A stretch of DNA of 64,000 bases, taken from the NCBI GenBank assembly GCA_036507075.1, contig DASXQR010000083.1, positions 128,001 to 192,000 of the forward strand, written 5' to 3'. Position 1 is the stretch's first letter. The number at the start of each line of letters is the position of its first letter. The stretch is from Acidobacteriota bacterium (GTDB lineage Bacteria > Acidobacteriota > UBA6911 > JACQSX01). The translations under genes were made by a program, and so were the position numbers. This document shows positions 1-64,000 of the stretch, piece by piece. The notes under the pieces were generated by a model, which had not been told where the DNA came from, made no database searches, and saw only the letters and a list, made by a program, of their open reading frames with translations.

Positions 1-78
1 TCTGCATTCGCAGCCAGGTCTCCTGAATCTTCCGGTAACCGGCCGCAAGCGTGGGAGAGTCCTGAAGGGCCCAAGCCA

Positions 79-510
79 TCAGAGGATCTTTTTGAGGTTT
101 TCGAAGAAGTCGCTCACCATTTTTTTGGCGAGAGAGTGGATCATGCGCTGGCCGACCGACGCAATCATTCCCCCCGCCTGGACCTCTCCGTTATAACTTA
201 CGTTGGTCTTCTCTTCCACGGGTTCCAGGCGAATTGTTCCCTTTCCATTGACAAAACCGGGCTTTCCCTGAGCATTGACATTCATCGTGTACGAGCTGGG
301 GTAGTTTAAGTCTTCGAGGCGGATAGTGCCCAGAAACTTTCCCCGAATCGAGCCCACTCCGGCTTCAATTTCCAACTCGAATTCACTGTCGCCCTTTCGG
401 TCGATGCGCCGGCAGCCCGGTATGGATCGCATCAGGGCGAGCGGATCCATCAAGTGTTTCCAGACAATTTCAGGCTTAGCGGGAAAAAGGTACTCGCCGG
501 AAACATTCAT
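79..510 (-). CDS. coxG: CoxG / SRPBCC-family carbon monoxide dehydrogenase accessory subunit G
   Basis: 143 aa with 'VWKHLMDP...SIPGC' and 'GGMIASVGQRMI' segments typical of CoxG; last gene of the coxSLM run. Confidence 0.85.
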   Translation of the reverse strand: MNVSGEYLFPAKPEIVWKHLMDPLALMRSIPGCRRIDRKGDSEFELEIEAGVGSIRGKFLGTIRLEDLNYPSSYTMNVNAQGKPGFVNGKGTIRLEPVEEKTNVSYNGEVQAGGMIASVGQRMIHSLAKKMVSDFFENLKKIL

Positions 511-582
511 CCCATTTTAGAAACAGGAGACATGACCCTGCGCAGTAGAGTGTTCTGGTACCAATCTGCAGAGCCGCTCAAA

Positions 583-700
583 GAATGCGGAATGGCGAAT
601 GAATCAGAGCTTCAAGACAAGAACCTATTTTCTTATTCCTAATTCCGCATTCGCCATTCCGCATTCCGCATTCGCCACTCCCATTCCCCATTCCGCATTC
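583..700. repeat. Palindromic heptamer-repeat element (GAATGCG / ATTCCGC family)
   Basis: Left arm gaatgcggaatggcgaat, right arm (attccgc/attcgcc)n, with a unique ~40 nt spacer; lies between coxM and coxG. Confidence 0.85.
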
Positions 701-704
701 GTAT

Positions 705-1565
705 CTAGCCCGCCGCGGCGGCCAGGATTGCTCGTCGCGCGAACACGTCCGCCATCGCGGTGCGGTATTCCGTAGAGGCATGAATGTCGCCCTGCACGTC
801 GACTCCAGCGGCCACGTCCTTGCACGCGCGCGTCACATTGCTTTCCGTCAGCGACTTGCCGCGAAGCGCCTCTTCCACTCTGGTAAGGCGAAACGCTTTC
901 GGACCCACTCCGGTAAGAGCTACAGCGATTTTCTGGCACTTGCCGCCTTCATCTTTGCTCACCACTGCCGCCGCTCCGGCAATGGCAAACCCCGAGGCCT
1001 GCTGCCGAAGCTTTTGATAGGCGGACCCTGCTCCGCGGGGAAGAGCCGGAACATGAATGGCGACGATCAGTTCTCCGGGCGACAGTGCGGTGGTGAACAA
1101 ATCGAGGAAAAAATCCACCGCCGGCACTTGCCGGCGCCCCGAGTCTCCTTCTATTTCGATCTGCACGTCGAGCGCAAGCAGCGCCGCAGGGTAATCCGCG
1201 GCTGGATCGGCGTGCGCGATGCTGCCGCCGATAGTCCCCCGGTTGCGCACCTGAACATCCCCAATTTCAGACGCTGTCTGCGGAAGCAGCGCGCACCGGT
1301 TCTTGAGTGTCTGGCTGGTTTCAATAGCTCGATGAGTTACCAGCGCTCCAATCTTGATTTTTTCTCCCTGATCCGAGATCTGGGCCAATTCCTGGATACC
1401 CCCGAGATCAATCACCTGGCGGGGCGTCGCCAGACGCAGTTTCATCATCGGCACAAGGCTGTGGCCGCCCGACAGGAACTTGGCGTCGGTTCCGTATCGC
1501 CGCGAGAGCGAAATCGCTTCCTGCGTGCTGGCAGGACTGAAATACTCAAAGGCTTCCGGAATCAT
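705..1565 (-). CDS. coxM: CoxM/CutM-like FAD-binding medium subunit of a xanthine dehydrogenase-family molybdoenzyme
   Basis: Start re-assigned to MIPEAFEY (ATG 1565, aaggagg SD, ATGA overlap with the coxL stop); motifs 'SGGHSL', 'RNRGTIGGS', 'ADPAAD'. Confidence 0.9.
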   Translation of the reverse strand: MIPEAFEYFSPASTQEAISLSRRYGTDAKFLSGGHSLVPMMKLRLATPRQVIDLGGIQELAQISDQGEKIKIGALVTHRAIETSQTLKNRCALLPQTASEIGDVQVRNRGTIGGSIAHADPAADYPAALLALDVQIEIEGDSGRRQVPAVDFFLDLFTTALSPGELIVAIHVPALPRGAGSAYQKLRQQASGFAIAGAAAVVSKDEGGKCQKIAVALTGVGPKAFRLTRVEEALRGKSLTESNVTRACKDVAAGVDVQGDIHASTEYRTAMADVFARRAILAAAAG

Positions 1566-3883
1566 TGCGCCTCCTTCTGCATCAATCTCCAGATCTTCTC
1601 CGGACGCAGCGGCATATCGATGTGCTTGACGCCAAACGGCCGCAGCGCATCCACAACAGCATTCACCAGCGCGGGTGTAGCTCCAATCGTCCCCGCTTCG
1701 CCCACCCCTTTGACGCCGAGCGGATTCACCGGCGAAGGTGTCTCGGTCCGATCCAGCTCCAGCCACGGGACATCCATCGCGCGGGGGATGGCATAGTCCA
1801 TCAGCGTGCCGGTGATCAACTGCCCGTTTTCGTCATAGACCGCCTCCTCCATGAATGCCTGGCCAAGGCTTTGGACAATGCCGCCGTGTATCTGGCCTTC
1901 AACCAGCAGAGGATTGATTACTTTGCCGCAGTCATCGACGGCGGCATATTTCAGAATTTTCACCGATCCGGTCTCGCGATCCGCCTCCACCACACAAAGG
2001 TGAGCGCCGAACGGGAAAGTAAAATTCTTGGGTTCGAAAAAATAGGTGGCGGACAAACCGGGCTCGTAGTTTTTCGGAAGATTCTTGGCGATGTGGGATG
2101 CCAGAGCCACTTCCTGAAGGGTGAGCGATTTTTCCGGATTGCTGCTGGAGTAAAACTTCCCGTCGCGGAAGGCGACCTGATTCTTTGGAAGTTTAAGCAG
2201 ATGCGCGGCCAGCACGGACGCCTTCTTGATCAGTTGCTGCACGGCACGGTAAACAGCCGTTCCGCCGACGGCCGTGGCGCGACTGCCGAACGTGCCGATG
2301 CCGTACTGCACGATTGCCGTGTCACCGTGGATCACGATGACATCGTCCAGGTCCACACCCAGCATTTCGGCGGCGATCTGGGCAAATGACGTTTCCTGGC
2401 CCTGCCCATGCGGAGATGCTCCGGTCAGCACGGTGACCTTGCCCGTGGGCTCGATGCGCACAGTGGCGCTTTCCCAGCCCCCCGCCGGCATGGCCGGCGA
2501 AGGTCCCATGGCACAAATCTCAACGTAGGTGGAAATTCCGATACCCAGGTAGCGACCCTTCTTTCGGCCCTTCTCCTGTTCGCGCCGCCACTTCTTGTAT
2601 TCTCCCAGCTTGAGCGCCTTCTTCAGCGAGGCCTCATAATTGCCGCTGTCGTAGCTCAGCCCGGTGGCAGTCGAATAGGGAAAGTCCTTTTTGGCGGGAA
2701 AATTCTTTCGACGCACCTCCACCGGATCCATGTTCAGTTCCTGAGCGACCAGATCGGCGGCTCGTTCAATCACATGCGTGGCTTCGGGCCTGCCTGCTCC
2801 GCGATAGGCGTCGGTGGCCATCTTATTGGTGAAGACGCCGGTCACGTCCATCCGAATCGCAGGAATGCGATAGGTCCCTGGCAGCATCAATCCGGTCAGG
2901 GTGGGAATGGCCGGCGTGAGCAACTGGTGGTAGGCTCCCAGGTCCGCCCAGATTTTGTAGGTGATTCCCAGAATCTGGCCGTCGTTCTTGATGGCGATTT
3001 CGACATCGCCCACCTGGCCGCGGCCGTGGATGGTGGCGGCGAAGTTCTCACTGCGCGTCTCAATCCACTTTACCGGCTTGCCGAGCTGCATGGCGATGTG
3101 TCCGAGAAGCGCTTCTTCGCCGTAGACGTTTAGTTTGCTTCCAAAACCGCCGCCCACTTCAGGAGTCACAACACGCAGGCGGTTCTCCGGCAGCCCGAGC
3201 ATGATTGCCACCTGCGTTCTCATAAGATGCGGGATTTGAGTGGACGACCAGATAGTCAGCTCTTTCTCTCCGGGGAAGTAACGGGCGATCACACCTCGCG
3301 GCTCCATGGCAACCGGGATGAGTCGCTGGTGCTCCATCCGCTGTTTGATAATCCGGTCGGCGTCCTTGAAGGCTTGTTTGACGTCGCCGCCTGAGAGCGT
3401 CCAGGTATAGGCGATGTTGTCTGAAAATTCATCGTGGATGGGCTTCGATTCGGGCGAGGCGGCCTTAATGGGGTCGACCACGGCGGCCAGCGGCTCGTAG
3501 TCGACCACCACTGCGTCGGCGGCATCACGCGCCTGATACAGGGATTGGGCCACCACAGCCACCACGGGCTCTCCGACGTAGCGGACTTTATTCAGCGCGA
3601 GCACCGGATGATGCGGCACTTTCAGATTCTCGAGCGCCCCTGCCGTCGGCACCGAGCCTACATTGCGGCAGTCTTCACCGGTGAATATCCGCACTACTCC
3701 GGGCATTTTCGAGGCGGCTGAATTATCGATGCGCCGGATCTTGGCGTGGCCATGAATGCTGCGAACAAAGGAAACGTAATGAAGATCGGGAAGCTTTATG
3801 TCATCCACGTAGTGTGCCAGCCCGCTCACCAGCCTGGGATCTTCTGTTCGCTTGACTGACTGTCCGATATAGCGCTGCGCCAT
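1562..3883 (-). CDS. coxL: CoxL-like molybdopterin-binding large subunit, form II type
   Basis: Start MAQRYIG (ATG 3883, aggagg SD); 'GGGFGSK', 'KGVGEAG', active-site loop AYRGAGR (form II, not form I AYxCSFR). Confidence 0.88.
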   Translation of the reverse strand: MAQRYIGQSVKRTEDPRLVSGLAHYVDDIKLPDLHYVSFVRSIHGHAKIRRIDNSAASKMPGVVRIFTGEDCRNVGSVPTAGALENLKVPHHPVLALNKVRYVGEPVVAVVAQSLYQARDAADAVVVDYEPLAAVVDPIKAASPESKPIHDEFSDNIAYTWTLSGGDVKQAFKDADRIIKQRMEHQRLIPVAMEPRGVIARYFPGEKELTIWSSTQIPHLMRTQVAIMLGLPENRLRVVTPEVGGGFGSKLNVYGEEALLGHIAMQLGKPVKWIETRSENFAATIHGRGQVGDVEIAIKNDGQILGITYKIWADLGAYHQLLTPAIPTLTGLMLPGTYRIPAIRMDVTGVFTNKMATDAYRGAGRPEATHVIERAADLVAQELNMDPVEVRRKNFPAKKDFPYSTATGLSYDSGNYEASLKKALKLGEYKKWRREQEKGRKKGRYLGIGISTYVEICAMGPSPAMPAGGWESATVRIEPTGKVTVLTGASPHGQGQETSFAQIAAEMLGVDLDDVIVIHGDTAIVQYGIGTFGSRATAVGGTAVYRAVQQLIKKASVLAAHLLKLPKNQVAFRDGKFYSSSNPEKSLTLQEVALASHIAKNLPKNYEPGLSATYFFEPKNFTFPFGAHLCVVEADRETGSVKILKYAAVDDCGKVINPLLVEGQIHGGIVQSLGQAFMEEAVYDENGQLITGTLMDYAIPRAMDVPWLELDRTETPSPVNPLGVKGVGEAGTIGATPALVNAVVDALRPFGVKHIDMPLRPEKIWRLMQKEAQ

Positions 3884-3891
3884 GAGACCTC

Positions 3892-4404
3892 CTATCGAGC
3901 GACTGTCTCGGGCTGTTTGTCTTCCTTCACGGCGGCCGGGGCGGCGTGCATCTTTGCGGCTGCGGAACGGATCGCCTTGACAATGTGCTGATAGCCGGTG
4001 CAGCGACATAAGTTACCCTCGATTCCGCGGCGGATTTCCTCGTCGGTGGGCTGGGTATTGTCCTGCAGCAACTGGTGCGCCGTCATGATCATTCCCGGCG
4101 TGCAATAGCCGCATTGCAAGCCGTGCTCCTCCCAGAAGGCCTGTTGTATCGGATGCAGCTTTCCATCCTTTGCCAGGGCCTCGATGGTCGTGACTTCCCT
4201 GTTGTTTGCCTGAACGGCCAGCAGGGTGCAGGATTTTACGGCTTTGCCGTCGAGCAACACCGTGCACGCCCCGCAGACCGAGGTCTCACAGCCGATGTGC
4301 GTGCCGGTAAGCTGTGCATTTTCCCGCAAAAAGTGAACCAGCAGCAGCCTCGGTTCAACATCCGCCTGATGCCTTTTTCCGTTTATTGAAAGTGAGATTT
4401 GCAT
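3892..4404 (-). CDS. coxS: CoxS-like (2Fe-2S) small subunit
   Basis: '[12 protein letters not shown]', 'QCGYCTPG' and 'GNLCRCTGY' Fe-S motifs. Confidence 0.93.
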
Positions 4405-4538
4405 TTCGAACCCCCGTCTTTTGGGCCGATCGAGTCTTAACGAAACCGGAATGTGCAGCCGATTCTATCAAAAACCCGAAAGCGAAAAGCAAATCGAATT
4501 TTCCGTGGAACGGGTGTGAAAAAGTCATGGCACAAGGA

Positions 4539-4698
4539 TTGGTCATTGGTCATTCGTCATCAGCCACCAAGTCATTGGTCATCGCTCACGGTTGTCAATT
4601 ACTCACGCCCGATGAAACCAGTGGCCTAATGACGAATGACGAATGACCAATGACCACCAATGACCAGTGACCAATGACGATTCTTGTGTCTTTGTGGT
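4539..4698. repeat. Palindromic heptamer-repeat element (GGTCATT / AATGACC family) plus a half 9-mer element
   Basis: ttggtcattggtcattcgtcat ... aatgacgaatgacgaatgaccaatgacc, followed by ttgtgtctttgtggt. Confidence 0.85.
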
Positions 4699-4712
4699 GC
4701 GAAAGGAGGGTT

Positions 4713-5375
4713 CTATTTGAACTCGACGTTCTTGACGCGGCCCTTGTCGAATACGACGATAAACCGATCATAAACGTAGGTGCGGGTGTCGCCGAGAACG
4801 ACCTGCATCATGGGCGAACCCAACTGGGCCTTCACCTGAGCCTCGGTCATTCCATGCGAGATTTCAATGCCTTGATCAGCGCCTCGGGAACGATCAGCCG
4901 ACATCGAAGGCGCAGCAGTGGAAGGCGCGGTTTGACGTGGCAGCTCTCGCGGCGGGATGTTGTGAATAGTTACTGGCGGCTTGCCCGGTTCGGAGGCAGG
5001 CGCAGGAGCCTCGTCAACTTCTCTGTACGACGAGTAGGGCAGGGAATTTCGGATGATCAAGCTGTACGGCGGCTGCATCCTGGCCGCCAGATAGTAGCGG
5101 TTCCATCCTAACGGGATAGACCTGGCCTGTTGCGTCAAATAGGCGCCGCTCTGGTAGTAGGCGCCATTCTGATAATAGGGATCAAAGTAGCTCTGATAGC
5201 CCGTGTACGGAGAAAACGCACACTGCGGCGCGTAGTATTGGGTCTGGTAATACATGTGTCTTGGGCCTGAGTAGGATCGAATCAGGCCGGCGTGCCCGGA
5301 ATAACGATGATGAAAGGCCGAAGCTTCTCCGCCAAGCGCCAGGTAAAGACTGATAACAACGAGACTTTTCTTCAT
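4713..5375 (-). CDS. Exported hypothetical protein: Tyr/Gln-rich N-terminus, Pro-rich linker, small BamE/SmpA-like C-terminal module
   Basis: Signal peptide MKKSLVVISLYLALGGEASA; C-terminal 'ISHGMTEAQVKAQLGSP' pattern; TAAAAT 9 nt upstream of ATG. Confidence 0.7.
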   Translation of the reverse strand: MKKSLVVISLYLALGGEASAFHHRYSGHAGLIRSYSGPRHMYYQTQYYAPQCAFSPYTGYQSYFDPYYQNGAYYQSGAYLTQQARSIPLGWNRYYLAARMQPPYSLIIRNSLPYSSYREVDEAPAPASEPGKPPVTIHNIPPRELPRQTAPSTAAPSMSADRSRGADQGIEISHGMTEAQVKAQLGSPMMQVVLGDTRTYVYDRFIVVFDKGRVKNVEFK

Positions 5376-5456
5376 CGTGCAACCATTTTACCCCAGCTTC
5401 GGACACTCTTGAAGATGTTCTTGAGCGAAAAAAGGTTCATACATGGGGTCACAATT

Positions 5457-6203
5457 TCAACGGCGCCCGGATCGCGGCGGGTAGGAGAAGTACTTGCCAA
5501 CGTCGCGGGCGGTCAGTTCCCGCAATTCTCCTGTCTTCAGGGCGCCCAATTTCAGTTTCCCCACCTGCACACGAACCAGCTTCAGCACGATGTGCTCCAG
5601 AGCCTCGAACATTCGCCGCACTTGACGGTTCCTTCCTTCATGAATCGTCAACTCGAACCAACTGTGACGTTCCGTCGTTCTTATCGGATTCACCCGCGCC
5701 GGCAGGGTAAAACCGTCGGACAGTTCAACGCCGCCGCGAAGTTTCTCAATTTCCGAATCTTCGACCTTACCACTCACTTTCACCAGGTAAGTCTTGGGGA
5801 CCTTGAATGAAGGATCGGTCAGGTAATTCGCAAAATCATTGTCGTTGGTCAGAAGCAAAAGGCCGGATGTATTCTTGTCCAGGCGTCCCACAGAGAAGAT
5901 ATGCTGCTGACCCGGCGGCAAAAGATCGTAGACCGTTTTGCGGTCCAGCTTGTCCTGGTGGGTGGTGATGACTCCTTTGGGCTTATTGAGCGCCCAGTAT
6001 TTTCGAGCGGCACGCCGCACCTCCACATGGTTCACCGCGAGGTGATCGCGTTTTAGATCGACCCACCGCTCAGGATTGCGCTCCACTTTTCCGTTTACCG
6101 AGACCCGGCCGGCAATAATCTGGTCTCGCGCCTTGGTGCGCGACGCGATGCCGAAACGGGAAAGAGCCCGGTCCAGGGTGGCCTTGGTCTTGGTGGAATT
6201 CAA
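5457..6203 (-). CDS. RsuA/RluB-family rRNA pseudouridine synthase
   Basis: S4 domain, 'NKPKG', catalytic 'GRLD', 'EGRNRQVRRM'; TTG start. Confidence 0.93.
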   Translation of the reverse strand: MNSTKTKATLDRALSRFGIASRTKARDQIIAGRVSVNGKVERNPERWVDLKRDHLAVNHVEVRRAARKYWALNKPKGVITTHQDKLDRKTVYDLLPPGQQHIFSVGRLDKNTSGLLLLTNDNDFANYLTDPSFKVPKTYLVKVSGKVEDSEIEKLRGGVELSDGFTLPARVNPIRTTERHSWFELTIHEGRNRQVRRMFEALEHIVLKLVRVQVGKLKLGALKTGELRELTARDVGKYFSYPPRSGRR

Positions 6204-6231
6204 TTCGTGCCTCCGACTTAGAACATGGGGA

Positions 6232-6300
6232 AAAAATTAACCACAAAGACACAAAGGGCACAAAGAATCTTTGTGTCCTTTGTGCCTTTGTGGTGATTTT
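6232..6300. repeat. Palindromic 9-mer element (CACAAAG family)
   Basis: accacaaagacacaaagggcacaaag-aat-ctttgtgtcctttgtgcctttgtggt. Confidence 0.85.
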
Positions 6301-6309
6301 TTCAACCCC

Positions 6310-7365
6310 TTAGCAAAATGGACTCAGAACATCCAGTTCCGAAGCCAGGGCGCTTAGCTCCCGTTTTAGAACATCATTGACAGGGATCCCGTTTGCGCGC
6401 CGTTCGATTTCGATTTCGTCTTCGATTTCTCCCGGCACAAAGACTCGTTCCGTGCCGGGGGCGCGCGGGCAGTTCTTCAGGCTGGAAACTTCCTCGTCCA
6501 CCCGTGATTTGAATTCTCCCAGCGGCATAAAGCTTTCTACGCGAATAGTCCCGAACATGTGACCAATCCCCTGCGGCTCGGACATCGGCCCATAGAGCCC
6601 GCTCACAGATGCGGCAAAGGCACTACCCGTCAAAACACCGGTGAGCAGATCAAGTATCATGCTCAGCCCGTATCCTTTATATCCGCCCAGCGGCTGAATC
6701 GATCCTCCATCAATCACCGCCCTGGGATTGTCGGTGGCAAGCCAATGGCTGTCAAAACCCCAGGTGGGAGGAATGCGCCGCCCTTCGGTCATGGCAACCA
6801 GAATCTTTCCCAGGGCAACAGCGCCGGTGGCCATATCGAGCACCACCGGGCGATGTGCGCCGGCGGGGATGGCGACACAAAGGGGATTGTTCCCAAGAAT
6901 CTTCCGGCTGCCGCCCGATGGAGCCATGGTAGGGCCTGCGTTGCTGCCCGCAAAGCCGATCATTCCCTGCTCAACGGCCATCAGAGCGTAAAATGCCGCC
7001 GCGCCAAAGTGATTGCTGTTGCGCACGCCGACGATTGAAACGCCCGCCGCCAGACCCTTCTCAATTGCCAGACGCATCGCCCTGGCCGAAATTATCTGTC
7101 CCATCCCCGAGCCGCCATCCACAAGCGCGAAGGCGGCGCCCTCACGAACGACGCGGAACTCTCCGTCCGGCTTAATTCCTCCGGCCCGCAGGCGGTCCGT
7201 GTAGATTTTCATGCGGATGATTCCGTGAGAGTCCACGCCGCGCAGGTTGGCGGCAACAATGGCACTGCCCGTGAGTCGCGCGTCATCTGGACCAAGTCCG
7301 AGCTTTTGAAAGCAGCGGGTGCAGAACTCGGTCAATTGCGTAACCGGTATTCTGGTATCAGGCAT
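6310..7365 (-). CDS. Ldh_2 family oxidoreductase (malate/L-lactate/ureidoglycolate/sulfolactate dehydrogenase-like)
   Basis: 'RGVDSHG', 'NSNHFGA', 'GNNP', 'GYKGYGL', 'VPGE'; overlaps the MFS stop. Confidence 0.9.
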   Translation of the reverse strand: MPDTRIPVTQLTEFCTRCFQKLGLGPDDARLTGSAIVAANLRGVDSHGIIRMKIYTDRLRAGGIKPDGEFRVVREGAAFALVDGGSGMGQIISARAMRLAIEKGLAAGVSIVGVRNSNHFGAAAFYALMAVEQGMIGFAGSNAGPTMAPSGGSRKILGNNPLCVAIPAGAHRPVVLDMATGAVALGKILVAMTEGRRIPPTWGFDSHWLATDNPRAVIDGGSIQPLGGYKGYGLSMILDLLTGVLTGSAFAASVSGLYGPMSEPQGIGHMFGTIRVESFMPLGEFKSRVDEEVSSLKNCPRAPGTERVFVPGEIEDEIEIERRANGIPVNDVLKRELSALASELDVLSPFC

Positions 7366-8623
7366 AAGAAGACGAAGAAGATAGTTCCACCTTGATTGAG
7401 ATCAAAACCCAGTAGGCGAGCATGCCGCCCACCAGCACGCCGCCTGTGATGCTCAAAGCAATCGCGAATGATTGCGTTTGCTGCGCGATGATGCCGGTGA
7501 GAACCGGTGCGAGAATTCCACCGATATTGCCGCCAAAGTTCTGAATTCCCGAAACGGTGCCTACTATCTTTTTTGAGCACATCGCCTGCGTCAAGGTCCA
7601 GGTATTGGGAGCGGAGATCCCCAACCCGCACAGCGAAGTAGTCAGCAGCCACACGGAAGTCATTTTGTCTTCCACCATTCCTGCCGGCACGATCAGGCAT
7701 GCGATTGCCAGCCCTATAATGATCAGACCCTTTCTAACTCGAACTTCTGAGTGTCCACGCCGAATCAGCCAGTCACTCAGAGAACCGGAAAGAATAATGA
7801 TCACAGACATGGCGACATAAGGGATCGAACTGTACACTCCCATCTCGCGCGTGGTGAATTTTCGCTCCCGCACAAGGTAGGTCGGCAGCCAGTTGAAATA
7901 AACAAACCAGGCATAGTCGTAAGCAAAAAACCCGAGGAAAATGCCCATCACCGTCCGGTTCTTCAACAGGCCGAGTGATTGCAAAAAGGAGAAACGGTTG
8001 GCCTGGGCTGTCTGACCATCGGTTGTGCCGGCGTCTGTGGTCGCTTCCCAGGGCTTCAGGAACTTGATCCACGGCAGCAGCCAGATCAGGGGAAGCAGTC
8101 CGGTCAGAAGAAAGAAGATCTTCACATCGTAAGCGACCAGCATTGCCGCGCCCACCACGGCAATGATGGCTTGACCAAGGCGCACTCCAGCCAGATAGGC
8201 CGCCGTAACAATACCGCGCTCCCTTTCCTGGAACCAATTGGCCACAGCGCGCGCGCTGGCCGGAAACGCAACAGCCTGTCCCACTCCCAGCAGAATACGA
8301 AGCGCCATCAGTGCTGCCAGGCTGGAAGTCACTCCCGTGAGCGCAGAGGCGCCGGACCAGAAGCTGTAGCCGATGGCATAGGCGCGGCGGACGCCAAACC
8401 GGTCCACCATCCAACCCGCCGGCATCTGCATGAACGAATACGACCAGAAGAAGGCAGAAAGCAGAATCCCCATCTGGGATTCTGAAAGCCGGAAGTTTTT
8501 CATTACCGAGTGAGCCGCCACTGGCAGCGCGCCGCGCTGGGCATAACAAAAGATCATCCCGCTAACCAGCAGGAGCATCAGCCACCATCGCCGTGGGGAA
8601 TCCTTCAGAGCAGGTCCGGACAT
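7358..8623 (-). CDS. MFS transporter, anion:cation symporter (ACS)-like
   Basis: About 12 hydrophobic segments; 'GWMVDRFGVRR' MFS motif A; 'WFQERERG'. Confidence 0.9.
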   Translation of the reverse strand: MSGPALKDSPRRWWLMLLLVSGMIFCYAQRGALPVAAHSVMKNFRLSESQMGILLSAFFWSYSFMQMPAGWMVDRFGVRRAYAIGYSFWSGASALTGVTSSLAALMALRILLGVGQAVAFPASARAVANWFQERERGIVTAAYLAGVRLGQAIIAVVGAAMLVAYDVKIFFLLTGLLPLIWLLPWIKFLKPWEATTDAGTTDGQTAQANRFSFLQSLGLLKNRTVMGIFLGFFAYDYAWFVYFNWLPTYLVRERKFTTREMGVYSSIPYVAMSVIIILSGSLSDWLIRRGHSEVRVRKGLIIIGLAIACLIVPAGMVEDKMTSVWLLTTSLCGLGISAPNTWTLTQAMCSKKIVGTVSGIQNFGGNIGGILAPVLTGIIAQQTQSFAIALSITGGVLVGGMLAYWVLISIKVELSSSSSYA

Positions 8624-8673
8624 AACGGGCTACTATGGAGTTTTAGCTGTCGAATGTCGAGGACTCTTCGCTT

Positions 8674-8793
8674 ACTTACGAATGCGGATTTCGGAATGCG
8701 GAATGCGGAATAGGGCGAAAATTTGTTCCCGGCTTAGAAGAATTAAGTTGAACATATTCCGCATTCCGCATTCCGAAATCCGCATTCGTAAGT
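8674..8793. repeat. Palindromic heptamer element with perfect 39 bp inverted arms (GAATGCG family)
   Basis: 8674-8712 is the exact reverse complement of 8755-8793; 42 nt AT-rich spacer. Confidence 0.92.
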
Positions 8794-8803
8794 GATTTTG
8801 GCG

Positions 8804-9580
8804 TTAAAACTCCACGCGTTCCCCTTCCCTCGCCACGCGCAACTCTTTTTCCTCGTAATCGTCGGAAATGTGGATCGCGCGCAGTTTCCTTCGCACCGTT
8901 TCGGGCAGCGCCAGCAAATCCTTTTCCGAGGTATGCGGACCCGATTCGGTGCTGGTAACTTCGTGATAAATCACATCTGCCTGCCACAGCCATTCGCCCG
9001 CCAGCCTGTCATACTCGTCCGGTGAAATCGACTCCTCCTGCAGCAGGGATTTCAACAACACAGGACGGTAACAAGTATCGCCACTGATACCGATGGTTCG
9101 GCTGGCCGACAGCTTCAGGCCAAGGGTGGGCGTGGGGTGCCAGTTGTGGCGGACCTCGACAGTGAGCCTGCTGTCCAGCCTGGAAGGCTCGCCCGGAACC
9201 AGTTCCTGATAATCGAAATAATCGGCGAAGCCGAGGCGCTCAATGCGCTTTAAATCGCCGGAAAACGTGTCAGCAAAGGAGGGAAAGAATTTTTCTCTCA
9301 ATTCACGGTACACGCGCGCGGAAGTGAACAGACCCAGCCGCACCTTTTGCACATATTTTTTCCACAGCGCCAGCGTTTCCAAACCGGCGACATGGTCGCC
9401 ATGTACATGCGTGCAGATGACACCGGTGATCCTGGCTGGATCAATGCATCGCTCACGCAGAAGCCGCAACAACGCCTGCGGCGCGTCGAGCAGATACCAC
9501 TGTTCGGACCGAATCAGGAAACTGGTATGGAAATGACAAGACGTGAAAGCGTTTCCAATGCCGAGGACTTCAAGTTCCAT
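8804..9580 (-). CDS. Metallo-beta-lactamase-fold hydrolase (RNase Z / class II phosphodiesterase-like)
   Basis: 'LGIGNAF', 'THVHGDHVAG' (HxHxDH), 'SGDT', 'HEV...HTS', C-terminal His. Confidence 0.8.
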   Translation of the reverse strand: MELEVLGIGNAFTSCHFHTSFLIRSEQWYLLDAPQALLRLLRERCIDPARITGVICTHVHGDHVAGLETLALWKKYVQKVRLGLFTSARVYRELREKFFPSFADTFSGDLKRIERLGFADYFDYQELVPGEPSRLDSRLTVEVRHNWHPTPTLGLKLSASRTIGISGDTCYRPVLLKSLLQEESISPDEYDRLAGEWLWQADVIYHEVTSTESGPHTSEKDLLALPETVRRKLRAIHISDDYEEKELRVAREGERVEF

Positions 9581-9584
9581 TTTT

Positions 9585-11075
9585 TTACAGCCGGAAGAAT
9601 CGCTGCATTCTCCTCAGGAAATTTTGCTGTACTTCCTTTCGGCTCAGTGCTCTCTCGGCAGCCTGCGCCGATTTCTTGTCCAGAACGTTACGCCGTTCGG
9701 CCACTTCCCGGCTGATTTCTTCGGCAATGGAAGGCTGCAGTAGCAGCACTTCCCTCAATTGGTCTTTGTGCAGCACGTAAGCCTCGACATCGCCTTCAGC
9801 TATGGCGGAGGCGCTGCGGGGCTCGCCGGTGAGCAAAGCCATCTCGCCAAAATATTGGCCTGCGGCAAGCACTGCGATCTCACTTTCTTCATCAGCGCCA
9901 TCCAGTACGATCCGTACGCTTCCACTGCGGATAAAGAACATTGCATCGCCCGGAGTTCCCTGACGGATGATGGTCTCATCTGAACCAAAAGTCTGTCGAT
10001 GCATCGCTTCCGCAATGAGATTTTTCGCGCTTGAATCGAGCGCGTGGAACAGATCCACCTTGTCTACGAACTGCAGACGGTCAGAAACTTCGGGCGGGAG
10101 CGGCGCCGCTTCTTTCCACTGGGTGACGCGCAGGTCCTGGATCGGGTAGGGGATGCTTATTCCGGCCCGCTTCAACCGGTAGTAAAGCAATGTCATAAAT
10201 CTGTCAAGAATCGGCTCCGACTGCGCAAAATTGTCGATCCAAAAACGACAGCGGTAATGAACCGCGAAATCATGGTAATCGATAAGCAGGACGTCCGGCG
10301 GCGGATCTTCCAGAGCTTCCGGTACTTCAGCGATCGTGTCCAAAACGATCTGCTTGACCTGGTTGGGCGGAAACTCATATCCGATACCAACCGTATGTTC
10401 CAGCCGGAGCACGGGTGTGGGCTGCGAGTAATTGACGATCTTGTCCTTGGAAATGAGACTATTTGGGACAATGATGAAATTCCCCGATTTGGTGCGAATC
10501 TTGGTGGCCCTCCACGTAACCTCCAGCACCAGTCCTTCATGCTCGGCCACCCGAATCCAGTCTCCGACGCGAAAGGGCTTCTCCACCTGTATCGCCAAGC
10601 CGGCGAACAGGTTTCCCAGCGTGTCCTGGAGCGCGAAACCGATGATGACGGCGCCCATGGCGGAAGTAGTAAGCAGCCTTTCAGGCCACAGGTATGTTGC
10701 CGTCGCCACGAATGTGGCAATCACAAAAGTGTCTTGAACGATTGCGGGGTATTTTTCAGAAGGGCCGGCGGCCTTGAAGCGGTTAAAAACCAGCGCTACC
10801 AGAGCGTTGATTCCGGCAAGCGTGATCAGCAAGAGCTCGATGCTTTGAATCTTCTCCCGGCGGTTCTCCAGGCTGGAACCGTGAGGCGCTTCCGGGAGAA
10901 ACCACAATCGGAACAGCTGCAAAATGAGGACCACGCTCAACAACAGGAGATTGAGCCGCACTCTTTTTTTGATCAGTGCGTTTCGGGTCGCTCCCTGCAG
11001 AAGGACAAACAGCAGGAGCAGCAAAACCGTGAACGGAACCGCTAGAGGGTAGACGGGGTTTTGTAACCAGGCCAC
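9585..11075 (-). CDS. MscS-family channel with C-terminal cyclic-nucleotide-binding domain (bCNG-like)
   Basis: MscS core 'GFALQDTLGNLFAG', 'PFRVGDWI', 'VPNS'; cNMP domain 'FGEMALLTGEPRSAS'; GTG start. Confidence 0.92.
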   Translation of the reverse strand: MAWLQNPVYPLAVPFTVLLLLLFVLLQGATRNALIKKRVRLNLLLLSVVLILQLFRLWFLPEAPHGSSLENRREKIQSIELLLITLAGINALVALVFNRFKAAGPSEKYPAIVQDTFVIATFVATATYLWPERLLTTSAMGAVIIGFALQDTLGNLFAGLAIQVEKPFRVGDWIRVAEHEGLVLEVTWRATKIRTKSGNFIIVPNSLISKDKIVNYSQPTPVLRLEHTVGIGYEFPPNQVKQIVLDTIAEVPEALEDPPPDVLLIDYHDFAVHYRCRFWIDNFAQSEPILDRFMTLLYYRLKRAGISIPYPIQDLRVTQWKEAAPLPPEVSDRLQFVDKVDLFHALDSSAKNLIAEAMHRQTFGSDETIIRQGTPGDAMFFIRSGSVRIVLDGADEESEIAVLAAGQYFGEMALLTGEPRSASAIAEGDVEAYVLHKDQLREVLLLQPSIAEEISREVAERRNVLDKKSAQAAERALSRKEVQQNFLRRMQRFFRL

Positions 11076-11078
11076 TTT

Positions 11079-12254
11079 TTAATCAGGAAGCTTCCCTGAT
11101 TCCTTGAATTTCTTTACATCGTCCTTGGAAACCGTCACTGAGAGAGCGTTCGGATTCTTGGGCTTGTTGGGATCTTCCGCTCCAGCGCCTTCATTGCCCA
11201 CGCCGCGAGAAGCCCCTGAGCCGGTCACCTGCGCTGTCTGCTTCTTTTCGCTGGAGGCCGTCGGATTTTTCAGCTTCGACAGACTAAAGCGGCTCTTTTT
11301 CGGCTCTTCCTGATTCTCTTGATCCTTTTTCTCAGCGCTCTTGTCATTCTTCTTTTTTTCGTCCGATCCGGCAAGACCCTTTGCTCCCTCCAGGCCGGCG
11401 GCGATATCGGTGGACTTTGCCTCGTACTTGATAAACCGCTTGTAACGCTCCGGCAGCAGGACGGAGGCCTGGCTGTAAAGCTTTTCGGTGGAAATCTGGG
11501 CATTCAATTTGTCGACGCGCTCCTGCGCCTCGGGATGGGACGCCAGGCGACCGGAGCGGGCGGTGTCGCCTTCGCTTTGCGCCTTAAGTGTCTCAAGGAA
11601 TGCGATCAGGCCGGCGGGATCGTAACCGGCCTTGAATGCCAGCCGCAGACCTACCGCGTCTGATTCCAACTCCTGGGACTGGCTGTAGCCGCGGAGCAGT
11701 AAGTCTACGATCTTGTCGACGGCCATGTTTAACAATCTGGGATTCGAGGTCAGATTGACTTCTCCCTGGCCGAACTCCGTGACGTTCATTGTCTGAATGG
11801 CATTTATCGAGTGTTTCTGCGTGATGTGAGCAATTTCGTGACCTAGGACCCCTGCCAGTTCGGCTTCATTTTTCATAGAAGCAAGGGCGCCTCGCGTGAT
11901 GTGAATAAACCCGCCCGGCGCCGCAAAGGCGTTTACAGCCGAGGTGTCCAGGATGATGAACGTGTAGGGCAGGGCAGGGCGGCTTCCCTTCTCCGCCACC
12001 ACCGAGCCGACCAGTGTTACATAACGAGTAGGATCGGAGTCCTGTTGCACGCCGAATTTTTCACGAATCTTCTGACTTACGGCTTTTCCCAGCGTAAGCT
12101 CTTCTTCTTCGGAAACCTGGAGTCCCTTTATCTTCTGGGCTTTGTTTCCAGCCTTGTCGATCGCGCCCTTTATTTTTCCAAGGCCCCCAAACTGCGCCTG
12201 GGCCGGACAGACTAAAAGGACGAAAAGCAGCGCAGATATCCAAGTACCTCTCAT
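11079..12254 (-). CDS. Exported M48-family zinc metallopeptidase with charged low-complexity tail
   Basis: Signal peptide MRGTWISALLFVLLVCPAQA (ATG 12254); 'NAFAAPGG', HEIAH, 'QELESD', 'SHP'. Confidence 0.88.
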   Translation of the reverse strand: MRGTWISALLFVLLVCPAQAQFGGLGKIKGAIDKAGNKAQKIKGLQVSEEEELTLGKAVSQKIREKFGVQQDSDPTRYVTLVGSVVAEKGSRPALPYTFIILDTSAVNAFAAPGGFIHITRGALASMKNEAELAGVLGHEIAHITQKHSINAIQTMNVTEFGQGEVNLTSNPRLLNMAVDKIVDLLLRGYSQSQELESDAVGLRLAFKAGYDPAGLIAFLETLKAQSEGDTARSGRLASHPEAQERVDKLNAQISTEKLYSQASVLLPERYKRFIKYEAKSTDIAAGLEGAKGLAGSDEKKKNDKSAEKKDQENQEEPKKSRFSLSKLKNPTASSEKKQTAQVTGSGASRGVGNEGAGAEDPNKPKNPNALSVTVSKDDVKKFKESGKLPD

Positions 12255-12359
12255 ACGGGATCCTCCGGCAAAAAAAGAATAGGGTGGACACATTGTAACA
12301 GATCCAAGCTTCTCCCTTCTCGCCCTTTCCTGTTAACATGAGAAAATTCCTCTGAGCTC

Positions 12360-13337
12360 ATGGCCTTAGATTTGCAAAAGCTTTCCATTCAGGAGATCCG
12401 CGAGCGCTTCCTCGACGGCAACAAGCCGGTGTCCGGCCAGGTGCTCGCCAAGCTGCAGAAAGATTCGCGTGAGGGAGTTCGTTCAATCTATCGAATGCTG
12501 GAGAAACGTCGCCGCCAGCACAGGCGCGAACAGATTCGGATGAAGTCCCTGCTCTACTTTGAAGAGGTCCTCTGGAATTCCGGAATACAGTACATCGCGG
12601 GCGTCGACGAAGTGGGAATCGGCCCGCTGGCGGGACCGGTTGTGGCCGCCGCAGTGATTTTCCCCCCGCACACATTCGTCGAGGGCGTAAACGATTCAAA
12701 AAAACTGGATCCCCGGCAGCGCGAAGTTTTGCGGGACCAAATCCTGCAGCGCTGTCTGGCTCATTCCATCGCGGTGGTGGATGTGGAGGAAGTCGACCAG
12801 CTCAACGTCTATCACGCCGGACTGGAAGGAATGCGCCGGGCCATCGAGATGCTCAGCCCGGGACCGCAGCACGTGCTGGTGGACGCGAGAGAAATTCCGA
12901 AGCTTCCCGTCGCGCAAAACAAATTCGACAAGGGTGACGGAATTAATTTCTCGATCGCCGCTGCCAGCATTCTCGCCAAAACACATCGTGACGCCCTGAT
13001 GGACCAACTGCATGAACTTTATCCACAATACGGCTTCGACAGTCACAGGGGTTATTCCACCAAGCAACACCAGAGCGCGCTGAAGGAGTACGGGCCCAGT
13101 CCAATCCACCGGAGATCCTTCCCTTTCGTGAGAGAGGTGTGCGGAAAGTTCAGCGAGGTCTTCTACGGGCTCAAGTCCGAGCTCTATTCCGCAGGTTCGC
13201 CCGAGTTGCTGAAGCAGACCGAGGAACGGTTTCTATCAATGCAGGCGGACTTGACGGAGTACGAGATTCGCAAGCTTCGACTCTGCTGCAAGAGACTATG
13301 GGCCTCAACGGCTCAAGCTCGAAAGGCCAAGGTCTGA
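12360..13337 (+). CDS. rnhB: Ribonuclease HII with N- and C-terminal extensions
   Basis: 'AGVDEVGIGPLAGPVVAAA', 'DSKKL', 'SIAAASILAK', 'IHRRSF'. Confidence 0.93.
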   Translation: MALDLQKLSIQEIRERFLDGNKPVSGQVLAKLQKDSREGVRSIYRMLEKRRRQHRREQIRMKSLLYFEEVLWNSGIQYIAGVDEVGIGPLAGPVVAAAVIFPPHTFVEGVNDSKKLDPRQREVLRDQILQRCLAHSIAVVDVEEVDQLNVYHAGLEGMRRAIEMLSPGPQHVLVDAREIPKLPVAQNKFDKGDGINFSIAAASILAKTHRDALMDQLHELYPQYGFDSHRGYSTKQHQSALKEYGPSPIHRRSFPFVREVCGKFSEVFYGLKSELYSAGSPELLKQTEERFLSMQADLTEYEIRKLRLCCKRLWASTAQARKAKV

Positions 13338-13341
13338 AAGT

Positions 13342-13576
13342 CCGCGACCACGGCCCGGATTATTTAAGAAAACCTAACCGCCAAGAACGCCAAGAACGCC
13401 AAGAGGGCGCCAAGGACGGGGGCTGAAACTTGAAGTATGAAAGTTATCAATCGTGTCAAGCGCATGCGTGGTGCCTTCATACTTCAAGTTTCAGGCCCCC
13501 GTCCTTGGCGCCTTTCTTAGCGCTCTTAGCGTTCTTGGGGTTAAGTTTTCTTGAGTAATCCGGGCCGTGGTCGCGG
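13342..13576. mobile_element. ~235 bp long-palindrome MITE-like element, copy 1 of 3
   Basis: Imperfect ~100 bp inverted arms containing (aacgccaag)n; related to 24346-24570 and 41053-41280; no ORF. Confidence 0.75.
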
Positions 13577-13580
13577 TACT

Positions 13581-14549
13581 TTACTTGGCGGCGGCGGCCG
13601 CAGGTTCTTCATAGACCCCGGCGTACAGATCGTGGGAGAGATACCGCTCGCCCAGGTCCGGCAACACGGCCACCAGGCGCTTTCCTGGACCCAAATCGCG
13701 GCTCACCTTAAGCGCTGCCCAGACAATCGCGCCCGAAGAAATGCCCACGAAAATCCCTTCTTCCCTGGCAAGGCGTCGTGCGACATCCCGCGCGTCCTCG
13801 TAATGAACCTGAATGATCTGATCGATCACTTTCACATTTAATACGGACGGGATAAAACCCGCTCCCATACCCTGGATTTTGTGAGGGCCGGGTTTGCATC
13901 CGGAAAGAACCGCCGATTCGACAGGTTCCACGGCGACAATTTTGATTCCCGGAATCTTCTGCTTCAGGACCTCGCCGGCTCCCGTAACCGTCCCACCCGT
14001 GCCGACACCGGATACCAGCGCGTCAAGGCGGCCTTCGGTGGCCTCCAGAATTTCAATTGCGGTGGTGCGGCGGTGCACTTCGGGGTTAGCAGGATTGTCA
14101 AACTGCTGGGGCATGAACGAATTGGGCGTTCTGCCAAGAATCTCTTCGGCTTTTCGAATCGAGCCCCTCATCCCTTCCGAACCCGGCGTTAAAACGATTT
14201 CAGCTCCCAGAGCGGCCAGCACACGGCGTCTTTCAATCGTCATCGTGTCGGGCATGGTCAAGATAAGATGGTATCCCATCACAGCGGCGGCCATGGCCAG
14301 GCCGATTCCGGTGTTGCCGCTGGTAGGCTCCACGATAGTGGTTCTGCCCGGGCGAATTCTCCCTTCACGCTCGGCTGCCTGCAGCATCGCGGCGCCGATC
14401 CGGTCTTTTACGCTCCACATTGGATTGAACGATTCCAGTTTGACCAGAATTTCGGCTCCTTCCGGCTCGATGACCCGATTCAACCGGACCAAAGGGGTGT
14501 AACCAATCAATTCCAGGATGTTGTTAGCAAGTAAGGGGCGCTGGAGCAT
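13581..14549 (-). CDS. cysK: Cysteine synthase A
   Basis: Start MLQRPLL (ATG 14549); PLP lysine 'SVKDR', 'EPTSGNTG', 'GTGGT', 'HKIQG', 'GERYLS'. Confidence 0.93.
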   Translation of the reverse strand: MLQRPLLANNILELIGYTPLVRLNRVIEPEGAEILVKLESFNPMWSVKDRIGAAMLQAAEREGRIRPGRTTIVEPTSGNTGIGLAMAAAVMGYHLILTMPDTMTIERRRVLAALGAEIVLTPGSEGMRGSIRKAEEILGRTPNSFMPQQFDNPANPEVHRRTTAIEILEATEGRLDALVSGVGTGGTVTGAGEVLKQKIPGIKIVAVEPVESAVLSGCKPGPHKIQGMGAGFIPSVLNVKVIDQIIQVHYEDARDVARRLAREEGIFVGISSGAIVWAALKVSRDLGPGKRLVAVLPDLGERYLSHDLYAGVYEEPAAAAAK

Positions 14550-14620
14550 TCTGTGCCTCGTTTTGAAAGTAGGTTCGCTGGAATTCTGAGTGAGCCGATC
14601 AAGGTCTGTCAAGTTGAGGT

Positions 14621-14790
14621 TTGTGCACGAATTTAGAACACGAATTACACGAATTACACGAATTACACGAATCTTCTTAAATGACTTCTGAAATTCGTGG
14701 GAACTCGTAGAAATTCGTGCAAATTCGTGTAAATTCGTGTAAATTCGTGTTTCAAATTCGTGTTTCAAATTCGTGTTTGTAAATTCGTGC
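14621..14790. repeat. Palindromic 9-10-mer tandem element (ACACGAATT / AAATTCGTGT family)
   Basis: (acacgaatt)x4 facing about eight aaattcgtg units, between divergent cysK and VWA genes. Confidence 0.9.
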
Positions 14791-14796
14791 TTAATA

Positions 14797-15837
14797 ATGC
14801 GCAGAAAGATTTGCTGGCTTTGGGTGTGCGCCATACTGGTTGCCTCGGGTCACTCGCAAAGCGGTTCTGATCAGAATCCGACCCGGGTGATCAAAGCTGA
14901 GATCCAGCCGCCCGTCAACATTCGCTCGACCGTTGATCTTGTGCTTGCCGACACTCTGGTGCTGGATCGCATCAAAGGCACGCCGGTGGGCGGCCTGACC
15001 GTAGACGACTTTGTTCTCTATGAAAACGGCGTGGGTCAGCAGATCAGTTATTTCAGCCAGGACCAACTGCCTCTCTCCCTTCTGCTGCTGGTCGATCGCG
15101 GAGGCTGCCTCGACCCTTTCAACGACCAGGTGCGTGAAGCGATCCGCGCCATCCTCCGCGGATTAAAGCCACAGGATAGAATCGGGCTGATGGCTTTTTC
15201 CGACCATCCGAAACTGGTGCTGGGCTTGACTTCCAACCAGTCAGCCGTCGCCGACGCCTTGGGTCGCATGCCGAAGCATGAATCGTTTGGCGGGCATTGC
15301 TTCAACCGGGCTCTTACCGAAGCCGCCCAATATCTCCGGGATTCTTCAAAGTCGGACGCTCGCCGCCTGATTGTCGTCATCACGGCGCAGAGAACAGGCC
15401 TTTGCAACAGCGGACCTTCGGCCCGAGACGTTTCCCGCATGCTGATGGAATCGAGCGTGATGGTCTTTGGAATTCTGCCTCGTACCCCGGCGCAGCAGTT
15501 AGAGAGCGGAATGTACGGGGTGGCCACTTCATTGCGTGGAGCGTTGAGAATCGGAAGCCTTGTGAACCTCTCCCGGATTGCGCAGGAAACGGGAGGTGAA
15601 ATCTTCAACGACCCGCCCGAAGAACTGGCGCATTCCTTTGCGGAACTGACGCTTCACCTTCGAACACGTTACACTCTTGGTTTCGTCCCTTCCAACCGGC
15701 GCCGCGACGGAGGTTTTCGCAAATTAAAAGTCCAACTGTCTGCACCTGGCGAGACGCGGGCTGGGAAAGTCAGGATCCAGGCCCGCCGCGGTTACTTCGC
15801 GCCGCGCGAAGAAGCCGTGACCATGAACGGCAGGTAA
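14797..15837 (+). CDS. Exported VWA-domain protein (Acidobacteria-type) with degenerate MIDAS
   Basis: Signal peptide MRRKICWLWVC; 'DDFVLYENGVGQQISYF', 'AQETGG', 'YTLGF', 'RRGYFA'. Confidence 0.85.
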   Translation: MRRKICWLWVCAILVASGHSQSGSDQNPTRVIKAEIQPPVNIRSTVDLVLADTLVLDRIKGTPVGGLTVDDFVLYENGVGQQISYFSQDQLPLSLLLLVDRGGCLDPFNDQVREAIRAILRGLKPQDRIGLMAFSDHPKLVLGLTSNQSAVADALGRMPKHESFGGHCFNRALTEAAQYLRDSSKSDARRLIVVITAQRTGLCNSGPSARDVSRMLMESSVMVFGILPRTPAQQLESGMYGVATSLRGALRIGSLVNLSRIAQETGGEIFNDPPEELAHSFAELTLHLRTRYTLGFVPSNRRRDGGFRKLKVQLSAPGETRAGKVRIQARRGYFAPREEAVTMNGR

Positions 15838-15911
15838 AATCAGCCCCGAGCGTCGAATTGTGCCGCCTTCGGCCTCTGGCCATTTGGGCAACGGCGTCGC
15901 GATACGCCCCG

Positions 15912-16406
15912 CTATTTGCCTCCCCGAGGCCGAGATGGCGGCCCGGGTGGCTGCCAGAGCAGAGGGCTGGGCTTTGACTGCTCGATGCTCCCCGCGGGGC
16001 GAAGACGGCGCGCGCTCCTGGACGGCGCTCTCCTCCTGCTTGTTCGGGCCCTATCTTTTTTCCGTTCTACTTTGTCCTCATCGCGCACGGAATTTTTTTT
16101 CGGATCTGGACGACGAGGGATTCCAACCAGCGCCTGTTTTGTAACCGGGACCTCGAGCCGCCCTTCGACCGCCGTCTCCGGCTGCGGGGGCTGCCAGTGC
16201 GTCGTGTAGGAAACGCGCGCCCGGCGCAGTTCCGGCAGTGAGGCATTGGAGTATTTTCGCGCGGATTGCTTCTGCGGATCTGTCTTTTTTGCCAGCTCCA
16301 CGATGCTGACCAGCGCCTGCGCCGGATCTTCCTTTTGAACGGCAAACCCTTGGGAATACAGTCCGCCCGTGAGCAGCAGATAACAAAGTGAATTCAGCGT
16401 CTTCAT
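15912..16406 (-). CDS. Hypothetical protein, possibly exported, with basic Pro/Arg-rich C-terminus
   Basis: Strong SD aaggaggtgag upstream of ATG 16406; hydrophobic N-terminus; no recognisable domain. Confidence 0.55.
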   Translation of the reverse strand: MKTLNSLCYLLLTGGLYSQGFAVQKEDPAQALVSIVELAKKTDPQKQSARKYSNASLPELRRARVSYTTHWQPPQPETAVEGRLEVPVTKQALVGIPRRPDPKKNSVRDEDKVERKKDRARTSRRRAPSRSARRLRPAGSIEQSKPSPLLWQPPGPPSRPRGGK

Positions 16407-16481
16407 CGCGCTCACCTCCTTTCGATGGGACATAACCGGCCTGCCGCCGATTCCACGAAAAAAAGTTACAATAGCCGTCGC

Positions 16482-18482
16482 ATGGAACGATTCAAGAAAG
16501 CCCTGAAACGGCTTTCCCTGCCCCTTCTGGCGCTTGCCTGCCTGGCGGTGAGCTGGATTTCGGTGCGCGTCGTGGTCCCAAATCTGGAGTTAAAAACGGT
16601 CGACTATCGTTTTCGACTGCTGGGCCGCCAGCCGACCGCATCGCCGGATATTGTGCTGGTCGACATTGATGAACTGAGCATCCAGACGCTGGAACCGCAG
16701 GTGGGCCGCTGGCCCTGGTCCCGTGATGTGCATGCCGAACTGCTGCGCTTTCTGCGCCGCGCGCGGGCAAAGATCGTGATTTTTGATGTCCTGTTCACCG
16801 AGGGTGACATTGACCATCCGGAGCGGGATCGGGAACTGGCCGGCGACACTGCAAAATCGGGGAATGTGATTCATGCCGTCGCGCTTGTTAACCAGAAGCT
16901 TGAAGAGCCGGATCGCGGCCTGCTTGCAAAGCACTCCATTCCCGCCGTGGGACGATTTGAAAAATTCGAGCAGGCCGAGCTTCCAATAAAACCAATCGCG
17001 CAAAACGCGCGCGGCCTGGGACACGTCGCCATGACACTGGATGCCGACGGCCCCTGGCGTCGAAACCTGCTGCTGGCGGGCTGCAGGGATCGGTTGGTTC
17101 CTTCTCTTGGGCTGGCCGCCTGCCTGGCGCTGCAGAACCTGGATGTGCGTTCCATCGGCATCGAGGATCGGCATCTCATCGCCGGCTCCGTCCGCGCGCC
17201 GCTGGATGAGAACGGGCAGATGACGATCTGGTTCAACGGCGGTCCCTACGTCACCTACCGGCTTTATTCGTACAAGGATGTCTTCCTTTCACAGCTCCAA
17301 CTGGAGAATCACGAGCGGCCGTTCCTCGATCCCCGGAAATTCGAGAACAAAATCGTAATCGTCGGAGCCACGGCACAAGGACTGCACGACACGTTCGCCA
17401 GTCCCTATAGCGGCACGGCGCGTGACGAAAAGCTTCTGGAATCGGGAAAGAAGATCGGCCTGGGCAACATGTCCGGGATGGAGGTTCACGCCAACGTCAT
17501 TGATGATCTGTTGCACAACCGTTATCTACGCAGCCTTCCAAACTGGCTCACCTGGACAATCGTGGTCGCCGGCGCGACAGCGGTCCTGGCCTTGATCTAT
17601 TTCACCCCTCTGTGGGTGGCGGTCGCGGCGGCGCTTTTGATGATGGCGGCTTACCTGCCTCTGGCGCAGTTTGCCTTTTCCCATCACTGGCAACTGCCGG
17701 TGGTGCCGGTGATTCTTGGCTGGACACTCTCGGTAGTTTGCGGATTTGGTTACCAGTACTGGATCGAAGGCGCCGAGCGGCGCAAAGTGGCGCAAATCTT
17801 TTCGCGTTACGTCTCCCCAAGCGTATACCGGCATCTGCTCGACGATCCCTCGGCGGTGGAACTGGGAGGAAAGCGGCAGGTGATCACCGTGCTGTTTTCC
17901 GATATCCGCGGCTTCACACACATCGCCGAAAAATTGCAGCCCGAGGAAATGATTGCGCAATTGAACGAATATTTCTCGGCGATGGTGGAGATCGTGTTCC
18001 AGCACGAGGGGACCATAGACAAGTTCGTGGGCGACATGATCATGGCACTGTTCAACACGCCGATGCCGGATCCCGATCACCCCGACCACGCGGTCCAGTG
18101 CGCCATCGCAATGCATCGAAAACTGGAAACTATGAACGTCTTGTGGGAAAGCCAGGGAAGGCCCCAATTTCACTGCGGTGTGGGCATCAACACCGGTGAA
18201 ATGGTGGCAGGTAATCTGGGCACGGAGAAAATACAGGGATTCACCGTCATCGGCGACAATGTAAACCTTGGCTCGCGGCTGGAATCGAAATGCAAGGACT
18301 ACCAGGCCGATATCATCATCAGCGAGTTCACGCGCGCGGCTCTCAAACACTCCTACCCGATGCAGGAGCTGGGCGATGTGGTGGTAAAAGGAAAATCCAA
18401 GCCGGTGAAAATATTCCAGATCTTTCACAGCCCCGCCACAACTTCCGGCGCGGTGCCCTCCCGGGAAAGCGCCGCGTCATGA
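16482..18482 (+). CDS. CHASE2-domain class III adenylate/guanylate cyclase
   Basis: N-terminal TM; CHASE2 'VDIDE...GRWPWSR', 'GMEVHAN'; three TMs; cyclase 'FSDIRGFT', 'DKFVGD', 'GDNVNLGSRLE'. Confidence 0.93.
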   Translation: MERFKKALKRLSLPLLALACLAVSWISVRVVVPNLELKTVDYRFRLLGRQPTASPDIVLVDIDELSIQTLEPQVGRWPWSRDVHAELLRFLRRARAKIVIFDVLFTEGDIDHPERDRELAGDTAKSGNVIHAVALVNQKLEEPDRGLLAKHSIPAVGRFEKFEQAELPIKPIAQNARGLGHVAMTLDADGPWRRNLLLAGCRDRLVPSLGLAACLALQNLDVRSIGIEDRHLIAGSVRAPLDENGQMTIWFNGGPYVTYRLYSYKDVFLSQLQLENHERPFLDPRKFENKIVIVGATAQGLHDTFASPYSGTARDEKLLESGKKIGLGNMSGMEVHANVIDDLLHNRYLRSLPNWLTWTIVVAGATAVLALIYFTPLWVAVAAALLMMAAYLPLAQFAFSHHWQLPVVPVILGWTLSVVCGFGYQYWIEGAERRKVAQIFSRYVSPSVYRHLLDDPSAVELGGKRQVITVLFSDIRGFTHIAEKLQPEEMIAQLNEYFSAMVEIVFQHEGTIDKFVGDMIMALFNTPMPDPDHPDHAVQCAIAMHRKLETMNVLWESQGRPQFHCGVGINTGEMVAGNLGTEKIQGFTVIGDNVNLGSRLESKCKDYQADIIISEFTRAALKHSYPMQELGDVVVKGKSKPVKIFQIFHSPATTSGAVPSRESAAS

Positions 18483-19315
18483 CAGTCGGCCTTGTGTCCC
18501 TGCACGGAGGTCACAGCGATTATGGCGACGGCGCCGGACGTCTGGACGATTTTGCCCTTGCCGCCGCTAATCAAGGCATGCTCGCATTCGGTTTCACCGA
18601 ACACATGCCGCGCCGGAAAAAGTACTGGTATCCCACGGAAAATCCGGAACGACACTCGTTCCAGTGGTATCAGGGCTACGTGCGTGATGCCCGCCAGGTG
18701 CAGTCGCGCTTCCAGGGTAGAATCGAAATCCTGGTGGGCGCCGAGCTCGAGCTGATTCCGGGTGAGGAAGAATTTCTGGGCGAATTCCTGAGCGAGTTCA
18801 AGCTCGATTATGCGGTGGGATCGGTGCATTTCGTGCGCGACCTGGGATTCGATTATTCCCCGGAGTATTACGGCAGGGCCATCTCGCAGTGCGGCGGTTT
18901 TGAAGCCTTCTGCCTCGATTACCTGGAGACGATGGAAGCGATGCTGGAAAAGGTGTCCTTCCAGGTTCTCGGCCACTTTGACCTGTTCAAAGTCCACAGC
19001 ACAGAGCCGATAATGCTGAGCGACAAGGCGCTGGATCGGATCGACCGGTTGATGCGGCGGATCGCTGCTGCCGGACGCCTGCTCGACATCAACGCCAACG
19101 GCCTGTCAAAACCCTGCCGGGAAATCTATCCCTCGGTGCAAATCTTGAGGCTGGCGCGAAAGCACGGCGTCGAAGTGACACTAGGCGATGACTCTCACTC
19201 ACCTCAGGGGGTGGGCAGAAATCTTGAAGCCGCGCTCGAACACCTAAGGCACGCAGGCTACGCGGAAATCACATACCTGAAGCCGGACGGCAGCCGGCCA
19301 AAGTTGCGGATCTGA
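18479..19315 (+). CDS. PHP-family histidinol-phosphatase-like protein (HisJ/HisK type)
   Basis: Start MTVGLVS (ATG 18479, ATGA overlap with the cyclase stop); 'SLHGGHS', 'TEHMP', 'GSVH', 'GHFD', 'GDDSH'. Confidence 0.85.
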   Translation: MTVGLVSLHGGHSDYGDGAGRLDDFALAAANQGMLAFGFTEHMPRRKKYWYPTENPERHSFQWYQGYVRDARQVQSRFQGRIEILVGAELELIPGEEEFLGEFLSEFKLDYAVGSVHFVRDLGFDYSPEYYGRAISQCGGFEAFCLDYLETMEAMLEKVSFQVLGHFDLFKVHSTEPIMLSDKALDRIDRLMRRIAAAGRLLDINANGLSKPCREIYPSVQILRLARKHGVEVTLGDDSHSPQGVGRNLEAALEHLRHAGYAEITYLKPDGSRPKLRI

Positions 19316-19329
19316 GAATATACGCGCAA

Positions 19330-19466
19330 TTGCCACGAAGACACGATGGCACGAAGATCCATCAATTTCATTTGGAAGTGCCACTGTTCCGCACTGAACG
19401 TTTTTTTCTGAGGGGTTACTTCAAAACAAAATACTGATCCTTCGTGTCTTGGCGCCTTCGTGGCAA
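19330..19466. repeat. Palindromic 8-mer element (GCCACGAA family)
   Basis: ttgccacgaagacacg ... cgtgtcttggcgccttcgtggcaa; spacer related to that of 57166-57302. Confidence 0.8.
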
Positions 19467-19481
19467 GTCGAAATGCTCAAC

Positions 19482-20201
19482 CTACCGCCCGCCCTCGGAA
19501 ATCTCCTGATCCAGATCGATCAGTGCCTGTATCAGTCTCCGCCTCACCGCTGTCGCAAATGGATTCTGGGATTCCAAGTCAAAAAAAAGTTCCAAAGAAT
19601 CATTCTGCAATGAGTAGAGAAGCTCGAAAAATTTTTCGGGCCCGGGCGTCGAGATTTCACGCCGATTCAGACCGGCGTTTTCAATGGCTCGCGAAATAAG
19701 ATGGAACACAGCTTGTGTTTCCGCCATTTCGCGATCGTGCTCTTCCGGGGTGGTCTCGATCACAATCAGGCCGATGCTTTGCAGATAATCACGCACCGGA
19801 GCTATTCGATTTCCGCGCACCGGGCAGAGCGCGATCTTCAAGCCTCGAATTCCACCCTTGCCGCTGTCCGGGCCGAAAAGCGGGTGTGATCCGAGGACAT
19901 CCACAAAGTCGGGCAGCCGGTCCATCAGCGATGACAGTGGTCGGACCTTGACCGAACAAGTGTCAATTATCAGTTGTCCCGGACGCAGAAGTGGAGCGAT
20001 CTGCTCGCAGACTTTCGACACTTTCCGAATCGGGACGCTGAGAATCAGCACATCCGCGGCCACGGTTTCTTCCAGCGTGGATCCGCCTGCGACTGCCGGA
20101 TCGTACCAGTGGAGGCTGAAATCAGACGACAGGTAATCGACCACCATCGATCCAAAACGCCCTTTACCCAGGACTCCAATGGAACAGCGGGGTTTCTTCA
20201 T
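19482..20201 (-). CDS. tyrA: Prephenate dehydrogenase
   Basis: Rossmann 'GKGRFG', 'DTCSVK', 'SHPLFGP', 'EEHDREMA'. Confidence 0.88.
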   Translation of the reverse strand: MKKPRCSIGVLGKGRFGSMVVDYLSSDFSLHWYDPAVAGGSTLEETVAADVLILSVPIRKVSKVCEQIAPLLRPGQLIIDTCSVKVRPLSSLMDRLPDFVDVLGSHPLFGPDSGKGGIRGLKIALCPVRGNRIAPVRDYLQSIGLIVIETTPEEHDREMAETQAVFHLISRAIENAGLNRREISTPGPEKFFELLYSLQNDSLELFFDLESQNPFATAVRRRLIQALIDLDQEISEGGR

Positions 20202-20340
20202 GCAAAATCAAGTCTCGAACTTGACAATTCAAAGATTCAAAATTGAATTCGGAGCTCGAAACGCGGAATTGTAATTCGAAAATTCTTATTGAGCCTAACC
20301 GCGATGGCGGCCGATAGGCAAATTCTTTATCATCATTATC

Positions 20341-20979
20341 ATGCCGAATTCCATGCAATGCCGGCTTTCACGTGAGAGCGCCTTTCCCGGCCTGTTGTTT
20401 CGCGAGTCTCCATCTTCGGCCTTGATCGAACGCTATTGGGACGGGAGACAGGCTGGTCCTGAAATGGCCACCACGATTCACGCTGCCTGGAATTCAGAAC
20501 ATCTCTATTTCCAGTTCTCAGCGCCTTACACGGAGCTGTACGTAAACGAAGACTGGTCAAACGACCGCAGCACTTACGGACTCTGGGAGAGAGATGTGGT
20601 GGAAGTTTTTCTCAGGCCTGATATTTCTTCCGTTTATTTTGAATTCGAAGTCAGCCCGCTGGCACAGTGGCTGGATGTGCTGATTCGGGAACCAAGAAAA
20701 GATGTTGATTTTTCGTGGGCGTCGGGGATGAAGGTTCAATGCGAGCTCGATAGTGCAAAGAGACAGTGGATTTCCCGGCTGACCGTTCCGCTCGCGCCCA
20801 TGCGAAACGCTCTGAAAACAGATCTGGTCTTGAAGGCGGGGGTGATCTGGAGAGCGAACCTGTTTCGCGTCTCCGGGGCGGAACCGGCGCGCCACTACCT
20901 TGCCTGGCAGCCGACCTTTACCCCCGCGCCCGATTTTCACGTGCCTTCGGCCTTTGGAAATCTCATCTTCGTGGAGTGA
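20341..20979 (+). CDS. Carbohydrate-binding family 9-like (DOMON/CBM9) protein
   Basis: 'LWERDVVEVF', 'YFEFEVSP', 'WRANLFR', 'AWQPT...DFHVP'. Confidence 0.75.
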   Translation: MPNSMQCRLSRESAFPGLLFRESPSSALIERYWDGRQAGPEMATTIHAAWNSEHLYFQFSAPYTELYVNEDWSNDRSTYGLWERDVVEVFLRPDISSVYFEFEVSPLAQWLDVLIREPRKDVDFSWASGMKVQCELDSAKRQWISRLTVPLAPMRNALKTDLVLKAGVIWRANLFRVSGAEPARHYLAWQPTFTPAPDFHVPSAFGNLIFVE

Positions 20980-21019
20980 CTTCTCGATCCATTTGGATAC
21001 CCGGATGCAAGAGCCGAGC

Positions 21020-21066
21020 TTTGTGTCTTGGGGGTTCATTCTTTTTTCACCACCAAGACACCAGGC
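21020..21066. repeat. Inside-out 9-mer palindrome (CACCACCAAGACAC family)
   Basis: ctttgtgtcttgggg ... tttcaccaccaagacaccagg between convergent genes. Confidence 0.65.
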
Positions 21067-21077
21067 TATCTCAACCG

Positions 21078-22586
21078 TCACTGGCTGCTCCCCACCGACA
21101 CCTTGTTCTCAAACGCCGTCATGCGCCAGTTACTCAAATCCACCAGGGCAACGCGCAGCATGTATTCACCCGGCGGCGCCAGTACCTTGCCGTTGTATAC
21201 GATCATCCTTCCCGCCTGGATGTCCGTGCGCGACAGATTCACATCAATGAAGTCCCGCACGCGGCTGATCTCCTTTCCATGGCTGTCGACCAGCACGCCA
21301 ATGATGCCCAATTGAGTCCGCACCTGTTTCAGCGAAAATCCCGCAAGAGAATACGGACTCACCAGGAGACGAAAGGGAAGCCCTTGCAACGCTCCGGAAG
21401 ACTTCATCGGCAGCAGATCCAGCTCTCCGCCAATCTCGTGGAATGTGGTGTGAAGGTCCAATGGCAGCGAGCTCAGGCGTGAATTCTTGAAGAGGGCTGA
21501 AACGAAATGCTTCTTCGTGCGCAGGCGCTCCGGCAGATTCGCGAATACTCCCTGCACCTGATAATCAGGACGATTTGTGACTACCTGGATGTTTCTTGCC
21601 AGACGCTCCGCATACGGATCTGAAGTTATGAAACCCAACGTGTAAAGGCTTCCGAAAAGAGAGGCGTTGATTTCCGCCAGTGTTCCTTCGAAATCTATGA
21701 TCGATTCAAAGGATTCAAAGCTGCGGCCGCCGGAGCGCTCCGCCAGCGAGGAATACGCAGCATGCTGGCGATCGAGCTCGTCCTTCAGAGGCGATGGCGT
21801 TTCTTCGGCCGGGACGGACTGCACCGACGGAACCCAGACAGTAAAAATGGTTACATTATTCTGCAGTGCGGTTTTCAACGCAGGGTCCGCCGATTTCACA
21901 TCCGGATCCTCGCCGTCGGAGATGATGACCACAATGCGCCGCTTTCCGTCACGGCGTTTCCCCAGATTCCGGGACAGCTCCGACAGTGACGCATAAAGAT
22001 TGCTCCGGCCCGAAATATCCTTGTGGGCTTGCTGAAACCCCCGGGAGAGCTGCGCCGGATTGGCGGTGAAATCCTGGAACCGCGCCAACTTGTCGGAAAA
22101 GCCATAGACGGCGACTTCGGTCCCGAGCGGCACGTTTCGCAAAAAGCTTTCCGCGGCCGCAATTTCCTCGGCGCGCGTGCCGTAGGTGCTGCCGCTGACG
22201 TCCAACAAAAAAGTGAGCGCGACCGGGATATTTGCGCCGCCTTTTCCGGGTGGTTCAAAAAATGTGATCGCCTGCTTGACCCCTTCCTCGTAAAGCGTGA
22301 AGTCGGATTGCCGCAGCGCATTTACAAAACGGCCTTCGCCGTCTTTGACGGAAAAACGAACCGTGACCAGATTGACATCCACTCGGAATTGGGGCGGTTC
22401 CTGGGGTTTTTCCGGTTGTTGCGGCTGCGGTGACTGATGCGGCGGTGACTGATCCGATTGCGCAGGCTTTTCCTGCGCACTCCGGGCCACAATGCGGCTG
22501 CCCGGAACCCACGCGTGCACAATGAGGAGAAAAAGCGGAAGGGAGAATCGAATCTTCAAAGCACTCATCCGTCTACCTTGGGTCAT
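21078..22586 (-). CDS. Exported VWA-domain protein (Acidobacteria-type) with C-terminal beta domain
   Basis: Signal peptide, Pro/Gln linker, 'FRVDVNLV', MIDAS 'DVSGS' and 'SDGE'; start 22586 or 22568 uncertain. Confidence 0.85.
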   Translation of the reverse strand: MTQGRRMSALKIRFSLPLFLLIVHAWVPGSRIVARSAQEKPAQSDQSPPHQSPQPQQPEKPQEPPQFRVDVNLVTVRFSVKDGEGRFVNALRQSDFTLYEEGVKQAITFFEPPGKGGANIPVALTFLLDVSGSTYGTRAEEIAAAESFLRNVPLGTEVAVYGFSDKLARFQDFTANPAQLSRGFQQAHKDISGRSNLYASLSELSRNLGKRRDGKRRIVVIISDGEDPDVKSADPALKTALQNNVTIFTVWVPSVQSVPAEETPSPLKDELDRQHAAYSSLAERSGGRSFESFESIIDFEGTLAEINASLFGSLYTLGFITSDPYAERLARNIQVVTNRPDYQVQGVFANLPERLRTKKHFVSALFKNSRLSSLPLDLHTTFHEIGGELDLLPMKSSGALQGLPFRLLVSPYSLAGFSLKQVRTQLGIIGVLVDSHGKEISRVRDFIDVNLSRTDIQAGRMIVYNGKVLAPPGEYMLRVALVDLSNWRMTAFENKVSVGSSQ

Positions 22587-22740
22587 CGTAATACAACGAC
22601 CGGGCTTGGACGTGAGAAAAAAAATCAGTACCGCGACCATAAGCCCGGATTATTCATAAACTGGACAACGAACTGCAACCCCAACCATGCCTGCAAGAGC
22701 GTGGTGCTTATATCTGCCGGCTGCCGATTCGTCACAGTGC

Positions 22741-22834
22741 TTTCACCGCAGAGTCGCCGAGATCGCCGAGGTCTCGCAGAGTTGCAGTCCAGACTCTGCG
22801 AAATCTCAGCGTACTCTGCGCCTCGGCGGTGAAA
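22741..22834. repeat. Palindromic 9-mer element (CGCCGAG / CGCAGAG family)
   Basis: tttcaccgcagagtcgccgag ... ctctgcgcctcggcggtgaaa; sister copy at 53126-53216. Confidence 0.85.
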
Positions 22835-22924
22835 TGCTTTTGTGGCCGGCTTCCAGGTTCTTGCCCCGGTGGCGTCGATTTTTTTCACGTCGGCTTCTGG
22901 TATGATCACGCCAAAAGGCTGTCT

Positions 22925-23269
22925 ATGGATAACTGTCTCTTCTGCAAAATCTCCACCAAGGAAATTCAAGCAAAGTTGGCTTACGAAGATGAACGGGTAG
23001 TGGCCTTTTACGACATCAACCCGCAGGCGCCTACGCATATTCTGGTGGTCCCGCGAAAACACATCGCGTCACTCCACGATTGTACCGAAGATGACGCCGC
23101 CCTGATGGGACATGCTTTGATAGTCGCGAAAAACCTGGCGGAGAAGCAAAAGCTGAGCGGTTCGGGTTACCGGGTGGTCCTGAACACCGGGCAGGGGGCG
23201 GGACAAAGCGTGTTTCACATACACTTTCACCTGCTCGGAGGCCGCAGCTTCAAGTGGCCGCCGGGGTAA
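22925..23269 (+). CDS. Histidine triad nucleotide-binding protein (Hint branch)
   Basis: 'DNCLFCKI', 'DINPQAPTH', 'GQSVFHIHFHLLGGR', C-terminal WPPG. Confidence 0.93.
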   Translation: MDNCLFCKISTKEIQAKLAYEDERVVAFYDINPQAPTHILVVPRKHIASLHDCTEDDAALMGHALIVAKNLAEKQKLSGSGYRVVLNTGQGAGQSVFHIHFHLLGGRSFKWPPG

Positions 23270-23336
23270 TGCTTGTACTCACAGAGCAGCGTCCCGTAGG
23301 GGCGTGGCGGCAATCACGTAAGTCATCTCGCCTTAA

Positions 23337-23453
23337 CAGTACCGCGGTGCGTGAGCCCGCGGCGCGCGCATCACGGTGATCTGATCGATTGGAGCGCCGC
23401 TTATCCTCAGGCCGATCGATGCGTGCGCCGCGGGCTCACGCACCGCGGTACTG
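23337..23453. repeat. REP/REPIN-like inverted pair
   Basis: 36 nt arms 23337-23372 and 23418-23453 (35/36 complementary); each arm has an internal ccgcgg hairpin; between convergent HIT and prmC. Confidence 0.8.
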
Positions 23454-23487
23454 ATCGGGAGGGTCCTGCACACTCTCTGGGCGGCGT

Positions 23488-24342
23488 TTATCGCAGCCGG
23501 GCCACCAAGCATCGCGGGATTCCATTCAGGTCAGGGTACACGTACAGGTCGCCCCAGCGCGCACCGAAAAGTGACTGCACCGCGTCTTGCTGACCATACC
23601 CGATCTCCAGGATCAGCCATCCGGCCCCCGCCAGTCGCCCTTCGGCCAGCGGCACGATGCGCTTAAAGAAGGAAATCCCTTTATCGGGGGCGAACACGGC
23701 CAGGGCGGGTTCGTGCTCCCGCACATCCTCGGCGACGCGAGGATCCAATTGGGAAACGTACGGCGGATTGGAAAAGATTGCGTCCAGCGGCGCAGCGGTT
23801 TCGGGCAGCAGGTCCGTCTCGACGAATTTGATCCTTTCCAACACTCCGTGTGCGCAGGCATTCTCCCGCGCAATCCGCAACGCCGCAGCCGATGCGTCCG
23901 TTGCCAGTACGAAAGCGGATGGAATCTCTGCTGCCAGGGAAACCGCAATACAGCCGCTGCCGGTGCCGATATCAGCCAGCCTGCAGGATTCTCGTCTTGG
24001 TGTCTCTTGCGCCTGGAAAATCGCGATGCCTTTCTCCACCAGCAGTTCCGTTTCAGGCCGCGGGATCAGCACGGCAGAGGAGACGACAAATTCGCGCCCG
24101 TAGAACTCTCTTCGTCCGGTAATGTAGGCCAGCGGTGTTCGGGATGCGCGCCGTTGCACCCAATCAAGAAACTTCTCGCGATCCTGATCCTGCAACTGAA
24201 AATCATAATGAGTCAGGATCCAGGTCAAGTCCCGGTCCAGAATCCTGGAAAGAAGAAGGCGCGCATCAAGCTGCGCGTCCTGGATGCCGGCCGTCTTGAG
24301 CTTTGAGCCGGCCTGGCGAAGCAGTTCCTGAATGGTGGCCAT
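23488..24342 (-). CDS. prmC: Release factor glutamine methyltransferase
   Basis: 'VLIPRPETE', 'DIGTGSGCIA', 'SNPPY'; follows prfA. Confidence 0.95.
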   Translation of the reverse strand: MATIQELLRQAGSKLKTAGIQDAQLDARLLLSRILDRDLTWILTHYDFQLQDQDREKFLDWVQRRASRTPLAYITGRREFYGREFVVSSAVLIPRPETELLVEKGIAIFQAQETPRRESCRLADIGTGSGCIAVSLAAEIPSAFVLATDASAAALRIARENACAHGVLERIKFVETDLLPETAAPLDAIFSNPPYVSQLDPRVAEDVREHEPALAVFAPDKGISFFKRIVPLAEGRLAGAGWLILEIGYGQQDAVQSLFGARWGDLYVYPDLNGIPRCLVARLR

Positions 24343-24345
24343 CGG

Positions 24346-24570
24346 TCGCTAGTCCGGATTATCCAAAAACTTCACCGCGAAGAGCGCTAAGAACGCCAAG
24401 ATAGCGCGGGGTAACGGCCTGGAGCTCAAAGCATGAAGGCCAACGCAAAAAGAAATGACATGCAATCCTTAATTAGCCTTCATGCTTTGAGCTCCAGGCC
24501 GTTACCCCGCGCTATCTTGGCGTTCTTAGCGCTCTTCGCGGTGAAGTTTTTGGATAATCCGGACTAGCGA
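24346..24570. mobile_element. Long-palindrome MITE-like element, copy 2: perfect 95 bp inverted arms with a 35 nt loop
   Basis: 24346-24440 is the exact reverse complement of 24476-24570; fills the prfA-prmC gap. Confidence 0.85.
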
Positions 24571-24582
24571 TCGATGACCAGG

Positions 24583-25656
24583 TCACGCCACCACGGAGTT
24601 CTTGAGTTTCTCGGCTTGGAAATGCGCAACCACGGAATCGATCACTTCACCCAGGTCGCCCTCCATAATGGAATCGAGCCGGTGGAGTGTCAGGCCGATG
24701 CGGTGGTCGGTAAGCCGGTTCTGAGGAAAATTGTAGGTGCGGACTTTTTCACTGCGATCACCGGTGCCTACCTGAGACCTGCGGTTCTGAGCGATCTCGT
24801 TTTGCTGTTCGAAAAGCGCGCGCTCATAAAGACGGGAGCGTAAAACTCGCATCGCCTTGGCTCGATTTTTGATCTGAGATTTCTCGTCCTGGCAGGAAAC
24901 CACCTCGCCGGTGGGAATGTGCGTGATCCGAACCGCCGAATACGTTGTGTTGACCGACTGCCCTCCGGGACCGGAGGAACAAAACGTGTCAATCCGGATG
25001 TCCTTGGGGTTGATCTCGATTTCCACTTCGTCGGCTTCAGGCAAGACGGCAACCGTCACCGCCGATGTGTGCACGCGGCCGCTTGCTTCCGTCTGCGGCA
25101 CCCGTTGCACGCGATGCACCCCGCTTTCATACTTCAGCTTACTGTAAACCCCGGAGCCCTCGATCATGGCGATTACTTCCTTAAGTCCGCCTACGCCCGA
25201 GAAGTGCGATGAAAGAACGTCTACTTTCCAGCGCTGGCGCTCGGCGTAACGGCTGTACATGCGAAACACCTCCTGGGCGAAGAGCGATGCCTCATCTCCC
25301 CCGGTTCCCGCGCGAATCTCCAGGATCACATTCTTTGCGTCGTTGGGATCCCTGGGAATTAAAAGTTGCTTCAATTCTTCAGAGCAGCGTTCCAATTGCT
25401 GCTCCAGAGAGGAAAGTTCCTCTTTAGCCAGGGCCAGCATTTCCGGGTCGTTTTCCTGGGCGATCAGGTCCCGCGTTTCGCGAACGCCGGCCTCGAGTCC
25501 CCTGTACTGATCGTGCTTTTCCACGATCTCTTCCGATTCGCGGAAAGACTTCATCAGCTTCTGATATTTTTCAGGATCCGAAACGACGGCGGGGTCGCTT
25601 AACTGGCGGGAAAGCTCCTCATGTTTCTTTCGTATCTCTTCCAGCCGATCGAACAT
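24583..25656 (-). CDS. prfA: Peptide chain release factor 1
   Basis: 'GPGGQSVN' GGQ motif, PxT motif 'PQT', '[11 protein letters not shown]'. Confidence 0.97.
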
Positions 25657-25659
25657 GGC

Positions 25660-26577
25660 TTACGCTGCCTGAGTCTTTAACTCGCGCTCTATGCCGAGCG
25701 CCTGTTCCAGCGAATACAGGGCCACCTGGAGCTGGTCGTCTGAAGGCTCCTGTGTGGTTATCAACTGCAGCCACAGCCCCGGTTTCATCAGGGGTCTCCA
25801 GAACAAGTTGTTCGGTTTCCTGGCTGAAAGCCGGATCAGCTCATAGGACAAACCTGATACCAGCGGCATCAGCACGATGCGGGAAAGCAACAGCGGGACA
25901 AAGCTTTTCCATTTGAAAAGCGTGAACACGAAAATGCTGACCAGCATGACAAACATAAGAAAACTGGTGCCGCATCGCGGATGCAGGCGCGTGAAGCGGC
26001 GCGCGTTTTCCACCGTCAGATCGGTTCCCGCCTCCCAGTTATGAACCACCTTGTGTTCGGCGCCGTGGTACTGGAAGATCCGGTGTATGTCTTTCATGCG
26101 GGAGATGAACACCAGGTAGGCCAAAAAAATGACCACCCGGATCAAGCCGTCCACACAATTAAACAGGATCCAGTTTTTCAGCAGTGGAAAGATGGAGGCC
26201 CCGATCCTGGTCAGGTACAACGGCACAAACAGGAACAACCCCACGCCGAAGACGAGCGCCACCACGAATGAGGCCACAAGAGCGAGCCGCTGCTTCCAAT
26301 TCTGTTCTTCGTGCGACGCGCTGTGGGGCTCATCGAGAGCCGCCGCCGCGGAAAAATTCAACGCCCGGACGCCCAGCATCATGGCATGCACCAGCACCAC
26401 GAATCCGCGCAGCACGGGCCAGCGGAGCCAGCGCTTCCAGGGAGCCATTTCCAGTTTTTCCTTGAGCACAGCCAGCTCACCGGATGGCTTGCGCACTGCC
26501 ACGGCAAAGGCATTGGGAGTGCGCATCATAACCCCCTCGATAACTGCCTGGCCCCCGACTAAAACATTCTCTTCCAC
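25660..26577 (-). CDS. DUF1385-family membrane protein
   Basis: Start GTG 26577; 'GGQAVIEGVMM', 'YHGAEHK', 'HPRCGTSF'; usual position between rpmE and prfA. Confidence 0.9.
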   Translation of the reverse strand: MEENVLVGGQAVIEGVMMRTPNAFAVAVRKPSGELAVLKEKLEMAPWKRWLRWPVLRGFVVLVHAMMLGVRALNFSAAAALDEPHSASHEEQNWKQRLALVASFVVALVFGVGLFLFVPLYLTRIGASIFPLLKNWILFNCVDGLIRVVIFLAYLVFISRMKDIHRIFQYHGAEHKVVHNWEAGTDLTVENARRFTRLHPRCGTSFLMFVMLVSIFVFTLFKWKSFVPLLLSRIVLMPLVSGLSYELIRLSARKPNNLFWRPLMKPGLWLQLITTQEPSDDQLQVALYSLEQALGIERELKTQAA

Positions 26578-26579
26578 GG

Positions 26580-26792
26580 TTACTTGCCCTTCTTTGCGTA
26601 TTTCTTCTGGAATCGCTCCACGCGGCCGGCCGTATCGATTAGTTTCTGTTTCCCGGTGAAAAAGGGATGGCAACTGGAGCAGATTTCCAGACGGATTTCC
26701 TGGCCCGGCTTGGTGGACCGCGTTTCCCACTCATGGCCGCAGGCACAGTGAACGTGTACCGGATGATAGTCGGGATGAATCGCTTCTTTCAT
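26580..26792 (-). CDS. rpmE: 50S ribosomal protein L31, zinc-binding form
   Basis: 'MKEAIHPDY', CxC and CxxC, 'HPFFTG', 'GRVERF'. Confidence 0.97.
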
Positions 26793-26860
26793 AGTGCTTT
26801 TGACCTCGAAACAAAACGTTTAGTTTACCACCGGCCCTGCTATCGAGGAAAGGACTCGTA

Positions 26861-26921
26861 TCGAGCCATCTAAAATGTAACCCAAGAAGGTATCGTCGAG
26901 CCATTTAAGATGTAACCCAAG
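26861..26921 (+). repeat. Tandem 26 bp direct repeats, probable IS left end
   Basis: tcgagccatctaaaatgtaacccaag (26861-26886) vs tcgagccatttaagatgtaacccaag (26896-26921), 24/26 identical, just upstream of the transposase remnant. Confidence 0.75.
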
Positions 26922-26946
26922 CGAAACGACATTGGAGGGTTACGTT

Positions 26947-27265
26947 ATGGGTGGCGATCCCAAGTGGGAATACTTGGTTGCGATCTACCAGCGATACCAG
27001 GAAGCGAAGCGAGGGCGCAAGGGAGCGATTCTGGATGAGTTGTGTGCCAATACTGGATATAACCGCAAGTACGCGATACGCAAACTCAACGGTTCTGCTC
27101 CGCGCAGGCAGGTGAGACGTGGCGGCAAGCGCAAACCTCTGTATGGGTCGCAGGTAATCGAGATTTTAACGGCCGTGTGGGAGACGGCCGGTATCCCTGG
27201 TCGGTCAAGCTGAAGACGCTGTTGCCGCTTTGGATGCCATGGATCCGAAAGCGATTTAAATTTAG
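26947..27265 (+). pseudogene. Truncated, frameshifted transposase N-terminus (integrase-core IS type)
   Basis: 'EYLVAIYQRYQEAKRGRKGAILDELCANTGYNRKYAIRKL' N-terminal pattern; continues as 'YPWSVKLKTLLPLWMPW' after a 1 nt shift near 27191; no catalytic domain. Confidence 0.75.
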
Positions 27266-27488
27266 TGCCGGCGTGCTGTGCCTCTGTGGTGAAGTCTTTT
27301 CTCGAAGGGCAGCATACACACAGATGGGAAAACGCCGGCTCAGTTTCACGTGCATGCCCCACAGCCGGGTAATCCATGGGTGCTTTCGGGCCGTTCAACC
27401 CGCGTGGGAGCACCGACTTACACCGGTTTTGAATGCCAGCGCCGGTGCCCGTCCGAGAAACCCGTGCAAGTTTGATGAAATCCTTACC

Positions 27489-27518
27489 TTGACAAAATTT
27501 TGGCGCATCGGTTAACTT
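27489..27518 (+). promoter_or_regulatory. Candidate sigma70 promoter of rpsA
   Basis: TTGACA at 27489-27494, then ttaact/taactt 17-18 nt downstream. Confidence 0.55.
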
Positions 27519-27547
27519 TACTTCTTTAAATACCAGTTAAGGAATGC

Positions 27548-27681
27548 TCCAGTTTGTTGTCAGGACCCAAATATCGGTCTCCCATCCCGGCTCGGGGAAA
27601 TACCCGATCTAGCAAAGCTCCGCTTGGATTCGGATTTGCCCCCGACGATGCCAACCGTCCCGGCAACAGTCCCACGCTGGA
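27548..27681 (+). ncRNA. Candidate structured 5' leader of rpsA
   Basis: Closing stem tgttgtcaggac/gtcccggcaaca enclosing atcggt/ccgat and gcaaa/tttgc stems within a ~210 nt UTR. Confidence 0.4.
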
Positions 27682-27732
27682 AACAACCTTAGAAATCAAA
27701 AAAAAGAAATCACATTAGGAGGATTGTTTTAA

Positions 27733-29550
27733 ATGCCGTTTGCAGACGCTTCATCGACAACCAACAAAGGAGGACGGGGCAAGGGCTCCTACAAGGGGTC
27801 TCGATCCACATTCCGTCCCATCCACGTCGCGCCTCCCGTTTTTGACGTCGATGAAAAGGAATCTTACGAAGATCTTCTGAAAGCCTACGACTCGACTTTC
27901 AAGAATTACTCGGAAGGCCAGGTCGTGAAGGGAGTGGTTCTGAGTGTCACCAATTCAGACGTGATCGTAGACGTAGGATTCAAGTCTGAAGGCATCATCA
28001 ACCTGGACGAGTTCCGCGATGAATCAGGCCGCGTGAATGTTCAACCGGGCGACGCCATCGAAGTTCTACTGGAAACGACTGAAAACCGCGACGGTTATGT
28101 CGTGCTTTCCCGCGAGAAAGCGGAAAAGATGAAAATCTGGGACGACATCGAGCGCGCCTACAATGAACAGAGCATCATTACCGGACGCGTCATCGAGCGT
28201 ATCAAAGGCGGCCTGGCGGTTGACATCGGCATTCGGGCTTTTCTGCCGGGGTCGCAGGTCGATCTGCATCCGGTGCGAAACCTCGACAGCCTGCGCGGCG
28301 AGCAACTTCAGATGAAGGTGATCAAGGTAAACAAACGCCGCGGCAATATTGTGCTCTCGCGCAAGATCGTCCTGGAAGAGCAAAGCCTGCGCGCAAAATC
28401 CGAGACGCTGAAGGTTCTCGAAGAGGGAATGGTGGCGGAAGGTATCGTAAAGAACCTGACCGACTACGGTGCTTTCATCGACCTTGGCGGAATTGACGGG
28501 TTGCTCCATATCACAGACATGTCCTGGGGGCGGGTTAATCACCCTTCCGAGCTTTTCCAGGTGGGCGACAAAATCCAGGTCAAAGTGCTCAAGTTTGACA
28601 AGGGCGAAGAGAAGGTCTCGCTGGGCTATAAGCAGTTGACCGAGGATCCATGGGAAACGGCGGAGCATCGGTACTTGAAAGGCGCCAAGGTCAACGGAAA
28701 GGTTGTCAGCCTGACCGATTACGGCGCGTTTGTGGAATTGGAGCAGGGTGTCGAAGGTCTGATCCATATCAGTGAGATGACCTGGAACAAACGCATCAAG
28801 CATCCTTCCAAGCTGCTTTCCGTGGGAAGCGAAGTGGAGGCGATCGTGCTCGACATCGATCCTGTTGCACGGCGCATCAGCCTGGGAACCAAGCAGACCG
28901 AACAGAACCCGTGGGAGATCATCAGCGAGAAGTACGCCGTCAATTCGATCATTAGCGGAAAAGTTCGCAATATTACCGACTTCGGCGCCTTCATCGAAGT
29001 GGAGGATGGAGTGGACGGACTGGTTCACATCTCCGACCTGTCCTGGAGCAAGAAGATCAAGCATCCCTCCGAGGTGCTCAAGAAAGGCGATGTAGTCAAC
29101 GCGGTCGTGCTCAACGTCGATGCTGACAACCAGCGGCTTTCCCTGGGCATCAAGCAACTCGAGCCGGACAAGTGGGAAGAGTTCTTTTCACAGCACGAGA
29201 TTGGCGACGTTGTTCCCGGAAAGATCGTCCGGATCACCAATTTTGGAGCGTTCCTGGAACTGGCTCCCGGAGTGGAAGGCCTGTGCCATGTTTCCGAGTT
29301 GGATGACAAGCGCATTGAAAAGGCCGAGGACCATTTTTCCGTAGGCCAGGAACTCGACCTCAAAATCATCAAGATGAATCTTCTCGAGAAGAAGATCGGT
29401 TTGAGCCTGAAAGCTTTAAAAGACGACAGCGGATCCGACGACGATTTCAAGGCCTACATGAGCAGATCTGAATCAGGTTCCAGCACCATGGGCGAACTGG
29501 CCAAAGAGCAGTTGGAAAGCCTTCGCTCCCAGGTCCAGAAGAAAGACTAA
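27733..29550 (+). CDS. rpsA: 30S ribosomal protein S1
   Basis: Six S1 repeats ('DYGAFIDLGGIDGLLH', 'RISLG', 'RLSLGIKQL'); aggagg SD. Confidence 0.97.
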   Translation: MPFADASSTTNKGGRGKGSYKGSRSTFRPIHVAPPVFDVDEKESYEDLLKAYDSTFKNYSEGQVVKGVVLSVTNSDVIVDVGFKSEGIINLDEFRDESGRVNVQPGDAIEVLLETTENRDGYVVLSREKAEKMKIWDDIERAYNEQSIITGRVIERIKGGLAVDIGIRAFLPGSQVDLHPVRNLDSLRGEQLQMKVIKVNKRRGNIVLSRKIVLEEQSLRAKSETLKVLEEGMVAEGIVKNLTDYGAFIDLGGIDGLLHITDMSWGRVNHPSELFQVGDKIQVKVLKFDKGEEKVSLGYKQLTEDPWETAEHRYLKGAKVNGKVVSLTDYGAFVELEQGVEGLIHISEMTWNKRIKHPSKLLSVGSEVEAIVLDIDPVARRISLGTKQTEQNPWEIISEKYAVNSIISGKVRNITDFGAFIEVEDGVDGLVHISDLSWSKKIKHPSEVLKKGDVVNAVVLNVDADNQRLSLGIKQLEPDKWEEFFSQHEIGDVVPGKIVRITNFGAFLELAPGVEGLCHVSELDDKRIEKAEDHFSVGQELDLKIIKMNLLEKKIGLSLKALKDDSGSDDDFKAYMSRSESGSSTMGELAKEQLESLRSQVQKKD

Positions 29551-29570
29551 CGTCCGACTAGGGAGGCACT

Positions 29571-29858
29571 ATGACCAAGGCCGAGTTGGTGGAAGAGGTT
29601 GCCAAAAACTCACAGCTCACGAAGAAGGATGCCGAAGTAATTGTCCAGACCGTTCTGGACAGCATTATCGATTCTCTAAAGGAAGGTAGAAAAGTCGAAC
29701 TGCGGGGTTTTGGAAGCTTCCGTTTGCGCCAGCGCTCCGGTCGTACCGGTAGAAATCCAAAAACCGGTGAAAAAGTCAAAGTTCCGGCCAAGCGTATTCC
29801 CTACTTCAAACCCGGCAAAGAGCTCAAGGATCTGATCAACAGGCAGCTTCCCGCTTAA
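29571..29858 (+). CDS. ihfB: IHF/HU-family DNA-binding protein (IHF-beta-like)
   Basis: 'MTKAELVE', 'ELRGFGSF', 'GRNPKTG', 'FKPGKEL'; downstream of rpsA. Confidence 0.85.
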   Translation: MTKAELVEEVAKNSQLTKKDAEVIVQTVLDSIIDSLKEGRKVELRGFGSFRLRQRSGRTGRNPKTGEKVKVPAKRIPYFKPGKELKDLINRQLPA

Positions 29859-29865
29859 TTCCTCG

Positions 29866-30342
29866 ATGGATTATCTCTGGACGCCGTGGCGGTTCCAGTA
29901 CATCTCCGCCACGCCCAAAAGCCAGGATTGCCTCTTCTGCCTTGCAGTAAAGGAAAGCCGGGACAGCGAGACTCTGATTGTCCACCGGGGCGAGCACTGC
30001 TTTATCATTCTCAACCGCTTTCCATACAACAACGGCCATCTAATGATTGCTCCTTATCGCCACATTCCTTTGCTCGAAGACGCCTCGCCGGTCGAGAGGC
30101 AAGAGATGATGGAATTTTTGGCGCGATGCCAGACACTGCTGCGCGAGATCTACAAACCCGAAGGCTTCAATCTGGGGATGAATATCGGCAGATGCGCCGG
30201 CGCCGGAGTTGCAGGGCATATCCACATGCATCTTCTACCGCGCTGGGGCGGGGATGCAAACTTCATGAGCGTGGTAGGAGAAACCCGCGTCCTGCCGGAA
30301 GATCTCAAGACCACCTACCAAAAAATCTCCAGTCGTTTTTAG
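29866..30342 (+). CDS. HIT-domain protein (Ap4A phosphorylase / Fhit-like)
   Basis: 'LWTPWR', 'LNRFPYNNGHLM', 'AGAG...HIHMHLLPRW.GD.NF'. Confidence 0.9.
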   Translation: MDYLWTPWRFQYISATPKSQDCLFCLAVKESRDSETLIVHRGEHCFIILNRFPYNNGHLMIAPYRHIPLLEDASPVERQEMMEFLARCQTLLREIYKPEGFNLGMNIGRCAGAGVAGHIHMHLLPRWGGDANFMSVVGETRVLPEDLKTTYQKISSRF

Positions 30343-30348
30343 TTCAGT

Positions 30349-30410
30349 TTTTACCACCAGGGCACCAAGGCACAAAGCGAGCAATGGTGCCTTGTGTCTT
30401 GGTGGTAAAA
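30349..30410. repeat. Palindromic 8-9-mer element (CACCAAGG family)
   Basis: ttttaccaccagggcaccaaggcac ... gtgccttgtgtcttggtggtaaaa. Confidence 0.8.
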
Positions 30411-30622
30411 TTTTTTCCGATACGAATCCCCGATGCTTCCCATTGTCAAGCGATTTTTTCTCGACGGAAATCTCTTGAAATCCGCTCTGGACGCGGGTTT
30501 CAGAAGGCAGAAATTCCAAAAAAAATTTTTTGGTTTCTTGTTGAAAATCATCTCTTCGATTTGCTAGTTTTACTCACTCAAATTCTCAGGACCGAGCAAG
30601 ACACTAAAAGAGAACAAGCCAC

Positions 30623-30654
30623 TTTTCCACACCTGTGCATAACGTTGTGGAAAA
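30623..30654. promoter_or_regulatory. DnaA-box cluster upstream of dnaA (oriC part 1 / autoregulation)
   Basis: TTTTCCACA 30623-30631, TGTGCATAA 30634-30642, TGTGGAAAA 30646-30654. Confidence 0.85.
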
Positions 30655-30785
30655 CCAAAATTAAAATTTGAGTTTTTGGCTGGTTTTGCCCCCGCTTTCC
30701 AGCCTTCCCCGTTGAAGCGATTCTCCGGGTCAATCTCGGAGTGTTTGTTTCAGCGATGATTGTGTCTTCGGCTTTTTTTCGTGCT

Positions 30786-32093
30786 ATGAATCTGTGGGAA
30801 ATCCTGCTATCGAAGATACAAAAGAAGATCAGCCATCAGAATTTTGACACTTGGTTTAAGCCTTTGCTCTACCTCGGCGAGTGCGAAGGCAAACTTCTGG
30901 TGCAGGTGCCGAACGGCCATTTTCGATCCTGGCACTTGGAGAACTACGACAGGCTAATGCGGCGATCTCTGGACGAAGTAGGCGTGCCGGGAGACATTCG
31001 GTTTGTGCTTCCGGATGAGAATCAGGCGAATTCCTCCACCAGCGATAATCTGGTCCCGGTTCAATCTCCCACCGAGCCCCTCAATCTTAATTCCAAATAC
31101 ACTTTTGAAACTTTCGTGGTCGGCTTTTCCAACCAGTTTGCGCATGCTGCTGCGCTGGCAATCGCCGAGCAGCCTTCCAAGGCCTATAACCCGCTTTTTA
31201 TTTATGGGGGAGTGGGACTGGGCAAGACTCACCTGATGCATGCCATCGGCCACTGCATCCTGAAAAAATATCCGCGGGCAAAACTCACTTATATGTCTTC
31301 GGAACGTTTCATGAACGAGCTGATTAATTCAATTCGCTACGATCGAACCCTTCAGTTCCGCGACAAATATCGAAATATCGATGTTCTGTTGATGGACGAC
31401 ATCCAGTTTCTGGCAGGCAAGGAGCGCACGCAGGAGGAGTTTTTTCACACTTTTAACGCTCTTTACGATGCCCAGAAACAAATCGTCATTTCCAGCGACT
31501 GCCCGCCCAAGGAAATCCCCACTCTTGAGGAACGGCTGCATTCGCGCTTCGAGTGGGGGTTAATCGCCGATATCCAGCCGCCCGATCTGGAAACCAAAAT
31601 CGCCATACTGCGTCGCAAAGCTGAAATGGAGGGAATAGTTCTACCCGACGACGTCGCCTTTTTCATTGCAAGCAACATCAAGTCAAACATCCGGGAACTG
31701 GAAGGATCGCTGGTGCGACTGATCGCCTATTCGTCTCTAACCGGCATGGACATTGAACTCTCGCTGGCCCAGGAGGTACTGAAAAACATTGTGGGAGATA
31801 CGCAGCGAGCAATTTCCATCGAACTGATTCAAAAAACAGTTGCGGAGTTTTTTAATTTAAAGGTTTCCGAGCTGAAGGCAAAAAACAATTCTCGATGCGT
31901 CGCAGAGCCGCGCCAGATCGCCATGTACATCTGCAAGGAACTCACCGATTGCTCTCTGCCCCAGATTGGCCGTGAGTTTGGCGGAAAACATCACACGACA
32001 GTCCTTCATTCCATCAGAAAGATCGACGAAATGCGCAAAGTGGACAAGAATGTCAACGGCGTGATCAATAAGCTCGTTGGGTCCATACGCTGA
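30786..32093 (+). CDS. dnaA: Chromosomal replication initiator DnaA
   Basis: Start MNLWEILL; Walker A '[10 protein letters not shown]', 'DDIQF', 'QEEFFHTFN', 'GGKHHTTV'. Confidence 0.98.
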
Positions 32094-32099
32094 CTTTTC

Positions 32100-32300
32100 C
32101 TTGTTTTTAACAGTAGTTGCTGTGGACAGGTTGTGGAAAAGGGGGGCTCCTAAGTTTTTCCGCCACTTCCTACGGAAAGTCCACCATGGGGCGTGCGACT
32201 TATAAACAGCGCAACTTATCTGGTCGCTGGTTTTAAGTCTTTTTTCCACGAATCCACAGGTGCTACTATTTCTACTAGTTTTTAAAGAATAATTAATAAA
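32100..32300. promoter_or_regulatory. Probable oriC unwinding region between dnaA and dnaN
   Basis: Boxes TGTGGACAG 32121, TGTGGAAAA 32132, TTTTCCACG 32242, GAATCCACA 32250; CTACTATTTCTACTA trio-like tract 32263-32277; AT-rich tract to 32300. Confidence 0.85.
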
Positions 32301-32320
32301 GACGGAAAACAGGAGCAGTG

Positions 32321-33427
32321 ATGGACTTCTCTGTGAATAAGGGCGACATCCTGAAGGAACTCTCTTATGTTCAGGGAGTAGTGGAACGCAAGAACACCAT
32401 TCCAATCCTTTCCAATCTGCTGCTTGAAACCAAGGGCACCGACTTGATGGTAACAGCGACCGATCTGGACGTAAGCATCGAATGCAGTTGTCCGGCCAGC
32501 ATCAAAGTCAGCGGCGCTCTTACGATTTCGGCAAGAAAGTTATTTGAAATTGTCAGGCTGCTGCCTGATTCCGATATTCACTTTAAGAGTCTGGAAAAGG
32601 AATGGGTGCAGGTGACCTGCGAAAAGGCTCGCTTCAAAATCGTGGGATTATCAAAAGAGAACTTTCCCGCCATCCCGGCCATTCGAGGAAATACCTGGCA
32701 GATCCCGCCTGATGTACTGCGCTATATGATCGCCCGCTGCGTTTTTGCCATCACGCAGGAAGAGTCCCGCTATTCACTCAACGGCGCCCTCATGATTCTG
32801 AATCCAAACAACTTAAGTATGGTCACCACCGATGGCCACCGGCTTGTATTAATCGCCCGCGCCACACCCATCGGCAACCTGGACAAGGAAGTCAGAGTGC
32901 TGATTCCCAAAAAAACACTGGTGGAGCTTTCCAAACTGCTGGTGGATGAAGAGAGCGAGGTTCAGTTTGGCGCGGATGAAAATCACCTATTTTTCAAAAT
33001 CGGAAAGCGTTTATTGATTTCACGCGCGCTTGCCGGCCAGTTTCCCAACTACGAAATGGTGCTGCCGAAAGACAACGATAAAAAAGTGGTTGTCAGCACG
33101 CCTGATTTTAGCGACGCGCTCAAGCGAGTGGCCATCATGGCAGACGAGCGCTCGCATGCCGTCAAATTGGCGCTCAAGGACGGACAGATGGACATCCAGT
33201 CAAGCACTGCGGATTTTGGAGAAGCGAAGGAATCCGTAGGCATCGGGTACAATGGCGACCCCATGGAAATCAGCTTCAATGCGCAGTATCTCCTCGATTT
33301 TCTGAGCGTGGTGGACGACGATGAGGTCAAATTCGAGTTAAGAGACAAAGAAACCCAGGGCTTGCTGCGTCCCGAAAAGAATTCCGAATACTCCTACCAC
33401 TACGTCGTCATGCCCATGAAGATCTAA
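32321..33427 (+). CDS. dnaN: DNA polymerase III beta clamp
   Basis: 'TIPILSN', 'ATDLD', 'TTDGHRL', 'YVVMPMKI'; GTG 32318 is an alternative start. Confidence 0.97.
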   Translation: MDFSVNKGDILKELSYVQGVVERKNTIPILSNLLLETKGTDLMVTATDLDVSIECSCPASIKVSGALTISARKLFEIVRLLPDSDIHFKSLEKEWVQVTCEKARFKIVGLSKENFPAIPAIRGNTWQIPPDVLRYMIARCVFAITQEESRYSLNGALMILNPNNLSMVTTDGHRLVLIARATPIGNLDKEVRVLIPKKTLVELSKLLVDEESEVQFGADENHLFFKIGKRLLISRALAGQFPNYEMVLPKDNDKKVVVSTPDFSDALKRVAIMADERSHAVKLALKDGQMDIQSSTADFGEAKESVGIGYNGDPMEISFNAQYLLDFLSVVDDDEVKFELRDKETQGLLRPEKNSEYSYHYVVMPMKI

Positions 33428-33588
33428 GTTACGAGTTTGCGGGTTGGCGAGTTACGGGTTAAGCCGGTTACGAATCCCAAACAGAAATCGACAGAACATA
33501 AAACCTCAAAACACACTAACCCGAAACCCGCCAACCCGAAACCAGTAAACCCGCCAACCCGAAACGCAAACCCGCCAACCAGTAACGG
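33428..33588. repeat. Palindromic 7-8-mer element (GGGTT / AACCCG family)
   Basis: gttacgagtttgcgggttggcgagttacgggtt ... (aacccgaa/aacccgcc)n, between dnaN and recF. Confidence 0.85.
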
Positions 33589-33620
33589 TTTTTTTGCGCG
33601 CCGTCATATACTACGAGGCA

Positions 33621-34691
33621 ATGTTGTTGCGGTTGATTGAACTGGAGTCCTTTCGCAGTCTTCGTCCCGCCCGCTTAGATCTCGATCCTGGTTTCAACAT
33701 ATTTCTGGGAAAAAACGGCCAGGGGAAAACCAACCTCCTGGAAGGTGTCTACATTCTAGCCAGTACAAAATCGTTTCGGACGCATCAACTGGCCGACTGT
33801 GTGCAACACGGGACCGCTGAATTCATGATTGCCGGAAAGGTCGAAAGAGCATCGCTGGATCGGACGCTGGAGATCCGTTGGAGTGCGGGCGGCAAAAAGT
33901 TGAAAATCAACGGCAAAGAAACGTCGATTCTGGAGTATCTGGGAAACCTGGATGTGCTGAGCGTGTCACTTGATCAGTTGCCGGTGGTTCGGGGCGGTCC
34001 TTCCGATCGACGGAGGTTTCTTGATCGTGGAATCGCGCAGTTGAAGAAAATCTACCTGCATAAACTGGCTGAATTCCATCGCGTGCTTGAACAAAGGAAT
34101 GGTCTTCTGGCTCGGATCCGCATCCGCGCAGCTCACCCGTCGGACCTGGAACCATGGGATCCGATTTATGCAGAAAAGTGTGAAGCAGTTTCAGTGGAAC
34201 GCCAGTGCTATGTCGACCGTTTGAATGATGCTTTGGCCGAAGTCGAATTTTCCTCCGACGTTCTCCGCCTGAAATACGTCCGCGCCACTCCCCCGGGTGA
34301 ATTTAGCGCGGTACTGGAAAAACTGGCCAACCTGCGCCCGCTGGAGCTGGAAAAAGGACGTTCTCTGGCGGGTCCGCATCGAGACGATCTAAGGATTTCG
34401 CTGGGCTCACAGGATATCCGCCGTTTTGGTTCGGGAGGTCAGCAAAGAAGCGCGGTTTTTTCCCTCTTACTGGCGGCCATGCGGCTATATCACGCTGAAA
34501 ACGCCAGAGATCCGGTCGTCATCATCGATGATGTCGATGCAGAGCTTGATCTGGAACGTCTCCAGGCCTTGCTGCGAATGCTGCAAAACGGACCCCAGGT
34601 TTTTCTTTCTTCGGCAAAGGCAAATGTCTTAGAATTAATGGCTTCCGCCAAGAGGTGGGAGCTGCGGTTAGGCGAAATCCAACCGCTTTGA
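33621..34691 (+). CDS. recF: DNA replication/repair protein RecF
   Basis: 'GKNGQGKTNLLE', 'RRRFLD', 'GPHRDD', 'GSGGQQRS', 'DDVDAELD'. Confidence 0.93.
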   Translation: MLLRLIELESFRSLRPARLDLDPGFNIFLGKNGQGKTNLLEGVYILASTKSFRTHQLADCVQHGTAEFMIAGKVERASLDRTLEIRWSAGGKKLKINGKETSILEYLGNLDVLSVSLDQLPVVRGGPSDRRRFLDRGIAQLKKIYLHKLAEFHRVLEQRNGLLARIRIRAAHPSDLEPWDPIYAEKCEAVSVERQCYVDRLNDALAEVEFSSDVLRLKYVRATPPGEFSAVLEKLANLRPLELEKGRSLAGPHRDDLRISLGSQDIRRFGSGGQQRSAVFSLLLAAMRLYHAENARDPVVIIDDVDAELDLERLQALLRMLQNGPQVFLSSAKANVLELMASAKRWELRLGEIQPL

Positions 34692-34807
34692 GATCCGAAG
34701 ACACACGGCTCGCCAGGCTCCCGCGCCGGCCTCGATGAAAGTGCCCGCAATTGGCCTCAAATCCTTAAAAAGACAGTAATTTATAGCTGTTTTTATCGCG
34801 GCCAAAA

Positions 34808-34816
34808 TGTTATAAT
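34808..34816 (+). promoter_or_regulatory. Extended -10 element upstream of gyrB
   Basis: TGtTATAAT ending 37 nt upstream of the gyrB ATG. Confidence 0.55.
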
Positions 34817-34838
34817 TGCAACCCGGTATGAGAGTTAA

Positions 34839-37322
<2,484 letters not shown>

Positions 37323-37335
37323 TAGTGGTTTTTCA

Positions 37336-37524
37336 CGTTGGCGGGTTTACACGTTGGCGGGTTTACGGGTTTCGGGTTTCTGCTGAACTTCCAAAGGTCG
37401 CAAACCTTAACCCGGTAGCCGGAACCGGTAAACCTACACCCGTGAACTTGAAAACTCGAAACCCGTAAACCCGTAAACTCGTAACCCGTAAACCCGTAAC
37501 CCGTGAACCCGTAACTAACTCGTT
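37336..37524. repeat. Palindromic 7-8-mer element (AACCCGTA family) between gyrB and gyrA
   Basis: acgttggcgggtttac x2 ... (aaacccgt)n; same unit family as 33428-33588. Confidence 0.85.
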
Positions 37525-37545
37525 AAATTCGCAACTCTGAAGTAG

Positions 37546-40005
37546 ATGGATATTGCCAAGCACCAGGTTCCCATAAACATCGAAGATGAAATGCGCGTGT
37601 CCTACCTGGACTACGCCATGTCGGTCATTATCGGCCGGGCCCTGCCCGATGTGCGCGACGGCCTGAAGCCGGTGCACCGCCGGGCCCTTTTCGCGATGCG
37701 GGAACTGGGAAATACTTTCGACAAGCCGTATAAGAAATCCGCTCGCATCGTTGGCGATGTAATCGGCAAGTATCACCCGCACGGAGACACGGCTGTCTAC
37801 GATACGATCGTTCGCATGGTGCAGGATTTCTCGCTGCGCTATCCGCTCATTGACGGCCAGGGAAACTTTGGCAGCGTCGACGGCGATTCGCCGGCGGCGA
37901 TGCGGTACACTGAAGTGCGGATGGGCCGGCTGGCGGGCGAGCTGCTGGCGGACATTGACAAAAACACCGTCGATTTCCAACCCAATTACGACGAATCGCT
38001 GGAAGAGCCTCTGGTCCTTCCCGCCAAGTTTCCAAATCTGCTGATCAACGGAGCCTCCGGCATCGCTGTCGGCATGGCGACCAACATTCCGCCTCACAAC
38101 CTGAATGAAGTGATAGAGGCAACGATCACGCTTATCGACAAACCCGACACCCCGGTCAAGGACCTGATGAAAATGATTCCCGGCCCTGACTTTCCAACCG
38201 GCGGATTCATCTACGGGCGAGCCGGGATCAAGCAGGCGTACGACACGGGGCGGGGCATCATTCAGATGCGTGCCAAGGCGGCCATCGAACAGATAGGGAA
38301 GGATCGGGAAGCGATCGTCGTTACAGAGATCCCGTATCAGGTAAACAAAGCCAAGCTGATTGAGCGCATCGCCGAACTGGTGCGCGAGAAAAAGCTGGAA
38401 GGCGTGTCCGACCTGCGCGATGAGTCCGACCGCGACGGAATGCGGATTGTGATCGAGTTGAAGCGCGGCGAGCAGCCTCAGGTAATTCTCAACAATTTGT
38501 ACAAGATGACGCCGATGCAGGCCACCTTCGGCGTGATCCTGCTGGCAATCGTGGGCAACCAACCCCGCGTGCTCAACCTGCAGCAGTGTCTCAATCTGTT
38601 TATCGAACACCGGAAAGAAGTAGTGACCCGGCGAACACGCTTTGATCTGGACAAGGCGGAAAAGCGTGCCCACATCCTTGAGGGTTTAAAGAAGGCCCTC
38701 GACCACCTGGACGGCGTAATCACATTGATCCGCAGCTCCAAAACCCCACCGGAAGCGCGTGACGGCCTGATTAAGAAATACGGGCTTACTCAGCCGCAGG
38801 CGGAGGCGATTCTGGAAATGAGGCTGCAGCGGCTCACCGGACTGGAGCGCGACAAAATCATCGAGGAGTACGAACAGACGCTTAAATTGATTGCCCAGTT
38901 GAAGGAAATCCTGGGCAGCGAAAAGGCGCTCAAAAAAGTAATCCACGCCGAGTTGCGGGAAATTCAGAAAGCCTACGGCGATGAACGGCGCAGCACCATT
39001 GTGGATGAACAGGTCGAGCTCAGCCTGGAAGATCTGATCGTCGACGAAAATGTCGTAATCACGGCGACCCGCTCAGGCTACATCAAGCGAACCGCGGCAC
39101 ACGTTTATCGAAGCCAGAACCGGGGCGGAAAAGGCCGCATCGGGATGACGGCCCGCACCGAAGACATCATCGACTATCTTTTTGTGGCGTCCACGCACGC
39201 CTACATGCTGATCTTTACCAACAAAGGCCGGGTATACTGGCTCAAGGTCTACGAGATTCCCGATGTTGGGGCAGCCGGCAGGGGCAAGGCGATCGTCAAC
39301 CTCGTCAACATGGGAAATGACGAGAAGATTGCCGATATGATTGCAGTGCGCGAGTTTTCCGAAGGACGCTACGTGGTGATGGCAACGCGCCGCGGCGTGA
39401 TCAAAAAGACTGAACTTACGGCGTTCTCCAATCCGCGCTCGAACGGAATCATCGCCATGGGCGTGGAGGACGACGATGAACTGATCGCCGTCAAGCAGAC
39501 CGGAGGCAGGCATGAAGTTTTCCTGGCAACCCATGACGGGCTCGGGATCCGCTTTTCCGAGGAGGATGTCCGGGATATGGGACGCACCGCCTTTGGCGTT
39601 TGGGGAATCCGGCTTCGCAAAGGCGATTATCTGGTTGGCATGGAAGTCTTTGATCCTGCAGCCACAGAAGAAGGCGGCGTTCTCAGTGTGACCGAGCGCG
39701 GCTACGGAAAAAGGACCAAAATCTCGGAATATCGCACGCAAGGCCGCGGCGGAAAAGGCATCATCAACATCAAGACCACCGAACGCAACGGCAAAGTAGT
39801 CGGCATTTGCCACGCAGTGGAAGATTCGGAAGTCATTTTAATCACAGAACACGGTAAGATTATTCGGCTGGAGGCTTCCCAGATCCGGGAAACCGTAACT
39901 CGAAGCGCTCAGGGAGTTCGGCTGATTATTCTGGAGGAAAACGATCGCGTCGCCGACCTGACGCTGATCACTCCTGAACCTGAAGAAGAAAACGGTACTG
40001 AATGA
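37546..40005 (+). CDS. gyrA: DNA gyrase subunit A
   Basis: 'DGLKPVHRR', 'HPHGD', 'AAMRYTE', GyrA-box 'QNRGGKG'. Confidence 0.98.
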
Positions 40006-40601
40006 ACAGGTGGGTAACCGCACTGAAGCAGTGGGCCTCAGCGGTAAAAACGTGGGGGTACGCCGTCTGGCAAAAGATTATGCCCATGCTGAAAGGAATT
40101 GACTGGTCAGATCCGCGCACCTGGGGAATCGTATCGGTAGCGGCAATTCTCCTGATCGTGCTGATTTGGCTGATCGTGCGCGCCGCGCGGCGCAAGCGCC
40201 CGGATCTGGGCGAAAGAAGATCGGCCGGGATGCCTCCGGAGGCGAGGATCACGGCAAAGCAGTTTGAGAAGACTCTGGACAACCTGAAGCAGGATGAGCC
40301 CCAGTTTGTCGAATTGATCAGCTCTATTTTGAAGCATCGCAGTGTTGATCAGTTGCTCAGCCACGATGAAATCAGCACCGCTTTCGGCCGGCTCACTGAA
40401 ATCCAGGAAAGGAGCGGCCAGGCGCCTAAAAAGCGGACCAGCCTTCTTGCTCTCGACGAAAACCCCGGCACGTGGAAGGAAAAGAACGCGGCGATGCTGA
40501 CGGTGGTTCGCAGTTGCTACGGCAACGAGGCCATCTATTCAAAGCTGGATGAGAAGGGCCGCCGCCTTGTCGACCAGTTCCTCGACAGCGTCACTACCTG
40601 A
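40002..40601 (+). CDS. Hypothetical single-pass membrane protein coupled to gyrA
   Basis: ATGA overlap with the gyrA stop; TM '[18 protein letters not shown]' followed by a basic stop-transfer sequence. Confidence 0.75.
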
Positions 40602-40693
40602 TTTCGGATTGGCGAATGCGGAATGCGGAATTGGAGCGCTCGACCATCCGGTTTCTTTATTCCGCATTCGACATTCCCCAATCCGCATTCGGA
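40602..40693. repeat. Palindromic heptamer element (GAATGCG family)
   Basis: cggattggcgaatgcggaatgcggaat ... attccgcattcgacattccccaatccg. Confidence 0.8.
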
Positions 40694-40717
40694 CTATCTG
40701 GTAACCTCTTGTTTGCA

Positions 40718-40747
40718 TTGACTATAGGGCCGCTGGTGTCTTAGAAT
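40718..40747 (+). promoter_or_regulatory. Candidate sigma70 promoter of rpsU
   Basis: TTGACT-18 nt-TAGAAT. Confidence 0.6.
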
Positions 40748-40798
40748 TAAGGTTTGCCCGAATATGAGTAAATCCAAATAGCGAGGAGGTGCAGTTTA

Positions 40799-40996
40799 TT
40801 GGCTGAAGTTATCGTGCAAGAGGGCGAGTCCCTGGAAAGCGCGTTGCGGCGTTTCAAGCGTAAGGTACAGCAGGAGGACATCATCAAAGACGTAAAGAAA
40901 CACTCCTTCTACTTGAAACCCGGCGAGAAGAAACGCGTAAAACAGGCCTTGGCCCGGAAGCGCAACCGAAAGAAGTCCCGCCAGATAAGCACCTAA
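40799..40996 (+). CDS. rpsU: 30S ribosomal protein S21
   Basis: 'ESLESALRRFKR', 'YLKPG'; TTG start after gaggaggt SD. Confidence 0.95.
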   Translation: MAEVIVQEGESLESALRRFKRKVQQEDIIKDVKKHSFYLKPGEKKRVKQALARKRNRKKSRQIST

Positions 40997-41017
40997 AGTA
41001 ATAGGTTTAAGATCTTC

Positions 41018-41048
41018 AAAGCCTCCGCAATGACGGAGGCTTTCGTTT
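41018..41048 (+). terminator. Intrinsic terminator after rpsU
   Basis: aaagcctccg-caatga-cggaggcttt followed by cgttt. Confidence 0.75.
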
Positions 41049-41052
41049 ATGC

Positions 41053-41280
41053 AGCCAAGCCCGGCTAATTCAAAAGCATTAACCGCCAAGAGCGCCAAGA
41101 ACGCTAAGACCCGCGGGGGATAACAGCCTGGAGCCTAAATCATGAAGGCCCCATTAGAATTGCATGTCGGCATTCTTTTGCGTTGGCCTTCATGATTTAG
41201 GCTCCAGGCTGTCATCCCCCGCTATCTTGGCGTTCTTGGCGCTCTTGGCGGTGAAGTTTTTGAATTAGCCGGGCTTGGCT
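41053..41280. mobile_element. Long-palindrome MITE-like element, copy 3 (inverted relative to copy 2)
   Basis: ~95 bp arms; the reverse complement of its loop (caacgcaaaagaatgccgacatgcaatt) matches the copy 2 loop (caacgcaaaaagaaatgacatgcaat). Confidence 0.85.
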
Positions 41281-41295
41281 AGCGAAATCAATAAC

Positions 41296-42603
41296 ATGCG
41301 AGTCGTCGATCTGATCGCCCAGAAGCGCAACGGGAATCCGCTGACAACCGAGCAGATCCGGTTTCTGGTGGACGGGTACGTGCGGGGAAACATCCCCGAT
41401 TACCAGATCTCCGCCCTTCTGATGGCGGTGTTTTTCCGCTCCATGAACCACGAGGAAACCGTCGCCCTCACGCGCGCCATTGTGGATTCAGGTGTCACTC
41501 TGGACTTTTCCGATCTGGACGGACCGGTAATTGACAAACACAGCACCGGGGGCGTGGGAGATAAGACCTCGATCATCATCGTGCCGCTGGTGGCCGCCTG
41601 CGGGGTTTTTGTTCCGATGATTTCCGGCAGGGGCTTGGGCCATACTGGCGGCACCCTTGACAAACTGGAGTCCATTCCCGGGTTCAAGGTTAATCTCGCT
41701 CTGAACGAGTTCAAGACCATCGTGCGCCGTACGGGGGCAGCATTGATCGGGCAGACTGCCGAGCTCGCCCCGGGCGACAAGAAGCTCTACGCTCTGCGCG
41801 ACGTCACCTCCACGGTGGAAAGTATTCCCTTGATTGTCGCAAGCATTATCAGCAAGAAGGTCGCCGAGGGGATCGACGGCCTGGTGCTCGACGTGAAAAC
41901 CGGTTCGGGTGCTTTCATGAAAACCTTGGAAGATTCCCGAGCTTTGGCTCGGGCGCTCGTCAGCACAGGACGCCTGCTGGGGATGAAGGTTACTGCGCTT
42001 ATCACCAACATGGAAGAACCGCTGGGACACGCGGTCGGGAATTCCGCAGAGATTGTTGAATGCGTGGAAATTCTAAAAGGTGGAGGCCCGGAGGATCTAA
42101 AGACAGTATCCCTTGCTCTGGCAGCCGAAATGCTGGTGCTTGCCGGGCTGGCATCATCGGCCGAGCAGGCCCTCGACTTGCTGGAGCGCAGAATCGTCAG
42201 CGGGGAAGCCCTGGACAAACTGAGAGAAATCATTCGGGCTCAGGGCGGCAAAGCTGAAATCGTGGAGGAGGACCTGCACTTGCCTCAGGCATCGCATCGG
42301 CACGAACTGCGGGCGCCGCGTAAAGGCTACGTTAGAAGGGTACAGGCAGAGCCGATTGGAAAGGCAGCCATGCTTTTGGGCGCCGGCAGAGAGACGGTTG
42401 ATTCCGTCATCGATCATGCAGCCGCCGTGTGGGTGCGCAGGAAGCGAGGCGAGCAGGTGGACGCCGGCGATCCCCTTTGCACGCTGGAGTTCAATGACAG
42501 CCGGCGTTTGGAGGAAGCGATCAGCCTTGCCGCCGCCGCCTTTGAGATCGGAGAGGCGCCCCCCTCGAAGTTAAACCTGGTGCTGGAAAGGATCTCTCAA
42601 TGA
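41296..42603 (+). CDS. pdp: Pyrimidine-nucleoside / thymidine phosphorylase
   Basis: 'DKHSTGGVGDK', 'SGRGLGHTGGTLDKLESIPG', 'LDVKTGSGAFMK'. Confidence 0.95.
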   Translation: MRVVDLIAQKRNGNPLTTEQIRFLVDGYVRGNIPDYQISALLMAVFFRSMNHEETVALTRAIVDSGVTLDFSDLDGPVIDKHSTGGVGDKTSIIIVPLVAACGVFVPMISGRGLGHTGGTLDKLESIPGFKVNLALNEFKTIVRRTGAALIGQTAELAPGDKKLYALRDVTSTVESIPLIVASIISKKVAEGIDGLVLDVKTGSGAFMKTLEDSRALARALVSTGRLLGMKVTALITNMEEPLGHAVGNSAEIVECVEILKGGGPEDLKTVSLALAAEMLVLAGLASSAEQALDLLERRIVSGEALDKLREIIRAQGGKAEIVEEDLHLPQASHRHELRAPRKGYVRRVQAEPIGKAAMLLGAGRETVDSVIDHAAAVWVRRKRGEQVDAGDPLCTLEFNDSRRLEEAISLAAAAFEIGEAPPSKLNLVLERISQ

Positions 42604-42618
42604 TACAGAAGTTGGGCT

Positions 42619-42667
42619 GTCTTGGTGCCTTGGTGGTTGAAAAAAATGAACCACAAAGGCACCAAGC
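42619..42667. repeat. Inside-out 8-9-mer palindrome
   Basis: cttggtgccttggtggtt-gaaaaaaatg-aaccacaaaggcaccaag. Confidence 0.7.
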
Positions 42668-42706
42668 TAACCTTACGCTTGGGTGCAGTAGGGACGCTCA
42701 GAGAAG

Positions 42707-43552
42707 ATGCTGAAAAGCGGAGAACAATATTTGAAACACCTGTCAGAAACGGCCGAGTGGCTCAAGCCGCAACTGAGAATCAAACCATCGGTGGGTTTGA
42801 TTTTAGGATCCGGGTTGGGCCACTTCCTGAACCACATGAAGGGAAGCGTGTCGATCCCTTATTCGAAGATCCCGCACTTCCCCCGCTCCACCGTCGTCGG
42901 TCACTCGGGGAATCTGGTCTTCAACCGTATCGGGAAGATGGGATTTATTGCCATGCAGGGCAGGGTTCACTTCTACGAAGGCTATTCCATTTCCGAAGTC
43001 GTGTTTCCCCTGAGGGTGCTTGTCCGGCTTGGGATTACCAGCCTGATTGTCACCAATGCCGCAGGAGGCATAAACCGGCGCTTCAAACCCGGAGACCTGA
43101 TGTTGATTAACGATCACATCAATCTGATGGGAGTGAACCCGTTGATGGGGCCGAATCTCGACGAGCTTGGTCCCCGCTTTCCGGATATGTCGGATGCATA
43201 TTCACTGGAGTTTCGCGCCTTGGTGCGTTCGGTGGCCAAAGAGCAGAAGATCAAATTGCAGGAAGGAGTTTACGTCGGCCTGGCGGGGCCCAGTTACGAA
43301 ACTCCGGCTGAAATCAGGATGCTCGGATTGCTGGGCGCCGACGCAGTTGGAATGTCCACGGTTCCCGAAGTGATCGCCGCCAATCACTCCGGCGTGAAGG
43401 TAATGGGAATCTCCTGCATCACAAACATGGCCGCCGGTATTCTTCCCCGCAAGCTCGATCATGCCGAAGTCATGGAGACCACCGCGCGCGTACGCAAGAC
43501 TTTCGGCAATCTGCTGAACGGGATACTGAAAAAATTGGCGAATTCCGAGTAA
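42707..43552 (+). CDS. punA: Purine nucleoside phosphorylase (trimeric type)
   Basis: 'ILGSGLG', 'GRVHFYEG', 'TNAAGG', 'GPSYETPAE', 'GMSTVPE'. Confidence 0.95.
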   Translation: MLKSGEQYLKHLSETAEWLKPQLRIKPSVGLILGSGLGHFLNHMKGSVSIPYSKIPHFPRSTVVGHSGNLVFNRIGKMGFIAMQGRVHFYEGYSISEVVFPLRVLVRLGITSLIVTNAAGGINRRFKPGDLMLINDHINLMGVNPLMGPNLDELGPRFPDMSDAYSLEFRALVRSVAKEQKIKLQEGVYVGLAGPSYETPAEIRMLGLLGADAVGMSTVPEVIAANHSGVKVMGISCITNMAAGILPRKLDHAEVMETTARVRKTFGNLLNGILKKLANSE

Positions 43553-43603
43553 TAAATTTTTGTGTCCTTTGTGTCTTTGTGGTGAAAAAGTCATAGATGA
43601 CAG

Positions 43604-44005
43604 TCACCCCAACTGCTTTTCGTCAAACGGGGCCGGGAAAAGGTCCTTCATCTGGTATTCCTTTTCCTCTCCCTGCACATTGACCAGGTGGACAGGAATG
43701 TCGCCGCAGAATTCCCAGATGATCTGGCGGCAGGCGCCGCACGGGGGCGTGAGAATCCTGGAATCAGCCGCGACTGCGATGGCTTTAAAGTTCCTTCGCC
43801 CTTCGGAGATGGCCTTGAAGATTGCCACACGCTCGGCGCACACGGTCAGACCATAAGTGGCGTTCTCCACATTACAGCCGGTGATGATCTCTCCCGATTC
43901 GTCAAGCAGGGCCGCCCCCACCCGAAAATTTGAGTATGGCGCATGCGCGTTATCTCGCGCCTTCAAGGCGGCATCTTTCAAATTCCGCGCATCAATTGTG
44001 GCCAC
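43604..44005 (-). CDS. cdd: Cytidine deaminase (homotetrameric type)
   Basis: 'APYSNFRVGAA', 'CAER', 'PCGACRQ'. Confidence 0.95.
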   Translation of the reverse strand: MATIDARNLKDAALKARDNAHAPYSNFRVGAALLDESGEIITGCNVENATYGLTVCAERVAIFKAISEGRRNFKAIAVAADSRILTPPCGACRQIIWEFCGDIPVHLVNVQGEEKEYQMKDLFPAPFDEKQLG

Positions 44006-44019
44006 GCTTCTCCCTTCCG

Positions 44020-46650
44020 CTATTTTTTCAATTCAGCAGTCCAATTCACCACCACGGCGACGGGTAAAGGCCTGGTCTCTTCAACCGGTGTATTGATTAC
44101 AAAACGGCTGCCATCGCTGGCGACCGCGTAATCCAGACCTCGGATGCGCGGCTCGAACAGGACCTGCGGTATTCCGGCTTCAACTGTGGCGCCGCAATGG
44201 ACCGCCACCGATATCAGCTTTTTCTCGGGGCTCAAGTAATAAATCTCCTCAGCGTTGCCGCCCCAGCGAGGCTGCAGACCGCCGTTGGTTGAGACGCGCA
44301 ACTTGGCGCCCGGCCTCAGGAAAGGCCGCACGTAGATCTCGTATCTTCCCGATTCGTCGGACGCATAAGCCACCCATTGTCCATCGGGAGAGAAGCGGCC
44401 CTGTATCTCGTCAAATTCGCTCTGAAGAAAGCGCTTCGGAGTGCGGTCTCCGAAGAGAGGAAGCACCCACAAGTCTGATCGGGATTTTTCCGGGTTGATG
44501 TTCTGGTAAATAAGGTAACGGCCGTCCCTGGAAAGATCGGTCGGATGCTTGTCCACGGTGGATTCAAGCAGAGCTTCCTCCTCTCCTCCGGCAGCGGCCG
44601 ATTTTTGATGCAGATTGCCCGGGCCGCGCTCGTGAGAGCTGAATACCAACCCTCCATCCGGCGTCCATACGGGATTAAGATTGTCCCAGGTGTTGACGGT
44701 GAAGCGGGTAAGAATGTTGCGCGTTATCTCCAGCAGCCAAACGTCCCGGTTGCCGGCGGGAGGGCTCACCATGTTCACCGCAAGGACTTTTCCGTCCGGT
44801 GACAGCTCCGGATTGGAATACTGTCCGGGAACGCCGACCGTTTCCAGTTTCTGGCCCTTGCGATCCACCCAGACAAGCTGAGCGTCCGGATTGCCACCTT
44901 CTCCAAAGACCAGCACTCCGTTGTCGGAAGCCGAAACGGCGGCGCGGTTCGTGTCCAGGTCGACCGCCGGTTCCCTGGCCAGCGTCACCGGATCTCCGGT
45001 GATCTGCAACCGTCCTGCATTAAACGGCACTGCCATCAAAGTCCTCTCGCGAACAAACACCAGATACCCGGGCGGAGCATAAATTGCGTTGCTGGCGAGG
45101 TTCAGCAACTGTTTCCTCTCTTTCAGATCGAGCGATTCGACGTAGACTGCGCGATTGTCTCTCTTGGGACTGCCCGCGAAATAAATGAAGTGTCGGCCGT
45201 CGGGGAGAAACTGGGGCCATCGATGTGTGTTCTGGGGAATGGATTTGTCCAGATCCGTCACGCTGTCGACCGGTCCTCCGTCCTGGGAGATCCGATGGAT
45301 CGGCCCGCGCGTGCTGGGCGAGAACAGGATCACGCCCTCCCGGCTCCAGGTGCCCCCGCGGCCGTCGGACGCGTCGCACAGCGTCTGAGGAGGGCCGCCG
45401 ACGGCAGAAATCTTCTTTAACTTGCCTTGCGCGAAAAAACCGATAAACCGGCTGTCAGCCGACCAGAATGGATAGCGCGCTCCTTCAGTCCCCGGAAGCG
45501 GTAGGGCGTCGAGGGCGTCCAGGCGCCGTACCCACAGTTGATCCTTCCCCGTTCGATCCGCGGCAACAAACGCCAGAGAACGGCCGTCGGGTGAAAGACT
45601 TAACAGATCCACGTTGGTGAAGGCCGATTTCTGGATGGGATAAATGGAGTATTTGAAAACGCGGGGCTCATTCTGTCGCCGCCGTAGAACCGAGATACTA
45701 AGAAGCATGAGTAGCATCAGCACCGCAAACAGCCAACCCCACCTCTCACGCCTCACCTGCGCCGCCGCAAAGGAAGGGGCGGAAAGGCGCTTGTCTGCTT
45801 GAATCATTTCCAGTTGAAGCTTCAGATCGTGGGCCGATTGCCAGCGGTCATCGGGATCTTTTGACAGGCACAGTTCAATGCTGCGTGCCAGAGCCGGAGG
45901 CGAATAAGGCGCGACCGTGGAGATGGCAGATGGTTCCGAATTAAGAATCGATTCGGCGATGCTGGCACGGTCGGCTCCCTGGATTGCCTTTCTGCCGGTA
46001 ATCATTTCGTAAAGTATCAATCCAAACGCGAAAACATCGCTGCGTTCGTCCGCCTCCTTTCCATTGAGTTGTTCGGGAGACATGTAACGGTATGTCCCAA
46101 AGACGACTCCGCCTGCAGTGAGATCGGGAGGCTGCGTCGGCGGAGTCGAGTCCATCGCCGGCTCGGGTATCAACGGGTCGAGTTTGGCCAGGCCGAAATC
46201 AAGCAGTTTTGCCCCTTCCCGCGTCAGCATGATGTTGCTTGGCTTCAGATCCCGGTGGACAATTCCCTTGCGGTGCGCATTATCCAAGGCATCCGCGACC
46301 TCAATACCGCAGCGCAGCGTCTGCTCGAGCGGAAGCGGGCCTCGCGCCAGGCGGTCGGCCAGCGTCTGGCCCTCCAGGTACTCCATCACCAGATAATCAA
46401 CGCCGTCCTGGTTGCCTATATCGAACAGAGCGCAGATGTGCGGATGGGACAGGCCTGAAATGACGCGCGCCTCCCGATCAAATCTCTGCTTCAATTGTGG
46501 ATTGCCCGACAGGTGTGGAGTCAACACCTTGACGGCGACAAGCCGGTCCAGGCGCAGGTCTTTTGCCCGATATACCTCTCCCATGCCTCCTGAACCGAGA
46601 GGCGAGAGAACTTCATAGGGACCGAGGCGACTTCCGGGAGAGAGCGGCAT
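44020..46650 (-). CDS. Hanks-type Ser/Thr kinase with TM and TolB/PD40 beta-propeller ectodomain
   Basis: 'GSGGMGEVY', 'HRDLKPSN', 'DFGLA', 'YMSPEQ'; TM segment; repeated 'SPDG' motifs. Confidence 0.95.
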
Positions 46651-46824
46651 GTGGGATAGAATTATATTTGAATGCGTTCCTCCAACAGAAGCAGCTACCG
46701 CGGCCGGGGTCTCTTTTTCACAGTGCCCGTAAGAGACTGTCGCGCCCGGGTGTCGCTGAATTTGAGACCCAACTCATACGGCCGGCTTTTCCGCTGCTGT
46801 GTGACAGCCGGCTTGTTGAGCGGA

Positions 46825-48195
46825 ATGCTGCTTTTACACTTCGCTGCAGCGGGTCCGGCCGCGGTGCCAAAGACCGAAGCCGTTGATTTGTTGATCCGAA
46901 ACGGCCGCATCCTGACGGTGAATTCCTCTCTTGAAGAATTTGACCCCGGATTTGTGGCTGTGCGGGGATCAACCATTGTGGGCCTCGGGCCGCCGGCCGA
47001 GGCCGGTCGATTCCGCGCGCGGCAAACACTGGATGCTTCCGGAATGATCGTGATGCCCGGTTTGATCAACACGCACACGCATTCCCCGATGACTTTGCTG
47101 CGCGGCCTGGGTGGAGACACGAACCTGATGGAGTGGCTGCAGAAGTACATCTTTCCGGCGGAGGCAAAAAATGTCGATCCCGACATGGTCTACTGGGGCG
47201 CGCAGCTGGCCTGCTACGAAATGATCCAGTCGGGAACAACGACCTTTGTCGATATGTATTACTTCGAAGATCGAATTGCCGACGCGGTCAAGGCCGCCGG
47301 CATGCGCGCCATTCTTGGTGAGACGATAATTGATATGCCGGTGCCGGACAACAAGAGCGCCGGAGCAGCGCTGGCCTACACGCGAAGATTCATCGAACGC
47401 TGGCGGCGCGATCCGTTGGTTACGCCGGCGGTCGCCCCACATGCTCCTTACACCTGCTCGTCGAAAACGCTGCAGGATTCGCAGAAGCTCGCCAATGATT
47501 TCGCCGCGCCGTTGATCATCCACCTTTCCGAGACGGAGGCCGAGGTTAAGACGATTCACGAGAAATATGGACGCACTCCGGCGGCATATCTGGAAAGTCT
47601 CGGCTTTCTTCAGGATTCCCTGATTGCAGCTCACTGCGTTTGGATTACTGAAGATGAGATCCCTTTGTTAAAGCGCCGCGGCGTTGGTGTTTCGCACAAC
47701 CCGGAAAGCAACATGAAGCTGGCATCAGGCATCGCTCCTTTGCGCGGTTTCCTGCAAGCTGGTCTGGACGTGGGGCTGGGAACCGATGGGGCTGCCAGCA
47801 ACAACAATCTGGATATGTTCGAGGAGATGGACACGGTCGCCAAGCTGCATAAAGTGTTTCTGAAAGACCCCGCTTTTTTGAACGCGCGCGCCACGCTGCA
47901 GCTTGCCACGTCGGGAGGCGCCCGGGTGATCAACCGTTCGGGGGAGCTGGGAACGCTGGAGGCCGGAAAGCTGGCCGACATCATTCTGGTCCGAACAAAC
48001 GGCGCGTCGGCAATTCCAATGTACGATGTGTATGCGCAACTGGTTTACTCGCTCAAGGGAAGCGCCGTTGATGCCAGCATCATTCACGGGCGGGTCGTGA
48101 TGCAAAACAGAGTTGTCCGGACCATCCCTTACGATGTGCTGTTGAAAAACGTGCGCAGGCTTCAAGCAAAGATCGCCAGGAGTGTGGGACTCTGA
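46825..48195 (+). CDS. MtaD-like amidohydrolase (nucleoside deaminase), possibly exported
   Basis: 'PGLINTHTH', 'HLSET', 'AHCV', 'HNPESNMKLASG', 'GTDG..SNN'; start uncertain (46750-46825). Confidence 0.85.
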   Translation: MLLLHFAAAGPAAVPKTEAVDLLIRNGRILTVNSSLEEFDPGFVAVRGSTIVGLGPPAEAGRFRARQTLDASGMIVMPGLINTHTHSPMTLLRGLGGDTNLMEWLQKYIFPAEAKNVDPDMVYWGAQLACYEMIQSGTTTFVDMYYFEDRIADAVKAAGMRAILGETIIDMPVPDNKSAGAALAYTRRFIERWRRDPLVTPAVAPHAPYTCSSKTLQDSQKLANDFAAPLIIHLSETEAEVKTIHEKYGRTPAAYLESLGFLQDSLIAAHCVWITEDEIPLLKRRGVGVSHNPESNMKLASGIAPLRGFLQAGLDVGLGTDGAASNNNLDMFEEMDTVAKLHKVFLKDPAFLNARATLQLATSGGARVINRSGELGTLEAGKLADIILVRTNGASAIPMYDVYAQLVYSLKGSAVDASIIHGRVVMQNRVVRTIPYDVLLKNVRRLQAKIARSVGL

Positions 48196-48213
48196 GAGTT
48201 TGGACATTCCAGA

Positions 48214-48333
48214 CGTAGAGACGCGGCCTGCCGCGTCTGAGTTGGACGCGGCATGCCGCGTCCAGAGCGCCGCAAAGCGGCGCAGGCGCGATTTATCGCG
48301 CCCGACTCAGACGCGATGTATCGCGTCTCTACG
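48214..48333. repeat. GTAG-type REP cluster (REPIN-like) with four hairpins
   Basis: GTAGagacgcggcctgccgcgtct ... agacgcgatgtatcgcgtctCTAC, with two internal palindromes. Confidence 0.85.
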
Positions 48334-48366
48334 GTGTCAAAATGTGCACTCTGACGGATAACTTTC

Positions 48367-49596
48367 ATGAGATTCAGGCGAATTATTCTGATCGTGCTCG
48401 ACTCGCTTGGCATTGGCGAGATGCCTGACGCGGCCGAGTATGGCGACACGGGGAGCGATACGCTGGGACACATCGCCGAGCAGCGCGCACTGCGGATCCC
48501 GCATCTGCAGCAGCTCGGACTGGCCAATCTGAAGCGGTTGCAAAGCGTGGCGCCCGTTGCCAAACCGCGGGCGCATTTTGGAAGGATCGCGCTGGCTTCT
48601 CCCGGCAAAGACACAACAACCGGACACTGGGAGATGTCGGGGATTCTGTTGAAAAAGCCCTTTCCCCTCTATCCGCGCGGTTTCCCGCCGGAAATCATCG
48701 ATCGATTCTCGCGTGAAACCGGCCGGGGAGTGCTGGCAAATATCCCGGCCTCCGGGACCGAAATCATCGCCCGATTCGGGGAAGAGCATCTCGGCACGGG
48801 CAAGTGGATCGTCTACACCTCGGCCGACAGCGTCTTCCAGGTTGCGGCCCACGAGGAAAAGATTCCTGTAGATGAGCTCTATCAAGCCTGCAAGAGGGCG
48901 CGCCACATCCTGCGCGGCGAACATGAAGTGGGACGCGTGATTGCGCGTCCCTTCAACGGAATCCCTGGAAACTTCAAACGGACCGAGCGCCGCAAGGACT
49001 TCGCCATTGATCCTACCGGTGTAACCATGCTTGATCTTTTGCACGCCCGCGGACTTCCCACCTTAGGGATTGGAAAAATAGCCTCGATATTCTGCTATCG
49101 CGGAATTTCCGAAGAGATCAAAGTGAAGGACAACATGGAGAACTGCGATCGAATCCTTGCCTGCATGGGCCGGCAGGACTCCGGCTTGATCTTCAGCAAC
49201 CTTGTGGATTTCGATATGGTTTACGGCCACCGGAACGACGTGCAGGGTTACGGCAAGGCGCTGGAAGAATTCGATGACCGGCTGGAAGAAATTGAAGCCT
49301 GTCTGAGGCCGGAAGATCTTCTGCTACTGACGGCCGATCATGGCTGCGATCCGGCGACACCCTCTACCGACCACTCGCGCGAATATGTCCCGCTGATCGC
49401 CTTTTCTACCGCCTTTAGAGCAGGCTCGGACCTGGGGACCCGAAAAACGCTCGCCGACATCGGAGCCACCGTCTGCGAAAACTTCGGCTGCCGGCTGCCC
49501 GTGGGCGAGAGTTTTCTGGAAGCTTTATCAGCTCCTGCAGCAAAGTTGCAACCAAAGCCGAACCGCGCGCGGTTCGGCAGCGAATCTCTGCGATAG
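48367..49596 (+). CDS. deoB: Phosphopentomutase
   Basis: 'VLDSLGIG', 'GKDTTTGHWE', 'YTSADSV', 'DFDMVYGHRND', 'TADHG.DP'. Confidence 0.95.
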   Translation: MRFRRIILIVLDSLGIGEMPDAAEYGDTGSDTLGHIAEQRALRIPHLQQLGLANLKRLQSVAPVAKPRAHFGRIALASPGKDTTTGHWEMSGILLKKPFPLYPRGFPPEIIDRFSRETGRGVLANIPASGTEIIARFGEEHLGTGKWIVYTSADSVFQVAAHEEKIPVDELYQACKRARHILRGEHEVGRVIARPFNGIPGNFKRTERRKDFAIDPTGVTMLDLLHARGLPTLGIGKIASIFCYRGISEEIKVKDNMENCDRILACMGRQDSGLIFSNLVDFDMVYGHRNDVQGYGKALEEFDDRLEEIEACLRPEDLLLLTADHGCDPATPSTDHSREYVPLIAFSTAFRAGSDLGTRKTLADIGATVCENFGCRLPVGESFLEALSAPAAKLQPKPNRARFGSESLR

Positions 49597-49674
49597 AACT
49601 TGACTTCACGCCCGGTCGGGTCTACACAGAGAGTTACACGGTACTTCAGCCGCAGACATTCAGGAGGTCTTTTT

Positions 49675-52600
49675 ATGAGACGCTTCTCCGGGATCTATTT
49701 CCTGCCGTTCATCGTTTCGTTGGTGCTGGTTTTGACTTCCCTGGGCCGGCTCTCTGCCCAGGTCCTTTACGGAACCATTGTCGGCAATGTGACGGATGCC
49801 AGCCAGGCGTCCGTTCCGGGCGCAACCGTCACCATCATTAACACGCAAACCAACCAGACGCGCGAGTCGCAGACAGGAGACACGGGAGCCTTCAGTTTCT
49901 CCAATGTTCCGGCCGGAACATACACCGTAAAGGTCGGCCTTCCGGGTTTTAAGGAATTCGTCAAGCCCGACGTGATCGTTACCGTGAACACGATATCGCG
50001 CGTTGACGCCATGCTGCAGGTAGGTGAGGTCTCAGAAACGGTGACGGTCGCGGGCGGCGCAGTGGCGCTCCAGACCGACAAGACCGATGTTCACAAGGAG
50101 CTGACTTCCAAGGAAGTGACCGACCTGCCGGTGAACATCTACCGGAATTATCAAAGCCTCATCGACCTCGTTCCTGGGACAACCCCGGCCCGGTTCCAGA
50201 ATGCCGTCACCGATACGCCCGCCCGGGGGCTGACCACCAACGTGAATGGCACTGCCCGAAACAGCAACAATACGCGGCTGGACGGAGCCACCACTGTATT
50301 GACCTGGTTGCCGCATCACGTTCTCTATGTTGCGCCCCAGGAATCCATCCAGACAGTCAATGTTTCCACTAACAACTTTGACGCGGAGCAGGGACTGGCC
50401 GGTGGGGCAGCCATTACTGTTCAGACCAAGTCGGGAACGAATCAATACCATGGCGTGGCTTTCGGCTACCACAGCAACAGCGCGCTGCGCGCCAAGAATT
50501 TCTTTACACCGCAAAACAGCAATGTACCAAAAAACCTTTTGACCATGTTCGGCGGCACGTTCGGAGGTCCCATCAAAAAAGACAAATTGTTCTTCTTCAC
50601 CAGTTGGGAAGCCATGCGCGAGCGGCAGAACTATTCCCAACTGTACACGGTCCCGACGGCAGCAATGCGGACTGGAGACTTCTCGGGTACGGGCGTCACC
50701 CTTTACGATCCAAACACCGGCAATCCGGATGGTTCAGGACGAACATCTCTAGGCACCACCATACCGTCAGCGCGCATCAACTCGGTGGCAAAAAAAATGC
50801 TGGCGCTGATTCCCCTGCCTAACCAGCCGGGGCTTACTAGCAATTACTACGCGTCGGGGCCGCAGATTTTCGACCGCGATAATTACGATTTCAAAGTGGA
50901 CTGGGTAAGGTCGGCGGCTACTACCGTCTGGGGAAAGTACAGCCTGATGAATGCTCCTGTCCTGTGTCAGTTTTCTCTCAAGGAAGCCGGCGGCGATGCG
51001 TTGTCCATCAGCGGGGGTGCGGGCCTCGGGACCACCAGGGTGCAACTAGCCACTATCGGGGGCACTCATCTGTTTTCTTCACGATTTCTGGTGGATGGGA
51101 CCGTCGGTTTCAGCCGCTACGCGCATTCCACACGCGGGCCGGACTTTGGTACAAACTTCGGGACCGACGTGCTGGGAATTCCTGGGACGAACGGTCCGGA
51201 CATACGGCAAAGCGGTATGCCTTTTTTTCAAATCACGGGTTATGCCAGTCTCGGCAACACGTCCACCTGGAGCCCTGTAGACCGCCGCGACAATAGCTGG
51301 ACCTACACTACAAACGCAAATTTGTCTCGCGGCAAACATGACATTCGCTTTGGAGTTGATATCGCTCGACAGCATATGAACCACTGGCAGCCGGAACTCG
51401 GAGGCAGGAGCCCGCGGGGGAATTTTCGTTTTACCGGCGGAGTGACGGCGCTGAGGGGCGGGACGGCCCCCAACCGCTATAATGCAATGGCCGATTTTCT
51501 CCTGGGCCTTCCGCAGAACCTCGGCAAGGCGTTGCAGTTCTACGACCCCATGAGCACGCGCGAATGGCTTGAGGGTTATTACTTCCGCGATCGATGGCAG
51601 GCCACTCCGAAGCTGACCCTTACCATGGGACTGCGCTGGGAATACTATCCGCTGATAACCCGCACCCAGACCGGAATCGAGCGCTATGACCCGGACGAGA
51701 ACAAGGTGTACATCGGCGGCCAGGGCAGCGTACCCGATAATGCCGGGATCTCGGTCCCTAAGGTCCTGCTGGCACCGCGCTTTGGAATCGCGTACCGGTT
51801 GGGACACAGCGGCGTCCTGCGCACCGGATATGGAATCACGGTCGATCCCTACCCGATGGCCAGACCGATGCGTTCGCCTTATCCGGTAGTGATCTTCTCG
51901 GATCACGAAGGCGCGAATTCCTTCCAGCCGTTCGGCCCGATCCTTAACGGCATCCCCCCGATTACCGGGCCCGACATCAGCAAGGGGATCATTGACATTC
52001 CTCCCACGATCGGAACCCGCACCATGGAAAAGGGACGCTTCAAACGGGGGTACATCCAATCCTGGAATCTGATCTATGAGCGGGAAATGCCGCTCAACCT
52101 TGTCGGATCGGTGGGATACGTTGCCACGCGCAGCATCCGCCAGATCGCCCAGCTTGAGCTGAACGCGGCGCCGCCGGGAACGGGATCAGCCGGCCGGCCG
52201 CTGTTTGTCAAGTTCGGACGCTCGGCCAGCACGCAACTGCATATCCCCTGGCAAACTGCGCTTTACGATTCATTGCAGGCGTCGCTGGATCGCAGGTTTA
52301 GCAATGGTGTGTTCGTAAAGACTGCCTACACCTGGTCAAAAGCGATTGACTTTCAAGACAACAGCGGAGAGGATGCTCCCATTTTCATGCATCCATCGGT
52401 CCGCTATCGGCAGCGCGCGCTGGCCGGCTACGACCGCACGCACAATCTCCGTGTCGCCGCGATTTATGAACTTCCCTTCGGCTCCAAAGGCAGCGGGTTT
52501 GCGCGGGCGGTGCTGGGTGGATGGCAGTTGAACGGGATTTTCAGCGCCTATAGTGGAACCCCGTTTACCGTGGGTTCCAGCGGCGCGTCGCTGAATGCTC

Positions 52601-52965
52601 CCGGAAATGGCCAGGTCGCGGATCAGGTGAAGTCGGAGGTCCAAAAACTGGGCGGCATCGGCCTGGGGAATCCGTTCTTTGACCCCACAGCATTCAAGCC
52701 GGTCACCGAAGCGCGATTCGGAAACAGTGGGCGCAACGCCTTGAGAGGACCGGGTGCGGTCAATCTGGATCTAGGGCTGTTTCGCAAATTCCGGGTGACC
52801 GAGCAGGTCGAGATGCAGTTCCGAGCCGAGGCTTTCAATTTCACAAACACGCCGCATTTCAACAATCCGAGCGCGAGTGCATCTGATGCGAGCACCTTTA
52901 TGATGGTCACCAGCGCCCAGCCCGACGAGCGGCAATTCCGATTTGCGCTTCGGTTGAGCTTCTAA
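49675..52965 (+). CDS. Oar-like TonB-dependent receptor with carboxypeptidase-regulatory N-terminal domain
   Basis: Signal peptide after aggagg SD; 'GTIVGNVTD', 'TKSGTN..HG', C-terminal 'QFRAEAFN..N...F' and terminal Phe. Confidence 0.92.
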   Translation: MRRFSGIYFLPFIVSLVLVLTSLGRLSAQVLYGTIVGNVTDASQASVPGATVTIINTQTNQTRESQTGDTGAFSFSNVPAGTYTVKVGLPGFKEFVKPDVIVTVNTISRVDAMLQVGEVSETVTVAGGAVALQTDKTDVHKELTSKEVTDLPVNIYRNYQSLIDLVPGTTPARFQNAVTDTPARGLTTNVNGTARNSNNTRLDGATTVLTWLPHHVLYVAPQESIQTVNVSTNNFDAEQGLAGGAAITVQTKSGTNQYHGVAFGYHSNSALRAKNFFTPQNSNVPKNLLTMFGGTFGGPIKKDKLFFFTSWEAMRERQNYSQLYTVPTAAMRTGDFSGTGVTLYDPNTGNPDGSGRTSLGTTIPSARINSVAKKMLALIPLPNQPGLTSNYYASGPQIFDRDNYDFKVDWVRSAATTVWGKYSLMNAPVLCQFSLKEAGGDALSISGGAGLGTTRVQLATIGGTHLFSSRFLVDGTVGFSRYAHSTRGPDFGTNFGTDVLGIPGTNGPDIRQSGMPFFQITGYASLGNTSTWSPVDRRDNSWTYTTNANLSRGKHDIRFGVDIARQHMNHWQPELGGRSPRGNFRFTGGVTALRGGTAPNRYNAMADFLLGLPQNLGKALQFYDPMSTREWLEGYYFRDRWQATPKLTLTMGLRWEYYPLITRTQTGIERYDPDENKVYIGGQGSVPDNAGISVPKVLLAPRFGIAYRLGHSGVLRTGYGITVDPYPMARPMRSPYPVVIFSDHEGANSFQPFGPILNGIPPITGPDISKGIIDIPPTIGTRTMEKGRFKRGYIQSWNLIYEREMPLNLVGSVGYVATRSIRQIAQLELNAAPPGTGSAGRPLFVKFGRSASTQLHIPWQTALYDSLQASLDRRFSNGVFVKTAYTWSKAIDFQDNSGEDAPIFMHPSVRYRQRALAGYDRTHNLRVAAIYELPFGSKGSGFARAVLGGWQLNGIFSAYSGTPFTVGSSGASLNAPGNGQVADQVKSEVQKLGGIGLGNPFFDPTAFKPVTEARFGNSGRNALRGPGAVNLDLGLFRKFRVTEQVEMQFRAEAFNFTNTPHFNNPSASASDASTFMMVTSAQPDERQFRFALRLSF

Positions 52966-53125
52966 AATGTTTCGGTGGTGGGACTATTGTTTCACCACCG
53001 AGACACGGACGTCACAGTAGCCCCGCGACTCATTCTCGTAAACGTAAGTCGCAGGCCACCCACAGAGCTGCGGCCGGAAGGGCGTATTGCCCAAATCGGA
53101 ACAGAATGGAGACGGCTACATTATG

Positions 53126-53216
53126 TTCACCGCAGAGCCGCCGAGAACGCCGAGTTTCCGCAGAGTTTCATCACAACCTCAGCGAAACTTGGCGTTCTCG
53201 GTGGCTCTGCGGTGAA
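53126..53216. repeat. Palindromic 9-mer element (CGCCGAG family)
   Basis: ttcaccgcagagccgccgagaacgccgag ... cttggcgttctcggtggctctgcggtgaa. Confidence 0.85.
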
Positions 53217-53347
53217 GGCAACATGCCCGTCTACGGCCGGCTTCGATTCGGTTGCGGCTCTGATGGTAGAGTCGACCCCCCTTGGGAATGAGCGCGAATT
53301 ACAGAATACCGAAGTGGCAATCTGGAGAGTCCCTCTTCGGTTGAGTT

Positions 53348-53815
53348 TTAAAGGTATCCCGGCGGTCGATTTTTGTTCACCACTGCCGGCGCGACTTCGA
53401 TCTTGTCCGCAATGGCTTGCGGGATGGGAATGCCTGTCATTTTGCCGTCGGCTTTGTCGCGCTTCACGCAGGCGACGGCGAGTGTTCCACGCGCGACTTC
53501 TTTCGGCGGATTATCGTTCATCTTTCGAAAGATGAATGTGTAGACAATCCCCCTTTCATTCTTCTCCCGCACCAGAAGAGAGATTTCCACGACATCTTCA
53601 AACCGGAGCGGATGTTTGAAGTCGCACTCCGCATGCACGCGCGGCCAACCGAGTGTCTCGTTGAATCCCGTCGTATGAATCGAAAAGCCCAGGGACCGAA
53701 AAAATGCATGTTCGGCTGCTTCCATAAATCGGAAGAAGTTCGAAAAATGCATGATTCCGGCCATGTCGGTGTCCGAGAATTCCACCTGCCGGGTTAACTT
53801 GAATTCGTAAGCCAT
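53348..53815 (-). CDS. Hotdog-fold acyl-CoA/ACP thioesterase (4HBT/YbgC-like)
   Basis: 'EFSDTDMAGIMHFSNF..FMEAAE'. Confidence 0.88.
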   Translation of the reverse strand: MAYEFKLTRQVEFSDTDMAGIMHFSNFFRFMEAAEHAFFRSLGFSIHTTGFNETLGWPRVHAECDFKHPLRFEDVVEISLLVREKNERGIVYTFIFRKMNDNPPKEVARGTLAVACVKRDKADGKMTGIPIPQAIADKIEVAPAVVNKNRPPGYL

Positions 53816-53824
53816 CGGTTTTGA

Positions 53825-55078
53825 TTACCTTTCGCTCAATGGTTTTCCGAGCGCCAGCGGTTCCGGGAGTTTTGCAAACTCTGCCAGACCGTCAAACAAC
53901 GGTTGAAATTCCCTAAAGAGGTTGCCGATGAGGCAGTCGGTGAGATCGCCTTTGAGATGCGGGAATTCATTTACAAACTCGCGAAAACTGAACTCATGGT
54001 CATAGAACGCGTAGATGAGCTTTCTCATGGCCTCGATACCTTTACAGAGCTCATCGCCGTAATCGCTGAATTGCGACGCGGAAACGTCGCCGGACGCAAG
54101 CGCCCTGTCCACGGCATCGGCGGCAATCTCACCGCTGCGAAGCGCCAGAAACACCCCTGACGAAAACACCGGATCGAGAAAGGCAAAGGCGTCCCCCACC
54201 AGTATCAGCCCGTCGACGGCGCAGTGCCGGGAACGATACGAATATTCCGCCGTGACCCAATACTGCCCGGTCTGCCGCCCGGAAGCGAGGTGCCGCTGTA
54301 TCCAGGCGTTATTCACCACTTCGCTTTGAAAAATAGCCGCCAGGTCTCTCGAGTTCCTGTACAGATATGTCTTTTCGGCGACAACCCCGACACTGACTGT
54401 GTCCTCGGGGAGTGGGATGTACCAGAACCATCCCTTCTCGGGAAGGTAGGCCACCGTTGTGGCGCCCTCATCCAGTCCCGGATCCCGCAGAGCTCCTTTG
54501 TAGTAGGTCCAAATGGCGATTTTGTTCAGGTAGGGGTCCCGCACTTTCCATCCGTTGCGTGCCAGCACCAGGGCATCGCGCCCGCTGGCGTCAATAGTTA
54601 TGGGAGCGTGGAATTCCTGTGCCTCGCCGTCCTTGCCGACGGCCTTCACTCCGACGACAACGCCATTCTGCTTAATCGTGTCGCGCACCATGGTCTCCTC
54701 GAGAACTTCGGCGCCGCGCGCGCGCGCGTTGTCCAGCAGCATCTGGTCGAACTCGCTGCGCAGCACCTGCCAGGTGGTGGAAGCTTCATGTTGAAGGTGC
54801 TGGAAAAAATAAAACGGGTGCGACGCATGGCCGTCGATGTTGACAAACTGGACGCTGTACTTTTTGGGAAAATGAGAAGTCTTCATCCGGTCGATGACGC
54901 CCAGGCGCTCCAGCGGAAAATAACAGTAGGGCATGAGCGACTCGCCGATGTGATAACGGGGAAATTTTTCCCTTTCCAGTATCAGCACGCGGCGGCCCTT
55001 TGCCGCGAGAACCGCGGCGGTTGTTGATCCGGCCGGCCCGCCTCCAATTACAACCGCGTCGTAGAGCTTTGATGTCAT
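53825..55078 (-). CDS. Flavin-dependent halogenase-like oxidoreductase
   Basis: GxGxxG 'GGGPAG', 'FPRYHIGES', lysine in 'FPKK', WxWxIP 'WFWYIP', 'GDAFAFLDPVFSSG'. Confidence 0.85.
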   Translation of the reverse strand: MTSKLYDAVVIGGGPAGSTTAAVLAAKGRRVLILEREKFPRYHIGESLMPYCYFPLERLGVIDRMKTSHFPKKYSVQFVNIDGHASHPFYFFQHLQHEASTTWQVLRSEFDQMLLDNARARGAEVLEETMVRDTIKQNGVVVGVKAVGKDGEAQEFHAPITIDASGRDALVLARNGWKVRDPYLNKIAIWTYYKGALRDPGLDEGATTVAYLPEKGWFWYIPLPEDTVSVGVVAEKTYLYRNSRDLAAIFQSEVVNNAWIQRHLASGRQTGQYWVTAEYSYRSRHCAVDGLILVGDAFAFLDPVFSSGVFLALRSGEIAADAVDRALASGDVSASQFSDYGDELCKGIEAMRKLIYAFYDHEFSFREFVNEFPHLKGDLTDCLIGNLFREFQPLFDGLAEFAKLPEPLALGKPLSER

Positions 55079-55111
55079 GTCGTTAAATTGAATGGCAACG
55101 GTCGGGCATCG

Positions 55112-56440
55112 TCACGCATAACGCGCGTTGCGATGTTCGGGAAGGAAAAACTCATGCAGCAGCCAATCGACCCGCAGCAGGCCGTCCCGGTTTAGCTGCA
55201 GACCGTTCTCATCCAAAGTCAAGAAACCACGCTCTTGCAGCTTGCTCAGGGAATCGGCGAATCGTCGTTGAATGTCGACCGCGAATTTGTTTTGAAAGTA
55301 CGCCCTGTGAACATGTCCTAGCTTCATTTGAAGAATCAGCTCGCGAATCATGCGCTCTTCCCGGGTGGGCGTCAAAGCGCGGTAAATAGGGAGCGCGCCC
55401 TGACGCAGTTTGGCGATATAAGGTCCGAATTCGTGCTCATTTTGAAAATGAGTCCCGCCGACATGTGAGAACGAGGCGACACCCAACCCGATCATGTCCG
55501 CGCCGGTCCATAAAAGGTCCCGATAAAGAAAACGCGCCCGCGACGGGTCCTTGACCGCCGTATAGGCGCTGCTGATGCTGTAGCCGGCCTTTTCCAATTC
55601 CGTAAAAGCGAAATTGACCCAGTCGCGCTTGGTGTTCCAACCGGCTACAGGCGGAACGGACTTGTCCTGCGCCTTCATTTCCTTAAAGATGGTCGTATTG
55701 TAAGGAATTTCCATCTGGTAAATGGTAACGCTGTCGGGCGCCAATGAGATCGTTTCGCGCACGCATTCCCGCCAATTTGCGGCCGTTTCCCCGATCATAC
55801 CGGCGATCAGGTCGACGTTAATTTGAGGAAATCCGATCGAGCGCGCGAATTCATAGGATCGGTAGATCTCCTTGGATCGGTGCGCTCGCCCGTTGATCTC
55901 GAGGATATGGTCATCGAAATTTTCAATTCCCAGGCTGAGACGCGTGACGCCCAGGTCTTTGATCACTTTGAGCTTGCCTTCGGTTATGGTGCCGGGCTCG
56001 CATTCAAAAGTGACTTCTTCCGCCTCCTCCCAGGGCAGCAGCTTTTGCATGGCGTCCACGACCCGGCTGAGCTGCCGGGCCGAAATGAATGAGGGCGTGC
56101 CGCCTCCGAAGTAAATAAACTTTGGCTTCCTTCCGCCGATGAAACGCTTTTGCGAGTAAAGGGTCAGCTCCTGGATGGCGGCATCGAGATAATGCTGAAT
56201 CTCGGTCGCGTCCTTGTCGGTGTAAACTTTGAAATAGCAAAAATGACACCGTTTACGGCAGAACGGAATGTGAACGTAAATACCCAGCGGGGTTTCAGGC
56301 GCCGGCGCGCGATCCAGGGCCGCGTAGGCTTCGCCCACGTGGTCCGGCGTCCAGAAAGAGTATGGCGGATAGTTGGAGATGAAATAACTGCCAACCGTGC
56401 TCTCTTCTTCCAGAAATAAACCTTCCGGTTGTTTGTTCAT
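55112..56440 (-). CDS. HemN-like (class C) radical SAM protein
   Basis: 'YVHIPFCRKRCHFC', 'YFGGGTPS'; N-terminal 'YFISNYPP'. Confidence 0.88.
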   Translation of the reverse strand: MNKQPEGLFLEEESTVGSYFISNYPPYSFWTPDHVGEAYAALDRAPAPETPLGIYVHIPFCRKRCHFCYFKVYTDKDATEIQHYLDAAIQELTLYSQKRFIGGRKPKFIYFGGGTPSFISARQLSRVVDAMQKLLPWEEAEEVTFECEPGTITEGKLKVIKDLGVTRLSLGIENFDDHILEINGRAHRSKEIYRSYEFARSIGFPQINVDLIAGMIGETAANWRECVRETISLAPDSVTIYQMEIPYNTTIFKEMKAQDKSVPPVAGWNTKRDWVNFAFTELEKAGYSISSAYTAVKDPSRARFLYRDLLWTGADMIGLGVASFSHVGGTHFQNEHEFGPYIAKLRQGALPIYRALTPTREERMIRELILQMKLGHVHRAYFQNKFAVDIQRRFADSLSKLQERGFLTLDENGLQLNRDGLLRVDWLLHEFFLPEHRNARYA

Positions 56441-56637
56441 CGCAAATCTTTCCCCAATACCGCAGCACGTTTGCGCCTCGAGTTACACACAGAAACTTCA
56501 CGCGCAGACCCAGCCGTTTATTGTAACATTGGCAGCCCCATCCGGGCGATGGGTCGGGTAGATCGCAAGAAACCGAAGCTGGCCGAAGAAATTGCCGCCC
56601 ATAAAGTGGCAGCACAACTGCTATTTCCCTTCGCCAT

Positions 56638-57162
56638 ATGCTGACACTGGTTCGACATCTTTTCGCCGTCGCGGTGCTTCCATTCACGGTGGCCGTTCTG
56701 ATCCCGTTGTGGATTGCTCGTCAATACCATGTGGCTGTGGTTGTGGGAGCGAACGCACTTGAACTTGTGACTCAGCTCGTTGGAATCGCCTTTGTGGCCA
56801 TCGGGCTTTTGCTCTTTGGTGAGTCGCTTCGACATTTTGTCGTGAAAGGCCACGGGACCCTTGCACCCTGGGACCCGCCGAAGCACCTGGTTGTCGACGG
56901 CCCGTATCGGTACGTCCGGAATCCGATGATCTCGGGTGTGCTCTTCGTCTTGTTTGGTGAGGCGCTCGTTCTTCTCTCGTGGCCTCACGCCCGGTGGGCG
57001 CTACTGTTCCTCTGCATCAACCTGATCTACATCCCGCTCCTGGAGGAGCCGCTGCTTCAGGCTCGGTTCGGCGATTCTTATCGCAATTACCGCCACCACG
57101 TGCGTCGCTTCATTCCGCGGCTGCGGCCATGGCCCCCTCGTGACCGCGGAAATGATAATTAG
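56638..57162 (+). CDS. Isoprenylcysteine carboxyl methyltransferase / PEMT-family membrane protein
   Basis: TMs; 'LVVDGPYRYVRNPM', 'EE..L..RFG..Y..Y...V.RFIP'. Confidence 0.88.
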   Translation: MLTLVRHLFAVAVLPFTVAVLIPLWIARQYHVAVVVGANALELVTQLVGIAFVAIGLLLFGESLRHFVVKGHGTLAPWDPPKHLVVDGPYRYVRNPMISGVLFVLFGEALVLLSWPHARWALLFLCINLIYIPLLEEPLLQARFGDSYRNYRHHVRRFIPRLRPWPPRDRGNDN

Positions 57163-57165
57163 CAG

Positions 57166-57302
57166 CGAGCCACGAAGCCACGAAGCCACGAAGATCGGAC
57201 GGTTTGTTGGAAGTGGCACTTCAGCATTCACCCATAACATTAAGCAGGAGTGCAACTCAAACCCATGTCGCCCTCTTCGTGGCTTCGTGGCTTCGTGGCT
57301 CG
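57166..57302. repeat. Palindromic 8-mer element (GCCACGAA)x3 arms
   Basis: cgagccacgaagccacgaagccacgaag ... cttcgtggcttcgtggcttcgtggctcg. Confidence 0.88.
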
Positions 57303-57340
57303 ACGTGCTGCCGACTCGTTGCCGGATCAGAAACAGCGCG

Positions 57341-58095
57341 TCACTTGCCAACCATCCTGTTTTCATTCTCGAAAAACAGCGGCTTGCGCTTTGCCGGATG
57401 ATTTCCTGTCTCATCCATGGTGCGCGCGTCGAACATTCGTCCGTTGATGATTGTGTAACGCACCGTCTCACTGTTGCGAATGTCCTGCAGCGGATCCTTT
57501 TCCAGCACTATCACATCAGCCAGTTTGCCGGCCTTGAGCGATCCCAGGTCCCTGTCCATACCCAGATAGCGGGCGCCATTTAGCGTGGCGCAGCGCAGAG
57601 CCTGCAACGCCGTCATGCCGCCCTGAACAAAAGACCAAAGTTCCCAGTGCGCGCCCAATCCCTGCATCTGGCCATGTGCTCCCAGTTGAACGCTCACGCC
57701 GCGGTCCGAGAGCTCTTTGGCAATGCGCGCGTTGGAGATGTGGTTGAAATCATCCTCGGGTACGAGCATTCGACGGCGCGAGCGGGGATCGACAATGCGC
57801 CGCGGGACAAACGACAACAACCTTTCGTTTTTCCCACACATTGCTGTGTTGATACCAGTAGTTCTCGCCGAAGATTCCACCGTATCCGACGATCAATGTC
57901 GGTGTATAACCGGTCTGACTTGCCGCCCATAGTGCGAGCACGTCCTTGTAAATGCGGGCCGCCTTCCATCGTGATCACCTGCGCCGCACCGAAGTGCACG
58001 GTCGAGAGAAGCAGAAGCAGCACCACTGGAGCGACCCACAATCGGCGCGTACCGGAAGAACGTCTGAGCCGGGGCAAAAATTCTCGTGGATTCAT
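57341..58095 (-). pseudogene. Decayed exported amidohydrolase (internal deletion plus frameshift)
   Basis: Pieces in three frames: signal peptide + 'VITMEG'; 'IYKDVLALW...TPTLIVGYGG...VWE'; 'GAHGQ..GLGAHWE...GSLKAGKLAD'. Confidence 0.75.
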
Positions 58096-58101
58096 AGGAT
58101 C

Positions 58102-58210
58102 AAATGCGGATTTCGGAATGCGGAATGTGGAATATGAGAGTGAATTGGTGTCAGCTTCGCAGTTTTAGCCTGGAAATATTCCGCATTCCCCCATTCCGAA
58201 ATCCGCATTT
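58102..58210. repeat. Palindromic heptamer element (GAATGCG family)
   Basis: aaatgcggatttcggaatgcggaatgtggaatat ... atattccgcattccccattccgaaatccgcattt; arms nearly identical to 8674-8793. Confidence 0.88.
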
Positions 58211-58218
58211 ATATTTCG

Positions 58219-58668
58219 TTATTTAGTCGGCATGATAATTACGCGGCGGTTGTCCCCAAAGCCCTGGCTTTCGGTTTTCACCTGCGGGTCTTCCACCAGC
58301 GTCAAATGAACGATGCGTCGCTCGCTGGCCGGCATAGGCTGGAGAGGAAAAGGGCGCTGGGAAATCTTCACTTTCTCTGCAGCCTTCTTGGCGAGCAGTT
58401 CCAGCTCATATGAGCGGAGCGCCCGAAAGTCATTGCAGTCCAAAAGGATTCGCGACTCCTCTCTGTCGCCAAAAATCAGATTTACCAGGTATTCGATCGA
58501 ATAGAGAACCTTGCCGCCGTTGGCCAGCAGCATGTCGATCTCCTCCTCACCGTGGATATCCAGGATTTCCTGGCCGTCCTTGTTCTTCCAGTCCAGGCTC
58601 GCTTTGACTCCGAAGTGATGCAGTATCTTGCCTACAAAAGCACTCGCTTCCTCTTTTCTTTCAAACAT
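58219..58668 (-). CDS. jag: Short Jag/EloR-like protein (KH-like plus R3H)
   Basis: R3H 'ERRIVH', 'TESQG..DNRRV'; downstream of yidC. Confidence 0.85.
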   Translation of the reverse strand: MFERKEEASAFVGKILHHFGVKASLDWKNKDGQEILDIHGEEEIDMLLANGGKVLYSIEYLVNLIFGDREESRILLDCNDFRALRSYELELLAKKAAEKVKISQRPFPLQPMPASERRIVHLTLVEDPQVKTESQGFGDNRRVIIMPTK

Positions 58669-58671
58669 AGG

Positions 58672-60327
58672 TTATTCCTTATCTGTCTTTCCACCGCGTC
58701 GCCCGGGCTTGGGCGACGGCGCCGGAACCGGCATCCACTTCTCGGCCGCTTTCTGCAGGGCCATGCCGAACAGGTTGCTGAATAAGAAGTAGATTACCAG
58801 CCCGCTGGGAAACTTAAAAAACATAAAGACGAATATAAACGGCATCATGTTCATCATGCGCGCCTGAGCCGGATCGGTGGTCGTCTGCGGTGTCATGCGC
58901 TGCTGCAGGTACATGGTCACGCCCATCAGAACCGGGGTCACATAATAGGGATCCATACGGGAAAGATCGCGAATCCATAATATGAAGGGCGCGCCGCGCA
59001 GCTCTATCGTGGAAGCAAGCATTGAATTGAAGGCAAACAGAAAAGGCATCTGGATCAGCAGCGGCAGACAGCCGCCGAGAGGGTTAATCCCGTTCTGCTT
59101 GTACAGGTTCATGATTTCGGCATTCATTTCCTGTCGCTTCGGATCGGTGCGCTTGTACTTTTTGTAGCGATCCTGGATGGACCGCATCTGCGGCTGAATA
59201 GCCTGCATTTTCTTCATCGATACCATCTGTTTGTAGCGCACCGGGAACAGCGCAAGGCTGATGATCAGCGTCAGCAGGATGATCGCAAAACCCCAGTTTT
59301 GAACATACTGGTGGATCAGTTTAAGTGAGAAAATCAGCGGCTTTACCAGCAGGGCAAACCAGCCGTAGTCGATAACGCTGCTGAGGCCCGGCGCCACGCC
59401 GTTTAACAACTCATAATCCTTGGGTCCCAGAAAGAACCGCACCGGTTTGGCGCCCAACGGATAAAAAATCTGGTAATAGGGAACAAAGAGCCCGCCGCCT
59501 TGCCTGATGTCAAACCGCTGCATGCGAAGTGAAGGGAATGCTTCGGCGCTGACTCCCAGTACGGCAAAATACTTGGTATCGAAGCCCGCCCAGTCCACCG
59601 GCTCCGAATAATTATGGTTCTTTCCTTTGGCAAAACCGGATCGCTCGACTCGTCCGCCATGGCTCACAATCACCTCACGCACTTCAAAGTCCGTCTCCGG
59701 TTCGCCGGCCTCAGTTCCAATGTCGGGGCCGACTGAGACAGCCAGAGCGCGGGGCTGGCCTGCGATCCAAAGGCGTCCGGAAACTTCGATCGCATAGAGG
59801 TTGGGCTCGAATGCCATCTTCTTTTCCACTGCGATCCCGCCGTCGGAATAGGCGAACAAAAGCTCAATGGGCGGCATGAAGCTGGACTGCTGCGCCGGCA
59901 GGTTTCCGACTCGCAGCTCGTACACGGCATTGCTGAGGCGCTGCGTCAGCGAAGGACTGCCGGGAACCTCCAAAGCCAGATAGGGCAAACCTTGCGGCGG
60001 GATTTTCTGCGGCACCAGCTCCAGCGGCTCGTGGGACTTGCTCATGAATTTCTTGAGGCGAAAGCTTCTCAGGACACCACCCTGTGTATCAACCGCGGCG
60101 CGGTAGAGGGCATTTTCAATCACTACGGTGCGACGAGTGCCGGCGGTCTTTACATTGTCCATCGGCGCAGGCGCCGGCGGCGGGAGCGGGGGCGGCGCGG
60201 GTTTGGCGGCAACCGGTTTAGCTTCCGGGGCGGGCTGCGGCGGATAGAGCTTGCGCATCGCATATTGCGTTCCCAGCAGGATCGCGATTGAGAGTACTAC
60301 TGCAATCAGCAGGCGTCGTTCTTCCAT
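58672..60327 (-). CDS. yidC: Membrane protein insertase YidC
   Basis: Start MEERRLL; 'DYGWF', 'NWGFAIILLT', 'GGCLPLLIQMP', 'WIRDLS'. Confidence 0.96.
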   Translation of the reverse strand: MEERRLLIAVVLSIAILLGTQYAMRKLYPPQPAPEAKPVAAKPAPPPLPPPAPAPMDNVKTAGTRRTVVIENALYRAAVDTQGGVLRSFRLKKFMSKSHEPLELVPQKIPPQGLPYLALEVPGSPSLTQRLSNAVYELRVGNLPAQQSSFMPPIELLFAYSDGGIAVEKKMAFEPNLYAIEVSGRLWIAGQPRALAVSVGPDIGTEAGEPETDFEVREVIVSHGGRVERSGFAKGKNHNYSEPVDWAGFDTKYFAVLGVSAEAFPSLRMQRFDIRQGGGLFVPYYQIFYPLGAKPVRFFLGPKDYELLNGVAPGLSSVIDYGWFALLVKPLIFSLKLIHQYVQNWGFAIILLTLIISLALFPVRYKQMVSMKKMQAIQPQMRSIQDRYKKYKRTDPKRQEMNAEIMNLYKQNGINPLGGCLPLLIQMPFLFAFNSMLASTIELRGAPFILWIRDLSRMDPYYVTPVLMGVTMYLQQRMTPQTTTDPAQARMMNMMPFIFVFMFFKFPSGLVIYFLFSNLFGMALQKAAEKWMPVPAPSPKPGRRGGKTDKE

Positions 60328-60539
60328 CAGATTACCGGATCGTAACCGCCGCGAGAAAACGGATGACAGCGCAGCACCCGCTTGATTCCCAGGTAGGTTC
60401 CCGTAAGGACGCCCTTCTTCTGCACGGCCTGATAGAAGTATTCCGAACACGTGGGCACAAACCTGCAGGAAACAGGCAGGAGCGGCGACAGGAAACGCTT
60501 ATAGGCTGTCAGCAGAAAAAGTATAAGGCGCTTAATCAT
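60327..60539 (-). CDS. yidD: Membrane protein insertion efficiency factor
   Basis: 'CRFVPTCSEY', 'RCHPF..GGYDP'. Confidence 0.95.
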   Translation of the reverse strand: MIKRLILFLLTAYKRFLSPLLPVSCRFVPTCSEYFYQAVQKKGVLTGTYLGIKRVLRCHPFSRGGYDPVI

Positions 60540-60904
60540 CAGATGGAGTTGGAGCGCTTCCCCAGGCGACCCAGCACGTTTTGGAATTCCTCGCGCAGCG
60601 GGGCAAATTCCACCTGAGCCGCGCCTTTTCGGGCATTGATCACCAGGTCCATGGACGGAAGGTTGGCAGGCTTGTCACGCCTGAATATTTCGCGCAAGCG
60701 CCGTTTCACTCGATTGCGCGCCACGGCGTTTCCTATTTTCCTGGAAACGGTAATTCCCAGCCGGTGAAACGGCAGGTTGTTCTCCATGGCGTATAACACA
60801 AAAGTCCGCGATTGAATCTTTTTGCCCTTGTCATAGACGGCCAGAAACTCCCGCCTTTTTGCCATGCGCTGGCGGCGGGGGAGGCGCTCGTTAACATTAG
60901 CCAC
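60539..60904 (-). CDS. rnpA: Ribonuclease P protein component
   Basis: '[25 protein letters not shown]' RNR motif. Confidence 0.95.
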
Positions 60905-61037
60905 TAACCGTCAGCCTCTGACGCCCTTTGGAACGCCGGCGTTTCAGTACGTCCTTACCGCCTTTTGTCGCCATCCGTTCCCGAAACCCGTGTGTCTTCT
61001 TCCGCCGGCGATTGTTCGGCTGAAATGTGCGTTTCAT
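60897..61037 (-). CDS. rpmH: 50S ribosomal protein L34 (not in the supplied ORF track; 46 aa)
   Basis: Manual translation [46 protein letters not shown]. Confidence 0.97.
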
Positions 61038-61070
61038 AGAGAGTTCGCTCCTGATTTTGAGAAAACCCCA

Positions 61071-61100
61071 ATCTTAGCCGCCGTCCGGCAAGACTGTCAA
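61071..61100 (-). promoter_or_regulatory. Candidate sigma70 promoter of the rpmH operon
   Basis: Minus strand TTGACA-18 nt-TAAGAT. Confidence 0.6.
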
Positions 61101-61150
61101 TTCAAGTTGACGAGTAGTGATCTAGTTTGACTGCCAGTCGGGAAAGTGAT

Positions 61151-61304
61151 TTCACCACAGGGACACAGGGTTGTCGGTTGTCCGTTGCCAGTTTGTGAAC
61201 TCCTGGCAACCAGTATGCAAGAACCACTGACAACGGACCACGGGCAACGGACAATTCTGTGTCCCCTGTGTCCCTGTGGTGAAGTCTTTGTTCGACTTTC
61301 GACC
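61151..61304. repeat. Nested palindrome: CACAGGG 9-mer arms around an ACAACGG/ACTGACA heptamer element
   Basis: ttcaccacagggacacaggg [gttgtccgttgccag...actgacaacggacc] cctgtgtccctgtggtgaa, followed by ttcgactttcgacc. Confidence 0.85.
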
Positions 61305-61355
61305 TGATTTGCCGTTATTTTCGGTAAGGTTGTATCATGATGGCGGGTAATCGAC

Positions 61356-61955
61356 ATGAAGAGATTCGGCGCATTGATTCTTGCGGCCGGCGAGTCGCGA
61401 CGCATAGGATATCCAAAAGCGCTGCTGCGGTGGGAGGATCAGTCTTTCCTGGAAAAAATCATAGAAACATTGCGCGCGTCGCGCGTCGATGAGATCCACG
61501 TTGTGGTCTCGACGGCCGGCGAGGCGCTGCTGCGACAGCATCTGCACCTGCCGGGAGTGCGTTTGGTGGTGAATCCCGACCCGTCAAGGGGCCAGTTTTC
61601 TTCCCTGCAGGAGGGACTCCGAAATCTCGACGCCGACGTTGTGCTGATCTGCCTGGTAGATCATCCCAAAGTGAGTGCGTCAGTGGTGTTCGAGCTGAAG
61701 GAGGCGTGTATTGCAACGGATGCTCTGGCCGTCATTCCGCGCTTCCAGGGAAGGCGCGGGCATCCGATCGCCATCAAGAAAGATTTAATCTCGCTGATGC
61801 TGGACGCCCCCGCCGGGGCCAGCGCCAAAGAGGTTCTGCGAACCTGCTGGGACAAAGTGATGGAGCTGGATACTAAAGACGCCGGCATCCTTGCCGACAT
61901 TGACACGGCGCTGGACTATGAAGAATTCCTCGGAGAAGAGTTCCCGCACGCATAA
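61356..61955 (+). CDS. mocA: MocA-like nucleotidyltransferase (molybdenum cofactor cytidylyltransferase)
   Basis: 'ILAAGESRR.G.PKALL', 'GQFSSL..G', 'LVDHP', 'RGHP', 'DIDT..DY'. Confidence 0.8.
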   Translation: MKRFGALILAAGESRRIGYPKALLRWEDQSFLEKIIETLRASRVDEIHVVVSTAGEALLRQHLHLPGVRLVVNPDPSRGQFSSLQEGLRNLDADVVLICLVDHPKVSASVVFELKEACIATDALAVIPRFQGRRGHPIAIKKDLISLMLDAPAGASAKEVLRTCWDKVMELDTKDAGILADIDTALDYEEFLGEEFPHA

Positions 61956-62502
61956 CCTGGAGGAGGCCGCGACCGCTGCGTTGTTCATCACGGCTGCGGG
62001 CTTTTCAATCTTCCTCGCAAGGAACCTTCAGTATCGGACGGCTTACGCGCTGGCAGCCATCCTGGTGCTGTTTGCGTCAGTGACGGTACTCGAACTGGTG
62101 TTACGCAACAGGCCGAACAGGGCGAAACTGCTGTCGCGCATTTCGGGAATCATTTTTCTTGCTTACTTTTTCGCATTCTTTGTCGCCGGCCTGGTTCTGT
62201 GGGGCCGTTTCAGCAATCCCGTCTTTCAAACCCGGTTGCTGGTTTTTGCTGCCGCCTGCCTGGCTCTAATGGCGGCGGTACACGCGCGCAAGCACTTCTC
62301 CGACGCGAGCTACCACCAGAAGATGCTGCACTCGAACACTTTCTATTTCGGCCTGGTCTTTGCCATGTCTGTATTCATGATGAAGTACCGCGACCCTTCC
62401 AAGGTTGACGCGATCGGAATAGTATCACTGGGTCTATTCAGTCTTCTGCAAGCCGTAACCCTGCTCAAGGCACCGCCCGCCTTAAAAAAGTCGAAAGTCT
62501 GA
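61918..62502 (+). CDS. Hypothetical polytopic membrane protein
   Basis: About six hydrophobic segments; start uncertain; stop codon lies inside the downstream repeat. Confidence 0.65.
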   Translation: MKNSSEKSSRTHNLEEAATAALFITAAGFSIFLARNLQYRTAYALAAILVLFASVTVLELVLRNRPNRAKLLSRISGIIFLAYFFAFFVAGLVLWGRFSNPVFQTRLLVFAAACLALMAAVHARKHFSDASYHQKMLHSNTFYFGLVFAMSVFMMKYRDPSKVDAIGIVSLGLFSLLQAVTLLKAPPALKKSKV

Positions 62503-62652
62503 AAGTCGTCCGTTGCCAGTGGTCCGTTGTCAGTGGTCCGCTGTCAGTGACCCGTTGTCGGTGGTTCTGCATACTGCTCGTCAGGAGTGACAACTGACAA
62601 CGGGCCACTGACAACGGACGACCTTCGACTTTCGACCTTTAGACTTTCGACC
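62490..62652. repeat. Nested palindrome: GTCGAAAG arms around an ACTGACA/ACAACGG element
   Basis: gtcgaaagtctgaaagtcg [tccgttgccagtggtccgttgtcag...actgacaacggacg] cgactttcgacctttagactttcgac. Confidence 0.85.
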
Positions 62653-62666
62653 CTTATAATGACGGC

Positions 62667-63995
62667 ATGCCGAGCACACTGATTCGCAGCGGCTTGCTGA
62701 TCACCGCCGATTCACAGAATCAGATTTATCCAGGTGATTTGCTGATCAAGGATGGAATCATTGCCGCCGTCGGCGCCGTGCGCAACTCAGCCGAGCAAAC
62801 CGTGGATGCCTCCGGAATGTGGGTCCTTCCCGGTTTTGTGCAAACCCACGTTCATCTATGCCAGACTTTGTTTCGCGGCCTGGCCGACGACCTGGAGCTT
62901 CTCGATTGGCTCCAGCAGCGCATCTGGCCGCTTGAAGCGGCCCACAACGAAGACTCTCTTTACTGGTCGGCGCGCCTGGGCATTGCCGAATTGCTCAAAG
63001 GAGGGACGACCACCGCGCTCAGCATGGAAACCGTCCGCCACACCGAGCGCGTTTTTCAGGCCCTGGAAGAAAGCGGCATCCGGGCCGTGGCAGGAAAATG
63101 CATCATGGATATGGGCGACACGCCTCAACCGCTGCAGGAGAAAAGCCGGAATGCTCTGGATGAGTCCCTGCAGCTCTTCAAGAGCTGGCATGGGGCTGCA
63201 CAGGGCAGGATTCACTATGCTTTTGCGCCGCGATTCGCGCTTTCCTGCTCGCAGGAGGTGCTGCAGGAAATCGGCAGCCAGTCAGCGGAGCTCAAGTGCC
63301 TGGTGCACACGCACGCTTCGGAAAATGTCAAGGAAGTAGAGCTGGTGCGGCAAATGACCGGCTGCGCCAACGTGGAGTACTTCCACAAATTGCAGCTCAC
63401 TTCGCCGCGTCTGTTTCTGGCGCATTGCATCTGGCTGAACGACCGCGAGGTTGCTATTTTAAAGGAGAGCGGGACACGCCTGACACATTGCCCGAGCTCG
63501 AACCTCAAGCTTGCTTCAGGGATCGCCGACATCACCCGATACAAAAGAGAAAACCTGGCTTTGTCGCTGGGCGCTGACGGGGCGCCGTGCAATAACAATC
63601 TGGATATGTTTCAGGAGATGAAGCTGGCTGCGCTGCTCCAAAAAACTCTCCATGGCCCGGTTGCAATCGAGGCCAAAGACGTGTTCCGGATGGCGACAAT
63701 CGACGGAGCCCGCGCGCTCGGTATAGAACACGAAATTGGGAGCCTGGAAAAAGGCAAGCGTGCCGATCTGATGGTATTCGATCCGCGGCGCGTTTCCTGC
63801 TGGCCTTTTCATGATGTATTTTCCACGCTGGTCTACGCCGGACGGGCGGAAAATGTGCGCCATGTCTTCGTAGACGGCCGGCTTCTGGTCAGCGATGGGA
63901 AGCTGGCGCTGCAGGACGAGCAGGAGATACTGCGAAAGAGCGGGGAAGCCCTGAAGGCGCTGATGCCGAGGGCCGAGAAACTTGGATTCCGGTAG
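62667..63995 (+). CDS. MtaD/DadD-like amidohydrolase (5'-deoxyadenosine/MTA deaminase-like)
   Basis: 'PGFVQTHVHLCQ', 'HTHASE', 'AHCIW', 'HCPSSNLKLASG', 'GADGAPCNN'. Confidence 0.88.
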   Translation: MPSTLIRSGLLITADSQNQIYPGDLLIKDGIIAAVGAVRNSAEQTVDASGMWVLPGFVQTHVHLCQTLFRGLADDLELLDWLQQRIWPLEAAHNEDSLYWSARLGIAELLKGGTTTALSMETVRHTERVFQALEESGIRAVAGKCIMDMGDTPQPLQEKSRNALDESLQLFKSWHGAAQGRIHYAFAPRFALSCSQEVLQEIGSQSAELKCLVHTHASENVKEVELVRQMTGCANVEYFHKLQLTSPRLFLAHCIWLNDREVAILKESGTRLTHCPSSNLKLASGIADITRYKRENLALSLGADGAPCNNNLDMFQEMKLAALLQKTLHGPVAIEAKDVFRMATIDGARALGIEHEIGSLEKGKRADLMVFDPRRVSCWPFHDVFSTLVYAGRAENVRHVFVDGRLLVSDGKLALQDEQEILRKSGEALKALMPRAEKLGFR

Positions 63996-64000
63996 CATCT

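Follow-up and report, generated by a model that had tools for sequence, protein, structure and literature searches.

In Neisseria, SsnA cleaves transforming single-stranded DNA (ssDNA) at its own repeats (PMC11893778). In E. coli, yafM, a RAYT gene, has been reported, second-hand, to be raised in the Sxy competence regulon (PMC5581495). Repeats of short units have been described in other bacteria, including paired tandem 7/8-mer sites in Geobacter metallireducens (PMC2700814), GGGAATC repeats in Xanthomonas and Nostoc (PMC4692102), and TAACTGA repeats in Beggiatoaceae (PMC4679880). These have been taken as regulator sites, G-quadruplexes, or RNA-binding sites, and the accessible parts of the reports name no partner gene or competence link. 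The four-helix-bundle family PF05635 has no known catalytic role according to the accessible part of PMC4990558. Searches of the open-access literature found no account of a link between PF05635 or GxxExxY cassettes and competence. Based on sequence comparisons, we propose that the palindromic elements analyzed here are gene-less kin of such cassettes and that they act on, and multiply via, ssDNA in natural transformation, a reading to which we assign a probability of about 0.5.

Repeat elements in the window

The window, the whole 64,000-nucleotide stretch of an Acidobacteriota contig, contains 21 tandem-unit elements, one of them a half element, between 581 and 62652 (Table 1), as well as two non-tandem palindromes. 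An earlier note on this DNA had counted more than 20 intergenic elements of one architecture, and each unit it listed has been found with that architecture. All window elements, and the cassettes of this genome (G000), lie between protein genes and not inside 23S rRNA. The claim that most intergenic gaps are occupied holds only as slightly over half, because 20 of 36 gaps of at least 45 nt from a hand-made gene list fold significantly as DNA (z < -3, 25 shuffles each). The core-operon genes said to surround the elements were recovered for dnaN, recF, gyrB, gyrA, prfA, prmC, and the molybdo-enzyme genes; coxG received no name at E 1e-25. The 46 ORFs of the window and the family searches yielded no transposase, RAYT, four-helix-bundle, or GxxExxY gene, in agreement with the note, which had seen no mobilizing enzyme. 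The GTAG/CGTC tag with a short palindrome is absent from all 21 tandem-unit elements and present only at 48214. The sequence on either side of the RAYT-like gene G000:C88:75569-76111 matches this GTAG element, while the tandem-unit arms do not directly flank RAYT genes.

Table 1. Positions of repeat elements and of the promoter-like motif in the window
Position	Strand	Feature
581..703		GAATGCG/ATTCCGC element, 3' end of coxM-like gene
4538..4680		GTCATTG/AATGACC element; unit shared with arms of four-helix-bundle gene G000:C225:58748
6232..6302		CACAAAG element; unit class also borders GxxExxY genes
8674..8793		GAATGCG element, arms perfect, 39 nt
13342..13576		CGCCAAGAA element, long arms; unit also borders GxxExxY gene G000:C83:12873
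14627..14789		ACACGAATT element; unit class also borders GxxExxY gene G000:C140:9337
16426..16468	-	Sole window copy of competence-type promoter motif
19330..19466		CACGAAG element
22741..22834		CGCAGAG/CGCCGAG element
23337..23453		GC-rich palindrome, non-tandem; ~32 loci genome-wide
24336..24580		CGCCAAG element, prfA-prmC gap; arms 108 nt, 97% complementary; mirror symmetry extends into locus-unique flank
30351..30410		CACCAAG element
33428..33587		CGGGTT/AACCCG element, dnaN-recF gap
37330..37515		CGGGTTT/AACCCGT element, gyrB-gyrA gap; unit also borders four-helix-bundle gene at G000:C73
40600..40690		GAATGCG element
41053..41280		CGCCAAG element, long arms
42621..42669		CACCAAG/CACAAAG element, reverse (end-to-end) polarity
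43559..43590		Half element, CTTTGTG units
48214..48333		REP doublet of the classical GTAG type, without tandem units
53125..53217		CGCAGAG/CGCCGAG element
57166..57302		GCCACGAA element, arms perfect, 29 nt
58101..58213		GAATGCG element
61151..61283		Nested element: outer arms CACAGGG, inner arms GTCCGTT/ACAACGG
62487..62652		Nested element: outer arms AAAGTCG, inner arms GTCAGTG/ACTGACA

Insertion and turnover of the elements

The orthologous gaps of relatives, which the note had singled out for comparison, are empty or hold other units, and the dnaN-recF gap measures just 2–12 nt in several of them. These sequence comparisons support the view that the elements are lineage-specific insertions. 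The note had regarded mobility as incompatible with elements that are fixed at orthologous sites, have no empty alleles or ORF-bearing copies, or are absent from raw reads; empty gaps, gene-bearing copies, and a copy in reads have been found. In the soil run X2, which is not the likely source sample, one contig crosses the dnaN-recF element with 3 differences, and this element is therefore no assembly artefact. Most other elements break contigs and are unbridged in the soil reads. The soil runs contain no convincing within-species empty allele, joints at repeats being explained by other copies or other organisms. A search for RNA runs gave one run, with a share of 0.05, which was uninformative.

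Genome-wide distribution of the arrays

The tandem-repeat census that the note had suggested, clustered by unit, gave 2,757 arrays in 15 unit families, compared to 67 arrays on the reversed genome. Inverted pairs within 250 nt number 598 and have a single polarity, with 0 pairs of the opposite polarity in 13 of the 15 families. Arrays occur in 982 of 2,124 intergenic gaps, and 85 of the 2,757 are located deep inside long ORFs. One explanation would be that no partner protein exists and that the arrays arose by neutral slippage or are plain terminators. The number of units per array, from 2 to more than 20, and the unique spacers (180/427) suit this explanation. However, the fixed polarity, the hundreds of dispersed copies per unit, the spacers that fall into families (247/427), the empty orthologous gaps, and the existence of gene-bearing copies refute slippage as the sole explanation, and we consider it hardly credible. 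Slippage probably sets the array length.

The location of the arrays relative to genes has also been considered in terms of RNA. The hairpins could act in mRNA as terminators, as sites for RNase III, or as tracts that proteins bind, and a pentameric four-helix-bundle protein would bind the tandem units in transcripts and retune core operons in competence. Arms start at a median of 18 nt from stop codons and 70 nt from start codons, and fewer divergent gaps (158/406) than convergent gaps (229/420) have elements. The 7-mer arrays peak at 4–5 units, a value that depends in part on the detection threshold, and the solved four-helix-bundle homologue 2GSC has five chains. Also, the hairpins of 23S intervening sequences (IVS) are cleaved by RNase III (PMC4990558). 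An action on RNA, on the other hand, explains neither the insertion and turnover of the elements nor a partner with a DNase fold. It also fails to explain the mirror-duplicated flanks, seen as elements whose best match is their own other arm (42/593, with 7.7 expected). As a result, we regard this explanation as very unlikely. In most families the outer 20-nt mirror symmetry is just slightly over the control, and the arm/flank comparison shows ragged element ends.

Gene-bearing cassettes

The earlier note had mentioned, from other genomes, similar tracts around small four-helix-bundle and GxxExxY genes, and these have now been seen in this genome and in many phyla. Six four-helix-bundle loci and five GxxExxY loci of this genome have the same units and polarity as the gene-less elements, and the repeat-gene-repeat cassettes coexist with many dispersed gene-less repeats. 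The cassette proteins are TIGR02436 and TIGR04256, the four-helix-bundle family being PF05635. Cassette genes are often frameshifted, truncated, or deleted, and G000:C82 and C192 are deletion intermediates in which the arms and the promoter are kept. Gene-bearing copies were not found in this genome for five units, namely GAATGCG, whose family is the largest of the 7-mer ones, AAAGTCG, GAGGGATG, CGCAGAG, and CGCGAAAG. Of 427 gene-less spacers, 1 has coding remnants and represents a truncated cassette.

Across genomes, 7-mer arms accompany four-helix-bundle genes and CAC/CGC-AAG 8–10-mers accompany GxxExxY genes. Elsewhere, a repeated 6-mer is shared in inverted orientation at 98/126 PF05635 loci versus 14/126 in direct orientation, and at 7/25 versus 2/25 GxxExxY loci; an earlier unit-sharing control, which was too lenient, gave 120 versus 64 of 132. 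Proteins and units co-vary weakly (Mantel r -0.14, n 117; p 0.11 for GxxExxY) in a set where kin are not independent, and this fits co-inheritance. The G-x-x-E-x-x-Y, D, and E-x-K residues of GxxExxY are retained in 26 aligned copies. In the structural model, GxxExxY is predicted to fold like a restriction endonuclease (best Z 7.9, rmsd 3.1, 95 aligned; Z 7.8 against Cas4 4IC1), a similarity of fold that proves no function.

The gene-bearing copies contain PF05635 or GxxExxY, which the note had named as candidate autonomous partners and neither of which is a known transposase. Movement of all the hairpins might instead depend on HUH enzymes (RAYT/IS200), or on some other mobile element, acting in trans, with the four-helix-bundle and GxxExxY genes as passengers whose promoter was acquired together with the cassette. 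Consistent with this, the genome has 12 Y1 matches, of which 8 short ones carry the promoter-like motif described below, arms are nested and spacers shared across unit families, and no catalytic role is assigned to PF05635. However, the RAYT/IS200 (Y1) genes are bordered by their own non-tandem palindromes, with tandem arrays only farther out at C85 and C122. The correspondence of arm type to gene type across genomes and the conserved GxxExxY residues also argue against passengers, and we consider movement by HUH enzymes quite unlikely. Two other partner candidates were rejected. DUF559 has 0 matches in G000, and the lone small GIY-YIG ORF (C5), an Ssn-type candidate, follows a tRNA-like sequence and has neither tandem arms nor the motif.

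A promoter-like motif shared with competence genes

A bipartite promoter-like motif is common to the cassettes, the RAYT/IS200 genes, and the competence genes of this genome. A matrix built from 19 cassette leaders finds 60 sites of at least 20 bits, and 0 on the reversed genome. These sites precede comEA, comEC, comF, comM, dprA, radC, ssb, recA, and a GspH-type pilin gene. In the reverse test, a matrix from 13 host genes alone finds 19/19 cassette leaders and 63 genome sites, with 0 in the control. At 13 of the 60 sites an ATG lies 5 nt past the downstream box, resembling a leaderless promoter. We infer that an alternative sigma factor uses the motif as a promoter and that this promoter is induced in competence. 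Among 34 sigma-70 region-2 matches searched for autoregulation, none has the motif upstream; in one ECF gene the motif overlaps the gene's own 3' end. The window copy of the motif precedes a 164-aa ORF (15912-16406) of no known family, for which an Atlas search gave no match reaching 0.9.

The earlier note had called the system distinct from classical GTAG REP/RAYT. The elements do differ from GTAG REPs, but the two are not fully separate: the cassettes, the RAYT/IS200 genes, and the competence genes share the motif, and the system is therefore linked to REP/RAYT.

Motif sites also precede recG, recQ, uvrD, and an ERCC4 nuclease gene. Together with recA and ssb, these genes could indicate a LexA-independent DNA-damage or stress regulon which covers the uptake genes incidentally, the ssDNA coming from repair or replication. 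This is highly improbable given the motif at comEA, comEC, comF, comM, dprA, radC, and the pilin gene and its absence ahead of lexA, two uvrA genes, and dinB.

In relatives from the same family, the motif is found at 12/14 cassettes, 6/6 dprA/radC, and 1/19 other ORFs (p 3e-6). Outside the family, the promoter link is weak. The host matrix gives 5/37 cassettes versus 3/95 controls, and a refined matrix gives 11/37 cassettes, some of them spurious AT-rich matches. Unsupervised motif finding on dprA/radC leaders failed to converge, with no enrichment in its result (3/37 versus 5/95). Eighty cassettes from many phyla are without this genome's motif and often lie simply downstream of a host gene. 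In a set of Terriglobales-type genomes picked by eye for a CRP-type box, the box occurs at comM in 4/4, at 6/19 further cassettes, and at 3/72 controls, as well as at dprA in 0/5, comEC in 1/4, and HhH genes in 0/12. A four-helix-bundle cassette lies directly 3' of dprA in 5/5 Terriglobales-type genomes, and two family relatives have a GxxExxY remnant behind dprA. This adjacency is missing at 25/27 dprA loci of this class and may reflect one ancestral event.

The retention of the cassette behind dprA, the identical promoter evidence, and the large share of gaps with an array are also what a domesticated transformation filter would give. Here the repeats would mark kin DNA, competence-induced proteins would cut or protect incoming ssDNA and so tune recombination, and the spread of the repeats would be a by-product. 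Knockout of SsnA leads to ~5-fold more transformation by NTS-bearing DNA (PMC11893778), in line with such a filter. On the other hand, numerous cassette genes are decayed, 15 unit families are present side by side, and these change from one relative to the next; the system therefore looks more selfish than domesticated. We consider a filter unlikely, although it is partly compatible with our main reading.

Proposed mechanism

Common arms and polarity, deletion intermediates, turnover of orthologous gaps, and a common upstream motif are directly observed. Since the cassette genes share their promoter-like sequence with the host DNA-uptake genes, transforming ssDNA is probably both the target of the elements and their route of spread. 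In the mechanism proposed here, incoming single strands would fold into hairpins at the elements. The GxxExxY protein, with its predicted PD-(D/E)XK fold, would cut its own arms, the four-helix-bundle ring would bind its own arms without cutting, and the RAYT/IS200 enzymes would work on palindromes of their own. Ends that have been cut or folded would then be placed near gene 3' ends via short homology by the co-induced DprA/RecA/ComM machinery. In this way new copies could arise, arms could become nested, and flanks could now and then be duplicated in mirror image; the process could also alter the integration efficiency of repeat-bearing DNA.

More tentatively, PF05635 and GxxExxY may be widespread competence-induced, repeat-specific ssDNA factors. 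They could form one class with RAYT and Ssn, that of transformation-coupled hairpin replicators rewired to the uptake regulator of the host, through the sigma-type motif in this genome and the CRP-type box in Terriglobales. As a non-catalytic adaptor, the four-helix-bundle ring might deliver the repeat to the DprA/RecA pathway; if so, it would account for the long-unexplained bacterial heptamer repeats and 23S intervening sequences. If GxxExxY cuts single-stranded repeats specifically, the site-specific ssDNA nucleases would gain a second family in addition to Ssn. The proposal joins three unknowns, namely the intergenic tandem heptamers, the role of the four-helix-bundle and GxxExxY genes, and the timing of RAYT action, and it names competence as the condition, and single-stranded cognate arms as the substrate, under which it can be tested. 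From it follow, too, a predicted competence promoter and regulon in a family of uncultured Acidobacteriota.

Comparison with known systems

Sequences of the DUS/USS type are one short motif per lineage, frequent in coding regions, whereas the 15 families described here are almost all intergenic. The repeats of Geobacter, Xanthomonas, Nostoc, and Beggiatoaceae are closer in form, being intergenic tandem heptamers or octamers of about four units near stops, often in opposite-strand pairs; the coexistence of 15 unit families sets this genome apart. The 23S rRNA IVS (S23p/PF05635) have inverted repeats around a four-helix-bundle ORF and are sporadic and horizontally spread (PMC4990558). In contrast, the cassettes described here lie between protein genes, bring along a promoter-like motif of their own, and have gene-less relatives that number in the hundreds. 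Integron cassettes taken from transforming ssDNA are similar in that hairpin sites on incoming ssDNA move small cassettes (PMC12614218). Here, however, there is no integrase or attC structure, and the elements are dispersed and not arrayed.

In the REP/REPIN-RAYT systems, too, inverted doublets lie outside genes and close to their 3' ends (PMC5581495; 10.1101/2021.07.10.451892), and the GTAG REP and RAYT of this genome share the promoter-like motif. The tandem-unit elements differ in the missing GTAG/CGTC tag, their variable spacers, and arms which flank non-HUH genes. The Ssn system is built on a GIY-YIG nuclease and single 20–50 nt hairpins, as opposed to PF05635 or GxxExxY and tandem 7–10-mers, and its transformation link is experimental, while the link proposed here comes from the shared promoter-like motif. 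Ssn/NTS (PMC11893778) resembles the present system in that inverted repeats enclose a small gene, gene-less copies number in the hundreds, there is a link to transformation, and each protein type goes with one repeat type.

Palindromic elements and their turnover

The elements are real. Tandem Repeats Finder and a scan for inverted repeats, together with inspection of the gaps by eye, have confirmed the shared architecture (tandem 7-10 bp units, a spacer and reverse-complement units) and every unit named in the earlier note, whose operon gene names and lack of a mobilising enzyme were borne out by the 46 window ORFs checked. The window holds 21 tandem-unit elements, including one half element and two nested ones, in addition to a GTAG-type REP doublet and one other plain palindrome. 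The dnaN-recF element is spanned by sequence from one independent soil run. DnaA-box clusters flank dnaA on both sides and are likely oriC; the downstream gap beside them folds, yet no tandem-unit element is present there.

Coordinates of features in the window and elsewhere in the source genome (G000; C, contig)
Feature	Position	Strand
ORF of 164 aa with motif	window 15912-16468	-
DnaA-box cluster	window 30620-30740	
DnaA-box cluster	window 32090-32320	
GTAG-type REP doublet	window 48214-48333	
ECF sigma and zinc-finger/TPR anti-sigma genes	L046:10860-12094 (G000:C17)	
ORF of 389 aa in GTCCGTT element	G000:C152:122511-123982	
Small GIY-YIG ORF (L319)	G000:C5:1190-1396	
Long Y1-domain protein	G000:C225:22040-23278	
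Long Y1-domain protein	G000:C201:1068-2282	

A genome-wide census with 15 hand-written unit patterns yielded 2,757 arrays versus 67 on the reversed genome used as control. Array pairs within 250 nt share one polarity (n = 598), with zero pairs of opposite polarity in 13 of 15 unit families, and the CACAAAG family additionally has 113 end-to-end pairs. With a crude ORF mask, 982 of 2,124 gaps contain an array, only 85 of the 2,757 arrays lie deep within long ORFs, and the median arm distance is 18 nt from a stop codon versus 70 nt from a start codon. The folding z score is below -3 in 20 of 36 window gaps of at least 45 nt. As a rival reading, an action of the hairpins at the RNA level is considered very unlikely. 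The 427 element spacers comprise 247 that group into families and 180 unique ones. The best match of an arm is its own opposite arm in 42 of 593 elements (7.7 expected), and this self-matching sometimes extends into the locus-unique flank, which suggests fold-back copying in place.

The dnaN-recF gap is 2-12 nt in six relatives and is filled by a different hairpin in another (G001). The gyrB-gyrA gap ranges from 6 to 436 nt across 15 relatives, being empty in at least four and holding other units in several, and other units are also present in the prfA-prmC gap of G001 and G003. As none of these relatives is closer than family level, the comparison shows turnover but does not reach down to the precise ends of the elements or to target duplications.

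Gene-bearing copies

Profile matches in the genome number 9 for PF05635, 6 for PF13366 and 12 for PF01797. The suggestion that such repeats flank four-helix-bundle and GxxExxY genes holds in the source genome at six and five loci, respectively. Arms of 6-8-mers enclose the former (GAGGCAG, GTCCGTG, GTCATTG, GACGTG, CGGGTTT, GGGAGAGT), and CGCCAAGAA, CACGAATT, CACCAAGA, CACAAAGA or CACGGAT the latter, with the polarity of the gene-less pairs. Two four-helix-bundle cassettes carry an internal deletion and retain arms and leader. For GAATGCG and four other units, a gene-bearing copy was not found in this genome. In other genomes, 98 of 126 four-helix-bundle loci share a repeated word between their two flanks in inverted orientation, and 14 in direct orientation; among dprA/radC loci, 1 of 43 does. 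Similar arm units are found mainly where proteins are >60% identical, which fits co-inheritance.

Y1 genes (RAYT/IS200 type) are flanked by plain palindromes of their own, and the window REP doublet matches both flanks of one of them. That HUH enzymes move the elements in trans is regarded as quite unlikely.

GxxExxY proteins retain the E, D and E-x-K residues, and their model has a restriction-endonuclease-like fold near Cas4 (best Z 7.9), a fold that by itself is no proof of function. The structures matched by the four-helix-bundle profile, 2GSC and 2RLD, contain five chains each.

Some loci stand apart. The 389-aa ORF resembles an IS4-family transposase and lies between the arms of its element, an arrangement suggestive of an IS that took the hairpin as its target. 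One four-helix-bundle cassette with TCAGAAG-type arms (L082, G015) seemingly lies inside sequence that we take to be 23S rRNA-like, and appears to be a true intervening sequence designed like the other cassettes. Another (L066, G023) seems, by eye, to lie directly behind a gene with a ComEA-like helix-hairpin-helix at its end. The Ssn-like GIY-YIG ORF has no leader motif and sits immediately behind a tRNA-like sequence and ahead of a partial copy thereof.

A leader shared with competence genes

Of the 20 cassette and Y1 loci inspected, 19 are preceded by TTCGYR, 17 nt and GTTATGT in A/T-rich context, and in most cassettes this motif is located inside the left arm, so that it would move together with the arm. 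A matrix from the 19 leaders finds 60 sites at ≥20 bits (none in the reversed genome), including comEA, comEC, comF, comM, dprA, radC, a GspH-type pilin, ssb, recA, recG, recQ, uvrD and an ERCC4 nuclease. In reverse, a matrix trained only on these 13 host genes picks up 19/19 cassette leaders. The motif is absent from lexA, both uvrA and dinB of this genome. This gene set agrees with the known competence regulons of streptococci and Haemophilus, and a damage regulon is a highly improbable reading of it. Within this bacterial family, the cassettes are probably co-regulated with competence genes.

An ATG lies 5 nt behind the second box in 13 cases; these positions and the spacing would fit a sigma-type promoter. 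None of the 34 sigma-70 region-2 matches of the genome has the motif upstream. At L046, a 25-bit copy overlaps the end of the ECF sigma gene, shortly before the anti-sigma gene begins; the two genes, close to recG and further motif sites, are a candidate regulator pair. The 164-aa ORF begins like a signal peptide, matches nothing in Pfam, NCBIfam or Atlas and, with the motif ahead of it, is a candidate new competence gene. Further motif-led ORFs with weak or no family match (L032, L033, L035, L038, L040, L042, L043) include two paralogous coiled-coil proteins around the ERCC4 gene (C28) and an IrrE/ImmA-like fragment (C146). The motif also precedes the two long Y1-domain proteins (~410 aa, N-terminal extension).

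The strict pattern has 34, 44, 8, 22 and 0 sites in five family genomes, and one among 26 others (controls 0-2). The host-trained matrix scores 12/14 cassettes, 6/6 dprA/radC and 1/19 controls within the family versus 5/37, 8/37 and 3/95 outside it, where a refined matrix reaches 11/37 cassettes, some of them spurious matches. Unsupervised discovery outside the family was unsuccessful, and the motif is not present in 80 cassettes from many phyla. Leaders of dprA in family f6 (L092-L102, L105) share a CGNGAAACA-like word in its place.

In five Terriglobales-type genomes, picked for TCACA in their cassette leaders, a four-helix-bundle cassette follows dprA in 5/5, with three different arm units; a GxxExxY remnant does so at 2 of 27 dprA loci of this class. 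A CRP-type palindrome is found at comM in 4/4 and, leaving aside the five loci used as seeds and the five copies linked to dprA, at 6/19 other cassettes versus 3/72 controls (p 0.002). In G032, one cassette site and the comM site are perfect reverse complements of each other. In these genomes the box scored at dprA in 0/5, comEC in only 1/4 and HhH genes in 0/12. At L260-L264 (G031-G035), the first arm unit overlaps the end of dprA at its stop codon and is similar to the final 7 nt of the gene, which may point to insertion by microhomology.

Mechanism and comparison with known systems

In the preferred reading, given a probability of roughly one half, the hairpin elements would act and multiply on the single-stranded DNA of natural transformation, a mechanism in which each biochemical step is inferred. 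A filter that benefits the host is an unlikely alternative use of the hairpins. No description of a cassette-competence link for these two families was found in the open-access papers searched; induction of yafM (RAYT) at competence is cited in PMC5581495. Repeats of the same kind in Geobacter, Xanthomonas/Nostoc and Beggiatoaceae are reported without a partner in the available parts of PMC2700814, PMC4692102 and PMC4679880. The tandem-unit system would work like Ssn/NTS, as described in PMC11893778, and like REP/RAYT, but stands outside both in protein family and repeat form. The elements and cassettes would belong to the systems that combine a repeat with a small single-stranded-DNA protein.
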